Source of the DNA: Centroscyllium fabricii
Lineage: Eukaryota
Direction of reading: 5' to 3'
DNA: 64,000 bases
Assembly: GCA_051313645.2 (NCBI GenBank)
Contig: JBNRSN020000003.1
Location: 417,260,001-417,324,000 of the forward strand
Part shown: piece by piece, positions 1 through 64,000 of the stretch
How the letters are laid out: each line of letters opens with the position of its first letter
How positions within the stretch are numbered: the first letter of the stretch is position 1
The notes under the pieces: generated by a model
Databases searched by the model: none
The model's input: only the letters and a program-made list of their open reading frames with translations
Told to the model about the DNA's origin: nothing
Program-made: the position numbers and the translations under genes

Positions 1-210
1 ATATTTTACTCAATGTTGTGATGTTTCTCCTCGAATGTTATAATCTGACAGAATTCCATTTCATCCATAAAGGTTCCATTTGTATATCCCGGCTGCTTTC
101 AGCCAACTTCCCTGTAGTTTGCGGGCTCAGTATTGAGAAAGGCCGCGGCTTAATTCAAACGTCTGCCCGCTTTCTTTGCAAACGTTCCCCAAACTACATC
201 AAACCCTTTC

Positions 211-470
211 GATAGCAAAATACCGCAGATGCTGGAAATCCGAAATAACAACAGAAAACGCTGGAAAAAAACTCAGCAGGCCAGGCAACATCCGTGGAGA
301 GAGAAATATAGAGTCGACGTTTCAGGTCGGGACCCTTTGTCAAGACTAAAGCATCCTCATTTCCTGGCTGTAGTCTTGACAAAGGGTCCTAACCCGAAAC
401 GTCGACTCTATATTTCTCTCCACGGATGTTGCCTGGCCTGCTGAGTTTTTTCCAGCATTCTCTGTTGTTA
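211..470. mobile_element. Penelope-like element remnant, family A, inverted pair of terminal repeats with two degenerate hammerhead motifs
   Basis: The arms around a short spacer (349-370) are reverse complements. Each arm reads AGTC-TTGACAA-AGGGT..ACC(C/T)-GAAACGTC-GACT (312-347 minus, 372-407 plus). The same family recurs at 1297, 33397, 38670, 50717 and 51756. Confidence 0.65.
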
Positions 471-881
471 CATGAAATCCTTCCCGGATGTGTCTCTCGG
501 TTGCTATACACCGAGGAAGCTCCTTCTGTTCTGTCTCAACAGCTCCCCCCCCCCATCCACCCAGCTTCCAGGGTACAGCTTCGGAGGAAACAGGAACCCA
601 CCTTTCACATCCCAGTGGGCCCTATTCAAAACCAGCTACCCTTCCAACCTCCTTCCATTACTCTTCACATGGAAGTTCCCCCCCCACCCATTATCCTATT
701 GCTGAAAGTGAAAACTATGCAAGATTCCAGCAACCCTGTAAAACTATTTACAATGTGAAGAAATTATAACTTCACTGGAAATAAAACTTCTCAAACTGTT
801 ACAGTAATTTTCAGATATTCCAGAACTTTTCATCGTTCCATTTGGCTTTATTCTTCAATGTACTGAGCCTATTCTGAATGA

Positions 882-1055
882 TGTGGAGGTGCCGGTGTTG
901 GACTGGGGTGGACAAATGTAAGAAGTCACACAACACCAGGTTATAGTCCAACAGTTTTATTTGAAATCACAAGCATTCGGAGCGCTGCTCCGAATGCTTG
1001 TGATTTCAAATAAAGCTGTTGGACTATAACCTGGTGTTGTGTGACTTCTTACGTT
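882..1055. mobile_element. Penelope-like element remnant, family B, folded into a 66-bp-arm palindrome
   Basis: Near-identical to the copies at 21971 and 26984. Hairpin spans 918-1052. Flanked by TATTCTGAATGA (870-881) and TATTCCGAATGA (1056-1067). Confidence 0.65.
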
Positions 1056-1296
1056 TATTCCGAATGAAGTGTAGGCCCAGTAAACGCTCCCTCTCCCCGC
1101 AGGCAGGAACCTTCAGACTGCAGCCAAATCCAACCCCTTTGCACTTGAGCAAAACCCAAGCCAGCGGGTGGGACGGCTCAACAACAGAAAACTCCGAAGA
1201 AGTTTACGTTCAAAGCATGAACTGAGGCGACAGTCGCCGCACCCATTCTCTTTACACACACGAGGAGTCCTGCAAACAACTCGTGGCTAAATTAGC

Positions 1297-1600
1297 GATA
1301 GCAAAATACTGCGGATGCTGGAAATCTGAAATAACAACAGAAAAACGCTGGAGAAACTCAGCAAGCCAGGCAGCATCGGTGGAGAGAGGAGCAGAGTTGA
1401 CGTTTCAGGTCGATGACCTTTCTTCAGAACTGGAGAAGCCAGGAGGGGGGATAGATTTAAAGCTTGTAGGGGCTGAGGAAATGGGGAGGGGCTGAAAGAA
1501 CAAAGGATAGATCAGCGACAGGCTGGAAGGTGGGGGGAGATAAGAGACATTAGGAGAAATTGAGGAAAACAGGATGGCTCTGGATAGGTGTGAACGGCTT
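1297..1600 (-). mobile_element. Penelope-like element remnant, family A
   Basis: Shares GATAGCAAAATAC..GCTGGAAATC.GAAATAACAACAG with 211 and 38670, and contains an intact hammerhead motif. The right boundary is approximate. Confidence 0.6.
1395..1431 (-). ncRNA. Minimal type I hammerhead ribozyme motif (intact core)
   Basis: Minus strand reads AGUU-CUGAAGA-A-AGGUC-AUC-GACCU-GAAA-CGUC-AACU: stem I, CUGANGA, stem II, GAAA, palindromic stem III and a GUC cleavage triplet. Confidence 0.7.
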
Positions 1601-2500
1601 TAGCAGAGTAAAGAATTATTCCTTCAATTTCAACTGTGAAGCCGTCTCCAACATCGAACGGAGTATGCCTGCTGACATTGCAAACTACGAGTTATAACAG
1701 ATCGGGATGGAGTTTATGAGAGGGATTGAGTCCCAATTTTAGAAACATTATTTGTGCTGATGGTGCCAGGGTTGACAACCAACTTACACAACCGAGCATG
1801 TCGCTTGAATCAATGTGCTATTTCTCCATCTGACCTGAACCGAGGTGATTTGGGTTTTCGCTCGGTGCGTCTTAAGGCCCTGTCACACCTAGACGATTAA
1901 GCCAGCGTATGCAAATTTGGCTGATACGCCGGTTTACGTCGGATACGTGATGGGAACGTTATGCATACGTTAAGAGCACTTTGGCATACGCTGGCCATAA
2001 GTTGTATACGTCGTATAAGTCGTGATTTTTTGTGCATGCACAAAAAATCACGACGTATCAATGTTACAATTTATACGTTCCACATACGCTGGCCATACGT
2101 TGCAGGCACGTTAGGCGATCGGTGACACACGTTAGTCATACGTCAAAAGACGTCGAGATAATGACTAGCGTTCCAGGAACTTATGTCTAACCTATGCGTA
2201 ACGTGCTTTGAACTTATGTGTAACGTATCTCCAACATATTTGACGTCTTCCGGTCGACCACAGAACTTACTGAACGTGTTTCTAACTTACAGCTCCTGAG
2301 GAACATCTTAAAAAGCCTTTTCTCCCCACTCACTCTCTCTCTCTCTCTCCCCACTATCTCTCTCTCCCTCGCTCTCTCTCCCGGTCTCTCCCCACTCATT
2401 CACCCTCTCTCTCTCTCTCCATTATATTATTGTACCTTTTCCAAAGTGTATGAATTTATTATTGTTAATTATTGTTTATGATTTAAATATTAAAACAATA

Positions 2501-2660
2501 CAAACATCAAGAGTTTGCTCAACTTTTATTAAATAACTTAACATGATAACATCAACAAACATCAAGAGTTTGCTCAACTTTTATTAAATAACTTAACATG
2601 ATAACAGGAACAAACATCAAGAGTTTGCTCAACTTTTATTAAATAATTTAACATGATAAC
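2501..2660. repeat. Three 55-bp-period direct repeats in the 3' UTR of the MADF gene
   Basis: CAAACATCAAGAGTTTGCTCAACTTTTATTAAATAA.TTAACATGATAAC at 2501, 2556 and 2611. Each copy gives AATAAA on the minus strand. Confidence 0.85.
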
Positions 2661-2765
2661 AATGGTCTAAAAACGTACAGACAAAATGGTTAAAACAATC
2701 TTACTGAAACATCAAAACTATATACAAAATTGCACAAACATGTCAAAAACATTGTCACCTTTTAT

Positions 2766-3503
2766 TCAGTACTCTCCTCTGATGGTGGAAGTGTGTTCAG
2801 CTCCCCACACGGGCTGCTTGCAGCATTTGGGACCACTGGAAAAGCTGAATCCTGAGATATTAAACATCTCAGTATTGTCCAAGGTGCTTTGGCTCTTGCT
2901 CAGTACCTGGTCAGCCGACCCTATAGCAGCAGATGAAGAGGCGGGGCTTGGCTGCTGCGTCATCAGAGGAGGAGGAGGATACTGGAACACATGCTGAGGG
3001 GCAGGAGGCATCATATTGTACTGTGGCATCATCTGCTGGTACTGCGGCTGTTGCATGTACGGTCCACAGACTGACGCAGCTGGTGCCGTGTGTCTCCACC
3101 TGTGGGTATCTTGCTGGAACATCGACGACGCCGTGGGGGTGTAGGTAGCTGGTGCTGAAGCTGATCGCACGGAGATGGGGGTCTCCACCAGCAGCTCAGT
3201 GAAGATGGTGCTGATGCGCAACCTTGCCTCCTGGAATTTGTCGTTGGGCATGCTGACCAGGGTGTCACGCACGTAGTTGGCGAAGGCTGAGGTGGTTGTG
3301 ATGGGCTGAGGCTGCGCCAGATTTCTGAGGATCTCCCCAGTCTCCTGCACCCTTCTATGGATTGACTGCAGCTGCTCATCGTCCTGGGCACGCTTCCCCC
3401 TGGGGACAGGGGAGGGTGTGCTGTCGTCAACCAACACCATCTCTGCACAGGCAGCCTCGCCAGCCTCGAGGTCCCCGCTGTGTGCTGCAATGGTTTCCTT
3501 TAC
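2766..3503 (-). CDS. Transposon MADF/Myb-SANT-like protein, exon 2 (BESS-like helix, P/Q/S-rich tail)
   Basis: Acceptor TTGCAG|GTA at 3504/3503, phase 0, open to a stop at 2766. TSAFANYVRDTLVSMPNDKFQEARLRISTIFTELL resembles a BESS motif. Confidence 0.7.
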   Translation of the reverse strand, partial: VKETIAAHSGDLEAGEAACAEMVLVDDSTPSPVPRGKRAQDDEQLQSIHRRVQETGEILRNLAQPQPITTTSAFANYVRDTLVSMPNDKFQEARLRISTIFTELLVETPISVRSASAPATYTPTASSMFQQDTHRWRHTAPAASVCGPYMQQPQYQQMMPQYNMMPPAPQHVFQYPPPPLMTQQPSPASSSAAIGSADQVLSKSQSTLDNTEMFNISGFSFSSGPKCCKQPVWGAEHTSTIRGEY

Positions 3504-3615
3504 CTGCAATTATGACAAATGATTAGTAAAATACAAAGCAAAAATACGAGGCAAAGTACAGTAAAACTAATATAAATAAATATTATTATGGATATTAATA
3601 TGTGTTTATACTTAC

Positions 3616-4149
3616 ACTGTGGACGGGCTCAGGACGATGGCGGACCACAGTCGTGAGGAAGCCGAACTTTGCCTTCACCCACTGCTCCCTCTCTGTCAGT
3701 TCCTGGGCGCCATCACCGCTTTTCTTCTTGTGGAGACGGGTGTGGGTGTCTCGCAGGGACTTGAACCACCCTTGAAGGTGCTCCACAGTCTTCCCCATGT
3801 CCTTTGCCTGATCCTCCCAGAGCTTTCCCTTCTTGTCCACCCTCCGATAGTCCGTCTTTTTAATGTCCCAGAGGATGGCGTTATCTGAAAGGAAATCCAA
3901 CATCTGCCGCTCCTCCTCAGCAGCAAGACAATACTGTGTCTTCTTGGCCCTCTTCTTCGCAATGGTTGGCTGAGAGGATGTGGAGGCCACGGACGCAGCC
4001 ACAGACGATGCCCGAGAGGCGTTGGAAGCAGCATCCTCTCCGTCAGAGGGTGAGCGTGATGGGAAGGGTGTGGGTGCTGGATCCTCCATGCATCCACGCC
4101 CACGGCCACGAAACTTCCTGGCAGCATTCCTGGAACTTTTCCTAGGCAT
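3616..4149 (-). CDS. Transposon MADF/Myb-SANT-like DNA-binding protein, exon 1
   Basis: ATG at 4149 (MPRKSSR...), basic NLS-like KKRAKK, and a MADF-like segment LDFLSDNAILWD..DY..K.KLWED..W.KSLRD...SG......W....FL. Donor AGT|GTAAGT at 3616/3615. Spliced product is about 423 aa. Confidence 0.8.
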
Positions 4150-4634
4150 TTGTACAGACTTGTCAACAGAACAGACTTCTGAAAGCAGATTTTCATGTAG
4201 AACTGGAATCAGTGTGGGTGGGTGGAGCTGAGCTGCACTTAAAAGTCTAGTGGTATGATTTGAATCGTCCAATGACAGCCTTTGAGTAGGCTACCCCACC
4301 TGATCGTCGGCGATATGCTGGCGCCTGCTAAGCATACGTTATGCATACGTCCAGTACGTTAGACTATCGTTAGGTATACGTTATGCATACGTCCAAAACG
4401 CTAAGAACACGTTGGTACAATTTTCAATAAAGATCGCGGAACGTTCTATGTACGTTACTAATACGTTACGCATACGTTATGTATACGTCCAATACGCTAT
4501 GAATACGCTACTATACAACAAAAATTGAACAAAGTGTCGAAAGTTCAGCGTTTTAGCCTCATTTGCATAGGCTGGCTAAAACGTCTAGGTGTGACAGGGC
4601 CTTACAGGCATATCCTGTACATGTCAAGGATCAT

Positions 4635-7600
4635 TGTTTGGGAGTGGGTAAAGAGCAATATGTTTGGGAGTGGGTAAAGAGCAATATGTTTGGGAGTGGG
4701 TAAAGAGCAATATGTTTGGGAGTGGGTAAAGAACAATATGTTTGGTGGTGGGTAAAGAGCAATATGTTTGGGAGTGGGTAAAGAGCAATATGTTTGGGAG
4801 TGGGTAAAGAACAATATGTTTGGGAGTGGGTAAAGAGCAATATGTTTGGGAGTGGGTAAAGAACAATATGTTTGGTGGTGGGTAAAGAACAATATGTTTG
4901 GGAGTGGGTAAAGAACAATAAGTTTGGGAGTGTGTAAAGGACAATATGTTTGGTGGTGGGTAAAGAACAATATGTTTGGGAGTGGGTAAAGAGCAATATG
5001 TTTGGGAGTGGGTAAAGAACAATATGTTTGGTGGTGGGTAAAGAACAATATGTTTGGGAGTGGGTAAAGAACAATAAGTTTGGGAGTGTGTAAAGGACAA
5101 TATGTTTGGTGGTGGGTAAAGAACAATATGTTTGGGAGTGGGTAAAGAACAATAAGTTTGGGAGTGTGTAAAGGACAATATGTTTGGTGGTGGGTAAAGA
5201 ACAATATGTTTGGGAGTGGGTAAAGAGCAATATGTTTGGGAGTGGGTAAAGAGCAATATGTTTGGTGGTGGGTAAAGAACAATATGTTTGGGAGTGGGTA
5301 AAGAACAATATGTTTGGGAGTGGGTAAAGAACAATATGTTTGGGAGTGGGTAAAGAACAATATGTTTGGGAGTGGGTAAAGAACAATATGTTTGGTGGTG
5401 GGTAAAGAACAATATGTTTGGGAGTGGGTAAAGAACAATATGTTTGGGAGTGGGTAAAGAACAATATGTTTGGGAGTGGGTAAAGAGCAATATGTTTGGT
5501 GGTGGGTAAAGAACAATATGTTTGGTGGTGGGTAAAGAACAATATGTTTGGGAGTGGGTAAAGAACAATATGTTTGGTGGTGGGTAAAGAGCAATATGTT
5601 TGGTGGTGGGTAAAGAGCAATATGTTTGGTGGTGGGTAAAGAACAATATGTTTGGGAGTGGGTAAAGAACAATATGTTTGGGAGTGGGTAAAGAACAATA
5701 TGTTTGGTGGTGGGTAAAGAACAATATGTTTGGGAGTGGGTAAAGAGCAATATGTTTGGGGGTGGGTAAAGAGCAATATGTTTGGTGGTGGGTAAAGAGC
5801 AATATGTTTGGTGGTGGGTAAAGAGCAATATGTTTGGGAGTGGGTAAAGAGCAATATGTTTGGGAGTGGGTAAAGAGCAATACGTTTGGGAGTGGGTAAA
5901 GAGCAATATGTTTGGGAGTGGGTAAAGAGCAATATGTTTGGGAGTGGGTAAAGAGCAATATGTTTGGTGGTGGGTAAAGAGCAACATGTTTGGTGGTGGG
6001 TAAAGGACAATATGTTTGGGAGTGGGTAAAGAACAATATGTTTGGTGGTGGGTAAAGAACAATATGTTTGGTGGTGGGTAAAGAACAATATGTTTGGCGG
6101 TGGGTAAAGAACAATATGTTTGGTGGTGGGTAAAGAACAATATGTTTGGTGGTGGGTAAAGAACAATATGTTGGGAGTGGGTAAAGAACAATATGTTTGG
6201 GAGTGGGTAAAGAACAATATGTTTGGTGGTGGGTAAAGAACAATATGTTTGGTGGTGGGTAAAGAACAATATGTTTGGGAGTGGGTAAAGAGCAATATGT
6301 TTGGGAGTGGGTAAAGAGCAATATGTTTGGGAGTGGGTAAAGAGCAATATGTTTGGGAGTGGGTAAAGAACAATATGTTTGGTAGTGGGTAAAGAACAAT
6401 ATGTTTGGTGGTGGGTAAAGAACAATATGTTTGGGAGTGGGTAAAGAGTAATATGTTTGGTGGTGGGTAAAGAACAATATGTTTGGGAGTGGGTAAAGAA
6501 CAATATGTTTGTTGGTGGGTAAAGAACAATATGTTTGGTGGTGGGTAAAGAACAATATGTTTGGTGGTGGGTAAAGAACAATATGTTTGGTGGTGGGTAA
6601 AGAACAATATGTTTGGGAGTGGGTAAAGAACAATATGTTTGGGAGTGGGTAAAGAGCAATATGTTTGGGAGTGGGTAAAGAGCAATATATTTGGGAGTGG
6701 GTAAAGAACAATATGTTTGGTGGTGGGTAAAGAACAATATGTTTGGGAGTGGGTAAAGAGCAATATGTTTGGTGGTGGGTAAAGAACAATATGTTTGGGA
6801 GTGGGTAAAGAACAATAAGTTTGGGAGTGTGTAAAGGACAATATGTTTGGTGGTGGGTAAAGAACAATATGTTTGGGAGAGGGTAAAGAGCAATATGTTT
6901 GGGAGTGGGTAAAGAGCAATATGTTTGGTGGTGGGTAAAGAACAATATGTTTGGGAGTGGGTAAAGAACAATATGTTTGGGAGTGGGTAAAGAACAATAT
7001 GTTTGGGAGTGGGTAAAGAACAATATGTTTGGGAGTGGGTAAAGAACAATATGTTTGGTGGTGGGTAAAGAACAATATGTTTGGGAGTGGGTAAAGAACA
7101 ATATGTTTGGGAGTGGGTAAAGAACAATATGTTTGGGAGTGGGTAAAGAGCAATATGTTTGGTGGTGGGTAAAGAACAATATGTTTGGTGGTGGGTAAAG
7201 AACAATATGTTTGGGAGTGGGTAAAGAACAATATGTTTGGGAGTGGGTAAAGAACAATATGTTTGGTGGTGGGTAAAGAACAATATGTTTGGGGGTGGGT
7301 AAAGAACAATATGTTTGGGAGTGGGTAAAGAGCAATATGTTTGGGAGTGGGTAAAGAGCAATATGTTTGGGAGTGGGTAAAGAGCAATATGTTTGGGAGT
7401 GGGTAAAGAACAATATGTTTGGGAGTGGGTAAAGAACAATATGTTTGGTAGTGGGTAAAGAACAATATGTTTGGTGGTGGGTAAAGAACAATATGTTTGG
7501 GAGTGGGTAAAGAACAATATGTTTGGTGGTGGGTAAAGAACAATATGTTTGGGAGTGGGTAAAGAACAATATGTTTGTTGGTGGGTAAAGAACAATATGT

Positions 7601-10600
7601 TTGGTGGTGGGTAAAGAACAATATGTTTGGTGGTGGGTAAAGAACAATATGTTTGGTGGTGGGTAAAGAACAATATGTTTGGGAGTGGGTAAAGAACAAT
7701 ATGTTTGAGAGTGGGTAAAGAGCAATATGTTTGGGAGTGGGTAAAGAGCAATATGTTTGGGAGTGGGTAAAGAACAATATGTTTGGTGGTGGGTAAAGAA
7801 CAATATGTTTGGGAGTGGGTAAAGAACAATATGTTTGGTGGTGGGTAAAGAACGATATGTTTGGGAGTGGGTAAAGAGCAATATGTTTGGTGGTGGGTAA
7901 AGAACAATATGTTTGGTGGTGGGTAAAGAACAATATGTTTGGTGGTGGGTAAAGAACAATATGTTTGGGAGTGGGTAAAGAACAATATGTTTGGTGGTGG
8001 GTAAAGAACAATATGTTTGGGAGTGGGTAAAGAACAATATGTTTGGTGGTGGGTAAAGAGCAATATGTTTGGGAGTGGGTAAAGGACAATATGTTTGGGA
8101 GTGGGTAAAGAGCAACATGTTTGGGAGTGGGTAAAGAGCAATATGTTTGGGAGTGGGTAAAGAGCAATATGTTTGGGAGTGGGTAAAGAACAATATGTTT
8201 GGGAGTGGGTAAAGAACAATATGTTTGGTAGTGGGTAAAGAACAATATGTTTGGGAGAGGGTAAAGAACAATATGTTTGGTGGTGGGTAAAGAACAATAT
8301 GTTTGGGAGTGGGTAAAGAACAATATGTTTGGTGGTGGGTAAAGAACAATATGTTTGGTGGTGGGTAAAGAACAATATGTTTGGTGGTGGGTAAAGAGCA
8401 ATATGTTTGGGAGTGGGTAAAGAGCAATATGTTTGGGAGTGGGTAAAGAACAATATGTTTGGTGGTGGGTAAAGAGCAATATGTTTGGGAGTGGGTAAAG
8501 AGCAATATGTTTGGGAGTGGGAAAAGAACAATATGTTTGGGAGTGGGTAAAGAGCAATATGTTTGGGAGTGGGTAAAGAACAATATGTTTGGTGGTGGGT
8601 AAAGAACAATATGTTTGGGAGTGGGTAAAGAACAATATGTTTGGGAGTGGGTAAAGAGCAATATGTTTGGGAGTGGGTAAAGAGCAATATGTTTGGTAGT
8701 GGGTAAAGAACAATATGTTTGGTAGTGGGTAAAGAGCAATATGTTTGGTAGTGGGTAAAGAACAATATGTTTGGGAGTGGGTAAAGAGCAATATGTTTGG
8801 GAGTGGGTAAAGAGCAATATGTTTGTGAGTGGGTAAAGAGCAATATGTTTGGGAGTGGGTAAAGAGCAATATGTTTGGTGGTGGGTAAAGAGCAATATGT
8901 TTGGTGGTGGGTAAAGAGCAATATGTTTGGGAGTGGATAAAGAATAATATGTTTGGGAGTGGGTAAAGAACAATATGTTTGGGAGTGGGTAAAGAACAAT
9001 ATGTTTGGGAGTGGGTAAAGAGCAATATGTTTGGGAGTGGGTAAAGAGCAATATGTTTGGTGGTGGGTAAAGAGCAATATGTTTGGGAGTGGGTAAAGAA
9101 CAATATGTTTGGGAGTGGGTAAAGAGCAATATGTTTGGTGGTGGGTAAAGAGCAATATGTTTGGGAGTGGGTAAAGAACAATATGTTTGGGAGTGGGTAA
9201 AGAACAATATGTTTGGGAGTGGGTAAAGAACAATATGTTTGGGAGTGGGTAAAGAGCAATATGTTTGGGAGTGGGTAAAGAACAATATGTTTGTGAGTGG
9301 GTAAAGAGCAATATGTTTGGGAGTGGGTAAAGAGCAATATGTTTGGGAGTGGGTAAAGAGCAATATGTTTGGGAGTGGGTAAAGAACAATATGTTTGGGA
9401 GTGGGTAAAGAACAATATGTTTGGGAGTGGGTAAAGAGGAATATGTTTGGGAGTGGGTAAAGAACAATATGTTTGGTGGTGGGTAAAGAGCAATATGTTT
9501 GGTGGTGGGTAAAGAGCAATATGTTTGGGAGTGGGTAAAGAGCAATATGTTTGGGAGTGGGTAAAGAACAATATGTTTGTGAGTGGGTAAAGAGCAATAT
9601 GTTTGGTGATGGGTAAAGAGCAATATGTTTGGTGGTGGGTAAAGAACAATATGTTTGGGAGTGGGTAAAGAGCAATATGTTTGGGAGTGGGTAAAGAACA
9701 ATATGTTTGGGAGTGGGTAAAGAACAATATGTTTGGTGGTGGGTAAAGAGCAATATGTTTGGTGGTGGGTAAAGAGCAATATGTTTGGTGGTGGGTAAAG
9801 AACAATATGTTTGGGAGTGGGTAAAGAGCAATATGTTTAGGAGTGGGTAAAGAACAATATGTTTGGGAGTGGGTAAAGAACAATATGTTTGGTGGTGGGT
9901 AAAGAGCAATATGTTTGGTGGTGGGTAAAGAGCAATATGTTTGGTGGTGGGTAAAGAACAATATGTTTGGGAGTGGGTAAAGAGCAATATGTTTGGGAGT
10001 GGGTAAAGAACAATATGTTTGGTGGTGGGTAAAGAACAATATGTTTGGGAGTGGGTAAAGAACAATATGTTTGGGAGTGGGTATAGAACAATATGTTTGG
10101 TGGTGGGTAAAGAACAATATGTTTGGGAGTGGGTAAAGGACAATATGTTTGGGAGTGGGTAAAGAACAATATGTTTGGGAGTGGGTAAAGAACAATATGT
10201 TTGGGAGTGGGTAAAGAACAATATGTTTGGTGGTGGGTAAAGAACAATATGTTTGGGAGTGGGTAAAGAGCAATATGTTTGGGAGTGGGTAAAGAACAAT
10301 ATGTTTGGGAGTGGGTAAAGAACAATATGTTTGGTGGTGGGTAAAGAGCAATATGTTTGGGAGTGGGTAAAGGACAATATGTTTGGGAGTGGGTAAAGAA
10401 CAATATGTTTGGTGGTGGGTAAAGAACAATATGTTTGGTGGTGGGTAAAGAGCAATATGTTTGGGAGTGGGTAAAGAGCAATATGTTTGGGAGTGGGTAA
10501 AGAACAATATGTTTGGTGGTGGGTAAAGAACAATATGTTTGGGAGTGGGTAAAGAGCAATATGTTTGGTGGTGGGTAAAGAACAATATGTTTGGTGGTGG

Positions 10601-13600
10601 GTAAAGAACAATATGTTTGGGAGTGGGTAAAGAGCAATATGTTTGGTGGTGGGTAAAGAACAATATGTTTGGGAGTGGGTAAAGAGCAATATGTTTGGGA
10701 GTGGGTAAAGAGCAATATGTTTGGGAGTGGGTAAAGAGCAATATGTTTGGTGGTGGGTAAAGAACAATATGTTTGGTGGTGGGTAAATAACAATATGTTT
10801 GGGAGTGGGTAAAGAGCAATATGTTTGGTGCTGGGTAAAGAACAATATGTTTGGGAGTGGGTAAAGAGCAATATGTTTGGTGGTGGGTAAAGAACAATAT
10901 GTTTGGGAGTGGGTAAAGAGCAATATGTTTGGGAGTGGGTAAAGAGCAATATGTTTGGGAGTGGGTAAAGAGCAATATGTTTGGTGGTGGGTAAAGAACA
11001 ATATGTTTGGGAGTGGGTAAAGAGCAATATGTTTGGTGTTGGGTAAAGAACAATATGTTTGGGAGTGGGTAAAGAGCAATATGTTTGGGAGTGGGTAAAG
11101 AGCAATATGTTTGGTAGTGTGTAAAGAACAATATGTTTGAGAGTGGGTAAAGAACAATATGTTTGGGAGTGGGTAAAGAACAATATGTTTGGTAGTGGGT
11201 AAAGAACAATATGTTTGGTAGTGGGTAAAGAACAATATGTTTGGGAGTGGGTAAAGAACAATATGTTTGGTGGTGGGTAAAGGACAATATGTTTGGGAGT
11301 GGGTCAAGGACAATATGTTTGGTGGTGGGTAAAGAACAATATGTTTGGGAGTGGGTAAAGAGCAATATGTTTGGTGGTGGGTAAAGAACAATATGTTTGG
11401 TGGTGGGTAAAGAGCAATATGTTTGGGAGTGGGTAAAGAGCAATATGTTTGGGAGTGGGTAAAGAGCAATATGTTTGGTGGTGGGTAAAGAACAATATGT
11501 TTGGGAGTGGGTAAAGAGCAATATGTTTGGGAGTGGGTAAAGAGCAATATGTTTGGTAGTGTGTAAAGAACAATATGTTTGAGAGTGGGTAAAGAACAAT
11601 ATGTTTGGGAGTGGGTAAAGAACAATATGTTTGGTAGTGGGTAAAGAACAATATGTTTGGTAGTGGGTAAAGAACAATATGTTTGGGAGTGGGTAAAGAA
11701 CAATATGTTTGGTGGTGGGTAAAGAGCAATATGTTTGGGAGTGGGTAAAGAGCAATATGTTTGGGAATGGGTAAAGAACAATATGTTTGGTGGTGGGTAA
11801 AGAACAATATGTTTGGTGATGGGTAAAGAACAATATGTTTGGGAGTGGTTAAAGAACAATATGTTTGGGAGTGGGTAAAGAACAATATGTTTGGTGGTGG
11901 GTAAAGAACAATATGTTTGGTGGTGGGTAAAGAACAATATGTTTGGTGGTGGATAAAGAGCAATATGTTTGGGAGTGGGTAAAGAGCAATATGTTTGGGA
12001 GTGGGTAAAGAACAATATGTTTGGGAGTGGGTAAAGAACAATATGTTTGGTGGTGGGTAAAGAACAATATGTTTGGTGGTGGGTAAAGAACAATATGTTT
12101 GGGAGTGGGTAAAGAACAATATGTTTGGGAGTGGGTAAAGAACAATATGTTTGGTGGTGGGTAAAGAACAATATGTTTGGTGGTGGGTAAAGAACAATAT
12201 GTTTGGGAGTGGGTAAAGAACAATATGTTTGGGAGTGGGTAAAGAACAATATGTTTGGGAGTGGGTAAAGAACAATATGTTTGGTGGTGGGTAAAGAACA
12301 ATATGTTTGGTGGTGGGTAAAGAGCAATATGTTTGGGAGTGGGTAAAGAACAATATGTTTGGTGGTGGGTAAAGAACAATATGTTTGGGAGTGGGTAAAG
12401 AGCAATATGTTTGAGAGTGGGTAAAGAGCAATATGTTTGGGAGTGGGTAAAGAACAATATGTTTGGTGGTGGGTAAAGAGCAATATGTTTGGGAGTGGGT
12501 AAAGAACAATATGTTTGGTGGTGGGTAAAGAGCAATATGTTTGAGAGTGGGTAAAGAACAATATGTTTGGGAGTGGGTAAAGAACAATATGTTTGGGAGT
12601 GGGTAAAGAACAATATGTTTGGTAGTGGGTAAAGAACAATATGTTTGGGGGTGGGTAAAGAGCAATATGTTTGGGAGTGGGTACAGAATATGTTTGGGAG
12701 TTGGTAAAGAACAATATGTTTGGGAGTGGGTAAAGAACAATATGTTTGGGAGTGGGTAAAGAGCAATATGTTTGGGAGTGGGTAAAGAACAATATGTTTG
12801 GGAGTGGGTAAAGAATATGTTTGGGAGTGGGTAAAGAACAATATGTTTGGTAGTGGGTAAAGAATATGTTTAGGAGTGGGTAAAGAACAATATGTTTGGG
12901 AGTGGGTAAAGAGCAATATGTTTGAGAGTGGGTAAAGAGCAATATGTTTGGGAGTGGGTAAAGTGCAATATGTTTGTGAGTGGGTAAAGAGCAATATGTT
13001 TGGGATTGGGTAAAGAACAATATGTTTGATGGTGGGTAAAGAGCAATATGTTTGGGAGTGGGTAAAGAACAATATCTTTGGGAGTGGGTAAAGAACAATA
13101 TGTTTGGTGGTGGGTAAAGAACAATATGTTTGGTAGTGGGTAAAGAACAATATGTTTGGTAGTGGGTAAAGAACAATATGTCTGGTAGTGGGTAAAGAAC
13201 AATATGTTTGGTAGTGGGTAAAGAACAATATGTTTGGGAGTGGGTAAAGAACAATATCTTTGGTGGTGGGTAAAGAGCAATATGTTTGAGAGTGGGTAAA
13301 GAACAATATGTTTGGTGGTGGGTAAAGAACAATATGTTTGGGAGTGGGTAAAGAACAATATGTTTGGTGGTGGGTAAAGAACAATATGTTTGGTAGTGGG
13401 TAAAGAACAATATGTTTGGGAGTGGGTAAAGAGCAATATGTTTGGGTGTGGGTAAAGAGCAATATATTTGGTCGTGGGTACAGAATATGTTTGGGAGTTG
13501 GTAAAGAACAATATGTTTGGGAGTGGGTAAAGAACAATATGTTTGGGAATGGGTAAAGAGCAATATGTTTGGGAGTGGGTAAAGAACAATATGTTTGGGA

Positions 13601-14246
13601 GTGGGTAAAGAATATGTTTGGGAGTGGGTAAAGAACAATATGTTTGGTAGTGGGTAAAGAATATGTTTGGGAGTGGGTAAAGAACAATATGTTTGGGAGT
13701 GGGTAAAGAAGAATATGTTTGGGAGTGGGTAAAGAACAATATGTTTGGGAGTGGGTAAAGAACAATATGTTTGGCAGTGGATAAAGAAGAATATGTTTGG
13801 GAGTGGGTAAAGAGCAATATGTTTGGGAGTGGGTAAAGAAGAATATGTTTGGGAGTGGGTAAAGAGCAATATGTTTGGGAGTGGGTAAAGAACAATATGT
13901 TTGGGAGTGGGTAAAGAGCAATATGTTTGGGAGTGGGTAAAGAACAATATGTTTGGCAGTGGATAAAGAAGAATATGTTTGGTGGTGGGTAAAGAACAAT
14001 ATGTTTGGTGGTGGGTAAAGAGCAATATGTTTGGGAGTGGGTAAAGAGCAATATGTTTGGGAGTGGGTAAAGAACAATATGTTTGGGAGTGGGTAAAGAG
14101 CAATATGTTTGGGAGTGGGTAAAGAGCAATAGGGAGTGGGTAAAGAGCAATATGTTTGGGAGTGGGTAAAGAGCAATAGGGAGTGGGTAAAGAGCAATAT
14201 GTTTGGGAGTGGGTAAAGAGCAATAGGGAGTGGGTAAAGAGCAATA
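4635..14246. repeat. Large tandem array, 26-bp unit TGTTTGG(GA/TG)GTGGGTAAAGA(A/G)CAATA, about 370 copies
   Basis: The tandem repetition is directly visible. Copy number is array length divided by 26. Confidence 0.97.
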
Positions 14247-14647
14247 GGGTGGCCCGGTGGCTCAGTGGTTAGCACTGCTGTCTCACAGCACTGGAGACCC
14301 GGGTTCAAATCCGGCCTGTGGTACTATCTGTGTGGAGTTTGCACATTCTCCCCGTGTCTGCGTGGGTTTCCTCTGGTTTCCTCCCACAGTCCAAAGATGT
14401 GCGGGTTAGGTTGATTGGCCGGGATAAATTGACCCTTAGTGTTAGGGGGATTGAATATTTGGGGTTACGGGGATAGGGTGGGAGATGTGTCGGTGCAGGC
14501 TTGATCGTGATCGAGAGATATGGGGAGAGGGCAGGGGCGGGGTATTGGGTTTGGATGATCAGCCATGATCTCATTGAATGGCGGAGCAGGCTCGAAGGGC
14601 CAAATGGCCTACTCCTGCTCCTAGTTTCTATGTTTCTAGTTTCTATG
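14247..14647 (+). mobile_element. tRNA-derived V-SINE (HE1-like), long CR1 tail, inserted in the satellite
   Basis: A box TGGCTCAGTGG, B box GGTTCAAATCC, V-domain GTGGAGTTTGCACATTCTCCCCGTGTCTGCGTGGGTTTCC, and a TTTCTATG-type tail matching the 3' end of the CR1 at 53050. Confidence 0.9.
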
Positions 14648-14925
14648 TTTGGTGGTGGGTAAAGAACAATATGTTTGGTAGGTGGTGGGTAAAGAGCAAT
14701 ATGTTTGGTGGTGGGTAAAGAATATGTTTGGTGGTGGTTAAAGAACGATATGTTTGGTGGTGGGTAAAGAGCAATATGTTTGGTGGTGGGTAAAGAATAT
14801 GTTTGGTGGTGGGTAAAGAACAATATGTTTGGTGGTGGGTAAAGAGCAATATGTTTGGTGGTGGGTAAAGAATATGTTTGGTGGTGGGTAAAGAACAATA
14901 TGTTTGGGAGTGGTTAAAGAACAAT
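14645..14925. repeat. Continuation of the 26-bp array beyond the SINE
   Basis: Same unit, mostly the GGTGG variant, with several 23-bp deletion units. Confidence 0.93.
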
Positions 14926-17900
14926 CAACCGCTAACCCCGTCAATGGGGAAGAGCCGCTGGCCCATGGGGAACAGAAGGGCAAAAGGATATTTTAATGCA
15001 GGAAAAAGAGCCGATGAAGAAATAAGCAAAGAAACAATGAAATTATGCAAGTGTAGTAGATAATGGGAGGAGAGACAGCCGAATAGAACTAAAATATTGA
15101 AGTTGTAAAACAAAAAAATAGACAGAAATAAGGAGAATTTAATGAAGTACAAAGAAAATGTAGAAAGGTAGCAACTGAAACAGTTTAAGGAGGTGAAGGG
15201 GAATATAAATAAATGATAGAAATGTAAGAATATTGTTTTGTCCTAACAGTGAGACAAATGAGTAAGTGGGACTGGCAGCCAAGACTATTCATAGTCTCCT
15301 TCCTAGTCTGTAGTAATAATACACAAAGGACAACATCTAACATGCCAAATCAATGTTTGCAAGGTTGTATATTAAACGCAAATTGATCATATAAGAGTTA
15401 CAGTCCAGCTTCAGTTGGTGCATTTCAACGGTTTTACCACGGATAAGAGCATCTATATGAGTGAGAAAGTAGAACGTTGAATTCATTCCATTTGCTGTTT
15501 CTGTATAATATTGCTAATCTGAAGGAGCACTAGTTATCAAGAGGATCGTTTACAGTTTAAGTATCAATAAGTTCCCAACAAATTATATGACAGACCTCCT
15601 CTCAAAATCGAGCAAGCTGATTGTCTTCAGAAATTCACGTTAAAAAGTACCAAAGTCCAGCGTTTGTGAAAAATAATGCGTTATCCTCATCTGTCGTCAG
15701 TTGTGAACTTAGATTTACAAATGATTCGTTAGTCCAGGGTAAGATCATGGTACGTGTGGCACTTAGCAGCACATAGGTAGATATTGACCGGTTATTGAAA
15801 AACTGACTGAAAAAAGATTGATGAATGGAGGTCGGTAGTAAAGAGCAGAGAAAGACATTGACAAACAGAATTACAGATTTTAAGGTCGATTGTTAAAAGA
15901 GGACGGTTGAATGGTGTCGTTATTATGTTTTGGCACATTTAATTGTTCAAGATCGACATTATTGTACAAACTCAGAATCTGAGAACGCGGGAATAAAATC
16001 CTCTAGGTAGATGTGGCTTGAAATTACGGGTCAGAATCCGGGATTTGTTTTGGTTCTACTGGTGACAATGTAACTGTCAAAGGGGAAATACAGAAACATC
16101 TGGAGACCTCCGCGTAATTTCAATCATCAGGGTTCTCAGGTCATGAGATTTAATTTATAAAAGAACTCCTCCTCCCCCCGCCCCCCCCCCCCCCCCCCCG
16201 CCAATATTTGTCAAAGTGTTATATAGGTTTCGGGGAAACGTGTGTAGATTAGGTTCCCTCTTGTTGGCATTGTGCAGAGACTTTAGGACTGGGCGGTCAC
16301 TGACTGGCTCCGACCTGGCCTAAAACAACAGCTGATAAAATACATTCATATTGCTGCAGCCGATTTCTTTAGTGTCCAAGTTTTTCAGTAAGCAAAAACA
16401 ATTCAAAATACTGGTCGAGTGATTCTATTTTGGCATCGACTATTGGGGTTAATGTAATTTCAGGTGTGGGTGTCAATATGAAAAAGCTCCCTGTAGTTTA
16501 TATGTTGATACTCCAATTTTCTTTTAAGAAATAATGTATCTTATTTTCCGCAGATCTCTTTCCTTCACGTCTACCCTGACTTTTTCCTTTTTATATATCC
16601 TTATGTTAAGTACACCCCCCCCCCCCCCCGCCCCCAACCACACACACACACACGTGACGATGTAATTTCTATCTGACGGACCCTGGTGCACCGAGTTTTA
16701 TTTAATGAGCACATCTTCAGTGACAGATTCATTATTTGCATTCAGTTGCTTTAAGTCAAAACACATTAGTTACACTTACATTGCAATACAGATTTAATGA
16801 TTTACTGTTTAACACCAATTTATTTTGATTAACATCTCGCTATTGGCAATTGTAAGTCCAATTAAATGCAGGACAACAGCGATTATGTGTTGTATAAATT
16901 AAAACATTCAACAAACGGCAAATGTTACGTTTTATTAGTATAATTCTGTCTGCAATTTCAAATCGTCACTACGAGAAGCGTTTAATGGAATGTTGCAAAA
17001 GAGGAAAACAAGGCCAGAAAATAAAATAGTCCTCTTTAAACAGACTATTGTTAAATAATTGGGGAATATATTTGGGGTTGAAAACGCCGCTCCAATATAT
17101 GACTAGTTTTACAATTGTATCGATATAATGTTAGTGTATCAGTTTTAAATTCATTAAAGCTACATGCATAGTCATTTAGTTATGTGAATATTGCCATATA
17201 TTTCAGGCTAGATGTACAAAGGTACCAAATGATGTAGTGTTTTTGCAGTATATGAATTTAGAGCGACTGTCCCTGAGCGTGTCAATCATCATAATGTCAT
17301 TTTTAATATATCATGTGAAGGATTCAGGATCATCAGCTTCCGCACAGGAGGACCAGCGGTAATTTAAACCGGCTAGTCCTGCTACATCATATATACCAAC
17401 CTGGGATGGATGCAGGTAAACCAGTCTGAGCATTGAACTGCTTCTCTTCCATTACTGCTACAGCAAAAGAGCGCTGTCATACGTTGGGACTTTAAGTGGG
17501 TTCATGTAATATGAATGATGCAAATGAAGTGGGTGCTTACCATTCTTGTCACCTCTAAAAAGACTGTTTTCAAAATAATGACACTTCACAGAACTTTGGG
17601 AAAGACTAGGTGGGAAAACGGGACACATGAAGCGTTCATTTACATTCTGGATAGGTGGCTTGTGACAGGATGCATTTAAAACGATTCGCCTAGCAGAAAA
17701 TAATCTCTGAACTAATAGCGTAAATAAAATTAAAACTGTTTCAAGATTAAGAATCAATACCAATTACAAAACCCCAAAGGAGCCGCCATTTGTCCATCTT
17801 GTACCGCGCAGTTATAGTAATAATCAGCCGTTTCTTTTATCAACAGTTATACCCTCTTTCTATCTTCGCCCCTCCACGCATGTTTAAATACACCGCCAGC

Positions 17901-20900
17901 TGTTCTCCTGCAGCCGGTTCCACCAGTTCAACTCACAACTGCAAGTTTGTAAATTCTTTTTAAAGCAAAGACTATATATTTTTCCGCTAACCACTCCATG
18001 TCTGTCCTCGGGTTATTGCCGTTATAAAGGACATGTGCTTGGTTTTCAATAGGCTTTGCTAGATGAGGTGGCTGGCTATAAAAAGGCAATACAAACCATT
18101 TGTTATAATGGGGCGAACAGGGTTTTTCCTGTTAATAGATGCAACCAACGTGGAAGTAGTTATTCGTTTCCGGTATAGCACTTCATCGGAAGGATTTTAT
18201 TTCCACTGAGTAAGACTGAGGGAAACAAAGGTAAAGGGCATGTCTTGAACTTATTAAACGGGCGGTGCATGGGGTCTCTTGCAATCCCGAGACAGTCTGG
18301 CGATGCAACAATTATTCCAAAAGAGGTACTCTTTAAATCAACACCATTAACGTTTTAAACACCCTGTCCCCGTTATTATGAGGGCGTTTCGGTTAAACTA
18401 CGCGAAGCTCGTCAAAGATGTTGCTAGCCTTTAGGATTCATTACAATTGATTATAAAGCGTTTCTCTCACTGTTATATAAATCGGCAGCATTGAACAGAA
18501 CACGTTTACCGTGCATGGTATGATCTAAAAACTGACGAGTGTGAGGTGTGTTGTCATTGGCGTTCTCAGATCATGATCAAACGTGATTGACTTGTCACAG
18601 ATTTTTAACAGGAGAAGTCATCCGTTCCTACTTTATAAAGTTCAAAAAATGGACGAAGAATTGATGCAACCAAGGAGTTTGACGATGCAGATGGGTCAGA
18701 GGTCAGTTATACACAATAATTATAAAGGGAGTGAGGCTCTAGATCACAGCTGTATATGGTGGAGATCGAACAACAGATAGTCCGAGTGTTCATAAACAAC
18801 CAGGTTACAGTCCTGTAAGGAGGCAAGTCTGGAACTCTCTCTGCAGAGGACGAGACTGGCTGGCGGTAAGGCATCATTTATCCAATGGTGGCGTGATGTT
18901 ATTCGAGTCAACTGCAAATTTATTAGAGTGTGAAGATTTAACACCATTGATTAATTTATGCTTGGTTGATGCATTAATCGTTTGTGAATGTTGCAATATC
19001 ATATTTCATACACGCCTGCAGACATCCTGTGTATAAGAATGATGTATAATGTATAAACCAACATCTAGACGTTATGATGCCCTGATAGAATGTGCATGTA
19101 TTAAATATGTATTTATTCAATTAAGCATTCTGCATGTTTTAATTTGCATGGGGTCCGTGTAGGACGAGGCCGATCTTTAAGCAGTTGCTGTTTTATTATG
19201 TAGATCCGTGGACGCTTTAAGGTTATTGATTTTAATCCATATCAACATGAAGTAGACTTAAAGAGACAGATAGATGGGAAATTATAAATAGTGATTGTAA
19301 TTGCCCCAAAATGTAGGCATGCAGCATTTAAGGGTAAAGCAGACCGTTGCGTTGTTAATATTTGATTTAAATGTATTATGTGCACTTCTCCATTAGGGCA
19401 GGATTGGACGCTGTAAAAAAATGAGAGTGAAATATGCCATTCGATGTATTATACGAGTTGTGATAGATCCGTTTGGCGTGACTTAAAAAAAAATGAAAAA
19501 GGTAGTTTAAACCCGTGTCAATCTACAATTAGCTTACCGGCGGTATAGTGGGGACCGGCCCTTTCAAATACAAAAGCATTTAGATCGCTTTAGAACGGTT
19601 AATCCTGTGCATGGTTGAGGTTTCTTTTGTTTTGCAACTCCACTGTGGGTTTTTGTCCTGTTTTCCTGCTCGCTTGATTGACCGTTCAATGGTGGCTAAT
19701 TATCCAAATGTCGCTTCCAGATAGTTTGACTTACTGCTATAGCGCTTTCCCGTATTAACATTGGCAGATACACTGTCAGGACATCAGATTGCATTGCCTC
19801 CTTCGTGTGGTTCCACTTACCAGCAAAGCTGTATCCCTAGCTCGACTTTTTCAATGTCCACCTCCTGTGATATAGTTACTTTACATTTATTAGCTTTGAT
19901 TCAATAACTAAGTGTCGTCGGAATGTTAATAAAAACTGAAAACCGAACTGTTTAATAGATTGTGTGCTGCTTTGTATCTCCTCCTGGACAAGAGATCTGG
20001 TGAAATCTATGTGCAAATAAAAGTAAGTTATGTATATTGCGATCTGCTGTGATTATTCCATCCCAATTTATGAAATGGCGATGGGTAAAGTTTTAAATGT
20101 AGCCACACAGAGCTCTGAAATAATCTGTCTATACAAAATACTGAAAGAGTTTGCCTTCCATTGTTTAACACAAATCATAAAACTGCTAGTTTAAGGGTCT
20201 GTTGTTAGTGCGTTTTGTAACATTTTGGGGTGTTAAGAAATTTGTAATTGTTAAGAGCTAAGTCTGATACATAATGTTGTACTATTTGGATATAAAACAA
20301 GCTGAAACTGATGTCGTAGATAAAATTGGCAATATGCAATCTAAGACCAGATTGTGGACAATTGATTTTGTTGACAAGTTTGTAAAAAGTCTTTCAAAGA
20401 TAACATCATCTTGTTGCAAGCTCCTCTGAACTTGCACCCTGGTTTTGTAACAACCCTATTCTAACTCCATAAGCCTGTGTTTCATATCATTAAGAAATTC
20501 TAAACTAGCCTGAACACTGTGAGAACATTTTACTCTTCCCAGTGGGATATTCAGTTTCTCTCACAATAACACTCAACAGCATTGGTTAAGTTAGTTAGAA
20601 TAAACAAGGCGGACTATTCACTTTAACTTTGTGACGTCCTACAGGATATGAAGTAAAATAGAAAGTAGACGTCAGTTTTCTTTCTTGATGTAAGTTATAC
20701 ATCAATCATGCGATACCATTGCTTGCAGGTTGTGGGCAATGTAACGGACAAATGTGTTAATTTCACGGATTATTGGATAACATTGCAGCCCTGGAAAGGC
20801 AGAACGGATCCAGGGCAGTGTGTGTCCAGTAGCATCTCGCAATGTGTAACAGACTAGGGTGATAGTTCATTTGATGTACAAGTCAAGTGTACGATTCGAC

Positions 20901-21970
20901 AATTGGCTTTATATTCACGGCAGTACTAACTTTCTCCCGCATGCTCAGTTCCTGCAAATGCCACTCCATGGTTCAATAAAAGTTTGGAATCAAGGGCCAA
21001 ATTGACAAGTTAGAAGTGTGTTTGTCAAGTTTCCATCATATATTAGTTGTCATTGGAAATTGCACCAAATCGCTGTATCTGCCCCTTCCAGTGTGTTTTC
21101 AATGATCATTACAAAGGTGTTTTTTGTAGATTAAAATGCCGTGATATCCTGTTTGTCAAAATACAGGAAACCGAGGGGTATACCTATCTCTGTCACCTTC
21201 AGTAGAAGCTTGTCACGCGTTTAGGATGTGGGTTTATTGCAGTTTTCAGTTTGTTCAATGAAATGGACATACGCATCACAAACCTAAATTTACTAATAAA
21301 TAGACAATGGTTCTCGTAAACGATTAGAACAAGAGGTTTGTAATATATTGGATGCAAGAACGCCTATTTACTAGATAGCTAACCCAAACTGCAGATTGAT
21401 CTATAGACTGCATTAATGAATCAAGTACGGAATGAATTGATGTCACAACTAAAGTGTACAGCATAGATCATATTATCAGACAGTATAAGACCCATCAATG
21501 CTGACAGCTTGCACTCGCGTTTTGATGGATTGGAAAGACACGATTCAACGTCATGAATGATCAAATATGATTGTGAAGCAGTTAAATCAGCCAGAAAGTT
21601 GGCCTTCGTATTATAAACCTCTCCAGCAAATAATGGTTTAATTGTGGTATTAATATAAAACCATAGTCAGTGAAAGGCTATTGGCTTTGGCTGGGTACCA
21701 GAAAGCCTGTATGTAACATTCCGCCCCTTCCCACACCTTCACACAAACAAACATTTCACACGTGCTCTGTCACACATTTCAGTGGGTCATGGGCATTATT
21801 ACCAAGCAGACGAACCTAACAAAAGAATCTAACAGCGACCCATCGATTGGCATCAGCACCAATTCCAACATAGCTCCAAAATCAGGAATGTTAAAAACAT
21901 TGGCTATATGACGATTTTAAAAGCAGGTGCTGAACCGCACCCCATTAATATGTATATGTCTAAATATTGA

Positions 21971-22160
21971 TGCAAGAAGTCACACGACACCAGGTTATAG
22001 TCCAACAGTTTTATTTGAAATCACAAGCTTTCGGAGCGCTGCTCCTTCGTCAGGTGAAGTGTCGAGATTCATTTAAACATAGCATATATATATAGAGAGA
22101 GAACAATGTGATCTCTCCAACTGTTTCACATCATACCTCAGCTGAAGGACATCAAATCAA
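21971..22160 (-). mobile_element. Penelope-like remnant, family B, with 12-bp TSD
   Basis: Flanked by TCTAAATATTGA at 21959-21970 and 22161-22172. Homologous to the 882 and 26984 copies. Confidence 0.7.
22021..22057 (-). ncRNA. Minimal hammerhead ribozyme motif, family B
   Basis: Minus strand reads UCAC-CUGACGA-A-GGAGC-AGC-GCUCC-GAAA-GCUU-GUGA. Confidence 0.65.
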
Positions 22161-25100
22161 TCTAAATATTGAGAAGGTAACTTTTAATTTGAATTAGTGT
22201 TCAGTTTACTTACAAAAGGGGAGAAAAGTCGTGGCACGTTTTACCAGAACAAGTGGCCGCAGGTGCAGAGCACGGATTAAACTAGGTGTCCTGGTGCAAA
22301 TTACGGAGCACAAATGTTTACAAAACTACTTCCTTTACTGAGCACTTTCAGAACTCCCACCACTCGCCAGTTCTTAGAATTCGACAAAGGGTTTACCCCC
22401 GTCAATCTGCAACTGAGGAGTTGGCTTCTAAATATTTGTTTCTTCCCCCTCAATGTTTGCTATAAAATTAAATCGAGATTTGTATCTTTTTTTTAATTAA
22501 AACGATCCAGATCTACTTTATATTCCAATGTTATTCCATCTATTACAATGGATGTATTGAGTTTTGCACAAATCCCTCGTGTCTAATCCCATGGTTTACC
22601 TATAGCTTCCCATTGGCTAGCGTCCAAACTTAAATCTATCATTGGCACAGTTGTGTTCGGTACAGTTGACCCCATATCACCCTCGCAATGTTAACAGACA
22701 GTATTAATTATTCTGGTTTACTGGGTATTAATGGCTTGACCGGTTAGGTCTTCTCAATTGATTAACTAAAGTAACTAATGATTGTAAAGTCTAATATGCT
22801 TGAACTGTTTTATCAGTCCAGTCGCCTTGTTAGGGTAGAGAGGTAACAACTGGTCAACAGATGTCAGTCAGGCTGAATTAATGATTAATCTGTTGTACAA
22901 CAGGGACCAGTTACTACAACAGACTGTGTTCACATCCAGGATCAGACGTCGTCAGCTGACCAGACATCTCCCAACACAGAATGCAGCTGACAACAGGGTC
23001 CGCCGGTGTTCCCTGTAACATCTCTGTCTGCCTTAAACGGATATTTGAGCGGACTAAATGAACTATTGGGTTGACGTTTCGACCATTTAAAAAAAATGAT
23101 TTGCTTTCCAAAACAGCGGCTTGCAGTAAAATTCACAGTGTCGATTTCACAGTGCACGTGGTCAGAGGTGTGAACAAGTCAATTTAAGAGATTGATTCCT
23201 GTGGTGGGTGTGCTTGTTTCAACTCCTTATTAAACAAAATGAATAAACACGAGGCCGGAGTTTCTTGTACAAACAACGGGCGTTCCTAGTCTTTTCGAAT
23301 GATTTTCTAATTAAAAGAAATAACGTGAACTGCTAACTGTGTCCCTGCACTGGGGTCTTTTAAATCTGTGAAATGAAAGCAGTGTGCTTTAATTTGCAGA
23401 GAACTTAAAAGTTCCAATGATGCTTAACCTTTCTCAAACACGAATGATTCAACCGCCCCCCCCAAATATTTCAGATTTCAGAGAACTTTACTTTAAACTG
23501 AGGTGATGTTATCTAGAAAGACCCAAACAGATTATAAGCTTGGTAATATAAAAGTTGATATAATGATATATTGTTCTGAATATATTTCAATTCATAGTTT
23601 AATCTAAAGAATAAGAATAAAAAGTTGGGCCTCGATATATTTTCTCGAGATGATTGTGCCTTGTGAGATTAAATACATCGCCCACTCTGGTTTTTAACTT
23701 TAAAGATGTTCTTATAATTCGAGTTATACAGCTCAGCAAACATAACTATTTCGCTAAACTGAAATATAACCTGAGAGTAACGAACGATAAGACATATTTC
23801 GAAATATTCTGTTATCTTGTATGGGTGTAAAATGGACCAGCACAAATGAAAATAACTGTGCAGTGATGGAATATATGATTCTATCGGACGGACATCTTTT
23901 ACCAGGCCCCATAAAAGTAGAACCGTCTTAAGTTAAAAGGTCTTTGATTTCAATCCTTTTAAGTTTAAACTTTTTTTCGCTGAGGTAGGTACAATGTGTT
24001 ACACTTTATCCTGTTGAAATACTTTTCCGCTCCGCTCAAAATTGGCTCAGACGTTTCTTCCAAGCAACAGGATTCCTGTCCCAACAGCACTTGTCAGTTT
24101 CATGAAATTTAAAACCAACCAACCAACTAACGATTCACTGATAGTCTTGCTAAAAAAAATTAGCCACGAGTTAAATGCGCCTCTGGTTGTCTTCGGGTTG
24201 AATTTGTGAAACTGACCAAATCCTTCAGTTTTAACACTCCTTGTTCATATATAAACAACACTTAAATGGTGTTGGAACATGTGGCGAAGATGGGCAATAC
24301 TAAAATGGTCATAATCACAATCAACTCGTATAACTGACCTTTCACCTTTTTATGTTTGAGTTGACACTCAATTAATCTGCTTTCCCGTGGAAGATGCGGA
24401 TGTGTTTGGAGATAAGAATTATCCTTTTCAAAGCAGGGATATATATTTTTTAACGGAGTATCAGTCATTTGCCGCACTCCCTTTCTCGGTGTAAGAATTA
24501 TTGAGTAAGTCTATATTCTTTCCACATCTTCCTGCAATGGGGTGTAATAGTCTGTCCTCAGTAACAACTACTGGGAATAGTTCATTAATGAAACGACCGG
24601 CTAATTGCTACTCGAGTTGATGCGCAAAGATGGTAAAGTGCGTTTGAAATCAGGCCGGTTCAATGTGTGAAGTGTATTTTCCAATTTTGTTTCAAAGCGT
24701 TTATGTGTGTGGACCCTTAGATATTTTGGCTGTCTTCTCCCGATCATGAGGCAAGCGCGACATTTAAGTGTTCAATTGAGTTTTAATTAATGGCACTGTG
24801 TAGCTCGACCCTTTGGTCGCAGGACCTGATACACGGAAGCTTTTATTTTTTGCAGGTGGCTACATTTAATGAGAAGTGGGAGAATAAACCATAGAGAGTG
24901 GTAAAAAAGACAAATAAATTCAAAATAGGAATGGACAATTATTACCAGTAATGAAAAATACACCGATTTAAACATGTCATAAGCATCAATACTGACGAGA
25001 ATAAACGCATTTTTGAGGTTTATCTAACCTCTGCTGCCCTACATATGTCGAAATCAGTTGCAGTAAACAATGTTGAATGTTAAATGACCATCTTTACAAT

Positions 25101-26983
25101 CTATTCCCATACTTCACTGAACTTCTCATGGCGTCAGAGAATCAATCGGACATATCTTGACGTTGTAAAGAGTGTCAGTTATTTCTTTCAGATTTTAAGC
25201 TTCCATTTCACCATACAGTGCCTAACTAGTTCAGATATACACGGACACAATCACACGTGTAACAATATACGTGCCAAATTTATTTTTTGTCTGTTTATTT
25301 TCATGACCGGCTCACAAAGTTTCAAATACTTTTTAAATATTTTATAGGTAAGCGCACTTAGCGTTAAAGCAATGTTTGAACCCGTGAAACAAATGATAGT
25401 GAAATCCTATTCCATGTGTAGCTGTTTGGGACGGAAGCAAGTTCTGCTTTGTATATAACCGGATTGAATATCCATTTGCGATTATGCAAAAAGCGAAACT
25501 GAAACTCGGGTTAATGTGTCCATACTGTTCCCGGGATCTTATTTAACAAAGAATGGATAGATTCGGATCAGATTGAATCCCCAGACTGCAGTTGTTTTAT
25601 GTTGCAACATTTAAAAAATGTTTCATACCGAACAAAAGGATCGGTGAATTTTCATTAACTGGCATCAGTGCGTTTACAAACACGATGCAAATACACACAA
25701 CAGCAACCTTCCGGGTTGGAAGGGACATAACATAATTTTGCTGTTTTCTTTTTTTTTAAAGCTGGTCTCCTGAGCTGGAAGCCGAGCCGGCAGGGTAATC
25801 AGATACTGGTGTGTGCTGTTTTAATAAGAATGCGGATACACCGAGCATCGAGCAACACTCCTGCGTCTAAAAATGTCATTTGCAGACAGATTTGCCGCAG
25901 ACGAATACCCCCTGCAGCTAACCTCATAACTCCGCTCATAAACAGGAAAACGTGCAGAAACACATCAAATAAAAAAGGGATTCTTTACTTAAAGAGCGAC
26001 ATAATATTTCCCTGTGAGGATACATTAAGCATCTTGAATCCTTTTGATCTGGGAAGGAAATTCTGAAATAGTCCACGTCTTATTAGGAGCCTCTTGCAGC
26101 CTACTGTAAACTCGGCTTAAAAGTTGTTGTTTTTTTAAAAGTCTGCTCATTGTACAAATGTAATAAATCCCAGCTGAATATATCTCAGCAAGGATTAGAT
26201 GGTAAGAATTGGGTCGTCGTACAGTTCGGGTGCTTGTTGTGTGAACAGTTGATCCGCGCTGCAAACATTCAGGAGTTACTCTGGCAAATCTCCGAAACTG
26301 CATTTCTCAAATGAATTCAACGATGTTAGTTTGTTGCGGCATTTCCCCTTTTAAAACCGCGTTTTAGTTGAAAGTCTGACGCTGAGAAGATGTCGACTTG
26401 TTCATACCGCTCCCCTGATTAACCAAATTACCCAGTTAGGACAAATCGTTACTGTCCAGATCATAACACTCGCATCTAATTAAATCAGACTGGGGCGTTC
26501 TTTATTATTCTGGCGCATGATAATTTTGAAGGCAGACTGTTACATACCAGGGAGAGCTGAGGGGGGAGGGGTAGCAGGATATTTCCATCCAGTCAGATAC
26601 TGTCCCCAATGAACACACACACACACACACAGGCAGAGTTAAATCGTATTCGGATACTCACGAAGTTGTAAACAATCGGGAGGAACGATTCATCCAAAAC
26701 ACATTCAAGTGACACGATGGCGCTTTAAACATTTACACAGCTGTACTTTCTAAAACATGTTTATCGCGACATGAATCGTAGTGATGGCAAACATGTAATT
26801 ACAATTACCCCGCTTTATTAGTGAAACATGCTATGCTCGCAAGAAATCTTTTATTTCCAACCCTAAAGAAGCAATTACAGGGAAATGGTTTGTGGAGAAT
26901 AGATTGGTACAGTGTTGTCTGATTACTGCAGTTGTTATATAGCCGGAGTGGGCAAGTGCAGTAAAACTCGGGCTGATTTGGCA

Positions 26984-27138
26984 TGATGTGGAGGTGCCGG
27001 TGTTGGACTGGGGTGGACAAATGCAAGAAGTCACACAACACCAGGTTATAGTCCAACAGTTTTATTTTAAATCACAAGCTTTCGGAGCGTCTGCCCCTTC
27101 GTCAGGTGAAAGAGAAGCTGACTTAAAGAACGCACATA
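26984..27138 (-). mobile_element. Penelope-like remnant, family B, with 10-bp TSD
   Basis: Flanked by TGATTTGGCA at 26974-26983 and 27139-27148. Confidence 0.7.
27072..27109 (-). ncRNA. Minimal hammerhead ribozyme motif, family B
   Basis: Minus strand reads UCAC-CUGACGA-A-GGGGC-AGAC-GCUCC-GAAA-GCUU-GUGA; stem II is retained with a G-U pair. Confidence 0.62.
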
Positions 27139-30100
27139 TGATTTGGCACGGGCCGAGAAATCAACGCCCATGAACCAATTTCATTGCCACATTGAGAAAA
27201 TGAGTTGACTGAAAAGTAAAATCAGGAGTTGTGGTGCTGACGAGAAGCTTCTACCGATCGTCCGTTAATATTTTCTTTATAAAATAACATAATTCAAGTC
27301 ATTGACAAAGTTCGACCTGGCATATTCCTGCTCAATGGAATCTCTGTCGATGTGTCCGTTCAGAACACTGAGGACCCAGTCACACTCACCGAGTTGTATC
27401 CCAGACTTAAGTTAATACAGAACACAGAGAAGTGGGAGATAACTGAACGGATATCTTCCATTCAAGACACACGCAATCTTCTTTAGTATGAATTATTTCC
27501 ATGTATAGTTAGTGATAAAAGGAAAATGTTTTATGATTTATATTGATGCTTCATGTTGTATTTACGTATGATATTGAGCTCGGGGCGTATTGTACACTGT
27601 CTCGTCGAGTCCCCATAACACGCGTTCCTCACGTCTTGGGATCCAGCTCCTGAAATGAAATATAGGCGCTGAAACCGTGACAAATGCAGTTGTCAGTAGG
27701 CAGTAACTCTGTTCAATTAAAGCAGGTAGGTTTCACGCCCCTCCCATACATAGTCCGACATCCACACGCTGTTTAATTTAAATGATGTCGCTGAAGTTTA
27801 CCAGAAGGAGAGGACAGTCCGAGTGTTTTGTTTTTCGGTTGTACAGTTTTAAAAAATAAACAAACTCCCCTTACAGTTCTCTGGGATCACGAGGTCAAAT
27901 GTTTACCTAAGCCAAATTTCAGCTCGAGATATTTGGGTGAGAATTGTAACAGTTCTGAATTGTCTGCTGGAAGTGCTTCGGTCCCGTTCGCATGAGGCAT
28001 CCATCCATCCCCTGTTGGTCTCTGCAAGTTTGCGAGCGCCTCCTGCTGACGATCCTGAACGCTTCCTTAGACCAGACATGGGAGGTGCTGGAGAACGGTA
28101 CCAGGGAACAGCCACCGCGTGAAGGCAGAAGGCCACAGACGCTCAAGACTCCGCGCTGGAAAATCATGTTGAGTCCCCCCTCACCGATTATTATCAGAAA
28201 TTAAAGCTGTGAATGACATGGTGCCGAAGTGCTTTAGATGTTTCGACAACATTATCACATTGTTCAACTTTAGCCGTTCAGTCGACACACATGTTTTGTG
28301 ATGACACACATTGGAGTGAAATCTTTTACTCGTCCCCCCTTTCAATGTTAACATTCCCTCCCTGTGTATTTAAATTCAAACATACATATTCACTTCAACT
28401 TTCCATTACCGGTAATTACGAACAGCTTTTTTTCCACAGGAAAAAAAAACAGCGAATGTTTAGCAAAATAAAATGCAACTGAGCTTAACTAACCCATACA
28501 CAGGAAGAGGGAATTAGACAGCGCAACAGATTTAAATAGTATTCACAAGAGTTTCCAGTAATCGGAATGTGGCATCAATGCACCATTAAATTACTCGTGT
28601 AAGCGTATTTGTAATTTAATCTAATATCTTATCTTTTCATTTAGCGAAAAAAAAAACACGAAAATAAAACGCCTGATTATTGTACTCGAGAAAATTACTG
28701 ATGAGGGTTTCAAAATAAACCCATAGTTACAAGGGCAATAACGATGATTAATTACAGCTTGTCAATCACAGTGCATGAAGATAGAAATCCAACATCAAGC
28801 AATATATTAGGCGCCTAGAGCAATTACAGGTTTTAATTCACAGTTCAATTTATATCAAATTAAGTACTTGCATTTTCTATTCAGCTAAAATCATTTAAGT
28901 AGGGAGGAATATAATGATAGTTATGTCACCAATAATATCAAGAGATTTGCTAGATAATGGTAACTAATCTACAACCTGTCAGTTATCTGTGCAAACCTCG
29001 ATCCCGTGGATTAAGCAGTCTGCGATTTGAATTCTATTGTTAGGAGTTAGTCACGGTTGCTGGCTGGAAGCTGCTACCTTTGTGTGTTGGTGTTGTAGGC
29101 CGGCTGACAGCAGATGGTACTGGAGATGGTGACGTTTCCATAGAGAGGCTGTTTCTCGCGGCTCCAGGCTCACGATTTGTTCACCTGTCACCTTTTACCC
29201 GGCGCAGGAAACCCAACCTGCAGACAGAATCTGTGCTATCAACATCAACTGCCAACCCACACAACACCTGCTTCACTTCTAGGATAGCCTAAGAGTAGTT
29301 TGGGGCCGATCGTTTTAATGAGTACATTTCAACTGTTATTTTCATCTACCGGGCCATGTCTACTTTAAACCTGTTCCATCGTTCCGTGACTACACGCGGC
29401 AGAAGTGAATGCACTTCATATTTTAACGCCATCAAATGAGGAAAATTAAAGTTAGAAAGGTCTATTATTCATCTCATTTGGGAAGCAGTGCGAACCCCCA
29501 CCCACAGTTAGCGCTGTGGATCAAGTGACTGCAGAAACACTGCCAAGGCCTGTCTATACACGTGGATTCCATGTAACCATGACCTTGCAAATTGGCAGAG
29601 GCAGAACCATGGACAAACACGATTTGCAGGATAAATGCACACATACAGTATATACATTTTTGACTCTGTGGATTAGATCTGGCGCTGGTTTCACTTTGGT
29701 CTTTGTCTGCATTACATCTGTATCCAGTATGGCCCCCGGCTTCTTTGTAACCGCCGCGGAAAGCCTTGATTTCCAAGTTTAATCTTGTTCTGATTGGGCA
29801 CGCTCTGTTCCCCGGACTAACATGATTATTTCTGTTTTCTAAGGCGATCTGGTTGTAGTCTGTGTCAGACAAGGTTCCCAACACCCGCCGTGCGTTATGT
29901 TTAAAAGGTTGGCGCTAACAGCTATATTTGCAATACATGTCGTGTGAATATTCCGATAGGAATTATTTTAATTACAAGGCAAAAAAAAAGAAAGCTCAGA
30001 CGTCACGCCTGGGATCCACGTACTGGGGATTTAATGATAACATGGCATCTGGCCAACGTGCGACTCATTTTTCAGTTACCGTAGGATGCAAAATTCTGAC

Positions 30101-30669
30101 TGTTGTGGGAAAACACCGTATGAACGTATATGTTTAGATCCTATTTGACGCGTTAAAATTGTAATTACTGCATACTTCAAAGACATTATTTCAACTGCGA
30201 GTGTTAAAAGCGATATCTAGTCCAGGATGTACCGCATACCCATTGGGTCGGGAGGGAGATGAAGTTGCCGGAAGAACTCTCATCTGCACAAACTGCAGCA
30301 CATTCATTTGCCTCAGATTACCCCAGCGACGTATTCAAAGCTACCCCACAGGCGCACACCAGCGCCCTTTGTCACAGACAGGCAATAAACTTTCATCTGT
30401 CAGAAATGGAGGTTTACAACGGAGGCACATGTAAGTAGAAAAGTAACGTATCAACCCCGTTTATCTTTGGATTATTCAAACATGCTTTAACAACTTTTAT
30501 AAATCATTTGTTTAATGACGAAAAGTCTATGCATTTACATTACACCCATAGACTATAACTGATGTGTACTACGGGTATTTGCATTTTAAGTTCGTAATAT
30601 GTGGTCCCCACCAATGATACACACACACACACAGTTAAGTTATAGATGCATTAATTCAATTTGTTAATC

Positions 30670-31405
30670 TACGAATCCTGAAGGGGGTGCACGAACAGAG
30701 AGACGGGGGGCGTCATGTTCACAAATCGTTGAAGGTGGCAAGGCAGGTTGAGAAAGCGGTTAAAAAGGCTTGGGGGTCCTGGGCGTCATGAGTATGGAGT
30801 ACAAAGGTGTGGAAATTATGATGACACTGTCTAAAACACAGGTTCGGCCCCAACTGGAGCACAATGTCCAATTCTGGGCACCGCACTTTAGGAAGGATGT
30901 GAAGGCCTTAGAGAGGGTGCAGAAAAGATTGACAAGAATGGTTCCAGGGATGAGGGACTTCAGTTACGTGGACAGACTGGAGAAGCTGGGGTTGTTCTCC
31001 TTGGAGCAGAGAAGGTTGAGAGGAGATTTGATAGAGGTGTTCAAAATCATGAGGGGTCTGGACAGAGTAGATAATAGATAACGGGAAACTTTTCCCATTG
31101 GCTGAAGGGTCGAGAACCGGAGGACACAGATTCAAGGTGATTGGCAGAAGAACCGAAGGCGACACGAGGAATAACTTTTTTACTCAGCGAGTGGTTAGGA
31201 TCTGGAATGCGCTGCCTGAGAGGGTGGTGGAGGCAGGTTCAATCGTGGCTTTCAAAAGGGAATTGGATAAGTACCTGAAGAAAATAAATGTGCAGGGCTA
31301 CTGTGAAAGGGCGGGGGAGTGGGACCAGCTGAGGTTTCTGTTGCAGAGAGCGGGCAGTGGCTGGACGAGCCGAATGACCTCCTTCCGTGTTGTAACCAGT
31401 CTATG
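30670..31405 (+). mobile_element. CR1-clade LINE 3' fragment
   Basis: Frameshifted ORF2 C-terminus (VRPQLEHNVQFWAP..LERVQKR..LFSLEQRRLRGDLIEVFKIM; FFTQRVVRIWNALP) plus 3' UTR. Confidence 0.9.
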
Positions 31406-33396
31406 AACTGCTTCGCAATTGCAGTGAGAATCTTCTGAATTATCAATAGCTACAAACTGTCCCCCGGTTTTGCACCCAGAAAAGGCAACGACTTCCGATC
31501 CAGAGGCTGTCAGCAAGCTATTGTAATTAGGAGACCCTGTTGTGTACGGGCAACGGGTTTGTTTTAATGGTTTAATAAAACGACTATTTGAGTAGCGCAG
31601 CTTCAACTCTACAATGAAGCAAAATGCACATAAAGGTCTTGAATACTGACTGCACGGTGTCTTCTGATTAGAGAATGCTTTATGAACTTTATTAGATTGT
31701 GTTCTGTCACATGCACCAGGATTTTGTAAACTGGTCAATATTAAAGCAATGCCGCCGCACAGACATATTCTCTCACACACACACACACACACAGAATATA
31801 GATCTAATATTTGCTATGAAGCGGTGTATATGTATATGTGTACTGCTATTAGTCACCGATCTCTCGTTAAAACAAACTTGTCCTTGGTCCCAACTGAAGC
31901 TTCATCACCATCCGTGTAGGGCTCAGGCTGGGACAATACGTTAAAAAAAAGCCTCCGCCCATTGCCATGACCTCGTTCCTTTCTCTAATGCATAATTTCA
32001 TACACACACACATATATATATTACATATTACATATAGACATGCAGTTAGTCTAGTTTGTTTTCTTCAATTCTTTGAACTCAAATGATTGATATGCCCAAT
32101 GCATGGCAATCAAACACCACCATGTTCCCGGCCATTCGAAGCAGAAGTTATCATAATCCAGGAGACCTTGTGCACAAGACAAGCCGCCAGCTGAAGTGGA
32201 CCGTCCATCTCGGGTGTCCCCTGCGAGCCTGCCGACGGTGACGCCAGCGGGGCAAAGCGTACCTGCAGCAACGGACCGTCCACAGCGTTTGGTATGGCAA
32301 TCCGACAGTTCAAAAAATAACCGTTACCTGTCCATGGAGCTTCACAACGGAATCTGAATGTTGTTGCTCTTTGGAAAAAGAACCACACGACATCCATTGG
32401 ATTAGCCATTAAATATGTTTGAAGCATATAGCCAACCAATTAGTTATAACTTTTAATTAACATATCCCATAGTATAGCATGCCGTTGATTAGTAGCCCGA
32501 CTATAGATTTTCTCTGGAATCATTTACATTTCTGACCATTTAACTCGTACTAACTAGCTATTGATGTGGGCAAGACTTATCAAGAAGACCTTTGTAATCT
32601 ACAAAAATACATTCAAATAGTCTGATATTTTAAATTGCTGCCACCTACAGAGTTTAAAATGTCTTTAAAACTGCACGAATCATTAAAATGAAACTGTTTT
32701 GTCTGCTGGGGCGGCTTTGCTATAAAGTCTTCTCGTTGGGTTTAAAACGGTGCTGTGCGGTTTGTACTACATTCGGACACTGGCTATCTGAAATGTTGTC
32801 CTTAACCAATAGTAAACGACACTGGCCATTTTTTGATGGAACTTTTAGCTAATTTTCTTCAATTGGCCACTGTGGCCAACAACATGCTGACAGAAAGTTG
32901 CGATATAAAGAGGTTTCATATCGTATGAGATGCATATCCTCCTTCGGTGGTGAATATGTGTCACTTGTAATAGGATATGTGTCAGCGGAATAAAACTGCA
33001 ACGATAATATGGATCTTCTTAAGGCTTATTGTAATGTACTATATTTTTAAAGAGAGACCCTGAAAATGCGATGGCAGAGTGGGATTGGCTTCTGTAAAGA
33101 GACACTGAGCGGTGGCTACGCCTGCCTTTGCTTGCCTCGTCGTGTTGAATCCACATGTTGTGCCATTCTAATCGAATTTAAAACAATTGATGATCGATAA
33201 TTGCAAATTGTGTGTAAATCCCGGTTCTGTTCCGTGCATTGTCACCAAATGTCCTGTTATGTGCAATCCATTTAACTACTGTAAAAGACCTGCTGCCACA
33301 GCCAATGAAGTCTCTGCAAGCACATTAAAAAAATCTGTTTATTATATATCAGTGCCTTCAGTGCTATTATAGTTAAATGCATCTTTGGAAAGTGGC

Positions 33397-33433
33397 AGTT
33401 CTGACGAAAGGTCTTTGACCTGAAACGTTAACT
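33397..33433 (+). ncRNA. Minimal type I hammerhead ribozyme motif (intact core)
   Basis: AGUU-CUGACGA-A-AGGUC-UUU-GACCU-GAAA-CGUU-AACU. Confidence 0.7.
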
Positions 33434-33496
33434 CTGTTTCTCTCTCCACCGATGCTGCCTGGCCTGCTGAGTATTTCCAGCGTTTTCTGTTGTTAT
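33397..33496 (+). mobile_element. 100-bp Penelope-like family A insertion with 13-bp TSD
   Basis: Flanked by TTTGGAAAGTGGC at 33384-33396 and 33497-33509. The insert begins exactly at hammerhead stem I. Confidence 0.75.
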
Positions 33497-33719
33497 TTTG
33501 GAAAGTGGCTATCTGGTGAAGTCCAGTTGCCCAGGGTAATTACTGCAATGAGCCGAACGCGTGTGGTATGTTTGAGATTGATTTGAAGGATAACAATGAG
33601 ACTAACTAATTATGGCACTGCGCCTTTAAGTCTGTGTAAAAAAAAAATGTTGAACTCTTAAAATGTGTTTTGTTTTTGCCATGGAAGCTGGGCAGTCTCC
33701 CTTTAAATGTGAGAGCCCT

Positions 33720-33860
33720 CAGCACGCGTTGCTATAATAGGAAGGAGGCGACGTCCAGACAGCCAATGGGGAGGCGGGGGGGCGGCGACGTACGGTCCCG
33801 GTAGAAAAGGCGCGGAGTCCGCGCTGCTCCCAGCTGTCAATCAAACAGAGAAAGAACAAG
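33720..33860 (+). promoter_or_regulatory. Probable lhx2 proximal promoter
   Basis: CpG/GC-rich patch with CCAAT (33763-33767), adjacent GC boxes, and CTGTCAATCA (33834-33843, a PBX/MEIS-PREP-type decamer), about 450-550 bp upstream of the first coding exon. Confidence 0.55.
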
Positions 33861-34301
33861 CTTTGCAAGTCAGTGGCGTTAAAGGATTACACTAAATGCA
33901 GAGCGAACTCCTCCTCCCCAATTACTCACACAAGGCTTTGCTTTGCGGAAGAGTAACTTACTAAAAACAACAAGCCTTCAAGTCTGCAGCTTTTTGCATC
34001 GAGATCAGACATTGCAAAAAAAACCTGTATTTTTCCCCCCTCTTCCATGTGATCAACTGGGCGACAACACATCTTGATGGGAGCTGTTTAAAGAGAGCGG
34101 GTCCCCCCCGACACCTCCCCCCCCCCCTCCGACCCCTAAAAAAAAAACCGTTCCAAGAGACGTGATTGGTTTTTTTACATTTTATTTTTTAAGACTGACG
34201 CTGTGGTTTGACCTCGCTCTCTATTTTGGTTTTTTTTCTTCTGTTTGAGGACAAGATTTAGAGAAACTGTGGCTCAAATGCATGGGTTAGGTCTGCGTCT
34301 T

Positions 34302-34475
34302 ATGGAAGTACTGGGTTCGAAATCTGAACAAGACACGTGTAATTTCCGTCAGTCAGCGATGCTTTTCCATGGAATCTCGGGGGGTGAGATGCAGGGAGTT
34401 ATGGAGGAGGTGGAAAGACGGTCCAAGAACGAGCAAGCCATCAGTTCGGGGATAGACATGGGGGAGCGAGAAACG
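34302..34475 (+). CDS. lhx2: LIM/homeobox protein Lhx2, coding exon 1 (in-frame ATGs at 34278, 34302, 34359)
   Basis: MEVLGSKSEQDTCNFRQSA-MLFHGISGGEMQGVMEEVERRSKNEQAISSGIDMGERET; donor ACG|GTAGG, phase 0. AISSGID.GE.ET is Lhx2-type. The start codon is uncertain. Confidence 0.88.
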
Positions 34476-36067
34476 GTAGGCACCAGAGCTTTAAACCAAT
34501 CTATAGAGGACTGCGCTGGGATTGGGCAATTGTTATTTAAAAAAAAATCATTTTATGCGTCTACGCTTCACGAAGTAAGTTCTGCATTTTTATTCATATT
34601 TGTATTAAGTATCTTCTGTATAATTGAGAGCATATTACTGCAAAGATACCAGAATGACTATATTAAAACTAAATTAGGAGGAGTCAGTGCTGAAGCCTTA
34701 CCGATATCATCTGGAGTATTTATCAGATTTGTATGATTTAATGAGGCATTAAAATTAATCAGATTTTAAATGAAGATGTGTTTGGGGATACAGCAACTTT
34801 AGAGAATGCTAACGAGTCTTAAAAACTCGACCGAGCAGGGGATCCGAGCAATTTCGGAATATAAACGGGTCCGGACGGTTTTTTTTTTTAATTGCTCTCA
34901 CAACAACAAAAACTTAATAAAAATTCAAGGCTAACACGGTTCAGTGTATCCCTTGAATTTGATGAAGTTTTCATTTTAATTAATGGGCGCGCCCAGGTTT
35001 AGTAAAACATAATTGAAGAGAATCACAACACGGCCACGGAAGATATTTTATCTGAATGTCTATTGCTTATATTCGGGCTTTTCTCGTAAAACGATAGAAA
35101 ACGTGGTCTGGTTTAATTTCGCCAAATATATGAATGGAATCTGTCTGAAAGAAGTGTGATAAAACATATTCGGCAGCTAAATCGATCGAATGCCGTTTAA
35201 AGTGTTTCACGGGATTTGCTGGAAAACACATATTTGATCCAGACAGGTTTATTTCACATCGCTTCCGTCTAGATTACAAGGAACTGTCCGTAATGGGCTG
35301 GTTCATTAGGTTGCTTAGACTTCAGGATGACCACATCTCAGGAAAATGCCTGTATCATAAATAACAGCACATGTCATAAAACAGCGACTTTAAACGTGAC
35401 AGTTATTACAACAGAATATGATTAATAGTTTGGGAAAGGAACACCAATCCCTATATGTAAAATAAACCGGTCCGTTCCATGGAGTGAAATTGGTAGCAGT
35501 AATATTCTGCACTTCAATGCTGCTGAAATGTTTTAAACTGCAGTGATAGTGATGGTGATGGGTGTAAGCGAGGCTCTTTGTGCATAACGGAGCAGGTAGA
35601 CCCCAGTTACTTGTGCAATTGTTCCTTTGAATGTGTGTGAGAATTTGAAGTTAATAGTATATCGAGGCAATAAAAAGTAATGCAAAGTGTAATTATTACC
35701 ATGCGGAAAAACGAGAGAATGCAACTATTATTTGCAATTATTTTGAACTGCGTGTATTAGCCATTTAGTTTCCCAGTAATTTGATGTTAAACAGCACAGC
35801 TTCCGTTAGAACATACCCTAAAACTTTTTTATACGGTGTATACATGATATCATTGGCAAAAATAACAAAAAGTTGCCGTAGAATTTACTCCAGCAAACAG
35901 GCGACATAACCCATGCATTATGCTCCTTTGAAAACTCATCTGCTACACAGTTGATTTAATGGATGGTGTGAGCTCATTGTCGAGCTGATGAGATGTAACC
36001 CTATATCTGGTGTGTTGCAAAGTGGGTGCTGATGGGGTGTATGCTGCTGGTGTGTTTTTTTTCACAG

Positions 36068-36270
36068 ACTATGCCGTCCATTAGTAGCGAGAGACCGGCT
36101 CTGTGCGCTGGCTGTGGGGGCAAGATCTCAGACCGCTATTACCTGCTGGCGGTGGACAAACAGTGGCACATGCGTTGTCTCAAGTGCTGTGAATGTAAAC
36201 TGGCCCTGGAATCCGAGCTGACCTGCTTCGCTAAGGATGGCAGCATCTATTGCAAAGAGGATTACTACAG
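36068..36270 (+). CDS. lhx2: Lhx2 exon 2 (LIM domain 1)
   Basis: TTTCACAG|ACT ATG CCG; TMPSISSERPALCAGCGGKISDRYYLLAVDKQWHMRCLKCCEC...CKEDYY; donor CAG|GTACC, phase 2. Confidence 0.96.
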
Positions 36271-38669
36271 GTACCGAGACATGTTAAAAAACACAAATCA
36301 AAATGTCAACTGGAAGCGGCAGCAAAACAGAGGGCGACGCCACTGCATGCAGTAAACAAGGCAGAATAGCAGAATTTTACAATAATTAAGTGGAATAGTC
36401 GGGGTTGGACTGATACACCCATAAGTAAAGTTACACGTTACCGCCATTCTTATCTGAACCCATGTGCGCGAATTAAATACTTTTTTTTAACGAGAAGTAC
36501 TTCAGAATAGATACCATATTTGTTAACCTATTGAAACCGAAGCAAAGTGGGAGCATTTCTTTCAGATGACGAAATGGGCTGGAATAATTTATGCAGGGTC
36601 TTTTCTTCAAATGTTTTATGCAATGAGATATCAGGGTTTAAGATGTATTAACAGCAGAGCCTTATTACAATGCTCAGGAGTGTAGCGTCAAAGCAGAGTG
36701 AGAGGATTATCTAGAATCAAAATGACTCCGAATACTTAATACAAGCACCCAATTAAATTGTTTTATGCAAGGCCGAAGTTGCTTGTAACCAGCTACTGGA
36801 GGCACTTAGTACATATATTAAAAAAATCAAAACATTGGCACTTAACATGCCGAAAGTAGAATACAATAGAAACAATACAACGGGGCTAATATTCTAATTA
36901 TGCTTAATTGTGTTCTAATTGTGTTAAATAAAATGTAATGCCAGCAACAATGATTCGTGCAGTTAAATATAATCAAATGAACAGCCTCTAGTAGGGGAAA
37001 AGTCTATTAGAATAACCTGGGAAAACACAGAACACACTCCCAATGCATTGGGACGAAAATGAAAGAAATGTCGGTGTGTTAGCAGGTCGAAAGCAGGAAC
37101 CAAGGTGCGGTTAGCCAGTTTAATTGTATTGGGGCTGCTTTATGGAATTGCATGGACTTGAGGTATTCCTTAACTATTGTCTGAATTTAACATGGGGCGA
37201 ATGCAGAGCGACCTGTGCTGTTTCTGAGCCTGAACGATTCAAGCTGTAACTCTTCCAGCTATTGGTATTGGGTACGAACGGGGTGAGGAAATAAACCCCC
37301 TCTCAACCGGGGGCGGGTCAAACACGGGGGAGTTCGGCACAAGTTGCTATTGCCCATTGCAGCGTTTCAAAATTGTTTTCCGTATCTTTTATTGCAACGC
37401 AATGAAATACTAGATGTTCCCGCATCAATAGCCGAATAGTGGGAAGCCCAGGACCTTTCCAAAGTTGGGGAACACCTAAATCCACGAATGAGAATGTGGA
37501 AAAATGATCACCTAGTTGACAAAATCCACACCCAGTGCGAATTAAGTGAACTCTTACAGTAAGATGATACCAGCAATAAACCTATCTGAAAGATCAGGAC
37601 TATTTCACCGAGATTTCACACGGAACAGCCAAATTGGCCCGTGTGCCATCTCCTGCAGAACACTCTTTTATTTACATGGTTCATTTAAATAGTTAATTTT
37701 TTAATGATGCGGTTTTGCACCGAGCGTAATGTTTTATGCATGATCTTCTCATTAAAGGACCGCGCCACGCAATTTAAAGCAACTCGCCAAATTAAAACGC
37801 CGGTGTTTATTTCAGCATGCATGGTCTTTTACAGCAGAAACAGAATGAGCCAAAGATGTTTGACATGTTTCACGAAACAGAATAAATCCACAGTGCTTAT
37901 ACCTTTTTCTGGGAAATGGAAAGGAATCCCATTTATTGTCAAGTTAAATACAGTGCGTGCAATGAAAGCTAACGACAATAAGGCCATTAAATTATCACAT
38001 TCTTTAGCGTAAAAAGTTAAAGTTGGTGGGATATTGTGAAGAGCTCGGGCATTTTACATATATTAGATTTCTAACTGTTTTGATGAAAAACTAAATATCT
38101 TGCTTCGTTAGTTAACGAAAGTGCATTGAAAAGGTTCACAAGCCGAATCTGTACTTTAAACTAAAAGCTCATTTCGCAGTGGGCCCCACCAAGTGCTGCA
38201 ACGTTGAACTCTAAACAGGAGCACCTCATGATCGAAATAACGACTGATTGTAAACCAACTGAACGTCTTTTTGCGTGGAATTGCGTTGCAATAATAATTC
38301 GATTTTTTAAATAGTAAATGCTGATAAACAGAATGACCCAATCAGACATGTTCTTATTTAGGCGGCACGGTGGAGCTGCTTTGAGCAGTATTGAGCACCG
38401 GCTGTGGCTGTCCCACTTCAGGACAGTCAGAACTTCCACACATCAGGGCGAAATTACAGACGATTGTGTATGATTTTTTTCAATACAAAAAATGACATTT
38501 CAGACAGACAATTAAAAGCAAAGACAGTGAGTGTAGCATTCTGAAGATCGCCTCCACCAGACGGATCACAGTGAATTCTGTTACAAGGTTGTGTAAATCA
38601 CAAGTGGTGAACTCCACACCACCGCTGATAGTAACAGCATCTTTAGCGAGCAATACACGATTCTGTGAC

Positions 38670-38858
38670 GATAGCAAAATACCGCAGACGCTGGAAATCC
38701 GAAATAACAACAGACAATGCTGGGAACACTCAGCAGGCCAGACAGCATCGGTGGAGAGAGAAACAGAGTTAACGTTTTGGGTCGACTCGATATTTCTTTC
38801 CACGGATGTTGCCTGGCCTGCTAAGTTTTTCCAGCATTGTCTGTTGTTATTTCGGATC
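38670..38858. mobile_element. Penelope-like family A inverted pair, ribozyme core deleted
   Basis: The arms are reverse-complementary and join at GTTAACGTTTTGGGTCGACTC. Confidence 0.6.
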
Positions 38859-39085
38859 CTGTTCGTGTTGGGCTTTGCTGGGTGGAAACCTGGGGTGATG
38901 GGGTTGCTCTGTTGTTGTGTACAGCGACATCCTGTATTCAAAAATAACCTATTTATGATATTGTTATACACGGCGACAGAACATTCATAGCGACCCTAAA
39001 AGCATTTAAGACTAACCGACTCGACAAAAGGTACCAGCATGTTTTAACGGGAATGTTTGTCACCTTTCCCCCCTCCCCCCCGCAG

Positions 39086-39444
39086 GAGATTCTCCGTGCA
39101 GCGGTGCGCCAGATGTCACCTCGGGATCTCGGCATCAGAAATGGTGATGAGAGCAAGAGACTTGGTCTATCACTTGAACTGTTTCACATGCACAACTTGC
39201 AACAAAATGCTGGCGACCGGGGATCACTTTGGCATGAAGGACAGCCTGGTATACTGCAGGATTCACTTCGAGACTCTGATTCAGGGAGAGTTCCAGGCTC
39301 ACTTCAATCACACGGACGTGGGCGCCAAGAGTGGCGCCGCCATGGGGCTGCCATTCTATAATGGCATGGGCACTGTGCAGAAAGGACGACCCCGCAAGAG
39401 GAAGAGCCCAGCACCCGGGGCCGATCTGGCAGCTTACAACGCAG
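39086..39444 (+). CDS. lhx2: Lhx2 exon 3 (LIM domain 2 and linker)
   Basis: CGCAG|G AGA TTC; RFSVQRCARCHLGISASEMVMRARDLVYHLNCFTCTTCNKML...KGRPRKRKSPAPGADLAAYNA (Lhx2-type residues); donor G|GTAGG, phase 1. Confidence 0.96.
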
Positions 39445-39499
39445 GTAGGACTTTCTAAACTTCCACCACGCACAACTAGCACGCTAGCATGTGATTGCT

Positions 39500-39992
39500 T
39501 TGGAGAGGGTGCAGATGAGATTCACCAGGATGTTACCTGGGCTGGAGCGCTTCAGCTATGAAGAAAGACTGGACAGGCTGGGGTTGTTTTCCTTCGAGCA
39601 GTGAAGGCTGAGGGGGAACCTGATTGAGGTGTACAAAATTATGAGGGGCATAGATAGGGTAGATAGAAAGGAACTTTTTCCCTTAGTAGAGGGGTCAATA
39701 ACAAGGGGGCATAGTTTCAAGGTAAGGGGCAGGAGGTTTAGAGGGGATTTGAGGAGGAACTTTTCCACCCAGAGGATGGTTGGAGTCTGGAACTCATTGC
39801 CTGAAAGGGTGGTCGAGGCAGGAACACTCACAACATTCAAGAAGCATTTAGATGAGCACTTGAAACGCTATAGCATACAAGGCTATGGACCAAATGCTGG
39901 AAAATGGGATTAGAATAGACAGGGCTTGATGGCTGGCGCAGACACGATGGGCTGAAGGGCCTCTTTCTGTGCTGTATAACTCGATGACTCTA
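39500..39992 (+). mobile_element. CR1-clade LINE 3' fragment
   Basis: YKIMRGIDRVDRKELFP..TRGHSFK..QRMVGVWNSLPERVVEA..FKKHLD plus a 3' UTR. Starts about 55 bp after the exon 3 donor. Confidence 0.9.
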
Positions 39993-42900
39993 AAGGATGG
40001 GCTGGTGGTAGTGGCTGCTGATGATGGGACGAGTTGGTGTTTGTGCTGATGCGGGGTCTCATTTTTTGGCCTGCCGAGTAACAAAACAAAAATATCACTT
40101 TTACAACTATGAAGCGAACACCCTGGAGATTGAACCTTTTTTTTTGAAGAATATCATACAGTGACACCCACTTTGGCGGGGACACTATTACTTTCATTCG
40201 CCAACACGTTGTTGTAACTGGGATGTAGCCACTAATAAAAAAAAACAGTGGTTAATAACCGAGTCACTAACTCCTGTGTTTGGACCGACGGTTCGTGGCT
40301 TAGAATCAATGACAAATGTAAGTGGAGAATGCCATTGTCAGAGCCAGTGTTCCGATTCCAACAACAGGGTCACCGTCTCTTTGCCATCTGGAACCCGCTG
40401 GCGTCGACCCAAAGAAGCTTTGGGACAGAAATCCCACTTGCGGTTTTGTTTTCTCTCTCTGTGTTAGATGTTCTACCCTCCAACTTCCAGCAGCATCTTT
40501 TCACGTCTTGTTTACTGAGCTTTTTATCCACGTCATTATTCCTAAAGAGACACTTTTCCAGTTTAGGCTGGAAGTCTGATGTTATGCTTTGAGAAGTCTT
40601 CCAGCGGGCCAAGAGCGCTTTGGGAATGCAGGTTGTTTGTGTCACAGTGAAAGAGACACTCAACTTCAGAAACTGCGTCCAAAACAAAACGGGGGCGAAC
40701 TTACTTGTAAAGGAGTCGGTTGGTTTGGAAGTATTGCTGTGTGGGAATGATGGTGAGCCGATTGCAGTGCCTCATCTTCTTACTGTCCCCTTCAGTCTCT
40801 TTCAGACTGAGAAGAAACTGTTGGAAAAGGCGGATATGAATTGTTGATTTTAATGACTGGGTTTCACACACGATATTGACATTTAAACAGCAGTCGAGGT
40901 CGTTTCCTTTTGGAGGGGGCGCATTGCACTGAGTTGAATTTGATTGATTTCTAATCAGTAATACCGGCCCAGCTCGCTGCGTGCGGAAAGTTAGAGAGTA
41001 TCTTTTCATTCAGTGGTGAACTGGGCGGCTGGGAACATTTCTGAGGAGGTCTGAAATGTAAACATGATTTCGTTACCCCGCCCCCCACCCCAACACAACA
41101 TTGATTATTTTAACACGAATGGCAGAAACCTTTGAAAATGTTGCATCTAGAAAATCCCTCGGCTTCTCTCTCCTGCTCACTTTGTGTTATTTTGATTCTC
41201 AGACTCTCAATTGTGTCAGGAAGAGCATTAGAAAAGTTGGTTGGAGATATGGCGCGATGTTACGAACTAGAAAAGAGGGGGGGGGGGGGGGGTTGGTACA
41301 CAAAAAAAGAAAGTGCGTCTCCAAAATGAAAGGGAATTCGGATCCGACCGGAATGGTTGATGTGTTTGGTTTAGTGACACTTCTCGTAGATTGAGGCGGT
41401 TTACCCTTGTGTTTTTTGGGGTAAAAAAGACAAAGATGTGGGCGGCGCGGGTGTATCTTTATTTCGGGCCGCCTGTATGTCTTAAATCCTGGGAACTAGT
41501 GGTGAACAGGACGGGCAAACAGAAAAGGCTGACCTTATGATTGACTCTTTTTAGGAGCTTTACAATGGGAACACTTCCTACTCCCCCTCTCATATTCTCT
41601 CCCCCGATAATTAAATGTTCTAGAAACACACAGTGCTGCTTATAAACTTAAAAAAATGTGGGTTGCCGCCAGTAAATCCTGAAGTATTTTATTCATATTT
41701 TGTATTAGGTTCCAAAAATGACCTGATTGGAGTATTTGTAGTTCAGTTTTCTTTTAGTGGTATTATGAATTGTAATATCTACAGGTCTTGTATATTTCTG
41801 GAGTTTACAGTAATTAGTGTTAAATTATACGTAGCAAATGCCTTTAAATGCAAAGTTTGAAGCCTTACACTCATTGGAAACGAAACAAATAGCGTGTACT
41901 TTCCCCCCGGACATAATAATAAGTGCATCCTCATTATAATATGGACAGAATGCGGCCCAATGTAATGGCAATCCCATGCAATGATTGCATCAGAACCGTT
42001 CATTGCTCTAAACGGCACCAATTCCCCTTCAAAGACTCGAGGAGTTTACTTGAGACTTTTTCCACATTAAGCTTTAGTCTTCAGAGGGTTGCGGCGGAGG
42101 GGCTGGGGGCTGGTGGGGAGTCTGGCAGGCCTTGGCAGATTTTAGACGAAGATGGAGGCTGACAAGTGGAAAACAGCTCAGATGGACGCCGGAACTTCAA
42201 ACGCCTCCTTGGCCAAGGTTCTTCTTTTATACTTACATTTTTGTGCCCATCAGTGGGTGGGGTGGGGAGGGGGGGGGGGGAGGATTGCAATTTTCTGACG
42301 GCTTTCCGGGAGGCCTACAGTGTTGGTGGGTCAGCAAAGCAATGGGTGAAACCTTGTGGAACAAGCTTTTAACTCAGAACTGAACACCTGTACAAAACGG
42401 CAAATCCCTCGGCGGATTCCCAGCAAATAAAAAAGAAGCCGAATTGCTAAAGGGCATCAGATTGGCTGGAACTCCATTGCAATGTCTGAAGATCATCTCT
42501 GATAAGATCTCTTTTATCTTTATGGTAGCGTCGCCACAACGTCACCCCCCCCCCCCCCCTCAGCAAATCCTTAAGATTTGAAGGAGTTGTAATTAATGTA
42601 TTCAAAATTCCATAACCAATTATTTATCAAATCATTATTTTGTGGGGAGTATGCAAGACCCACTAAAAGCTGACACGATCACTGCACATTTAAACACTTT
42701 CAAGAGTAACCATTGGGGAAAGATTAGTGTTACAGAGAACACAGATGCATTCATTTCATGAACTATTAAAAAATCAACATAGTTGATAATCATTTTTCTA
42801 ATAGTCTGTAAGTTGCGAAAATCATTAATAGTCATTTGCATGTACATGGTACAGATATTCATATTTCCCGCACTCACCAGCCAGACACAAATTATTTTGC

Positions 42901-45333
42901 AGTAAATGAACTAAACATGTAGCATACCTTGCAGTCACTATCTGTAATCACCGCCTTCCCCAAATTACTGCATGTCATTATCAGCTCCCGAAATCCTCCA
43001 CCCCCCCAGTTTAAAAAGACTCCTGTTTCTGCTACACACATTTGTAGACCCGCTTTTCGTTTGGATATTGGTTTGCTAAACATGCCATTTAAAATTAGCT
43101 TCGTGGTTCTGGCTAATCCTTCACTAAATACCATTTTGTATAATGCTTAAATATCCTTCCATATTTTAAAACCTTTTTTTTTTAACTAAACGTCTTTCCT
43201 GACAATAAGGTGCAAAGCAGCGGTTTTCTATCAATTTGCCAATATATTCATGCTTAACTCATTACCGAATCCACTTCTTCCCAGTAACAGGCTTCAATTA
43301 TGATAATTAAAGCCTATTGCCTAATAATTACATATTTCCATCACTAAACACCTTGTTGGTACACACATAACAATTCTGCAAGAGAAAAACCACCAGTTGG
43401 TTGATTTAATATCGGGAGAGCTGCACTTCCAGCAAAGGTTTCGGACAGATAATGAAGAACAAGGTTGATTAAGATGATTTTCTCACCAGTTGTATTTAAT
43501 ATTTAACAGATAGATGGGATTTTTTGGGGGGCTTGACAGAAAACATTAAATGTGTGAGTATTCTTTTAGTGACTCCAATGAAATAGACGGAAACGTTTCA
43601 AGAACAGTTGCACTTGATGACATTAGTATTAGATTGCACAGGCGTTTCAAGCCCTTCCTTGTACAATGTTCGGGTTTCTCTCGTTACTTTTTGGCGGTGA
43701 TTTATTTACATCTATTCCCCAATGCCCCAGTACAGAGCTAACTCTGGGTAGTTGATTTTAATTGAAGGAAACTGACCTGAAGTGGAGGAACAGATCTTGG
43801 GAAAAGGGAAAAGTGCACCTCTCAGGGACCTGCCCCCGCCCCCCCCCCCCCCCCCCACAAGTCTGTTAAATATTTATCCACATCAAGCTCGCCCTTGCTG
43901 TTACAGAATTTGGTTACGTGTTTCCTTGCTTTAATAATCCAGTTAATTTATCCCCAATTTTTAATCTGTCGGATTTACATTTCTGTTTGCCATTGCACTG
44001 ATTCGATGTTAATAATGAACGAATTTCACCCCAAATCTGCGTTCTCTTCAATATGCGATCATGTCGGGCTCGGAAAGTCTAAAGCCTGTGACATAACCAT
44101 CGCTTGAGAACTGTTCTCACATTGCGGCGCCAAATTGAATCAACTTCATTGCCAAGTGCATTAAATGTAAATGTACAAGGAAGTTAATCTGGTGATGATG
44201 CTGTCCACTTACAGAATACGTAAAATCCACAAAAAGAAAAACAAGATACACCAAATACACAATTTCACACAATTACCAGATATAATATCGGGAACAGAGT
44301 CTGTGGGGGGGGGGGGGGGGGGGTAATTGCAAATATACAAATCAATGCAAAAACGCGTTTCCAGCAGAAAGCTACATTTCCAAGAATATAACTGGCATTT
44401 GCAGCGTTTAGCTTTAATGTAACAGAGCGGGCGACACCCGGGAGGTGACCAAGTTTAGCAATGACAGGTTGCAGCATTCTTGCCAGTTGCTCTGAAAGAA
44501 ATGCAACGGCAATAAAAGGGTTAAACAGAATGTTGTTTCGTCTGCAGCACTGAATCTAATAAATGTCCTGGTAGTTTCCATAATTCGGGGGTGGGGGGAT
44601 GTCATTGTATATTGGCTGTCGGTGTGATGTCGTGAATAATACAGAAGTGGATTAGTGTAAGCAGATTCGCATAATTCAGCATTGTTGGTCGAGTTCGGGA
44701 GCTCTTAACCCTTTTGAACTTTTCTAATTGAAAGGAAACCCCCAGATCACAGCGGTCCAAACACCTCCACTTGCTTTTTAACAGCAGGCTGTAAATTGCA
44801 AGATCATTATGTGCTGAACCGTGGTTAATTTTTAAATGCTCGATCGATAATTGAACAGCAACTAGTTTTATGCGGAGGCACATCAAATGCAGAGCCGTTT
44901 CCCAAAGCGGGGGCCGCGAGAATCTGATTCACTGTAGACAGGGACTTTAATAATTGTGTTTTTTTTAATGTATTTTGCCGATATCTGACAATTGCTACAG
45001 AGATCTTTAATTCTTTTCTTCATGAATGTTTCTGATGGAAAGTTAGTTAAAGCAGGGCAGGAATCTGAAAGCGGCCACCGACTCTGGATCACTGTCTCCC
45101 CCTTGAGGCTTTTCTGGCACTGCGGCTGCTAGCCTTGCCTGACAGTCAGTGAGTTGCTCAGGCACCAGACTGCCATTCAGCAACAAAAGTACAATTTTCA
45201 AAATTTGGTTCCGTTTCTCTTTTTTCCAACCCCCAAAACCCTACTTTTCAGCCTTAAGAATTAAGATTTGATCAGTCCGAAGAAAGCTGTTTGCACTTGT
45301 AGTCCCTGATTTAAAAAGACCGGTGAAGTTGCT

Positions 45334-45607
45334 AGAAACATAGAAACATAGAAGATAGGAACAGGCCATTCGGCCCCTTGAGCCTGCTCCACCATTTAAT
45401 GAGATCATGGCTGATCATCCAAATTCAGTACCCTGTCCCTGCTTTCTCCCCATACCCCTTGATCCCTTTAGCCTTAAGAAGTATATCCAACTCCTTCTTG
45501 AATATATTTAATGAATTGGCCTCTACTGCCTTCTGTGGTAGAGAATTCCACAGGTTCACCACTCTCTGGGTGAATAAATTCCTCCTCATCTCTGTCCTAA
45601 ATGGCTT
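45334..45607 (-). mobile_element. CR1-clade LINE 3' fragment
   Basis: FTQRVVNLWNSLPQKAVEA..FKKELD and a (TTTCTATG)n tail. Same family as 53050-54204. Confidence 0.88.
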
Positions 45608-47092
45608 ACTATTATATTTCATTAGTTGTTCTACAATTAAATTAGGGTAATTATGAACGAGCTTCAGAACTGTGCCATATTATGTCTTCTCAAGTACAAC
45701 GCAGCCCATCCTTGGGGCATGTTTGTAAGAAGTTTCTAATCAATGCTCTGTGTCACGGCCTGATCAGTTATGTTATCAGGTTCATATTATAATCTGGAAT
45801 TGCAACATGAAAAAATTAATGCAACAGCAAAAATATAAATTGTGAAAGAAAATGCTGCTGCTGTCCACTTTCCTTCCCTGGGAGTTTCTATCAGAGCAGA
45901 TTGTTTGTAGCTGTGCTTTGAACTAGACCTGCCTGAAAATTTCTCAGTGTATAGTGGCATAACTTCTATCAAAAAAGACTTTTTGAATACTGGTAAATAC
46001 ATATAAAAAGGAACACCTCATTTTGTGGCTTTATGAATAGCTGTAAGCAGTAATATCAGATGCCAGAACATTTTAAGTTTTTGACCATTTTGACATTTTT
46101 CAGAACACAGCTCTCTTACATTAGCTAACCTATAAAAATATAATTTAAGAAAAAAGTTGCTGAACATTGTGAGAAGTATGAAAACAATTGATTACAGTGA
46201 TCATTTAATTTCTGAAATAATGTAATGCTACTAATACATTTCATTAGTTGTTCTACAATTAAAAGTAGGGTAATTATACCATGAATAGCAAATAAAAGTG
46301 CATCACTTCTCCTTTAGAACTGTTTGCCCTCATAAACGATCTTCAGAACTGTGCCATATTATGTCTTCTCAAGTATAACGCAGCCCATCCTTGGGGCATG
46401 TTGGTGTCTCCTTGCTTTGTCCAATGACATAATGTTTTTGAATCATGTCATTGCACATGACGCAGAAATGAAGCCAGCAAATATGAATTACGTAAATGTA
46501 CGCCATTTTTGAGTCACAGTCATTTTCTTAAAACTGCGGTGCCCCAGGTTGACAAAATAACACTAGGCATTGAAACAGCAGTGAACATTCCTACTGAGTG
46601 GCATGGTGCAGGTTTGAGCTCCCACTTGCCTGAGTTCCTGATCCCAGTGGTACTGCATGAGGACATTAAATTGGAAGCAGTGTCACCATGGCTATCACAT
46701 GACCACTGGAGCAAGCCTGGTGGTGGCAGCCTGCAGGCAGGTGGTCCATCTTAGCTGTAGGGGCACATTGCCTGGAGGTGAACATGCCAGAGGAGAACAT
46801 GGATAAAAGAGTATTCACCAGAGGGTAATATACTCTCAAAAACAGCCACAGTAATTACAGTACTATTCTTTTCCATGTCATACCTTGGAATTAGGAATCT
46901 GACCAATCACAAATGTTGTTACCAGTGCTTTCTGCTATAAAGAAATTCACAATATTGTAATAGAGGTCAGTTTCAGAAAAGCCTGTCTTGTGCATTCCTT
47001 TCATTGATCATAATTTCTTGCCTCTGGCTCTGATTGTCAGGAACATGAGGGTGAAGAGTGGATATCGGTGTTATGACTAAAAAACCATGACT

Positions 47093-47410
47093 TCATAGAA
47101 TCATAGAATCCCTACAGTACAGATAGAGGCCATTTCGGCCCATCGAGCCTGCACCAACACACATCCCACCCTATCCCCGTAACCCCCACATATTTAATCC
47201 CCCTAACACTAAGGGTCAATTTATCCTGGCCAATCAACCTAACCCGCACATCTTTGGACCGTGGGAGGAAACCGGAGCACCCGGAGGAAACCCACGCAGA
47301 CACGGGGAGAATGTGCAAACTCCACACAGATAGTACCCGAGGCCGGATTTGAACCCGGGTCTCCAGTGCTGTGAGGCAACAGTGATAACCACTATGCCAC
47401 CGTGCTGCCC
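47093..47410 (-). mobile_element. V-SINE (HE1-like), short-tail subtype
   Basis: tRNA head, V-domain and (ATTCTATG)n tail on the minus strand. Confidence 0.9.
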
Positions 47411-47759
47411 TTGCTGAAACTAAATGCCTCGCAGAAACCTAATAGGAAGGACATTTTTCAATAGGGCTGCTTTCCTCAGTTCCTAATGATGCACTGGGGG
47501 GGCGGGGGGTGGGGGGGGGGGGGGGCGGGGGGAAAGTATGAAGACTAAGCAACTTTAAGAAATGCTCTTCTTTCAGTTGTAAAGTATTTACAGTCAGAAA
47601 AATCTGCACTGATTTCAGAGTAAAACTGAACTTGCAAAATGGGAAGGAATCACTGAACCTACTAGCGTTTAATGATATATTTTTATTGTCAAGTTCTATT
47701 CATTTTAAATAATAAACTACATAAACTTTAGGAGCAATTTGTACCGGAGCACAAATTTA

Positions 47760-48010
47760 CATCGAAATTACAACACGGAAACAGGCTGCTTGGTCAACTA
47801 GTCCTCCAAACGCCCAGTAGTCCTAATTACATGTGTCCACCTTGTTCCCATATTCTTTTCCTACCTAACCTATTCTTGAATGTTGACATGGTCTCTGATT
47901 CAGTCACTAACTGTAGTCGTGCATTCCACAGCCTCACACCCCTCTGTGCAGAAAAGTTCTCCTCATCTCTGTCCTAAATCTCTTACATTTAACCTAATCT
48001 CCTCTGTTCT
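47760..48010 (-). mobile_element. Old degenerate CR1-like 3' fragment
   Basis: GCATTCCACAGCCTCACACCCTCTGTGCAGAAAAGTTCTCCTCATCTCTGTCCTAAAT resembles 45545-45602. Confidence 0.5.
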
Positions 48011-49922
48011 CATGTTATTTTACAACATTGGACAAGTATTTAGCCTCTTGAACAATTAACTCCCTACCTTGCATCATCCCCATCTCTGTAATTTTTTTAA
48101 TGATACACTACCACCCACTTTGGAAATAGCGTGGATTTTAATCAATGGGATTTTAATAATTTTGCATGGGAATTGAAAGAAGGCTTTGAGACAGTGGATA
48201 AAAATGTTGCATAGTGGGCTTTAATTTGGAAATTTGTGAAATGGTTAAAGCAGAACAATGTTTCCTAAAGTATTTCGCTGTCTGCACAGGATTAGATGGC
48301 ATTCAAATTCTGCTGGAAAGGAAGGCTGCTTGGAGGCTGCAGTTTGACGGTCTAAGGTGTCAAAAATCTATATCTCTGAGAGCTAAAAGATTACAGATAG
48401 GAGCCTTTACTGGACATCTTAGACCAAAAGACATAGGGTACGAGAGCTGAAATCCATCAAGGGTGCCAGATTACTAAGATTTATTTTTGAAGTATTAATA
48501 AGTGTTTTCTTTTAACACAAATGTCCAGATATTAAATATGGCAACATACATGTAAAACAAATACCTTGTATTCATTGCAGAGGTTTACTGTTAACACAGC
48601 AGAAAGTTATAACATTATGGCATTTCTATTAACAATTGGTGATATTAAAATAAGAAAACAAACACGTTTCAGCAAAATGGGTTCAGTAACTAAAGATACA
48701 ACTCTAAGTTGGGCACAGCGCTTTGCTGTTTCATGGCGCTGTATGGCAGTGATGGTAAGTGGTACCTTTCTAATCTCAGGTATGACATCGGGAGGAGATG
48801 TGAATAGAGACACTACTGCAGGGAGGGGGGAAGCGTAGGGGAAACGGAATGGCTAGTCATCGTCGGGTGCTCCCTTGTACCAGAGGGACATTGGTAAAAT
48901 CTTGGGAGCAGATGGTCTGCCCACTCTCTTAGCTGGGGGGCAATGGCGCTGGGAATCTTAAAAAAACCCTATTTTTATGAATAGTAATTTTCATTCCCAC
49001 TTTCTGATATTTATTGTGTCACTGTTACCTGTTTGTCTGGCTCAAGTTCCTTAAGCGCTGGTTACAGCAAAATATTGTTGACTTTTGTGTTTAAAAAAAG
49101 TTCCCGATTTTATCACAATTTATTAGCAATATTAAAAAACATTTCTGTATTTCTGTGACATTTCAGTTGGCAGGCCTTCAGTTCAGCTAAATTCAATCAG
49201 ACAGATTTTCTCTCTGTACTCATTGCAGTCATTCTTTAGAAAGTAATGCTGAAAAATGTCATCAATTTAAGTTTTGACATCTGGAAACTGTAGCAAGTGG
49301 GCTTATGAATATTATAATTATAATTTAAAGGAACATTTTGATTCATAGTTTATGAATTTTTATTTATGAAATATCATTTGTTTACATTTGCACCATTTGT
49401 AATAGAGTAAAGGGAAAGAACATAAAATCTTGTGTTCTCATTTGTCTCGCTTCCCCGTGCACTCGCTGAGGTTTTTTAACATTTGAGATGCAGATTAGTG
49501 AAAGCTTTCAACGTCAAAATGTCAACCGCCATTTTGGAATCGGCAAAAATGTTAGCAGTTGAACAAGAAATAATCAAAATTGATAGAAATATTGTCAAGT
49601 GATGGAGGCTTTGTTGTTGTTGTTGTTTTCACATCTTCGCACTCCTCCCTTGGAGAACAACGTGAAGTGGTGGAAGGACCTGCAGGCTGTTTAACAGCCT
49701 GACAGGCCGTGACATGGATGTTCCGTCCATGTCTGTAATTTTATACCAGCCAATGGGGTGGTTAGTCCCATACGGAAGGAGGGTTTTATGGGCTCCCACA
49801 ACCCATAGGATGGGGTAGGGGCGACCCACACCCACCGGACGTGTTTCCCACTGGATGTCAGCCCAGCATTCGGAGCCAGAGCTCTGGTTTCCCCAGGACT
49901 GTCGGGTGTGGGAAATAACACC

Positions 49923-50715
49923 AGAAACATAGAAGATAGGAGCAGGAGTCGGCCATTCGGCCCTTCGAGCCTGCTCTGCCATTCAATGAGATCATGGCTG
50001 ATCATCCAAACCCAGTACCCCGTCCCTGCCTTGTCCCCATATCCCTCGATCCCTATCGAACCTGCACCGACACATATCCCACCCTATCCCGTAACCCCAC
50101 ATATTTAATTCCCCCGAACAGTAAGGGTCAATTTTATCATGGCCAATCAACCTAACCCGCACATCTTTGGACTGTGGGAGGAAACCGGAGCACCCGGAGG
50201 AAATGGGCGGCACGGTGGCACAGTGGTTAGCACTGTTGCCTTACAGCACTGGAGACCCGGGTTCAAATCTGGCCTCGGGTGACTATCTGTATGGAGTTTG
50301 CACATTCTCCCCGTGTCTGCGTGGGTTTCCTCCGGGTGCTCCGGTTTCCGCCCACAGTCCAAAGATGTGCGGGTTAGGTTGATTGGCCGGGATAAATTGA
50401 CCCTTAGTGTTAGAGGGATTAAATATGTGGGGTTACAGGGAAACCGTGGGATATGTGTCGGTGCAGGCTCGATAGGGATATGGGGAGAGGGCAGGGGCGG
50501 GGTGCTGGGTTTGGATGATCAGCCATGATCTCATTGAATGGCGGAGCAGGCTCGAAGGGCCGAATGGCCTACTCCTGCTCCAATCTTCTATGAAACCCAT
50601 GCGGACATGGGGAGAATGTGCAAACTCCACACAGATAGTACCCGAGGCTGGATTTGAACCCGGGTCTCTAGTGCTGTAAGGCAACAGTGCTAACCACTAT
50701 GCCACTGTGCCACCC
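49923..50715 (-). mobile_element. V-SINE (long tail) interrupted by a second SINE
   Basis: The minus-strand copy runs 49923-50203 and resumes at 50593-50715. Confidence 0.85.
50205..50592 (+). mobile_element. Full-length V-SINE (long tail) nested in opposite orientation
   Basis: GGGCGGCACGGTGGCACAGTGG head through the CTTCTATG tail. GAAA appears at both junctions. Confidence 0.88.
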
Positions 50716-50716
50716 A

Positions 50717-50830
50717 AATGCTGGAAAAACTCAGCAGGCCAGGCAACATCCGTGGAGAGAAATATAGAGTCGACGTTTCGGGTTAGGACCCTTTATCAGG
50801 ACTAAAGCCAGGAAATGAAACAGGTAGGAA
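50717..50830 (-). mobile_element. Penelope-like family A remnant with mutated hammerhead (50768-50803)
   Basis: Minus strand reads AGUC-CUGAUAA-AGGGU-CCUA-ACCC-GAAA-CGUC-GACU. Near-identical to 361-460. Confidence 0.6.
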
Positions 50831-51755
50831 GGCCGGGGGAGCTGGGAGGGAACAAAAGGAAAGAGAAAACAAAAGAGAAAAGAGAACCAAAGAGAAAAGT
50901 CATTAAAAGGTATTCAAAATGAGACGAGATGTGGATGGGGCTGTGGACAGGAGACAGCTATAGATTAGGTGTGAAAAGGTTTGGAGTGGGGTTTGAACCC
51001 AGCACCTTCTGAACAATGCTCCCCCCATGCCCCCCTTCCCCCCCCACAAGGCGCACGGGCTTGCGGCGGCGCATCAATTGGGAGGTCCCACACCGGCCGC
51101 TCACAAGCTGTTGCCGCTGGAAGATACCACGTGTGCAAATTTAAAGGGACCGCGCCCGAAAAAAATAATATTTGAGGCAACATTGCTTCTGACTCAGAGG
51201 CGAAAATGCTAACACTAAACCACAGGGTTGCTCCTGTGGAGACTTCGTAATTCATAACAAGTTGAAATTAAATGTACAATAATCACTTTCAATAGTAGTT
51301 CCTATTGCATTTTGAAATGATCTCTTTATCTTCACAGACCTCTGTGACAATATTAAAGGGGAAGCCACCCCATGAAAAAAATGCTTAAACTCTTTTTGTT
51401 TTTGATTATAAACAAACTCACAATTCTGTGATATAAAATCTGTTGAAACACCTGATCTAGTTATGATGAAAATGTTGCGGGTTTGTTCTGGCTCTTATCT
51501 CTGCATCAAACAAAAGGTTTGTCCAAGGATATATTGGTGAAGACAGTACTCCTTTAATTGAGGCGATCACATTCGATGTTACAATAAACAGCTGGGCAGA
51601 ATGAGAGAGCACACAAATTATGCCATTATTAACTGCGTCACCCAAATAAAGGAAAACACTTTCATTCTTTAATATTTTTGGACGATTCCACAGAAATACT
51701 CTACTGGAGTTCCTGAAGATGCATAACTCTGATAATGAGTTTATGGACACATTGG

Positions 51756-51958
51756 ACAATAACAAAATACTGCAGATGCTGGAAATCCGAAATAACAACA
51801 GAGAATGCTGGAAAAACTCAGCAGTTCAGGCAACATCCATAAGAGAGAAATAGGAGTCAACATTTCGATAAAGGGAACGACCCCGACACATTGACTTTTA
51901 TTTCTCTCTTGTGGATGTTGCCTGAACTGCTGAGTTTTTCCAGCATTTTCTGTTGTTA
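51756..51958. mobile_element. Penelope-like family A inverted pair with 15-bp TSD
   Basis: Flanked by TTATGGACACATTGG (51741-51755) and TTATGGAAACATTGG (51959-51973). The arms are reverse-complementary. Confidence 0.65.
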
Positions 51959-52349
51959 TTATGGAAACATTGGCTTTTGTAAGCAGCTTGTTGCAATGGG
52001 ATGTGCAAAAGAAAGTCCTGGCTTTTTATTTTGGGGGGTGGGAGCATATCATTTTTACGGTAATATGGATTTTGTGTTTTCACAGCAGTAGGGTTTAAAA
52101 TAAATGTAGAGATCAAAATTACTGCTTCTTGTACTTTTAACATTTTATAAATGATACCTCTTTACTTTATTCCAAATGTTGAAGAGGCGAATTGTGGCTT
52201 GTGTCTTTGATGGAACTTAAAAATAGTCACATTGCAATGTTACAACCACCAAAAAGGCACTAATAATTCCTGTCTGTAATTTAATGGAACAATGCTTAGA
52301 TCAAGTTCTAACTTGGTAAAACTATAAGATCCAGCAGATTGAAACAATA

Positions 52350-52693
52350 CAGGAAACTCTTTATTATCTGGCACCTAAATATCCAGAATTCTCTATTAAG
52401 GCAAAATTATCCGAAAACAACACCTCAATAACCGGCAATGTTGCCGAGTCCGAGTCTCGTGTGGTGGCTGAGTTAATCAGTGGGGATAGTTCTCCAAACT
52501 GCCACAATCCACATCCATTTAACACAACATTCTGCAGGTGAGTACCCAATTACTGTATACTCTACATTTCTTGATTTTAAAATTTTTCTTTATTAAAAAA
52601 AGCCTCGGCAGATAACCCTCTCCGTTATCCGAAAATTTTGATGAACCGGCAACACGCAGGTCCCATCGGTGCCGGATAATAAAGCGTTTCCTG
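52350..52693. mobile_element. TA-flanked MITE (Tc1/mariner-pogo/Tigger-like)
   Basis: TA|CAGGAAACTCTTTATTATCTGGCACC ... GGTGCCGGATAATAAAGCGTTTCCTG|TA. Confidence 0.8.
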
Positions 52694-53049
52694 TATGTAT
52701 AATTCTTCGAAATAATTTTTAAAATAACAAATGAATTAATTTTATTCTTATCTGATCTTTAAGGTGATATGACCATGATTATTAACCTGTCTGATATATT
52801 GTAATTTTACTGTTCAAGCACGGTGTTAACTTAACAAATCAGCATGACGGATGAGAACATTTATTATGTTGTTTGAGGTTGAATATCCTACTGACACTCA
52901 GGGAGAAATTCAACTTATCTTCACTTGTTTCTCGGGCCTAAGATGGTGGCCGGGCCTGCACATTTTGGATGATGACCTCCTGCACCTGATCTCTCTATGA
53001 GGTGTGTAGGGCACTCGCCTGAACTAGGCATTCGCACCTTTGCATATGT

Positions 53050-54204
53050 AACATAGAAACATAGAAAATAGGAGCAGGAGTAGGCCATTTGGCCCTTCGA
53101 GCCTGCTCCGCCATTCAATTAGATCATGACTGATCTTTCAGATTCAGTACCCTGTCCCTGCCTTCTCCCCATATCCCTTGATCCCTTCAGCCTGAAGAAA
53201 TATATCCAACTCCTTCTTGAATATATTCAATGAACCGGCCTCCACCGCCCTCTGTGGCAGAGAATTCCACAGGTTCACCACTCTCTGGGTGAAGAAATTC
53301 CCCCTCATCTCAGTCCTAAATGGCTTTCCCCTTATCCTTAGACTATGGCCTCTGGTTCTGGACTCCCCGACCATCGGGAACGTCATTCCTGCCTCCAGTC
53401 TGTCCAGGCCTGAAATTTTTTTATAGGTTTCTATGAGATCCCCTCTCAATCATCTGAACTCCAGTGAGTATAAGCCCAATTGACTCAATCTCTCCCCATA
53501 CGTCATTCCTGCCATCCCAAGTATCAGCCTGGTGAATCTTCGCTGCACTCCTTCCATGGCAAGAACATCCTTCCTCAGATGTGGCGACCAAAACTGTACA
53601 CAATACTCAAGGTGTGGTCTCACCAGTGCCTTGTACAGCTGTAGTAAGGTATCCTTATTCCTATACTCGAACCCTCTTGCTACGAAGGCCAACATACCAT
53701 TTGCCTTCTTAACCGCCTGTTGCACCTGCATGCTTACCTTCAGTGACTGGTGCACAAGAACACCCAGGTCTCTTTGCACTTCCCCATCTCCCAATCTATT
53801 GCCATTCAAATAATAATCTGCCCTCCTGTTTTTGCCACCAAAGTGGATAACCTCACATTTATCCACATTATAGTGCATTTGCCAGGTATCTGCCCAATCA
53901 CCCAACCTGTCCAAATCGCATTGGAGTTTCTCGACATCCTACTCACAGCATACCCTCCCACCCAGCTTTGTGTCATCTGCAAATTTGGAGATATTACATC
54001 CAATTCCCTCAGCCAGATCATTAATATATATTGTGAACAGCTGGGGTCCTAGGACCGATCCTTGCAGTACCCCACTAGTCACTGCCTGCCACTCGGAAAA
54101 TGACCCGTTTATTCCAACTCTCTGTTTTCTATCTGCCAACCAGTTCTCTATCCAAGTCAATACCTTGCCCCCAATCCCATGAGCCTTAATTTTGCACGCT
54201 AATC
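53050..54204 (-). mobile_element. CR1-clade LINE, 5'-truncated, disrupted reverse transcriptase
   Basis: [30 protein letters not shown]; LYKALVRPHLEYCVQFWSP; a frameshift and an in-frame stop; (TTTCTATG)n tail. Confidence 0.93.
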
Positions 54205-54459
54205 AGGGTCCTAACACCACTCAAAGGTAGGCGGAGCTCGCGCTGTGCAAGCTCCACCTAGTCGTACCAGGCCTTAAGTGGCTTAGCCAACGATCCTGAA
54301 AAGAACCATTCAGGATCATTCAAGAAATGGCCACAGAACTTTAAAAAAGTTACATTTCTGTGGAGCTAGAAGGATCAGCAGAGCTTCTCCTGGTTCCACA
54401 AAATTCCTGCGGACTGCTGCTAGCCCAGACTCGTCTTCCCTCCAACTTCACTTTGCACC

Positions 54460-54782
54460 TAGAATCATAGAATCATAGAATCCCGACAGTGCAGATAGAG
54501 GCCATTTCGGCCCATCGAGCCTGCACCGACATATATCCCACCCTATCCCCGTAACCCCACATATTTAATCCCCCTGACACTAAGGGTCAATTTATCATGG
54601 CCAATCAACCTAACCCGCACATCTTTGGACTGTGGGAGGAAACCGGAGCACCCGGAGGAAACCCACGCAGACACGGGGAGAATGTGCAAACTCCACACAG
54701 ATAGTCACCCGAGGCTGGATTTGAACCCGGGTCTCTAGTGCTGTAAGGCAACAGTGCTAACCACTATGCCACCGTGCCGCCC
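54460..54782 (-). mobile_element. V-SINE (HE1-like), short-tail subtype
   Basis: Near-identical to 47093-47410. Confidence 0.9.
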
Positions 54783-55429
54783 ACCTCTTTCCCACCCCTC
54801 CTGGACCTACCCACAGGCCAGGCCAGTGCTGGAGCTAGCCAGCTTTTGTCAGGTCACAGCCGACAAGCTGCCTTGGGAACGAACAATAGGCGCCGGCAGC
54901 CTGCCGGTTTTACTCAAATGAGGCCCGCTGACGAATTTGGCTCGGGTCTCATGCTGGCACAGACTGGCATGTGAAGCAATTGCTTCACCAACTTTCCGCC
55001 TGTTTTGGACACAAGTCCAATATATCTCGCCCTCAATGTCGAGGCTCAGGCATGAAACACGTGGGTGAGATGTTGAAGGGTAGCTCGTGCATTCGGGTAC
55101 GTACCCAGGCATGAGAGGAGGGGAGGAACATTAGAAAGCCACAATCATTGTGATACCCTTTACGCAATTATTTGGTTTTAATTTCATTTAATCTAAATCA
55201 GTCCATTCATTTCATTTCAGAAACATTCTCATTGAATATTGTTCAGCATAACGCTTGTTAAATTAGACGCGTGTCCAAAGACAAAGCAAACAGTGGGACT
55301 TTAAATGAGTCAATGGTGCAAAGAACAAAGTTTTTATTAAATCAGCAGTGGAATATATTTTTAGGCAGTAATCACATTTATTCAAAATTTCTTCTTAAAT
55401 TTACAGTATATCTTCATAATATTTTGTAG

Positions 55430-55635
55430 CGTTAAGTTGTAATGAAAATGACGGTGACCACATGGACAGAGAGCAGCAGTATCCTCCCACTCAGAAGACA
55501 AAGCGCATGCGCACCTCTTTCAAACACCACCAGCTGAGGACCATGAAGTCTTATTTTGCCATTAACCACAATCCTGATGCCAAGGACCTGAAACAGCTAG
55601 CACAGAAGACGGGGCTTACAAAGCGAGTTCTGCAG
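55430..55635 (+). CDS. lhx2: Lhx2 exon 4 (homeodomain helices 1-2 and start of helix 3)
   Basis: TTTTGTAG|CG TTA AGT TGT; (A)LSCNENDGDHMDREQQYPPTQKTKRMRTSFKHHQLRTMKSYFAINHNPDAKDLKQLAQKTGLTKRVLQ; donor CAG|GTACG. Confidence 0.96.
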
Positions 55636-56501
55636 GTACGAGACCTCTATTGATTTACTGTTCAAATTCTGTTTCTCAGGCAATCTGTCCTTTTTTATTC
55701 TCCCAGTTTCACTGGTTTTTAGAATAATAATTACATTTACATTTAAACTGACATGACTTCACATATGTAACAGCTTTTTGGAGCCAAAACGGTTAATTTG
55801 GTTTAACCTCTCAGCATATTTCTCAAACACATCTCTATGCAGAGGTATATTTCATGTTCTTTAGTTCCATTTTTACTGCCCACTTCAGTGGCTGTCGCAT
55901 GTTACCTATTCCGCAAGTCTATTACCCTTTCAGTGAAAAAGCTCAGCCCGACTTCCCTTCTTACTCCTAACGTCTTAATTTGTTTTCTCTGATATTCAAA
56001 TCCTTTGCTAGAGGGAGCAATTATTACTTTTGCATGTAGGAGAACTCATAAGCTCCTCAAAGATACTCTGCAGCAATTCTGTTTGGTTCCTCCTACCACC
56101 CTGAAGCCTCTGCGAGTGATTGCACTGCACGGTGTGGGACTAAGCCACACAGACTGGGATTCGCAATCTGTGCTGTTTTAGCAGGGAGGGCAACAGGAGT
56201 GCTCCAAGTGGCACTGGTGGCCCCTACACTAGGGAACGGAAAAATCAGCCTGAGTTCCCACTCCTGATTGCTATGTAGCAACTGCTGTTGGGTGAGGAAC
56301 AGGTGGATTGCAGCTGTGAAGTCCCCTATGGTCAAGTAGCCTTCCAAGACTCACTGTTTGGGCTCATCCAATAAGAATGGCAATCGTTGCCTGTGGCATC
56401 GAACCTCAACAAGAGTTGCTGCTCTTGGTAGATTGGGAATCTGTGTGGAAAATTGTCGGAGGAAAAAATTCCATTTCATGTAAATGCTATAAAGAGCTGT
56501 A

Positions 56502-57252
56502 CAGGTTGAAGTTCGTTAATCCGGCAGGGTTGGGACCAGGCCCGTGCCGGAATACTGAAAAACCCGAACGAATGAAGCTGTCCCGAGCGCATGCGCGGAC
56601 CATTCAAAATGGCCACGCGCATGCGCAGAACATTCGGAATAGCTGCAGCACGCGCAGACCAGTGCAGGTGGCCGCAGCGCGCGGGTGGAGGCAGAGCACG
56701 GGGCGATTTCCGGGTGGAGCAGTACAACTCCCCGCGGCTCACAGGTGGAACAGAGTAGAGTACAGGGGGGATTTCAAAGCATTCTGGGTGGAGCAGTCCA
56801 ACTGCCCACAGCGCGCCGGTGCAACAGATCACACAGTACAGGGGCGATTTCCAGGTGGAGCAGTCCAACTGCCCGCAGCGCGCGAAAATAGCACTATAGC
56901 ACAGTCCAACCGTCAGGACACGCCCCGGAAGTTCAGGTGCGGCTGAAGCCATGCCTCCGGGACACGCCCCGGAAGTTCGGGTGCGGCTGAAGCCACGCCG
57001 TCGGGACCAGTGCTTATTCGGGAAAGGCCCCGGGAGGGAGCCACGTCTAACACTTCACGGGAATTGAGCTTCATGTCAGGTACGTTTTTTTTTTGTAAAG
57101 CGTCGAAGAGCGCCGCTGCGCATGCGCAGGCCAGTCGGGGATTGCGGACGGTGAGGAGCACCACTGCGCATGCGCCAACCACTCGGGGAAATCTGTGCCG
57201 GACGTCTGAAGCTGCCGGTTTTTCGGGTGCCGGATTAACGAACTTCAACCTG
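56502..57252. mobile_element. TA-flanked GC-rich MITE (Tigger/pogo-like), 751 bp
   Basis: Perfect 25-bp TIR CAGGTTGAAGTTCGTTAATCCGGCA, TA on both sides, and internal direct duplications. Confidence 0.88.
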
Positions 57253-58138
57253 TACTATTCACTAATCTTTTCTTAAGTTTCTCATTTGTCTAATGTGTAT
57301 TTTAATTTGATACACTTTTGGGAGCTGCAACTAGTCCATGATTTCAGTGTGGAGGTGGAACGGGGATGGTGTTAATGCACAGAGTGGGGCTGCTTTTGTG
57401 ATACAATAATGACTTTGGCCAAACTGCTGGCAAGACCTCCTGCATTCTGGCCTGTAGCTCCCTCTGTGCTGTATAAAATACATGTAAAAGCACAGTGCTG
57501 GTGTTTGATATGAAATCTGCCATAAAACTGCAGGTCTGTAAATAGGGAAGGTGGCGGGCGGGGGCAGTGAAAGGGTTGTGGGTGGTGGAGTGGTCAAATC
57601 CTGTTTTGTTTTTTTAGCCGTTTGAGGATTCTAGGGGAAACAATAAAAATTAGCCAACCAAATGGACCAGATAGGAAGGTCCAAGATTCAGTCCTTGCTT
57701 TGCGTTGACTTTGCTACTGACCTGGGACAGGGAGCCACTATTCTTCAGCATTCCTGGATTAGGGATTGGAATTGCCATCCAGGGTTCCAACTCCTGTTGG
57801 CTATCCAAAGTGAAACCCATTTTTTTGGAAAGCCTGCGTATGGACCATGTCTATTGTCAGCAAACTCTTTCCAGTTGACCCTTTGAGGCACTCAGACTGC
57901 TGTCAGTCCTGTCTTGGAACACTCCAACCAATGGTGTAAGTACAGGACAATCAATCGTGCAGGAAAGAGAAGTCGGAGGAGTGTGCAGCCAGCTTGTGCT
58001 ACTTCTACTTGACATGGAGGCTGGTGAACATCATAATATAGTCGCGTACAACAAATAACCAATCGTAAATTATTCTCTTTTAACTGTGAAATATTAAAAA
58101 TTCTGTTAGAAGTGGGAAATGCACAGAATAGAAACTTA

Positions 58139-58927
58139 GGGGGGTATTTTGCTATAAATGCGGGAACCTGGTAGGGATTGGTCGGGGCGGGTTTCTGTCC
58201 TGCCTGGCCAAAGATCTGGGAACCCCACGCAATTTTCATTTAATTGAGTTGTTAAATCCCCGCCTGTGGCAGCCGGTGGTAATTGAATCAATCGAGTCGG
58301 GGCTGCCGCAAGGATGGAGCAGTTTGATTGACAGTTCCAGCACTGGTTGTTGACAGTTCCCATGGAAACACTCCACTGTGACATCACAGTCGAGTGGAAC
58401 CAATGGGAAAGGTCAAGTGCTGGTGACTGACAGGTGGGCGGACGGGCTACGAATCCTTGACAGCTTGGCACCGGCTATGAGGACATGTGCAAAGCTGAGA
58501 TTTCTCAGTTTTTGCCCACAGCTGGTGCACCCACGATGGAGTAACTTACTCCGTGGTGGGTGCTGGAGGCATGCCAAGCATTTTGCTGCATGCCCTTCAC
58601 ACCTTGAAGGAGAAAATAATGACCAGCGTTGTGCTCCCGCTGGGTTTCATCCAGCGGGGTTTAGGGTGGCGGGGTTAGGGTGGAAAACAGCTGAAAATTC
58701 CTAAGGGCACTTAAAATGGCAGTACAGATGCCAATTAAGGGCCCTTAAGGACTGTAACAACCATCCCTGCCGGCCACCGGCGGGAAAGATTCGGGGCGGG
58801 GAAAGTGGCCGTCCGAAAATGCAAAACCGGCGGGGATGCGGTGGGCTTGGGCGGGACCCAGAAATTTGCCATTTTCACCTCCCAGCCGCCCAAAACCCCA
58901 CCTAACGGGGACATGAAAATCCCCCCC
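58139..58927. mobile_element. Possible TTA-flanked MITE (PIF/Harbinger-type), possibly composite
   Basis: TTA|GGGGGGTATTTT ... AAAATCCCCCCC|TTA, with a GC-rich interior in AT-rich surroundings. Confidence 0.5.
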
Positions 58928-59062
58928 TTAGGAGGTAAACTTTGGAACCAAATATTAAAGCTTAATCTACACCCAAATTTCATCGGGAGATATAGTTGGA
59001 CTTAATTTACGGGGGGGGGGGGGATTCAAAGTATAAATCAATTAAAAATGTGCCCAAACCTT

Positions 59063-59556
59063 GTCCAATATATTGAAGTCCTGGTCCAATATATTGAAGC
59101 CCTGGTCCAATGTATTGAAGTCCTGGTCCAATATATTGAAGTCCTGGTCCAATATATTGAAGTCCTGGTCCAATATATTGAAGTCCTGGTCCAATATATT
59201 GAAGTCCTGGTCCAATGTATTGAAGTCCTGGTTCAATGTATTGAAGTACTGGTCCAATGTATTGAAGTCCTGGTCCAATGTATTGAAGCCCTGGTCCAAT
59301 ATGTTGAAGCCCTGGTCCAATATGTTGAAGCCCTGGTCTAATATATTGAAGTCCTGGTCCAACATATTGAAGTCCTGGTCCAACATATTGAAGTCCTGGT
59401 CCAACATATTGAAGTCCTGGTCCAACATATTGAAGTCCTGGTCCAACATATTGAAGTCCTGGTCCAACATATTGAAGTCCTGATCCAACATATTGAAGTC
59501 CTGGTCCAACATATTGAAGCCCTGGTCCAATATATTGAAGCCCTGGTCCAATATAT
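59063..59556. repeat. 21-bp minisatellite GTCCAA(T/C)ATATTGAAG(T/C)CCTG, about 23 copies
   Basis: Directly visible tandem units. Confidence 0.95.
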
Positions 59557-60154
59557 TACTGTGCTGGTGCAATATTCGACAGCTGTGGCTGTTTGTATTT
59601 CACACCATGTGAGGCAAGTTATGTCTCTCTATTTTTGCAGTCGCTTCTGCTATTATTACACTGACCTGATTACTGGCTGTTGTTCAGCTAATTGTTCTTT
59701 CCCATACTGTGTCTATCTGTTTAATCAGTGTAAGACAGTTTTGATTGTCAGCAGTCTCTCCCTGGGAGCTAGTTTTAAATTGCTGTATTTTAACTATCCT
59801 CGGAAAAAAGAACTCTGCTAAAAAGATGATCTCTGAGAAGTATGTTTTTTCTTATTAGAAACTAAACCCAGTGCCTATAATAAAGCAAGTCCTCTTTCTT
59901 TATCTCTCTTGATTTAGTCACAGTATAAAAGACCAGAAAAGGATAAGTCTTAAACATGTTTAGACATTCCTGATCAATAAAACTCCTTTGCATTTACATT
60001 CTGAAATATAACATGATATTGAATGAGCTGAAACGATGGGATCCTGCAGCTTTGAATATCAATGTGTTTTTTCTAGGTATGCTCACTTGGTGATGTGTTT
60101 CCCTTAAAATGGGCGATACATGTCCCTGTGTGGGAACACTGTGTACATGAGTTT

Positions 60155-60545
60155 ACATAGAAACATAGAAGATAGGAGCAGGAGTAGGCCATTCAGCCCT
60201 TTGAGCCTGCTCCGCCATTCAATGAGATCATGGCTGATCATCCAAACCCAGTACCCCGTCCCTGCTTTCTCCCCATATCCCTCGATCCCTATTGAGCCAG
60301 CACCGACACACATCCCACCCCATCCCCGTAACCCCACATATTCAATCCCCCTAACACTAAGGGTCAATTTATCCTGGCCAATCAACCTAACCTGCACATC
60401 TTTGGACTGTGGGAGGAAACCGGAGCACCCGGAGGAAACCCACGCAGACACGGGGAGAATGTGCAAACTCCATACAGATAGTACCCGAGGCTGGATTTGA
60501 ATCCGGGTCTCTAGTGCTGTAAGGCAACAGTGCTAACCCACTGTC
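60155..60545 (-). mobile_element. V-SINE (long tail), head slightly truncated
   Basis: Reverse-complement match to 14247-14647. Confidence 0.88.
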
Positions 60546-60555
60546 TAGGCAGGTA

Positions 60556-60882
60556 CAGGTCCGACACCGCTAATTCGGCACCGGCGGGACTAGGCCGGCG
60601 GCCATTTTGAATGGGCTGCGCATGCACTCGCCGAAGCATCAATTGTTCGGGGAGTGGCCCGGGCATGCGCAGCCAAGCGTGGCGGCCATTTTGCACATGC
60701 GCAGCCAAGCGCGGTGGCCATTTTGAGCATGCACAGACCAGTCGGGCGGTCGGGGAGAGGCCCGGGCATGCGCAACCAAGTGCAGTGGCCATTTTGCGCA
60801 TGCGCAGACCAGTTGGCCGGATTCGTTCCGGACGGCTGAAGTTTCCGGATTACCGGTGTCCAGATTAACAGTGCCGGACCTG
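60556..60882. mobile_element. TA-flanked GC-rich MITE (Tigger/pogo-like), 327 bp
   Basis: TA|CAGGTCCGACACCGCTAAT ... ATTAACAGTGCCGGACCTG|TA, with internal repeats of GGCCATTTTG..CATGC.CAG. Confidence 0.78.
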
Positions 60883-62710
60883 TATAACCCTGTAGGTGAC
60901 AATGAGGCAGTGTTATTTAAAGCACCTCACTGGCACCTGATGAGCTGCTGTCACAACTGCAACAATAATGTCTGAGGTCTTTAAACTCATTATAAATTTA
61001 CTACCATCAAACACTGAAGCACTACTTTAATAACAAGCACATCTTCAAGGATTATTTTAATATGCGAAACCTGACATACACACATTTTTTTTCTTGATTT
61101 GAAATGGGTTGCCTGAAAATCACAGAATTTAATATCCTTTATGTGACTTGCATGCTTAGTGTTGTTTTGTATGTGCGTGTGTGTTGTGAAGTCTAAATAG
61201 ATCCGTATCATTATAATTACACAGAGCACTGATCAATTGCTATGAAATGTAAAATGGTACTTACTTAGGGAGTTGCCTGTTAAAGGGGTTGTTCAGTGGT
61301 TCTTGTGCCAATGCGGCAGGATTTATGGTATCCCTGTTCCCTTTTCTGCTTGCAAAGTGCACTGTAGATGGAACTGATGGACGTCTATTTCCAAAATGCC
61401 TCCAGTTCACCAATATTAGGAGATGCTGTAACATTTAGATTTAATAATTTTTTAACTTGAGACATATTCTTGAAGCAAAAATATTCTGCATCAGCAATTC
61501 TCTGGGGGCCAACTCTTCAAAATGTAATATCAATTTATTAGGCAGTGTGTCATGTATCAAATTAATTTGGCATAAGCCACAAATATATAATTCTTATATG
61601 CTTTGCACGCTTAGTGCAAAGTGATATTTTACAGAGTCAGGCTTCTGGTGACTCTGAAGTGTTGTGGGCATTGCACTTATTCTGAGATTGAAAAGGACAA
61701 CAGGTTACACATTTCACTTCTGACAGAGACTTGTGAGGCCGTTGTTGTCGTTTGTCACTGGATTGCATGGAACAATGTCTGTGGCAAAACAGATAACCTT
61801 TAAAATATCATAGGGGATTATAAATATATTTTATTATTTAGGTGTTCTGGTGAGGATTTAAAAAATCTCTTTGTGAAGGCCTGTTTCAATAGGAATGGAA
61901 GGAGATAACGGTACAGGCTGTCATTCTGGAGTTATTCTTTCTTTGGCTTTTTATCTAAGTAACACTGTTTAAACAGAAATTAACCATTGGATCAGTAGAA
62001 ACTAAATAGGAAATTAAATTAAATCAGATGGAAGCTTCGTGATACACTTATCATTGCTAAGGCTCGAGTGGTAAATAAAGTGGTCAGTAATAACACGGAA
62101 GAGTTAGATACTGTAAGTTTGTAGAAAGTTGATCCCCATAGCTGTGAGACTGAAACCTTAGCGAAGGCTGAGGCAATGCAGGTCATTTTAATTTAATTTT
62201 GTAGCACTTTGATTTATTACATGGGTAACCAGCTTAAAGAGACACAGCTTCCTGAAGTAAATGTGTCACTGTAGCACCTCATGTTGCTTATGTTTTTTTC
62301 CTTTTGGTAAAAAAAATTGTTTGAATTTTCTTGGCACACTTTGCAATCACTGAGTGACCCCTGTAATTGTTCAATTCCTTTAAACAGTTTTCTGTAGAAA
62401 AAAACCCTCCTCTTCACAGAACCTAGAATTTTGTTGTTCTCCTTTACAAAATCGAATGAATGCATTTTGAGAGTGTCCCTTAATTTGCTGTCCTTGTAAA
62501 ACAAGATACAAGAAACTAATCAGAAGCATAATAAAAAAAAGGGTGACAGTATTTCAAAATTTGAACATAGCTGATTAGAATCTTCAGAAGGATAGTATCT
62601 ATATGATATGTGACAGGTACAATATATTTTCTGTTGCGATCGTTATACTTACTTTAAACTCTCTATATGGGTTCAAAACTGGTACAATATTACATCAAAT
62701 TGGTTTGCAG

Positions 62711-63001
62711 GTTTGGTTCCAAAATGCAAGAGCAAAATTCAGGAGGAATCTTTTACGGCAGGAAAATGCAGGGGTTGATAAAGCATCTGATGGCACAGCA
62801 CTTCAAGCAGCAACACCGTCTGGCCCAGCATCAGAAATTTCCAACGCCTCTCTTAGTCCTTCAAGCACTTCTACTACTTTAACTGACTTGACTAACCCTA
62901 CTATGCCAACCGTGACGTCAGTTTTGACGTCTGTGCCTGGTAGCCTCGAGGCCCACGAATCCCGAAGCCCTACACAAACTACTCTCACAAACCTTTTCTG
63001 A
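62711..63001 (+). CDS. lhx2: Lhx2 exon 5 (homeodomain helix 3 and C-terminus)
   Basis: TTTGCAG|GTT TGG; VWFQNARAKFRRNLLRQEN..TPSGPASEISNASLSPSS..TVTSVLTSVPG..QTTLTNLF-stop (Lhx2-type tail). Exon lengths sum to 1233 nt with consistent phases. Confidence 0.96.
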   Translation, partial: VWFQNARAKFRRNLLRQENAGVDKASDGTALQAATPSGPASEISNASLSPSSTSTTLTDLTNPTMPTVTSVLTSVPGSLEAHESRSPTQTTLTNLF

Positions 63002-63480
63002 GAACTCTTTTACATGATTCCTATGGAGAAGAGGAAATTCTTAGTTTAATTATAACTGTATTTTTATTAGCTGCTTTGTACAACTGACTAACAGCACTAT
63101 GGATCTGTACTGAAAACTGAGTCAAGTCAATGTTCTGGAAAAAAAAAAGTTTACAAGCTGTGGAGAACCTTTGCAGCGTTAACTTCGATGCCCTTTTGTG
63201 TAACTGTACAGTTTTGTGGACTGAACAAGGGAATGAAATCAAAAATCTGAACCATTAAATAAAGTTGGCTAGGAATTATGTGTACTTCTAAGTTTTCAAA
63301 GACTGTCATGTGCCTTATACACTGTCTTATAAACACACAACGGACTGCATCTGCATTCAATTCAGATTTATGAGGTTGACTCTTGCCAGTTGTCTTTCTG
63401 CTACATTGAAAGTTCGGAAACCTTTTAGAATGTCATGGTAAAAGGTCAGTTTCAATAAAGTTGTGCTAAAGTTATATAAA
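63002..63480 (+). other. Probable lhx2 3' UTR with candidate poly(A) signals
   Basis: AT-rich sequence after the stop. ATTAAA/AATAAA at 63254-63263 and AATAAA at 63454-63459; another at 63918-63923. Confidence 0.5.
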
Positions 63481-64000
63481 AAAACAAAGAAAAGAACATT
63501 CTGGACATTGAAGGATTGCAGTTTGAGACTGAAGGTTAGGAAGCGTCTCCGTGTTTCATATCACCCTTGAATTCAATTGGGGTAACTGTTCTACCTCAGT
63601 GACCACCGAGAGTTCAGGGGTCTTTAATGGTTGTTTGGAAAGGTAGCATTTGATTTTATTGGGCTCTTTCAAAATCAAACCTCCAGTCAATTCCTTTTGA
63701 TGTTGATCTTCTGTCCCACATACATTTGTTTTGCATTATTTAATACATTCAGCTCTGGAGATTGTTAAATAACTAACTTTAAAACACTACAAGGCGCCCA
63801 GTTTAGATAACATAGCAGACCACAATGCTATCAGTGACAGTGTATTCTGAAGGTTCTTTCATGAGTCCAGTCTGTCTTTTGCCACAAGTGAAGGAATGTC
63901 AGTAACGCATCATGTGTAATAAAACACGCTGTTTCTTTTGGGGGTTGCTCCATTTTAACTTTTCACACTTTCTGCAATTGGATTGTTAACTGGTGATTTG

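Follow-up and report, generated by a model that had tools for sequence, protein, structure and literature searches.

The window, meaning the whole 64,000-nucleotide stretch of Centroscyllium fabricii DNA analysed here (assembly GCA_051313645.2, contig JBNRSN020000003.1, positions 417,260,001 to 417,324,000 of the forward strand), contains a LIM-homeobox gene and nine short insertions, six belonging to sequence family A and the other three to family B (Table 1). The insertion at 33397 lies on the sense strand of the gene, about 0.9 kb upstream of the first Met (34359); three other copies lie in the introns, none with an intact hammerhead motif. All nine insertions align, at 83-95% identity, with 3' ends of Penelope-like elements (PLEs) located in the same genome. 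A sequence-only reading of the window had described nine short copies of two unrelated families. The nine copies are all present, at 100-320 bp, and the families show no DNA cross-match in blastn, but they are not unrelated as proteins, since their parent products are 32% identical over 618 aa. The copies had also been said to lack any reverse transcriptase (RT) or GIY-YIG reading frame. This was borne out by tblastn with three parent frames as queries, which found no RT or nuclease coding sequence in the window; the sole matches were to the first ~56 codons of one frame, open through the hammerhead. Four of the nine insertions are head-to-head fold-backs, a structure absent from the sequence-only reading. 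In one of these (38668..38857) the two arms disagree at 13 of their 77 common sites, one arm being A1-like and the other A2-like.

Table 1. Insertions and hammerhead motifs in the window (TSD, target-site duplication; identities are to parent elements in the same genome).
Feature	Positions	Strand	TSD	Remarks
Family A (A2) head-to-head fold-back	209..468	tailed arm -, tailless arm +	195-208 / 469-482, 14 bp, 2 mismatches	
Hammerhead motif, minimal	312-347	-		U3-A8 core variant
Hammerhead motif, minimal	372-407	+		U3-A8 core variant; predicted fully masked by fold-back
Family B fold-back	882..1055		870-881 / 1056-1067, 12 bp, 1 mismatch	centre is hammerhead stem II loop; no complete ribozyme; GAAA-to-GAAT change common to both arms
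Family A (A1) 5'-truncated 3' end, tailed	1296..1615	-	none found	90% identity to L063
Hammerhead, minimal type I	1395-1431	-		C3-G8 core, ACGU, GUC triplet
Family B 5'-truncated 3' end, tailless	21971..22160	-	21959-21970 / 22161-22172, exact 12 bp	93% identity to L060
Hammerhead, minimal type I	22021-22057	-		AGCU, CUU triplet
Family B 5'-truncated 3' end, tailed	26984..27138	-	26974-26983 / 27139-27148, exact 10 bp	93% identity to L058; reaches as far as start codon of parent
Hammerhead, minimal type I	27072-27109	-		AGCU, CUU triplet
Family A (A1) tailless stump, 100 bp	33397..33496	+	33384-33396 / 33497-33509, exact 13 bp	95% identity to L208; first base is first base of stem I
Hammerhead, minimal type I	33397-33433	+		ACGU, GUU triplet
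Family A fold-back	38668..38857		none significant	LIM-homeobox intron; no complete hammerhead
Family A (A2) copy	50716..50977	-	none	83% identity to L204; 3' end adjoins another repeat; motif at 50768-50803 with C3-A8 mismatch
Family A (A2) fold-back	51756..51958		51741-51755 / 51959-51973, 15 bp, 1 mismatch	no complete hammerhead

Each of the TSDs in Table 1 was equalled by only 0-1.3% of random junction pairs (n=1500); for the exact 10-bp repeat the automated score was 9, at the edge of the search, and the tenth base was taken from the sequence. The remaining three of the nine copies gave no significant TSD in the junction-pair test. The size range of 10-15 bp claimed previously thus stands, whereas the number of duplicated sites is six rather than five.

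The four type I motifs had been named in the sequence-only reading, and all read as described there, on the same strands. They share a 4-bp stem I, the CUGANGA box, one bulged A, a 5-bp stem II, GAA, a palindromic ACGU or AGCU and a cleavage triplet. A descriptor permitting either C3-G8 or U3-A8 found six motifs in the window, the additional two being the U3-A8 motifs of the first fold-back, which had been missed. These two were provisionally regarded as decayed, an idea dropped when U3-A8 proved common in family A. A first, narrower descriptor, which caught three of the four type I motifs, had no match when the window was simulated 100 times under a Markov-2 model. An Rfam scan of the window returned no hammerhead match at E≤5; because stem III is missing, this result was not weighed against the motifs. 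When the monomer copies were folded in context, the predicted pairing of stem I was 0.00-0.03 in three of four, while that at 22021 kept stem I with a probability of ~0.5; in the fold-back context stems I and II were both predicted to be lost. On these models, the lone hammerheads of the window would not cut. Lunse et al. are said to have described cleavage by small PLE hammerheads as dimers.

Parents of both families were found in the same genome. That of family B (L058) is complete, consisting of a hammerhead, an 890-aa open frame starting from Met, a second hammerhead and a tail. The frame encodes, in this order, an RT (Pfam RVT_1, E 5.7e-10), a Cys linker and a GIY-YIG-type nuclease. The family A parents have the same layout but are frameshifted; their RT motifs lie in broken frames (RVT_1 E 8.7e-5, score 22.8, under the Pfam cut-off). 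Pfam GIY-YIG gave no match at E≤0.1 with either parent directly. The C-terminal domains are, however, 45% (B) and 33% (A) identical to the stretch of a relative (P0012) that holds an above-cut-off GIY-YIG match. In 11 of the 20 family A loci fetched, the repeat end flanks, on both sides, coding sequence that extends to the C-terminal domain, and a motif is present on each side of the ORF in L058 (B) and in L202, L205 and L208 (A), the pseudo-LTR arrangement of partial tandems. Since no family A locus has one unbroken frame running from a start through the RT to the stop, family A may be inactive now. Ahead of the nuclease motif lies a Cys linker, C-x4-C-xx-C, whose C8, C13 and C16 are the same in all 43 rows of the alignment, both parents included. 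Judged by this linker, families A and B are likely of the Neptune type, although the linker is not exclusive to Neptune, CX2-5CxxC being described for the Nematis clade too. The nearest protein relatives of family B are from sharks, and PDB sequence searches gave weak RT matches only. Four sets of assembled contigs, compared with L058 for evidence of RNA, contain sequence related to it, with cover rising toward the 3' end; transcript starts and ends are not readable from contigs. The earlier proposal that the copies are truncated PLE ends is thereby supported: the genome has RT/nuclease-coding parents whose ends bear the same hammerhead.

Family A motifs show compensatory changes in stem I, in stem II and in the C3-G8 pair, in agreement with the stem I/II covariation sought across genomic copies. 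In an alignment of 59 of 62 distinct motifs (three irregular ones were left out), 92% of cells are paired and two-sided changes occur in 48 cells versus 19.7 after shuffling; the copies are related, so that the signal reflects a few lineage events. Family B changes, seen by inspection only, affect N7, loop 2 and one A-U/G-U pair. The U3-A8 core occurs in 27 of the 79 registered family A motifs (36 of 115 were not registered). A tree built from the 16 usable loci out of 32 groups the U3-A8 rows in none of 200 bootstrap replicates. This tree does not establish two origins of U3-A8: the 16 rows need three changes, but well-supported branches force only one.

The genome was sampled as 120 evenly spaced 10-kb stretches (1.2 Mb). 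The final descriptor found 27 intact motifs in this sample against 0.2 expected per 1.2 Mb, which extrapolates to ~160,000 genome-wide. Cover climbs toward the 3' end of the elements. The 3' ends fall into two clusters per family, separated by ~34 nt in family A and ~36 nt in family B, the interval corresponding to the PLE tail; 33 of 76 sampled ends are tailed. The 5' ends of 75 copies are scattered over a range that starts upstream of -200 and continues past the motif, some lying in the parent ORF, and just one coincides with the cleavage site. Among 29 TSD-bounded head-to-head pairs, every one has exactly one tailed arm; their TSD matches span 10-18 bp (10-15 bp in 26).

With 27 intact motifs in 1.2 Mb where 0.2 were expected, chance matches are ruled out. 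A related idea, that the host keeps them for processing LIM-homeobox transcripts, might be suggested by the position of the 33397 copy on the sense strand upstream of the first Met and by the three intronic copies. However, the window copies each resemble dispersed members of their family at 83-95%, and the intronic copies have no intact motif, so that chance or host retention can hardly be credited. The sequence-only reading had offered retrozyme-like non-autonomous units as its other option. In this scheme the stumps would be non-LTR retrozymes, amplified via self-cleaved circular RNA and inserted by PLE proteins in trans. They do resemble retrozymes in their type I hammerhead, lack of coding capacity, length of 100-320 bp and large TSDs, and the literature derives retrozymes from PLE repeats and reports them in one chondrichthyan genome. 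But retrozymes are defined, in the published accounts consulted, as head-to-tail arrays every unit of which holds a motif, and no such array was found in the window (Tandem Repeats Finder gave no motif-holding array) or in the 1.2-Mb sample, where two same-strand neighbour pairs within 1 kb, neither an array, occur among 76 ends. Stump length and 5' end vary freely, even running into the parent ORF, with no fixed unit length. This option is therefore not supported, and we consider it extremely unlikely.

A subset of the copies could instead represent a minimal unit of SINE-like character, starting with the hammerhead and propagated through a short RNA of its own. The 33397..33496 stump starts exactly at stem I, and 6 of 75 copies start, like it, within -5 to +7 of stem I, a count that is approximate because in fold-backs the extension of 5' ends can run too far. 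In a first pass, alignment starts also piled up at the hammerhead. Most of this peak proved artefactual, produced by subfamilies with the motif in common and different sequence upstream of it, and the starts spread out once extension was run against all copies; such a unit is very unlikely.

We conclude, with a probability of roughly 0.93, that each of the nine inserts is a 3' end, truncated on its 5' side, from one of two abundant, likely Neptune-type PLE families with RT/nuclease-coding parents in the same genome, that target-primed reverse transcription likely produced the inserts by halting early, and that their lone hammerheads are predicted not to cut. Parents, identities, TSDs, the two 3' ends and the scattered 5' ends were read directly from the DNA; the mechanism is modelled on in vitro work with an Anolis PLE, a Poseidon-clade element of another species (PMC11167929). 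By analogy, the element's protein would bind its own RNA near the repeat-ORF junction and nick both DNA strands, 10-15 bp apart. Copying would begin inside the RNA at either of two sites ~35 nt apart, and the two start sites would therefore yield tailed or tailless ends. Priming by both nicked strands would give a head-to-head fold-back with one arm tailed and the other tailless. Short stumps would still hold the hammerhead because it starts only 90-135 nt upstream of the start sites. The ribozyme itself probably matters only in tandem transcripts of parents, as a dimer or with protein help. More tentatively, and at somewhat below even odds, every head-to-head insertion may combine copying from the far start site on one of the nicked strands with copying from the near site on the other (29/29), usually from one source RNA and sometimes from two, as a dimeric protein would; on the same footing, C3-G8 may have switched to U3-A8 in two family A lineages, so that the core would be under selection for cleavage in a vertebrate Neptune element.

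As such, the nine inserts are ordinary: two unnamed shark-like PLE families leaving short stumps. A single vertebrate genome with some 160,000 minimal hammerheads still intact, and with numerous fold-backs bounded by TSDs, on the other hand, allows a counting test of the two-start-site insertion model, which has to date been demonstrated in vitro for a single lizard element. If the more tentative reading is true, a six-figure record of Penelope insertions lets the unsolved second-strand step be read. The natural C3-G8/U3-A8 pair also provides ready variants for asking about in vivo cutting by weak ribozymes.

A literature search of main texts found by title no paper on shark PLE families, and no name for families A and B. 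The abstract, results and discussion of Cervera and de la Pena 2014 (PMC4209133) name no shark. The minimal hammerheads of metazoan PLEs described there share with ours a stem I of 4-5 bp, a bulged base before stem II, the palindromic remnant of stem III, the terminal-repeat position and an occurrence mostly as single dispersed copies from truncated elements; the U3-A8 core is also known from Schistosoma, whose stem II has 7-8 bp rather than 5. Motif numbers given for coelacanth (~4,000) and Xenopus (~9,000) are far below the ~160,000 extrapolated here, though with different descriptors. Non-LTR retrozymes (PMC7229834; bioRxiv 10.64898/2026.07.22.740005) are likewise short, non-coding, PLE-related and equipped with a type I hammerhead, but are described as fixed-unit head-to-tail arrays expressed as circular RNA, whereas the stumps are single or head-to-head and variable in length. 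In PAc, a PLE of the Poseidon clade from Anolis carolinensis, the tail is delimited by a pair of neighbouring internal start sites, as it would be here, and both strands are nicked and extended in vitro; its hammerhead near the repeat-ORF junction is protein-assisted and dispensable for insertion in vitro (PMC11167929). Copying of PAc starts 111-118 nt into the ORF, whereas the family B tail stops at the start codon, with the motif wholly upstream. Endonuclease-bearing Neptune PLEs (PMC8557442, PMC3846280) have an RT followed by a C-terminal GIY-YIG-type nuclease and the CX2-5CxxC linker, and endonuclease-bearing PLEs in these accounts show partial tandems, strong 5' truncation, an adjacent inverted 5'-truncated copy, TSDs and a 30-40 bp tail that is frequently confined to one end, all as in families A and B. 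TSDs are mostly 10-15 bp here and 8-10 bp in the rotifer examples, and the one-tail rule, unlike in those Neptune-clade descriptions, is counted here (29/29). The PLE layout found in this genome matches the published descriptions.

Genomic matches of both repeat families extend 5' into coding sequence. At the family B locus L058, a partial tandem, a hammerhead and a tail ending at the start codon are followed by an open frame that runs for 890 aa from Met; beyond it come an untranslated region and another hammerhead and tail. The frame contains a reverse transcriptase (RT) domain (E 5.7e-10); Pfam gives no direct match for its C-terminal domain, which shares 45% identity with the part of a relative where an above-cut-off GIY-YIG match lies. 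In family A the motif flanks the coding region on both sides at loci such as L202, L205 and L208, an unbroken single frame is absent from all loci fetched, and the C-terminal domain shows 33% identity to the same relative. Across 618 aa the proteins of A and B share 32% identity, and the nearest named relatives of the family B protein are shark proteins (89%, 85% and 80% identity). C-x4-C-xx-C precedes the nuclease in both; a linker of the CX2-5CxxC type at this position is described in passages of PMC8557442 and PMC3846280 as a mark of the Neptune and Nematis clades of Penelope-like elements (PLEs). Family B subfamilies (L058, L060, L062, L151) have the hammerhead-to-tail stretch in common and differ in the upstream untranslated region; since they agree in the last 125 nt and diverge upstream, this is the conserved part of the family.

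The window itself is devoid of the parents' RT or nuclease coding sequence, and blastn assigned six of its nine copies to family A and the other three to family B, the two families giving no match to each other. Target-site duplications (TSDs) have the proposed size of 10-15 bp and flank six of the nine insertions rather than five, each of a quality that no more than 1.3% of 1500 randomly drawn junction pairs reached; none was found at the other three. The four minimal hammerheads claimed earlier were all recovered in place, each with a stem I of 4 bp, CUGANGA, a bulged A, a stem II of 5 bp, GAA, a palindromic ACGU/AGCU and a NUH triplet. The total rises to six when the descriptor also permits U3-A8, a variant published for Schistosoma (PMC4209133, in part).

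Positions of features in the window and at genomic loci beyond it (L numbers)
Feature	Location	Strand	Detail
Additional hammerhead motif	312-347	-	U3-A8 descriptor
Additional hammerhead motif	372-407	+	U3-A8 descriptor
Fold-back joined in stem II loop	882-1055
Fold-backs with divergent arms	L022:1472-2198; window 38668-38857
Two open frames	2766-4290	-
Open frame with MADF/Myb-SANT domain	3598-4290	-	E 4e-7
26-bp satellite	4635-14246; 14644-14925		371 copies, 92% match
Dispersed repeat breaking satellite	~14246-14640
LINE-like RT repeat fragments	30914-31279; 39506-39992; 53450-53938
LIM-homeobox gene	34359-63001	+
LIM-homeobox coding stretches	~34359; ~36100; ~39087; ~55486; ~62711	+
21-bp minisatellite	59059-59575		24.6 copies
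GC-rich repeat, fragment-bearing	L058:6090-6500; L081:1960-2400; L152; L062; L143
GC-rich repeat, empty site	L036; window 58561-58947

Copy number was estimated from 120 stretches of 10 kb taken at even steps along ten large contigs (1.2 Mb), against a genome size of 7.2 Gb. In this sample 41 of the 3' ends belong to family A and 35 to family B, which scales to about 2 x 10^5 per family genome-wide. With the descriptor that permits U3-A8 it also held 27 intact motifs versus 0.2 expected from Markov simulations; extrapolated to the genome, this gives some 160,000 motifs (Poisson range 107,000-236,000, the true range being wider because copies cluster and small contigs lie outside the sample). 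Coverage of the element climbs toward the 3' end. The 3' ends form two clusters, about 34 nt (A) or 36 nt (B) apart, 33 of 76 being tailed, and the interval between them is the 30-40 bp tail described for PLEs (PMC8557442, PMC3846280, in part). In the Anolis element, a Poseidon-clade PLE, the account in PMC11167929 places the tail between two internal reverse-transcription start sites. In a first pass the 5' ends seemed to accumulate at the hammerhead, but most of this peak vanished when subfamilies differing in their upstream sequence were taken into account; in 75 copies clear of stretch edges, 5' ends fell at stem I in six and at the cleavage site in one, the remainder being broadly scattered.

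Among 115 family A motifs, 36 failed to register. The 79 others have C-G (40), U-A (27) or mixed (12) residues at positions 3-8, mostly A-U (53) or G-C (15) at pair 10.1-11.1, and mostly U-A (59) or C-G (11) at the inner stem I pair. U3-A8 occurs in both family A subfamilies; that it arose twice is not proved. Covariation, proposed earlier as a check, was evident when 59 of the 62 distinct motifs were aligned: 92% of cells are paired, and two-sided changes number 48, versus 19.7 after shuffling and no more than 3 in slid controls, counts that reflect a few lineage events and are non-independent. The stumps are predicted to be inert passengers, because in published accounts minimal monomers are uncleaved and dimers cleave at a low level, because the Anolis hammerhead is described as protein-dependent (and dispensable for insertion in vitro; PMC11167929), and because folding predictions for four monomer copies keep stem II stable in all and lose stem I in three, both stems being lost in a fold-back.

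Head-to-head fold-backs account for four of the nine window insertions. A survey of the window and loci L002-L194, counting only pairs bounded by a TSD match, yielded 29 (13 in the even sample, 3 in the window, 13 at targeted loci). In every one of the 29 a single arm is tailed, the partner being tailless or shorter. Four close pairs without TSD were excluded, two one-tailed and two untailed (one of the latter clipped by a stretch edge); wider pairs without TSD are omitted from the count. In published PLE descriptions the tail often sits at one end only (PMC8557442, PMC3846280, in part). We favour a model in which both nicked strands would prime, at the two start sites, giving a head-to-head pair, since in vitro the Anolis protein is reported to nick and extend both strands, and a dimeric form is predicted for it (PMC11167929, in part). 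One published explanation is instead self-priming on an antisense template. One window fold-back has its centre in the hammerhead's stem II loop, a position suggestive of snap-back at this hairpin; in most other pairs the junction lies elsewhere. In 16 of the 23 pairs sharing at least 40 sites, the arms resemble one another more than nine tenths of other copies do, a likeness that could also stem from subsequent gene conversion between the arms. In two fold-backs the arms diverge by 17% and resemble different subfamilies; each may be an insertion from two templates or the product of two separate events.

In one sublineage of a GC-rich, roughly 400-bp repeat that is MITE-like in appearance only, a tailless family B fragment of 40 nt is present along with a short duplication; this seems to be a minimal PLE insertion amplified as a passenger. 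The site is empty in other copies, that of the window among them. At L143 and L176 the repeat terminates directly after the fragment, and mobilisation in trans via that end could be involved. The window also spans a gene whose LIM and homeodomains were confirmed by Pfam, presumably LHX2 judging from the protein termini, and contains a strand-skewed satellite. A MADF/Myb-SANT domain also occurs in the DNA-binding gene of Harbinger-type transposons.

Literature searches, judged by title, returned no paper on either family. The insertions had been read as truncated PLE ends or retrozyme-like units. The first holds, the nine copies being 83-95% identical to their parents. Retrozymes are distinguished by head-to-tail arrays of hammerhead-bearing units, of which none was seen in the window or the 1.2-Mb even sample; by the features examined here, the inserts are instead truncated ends of endonuclease-bearing PLEs.
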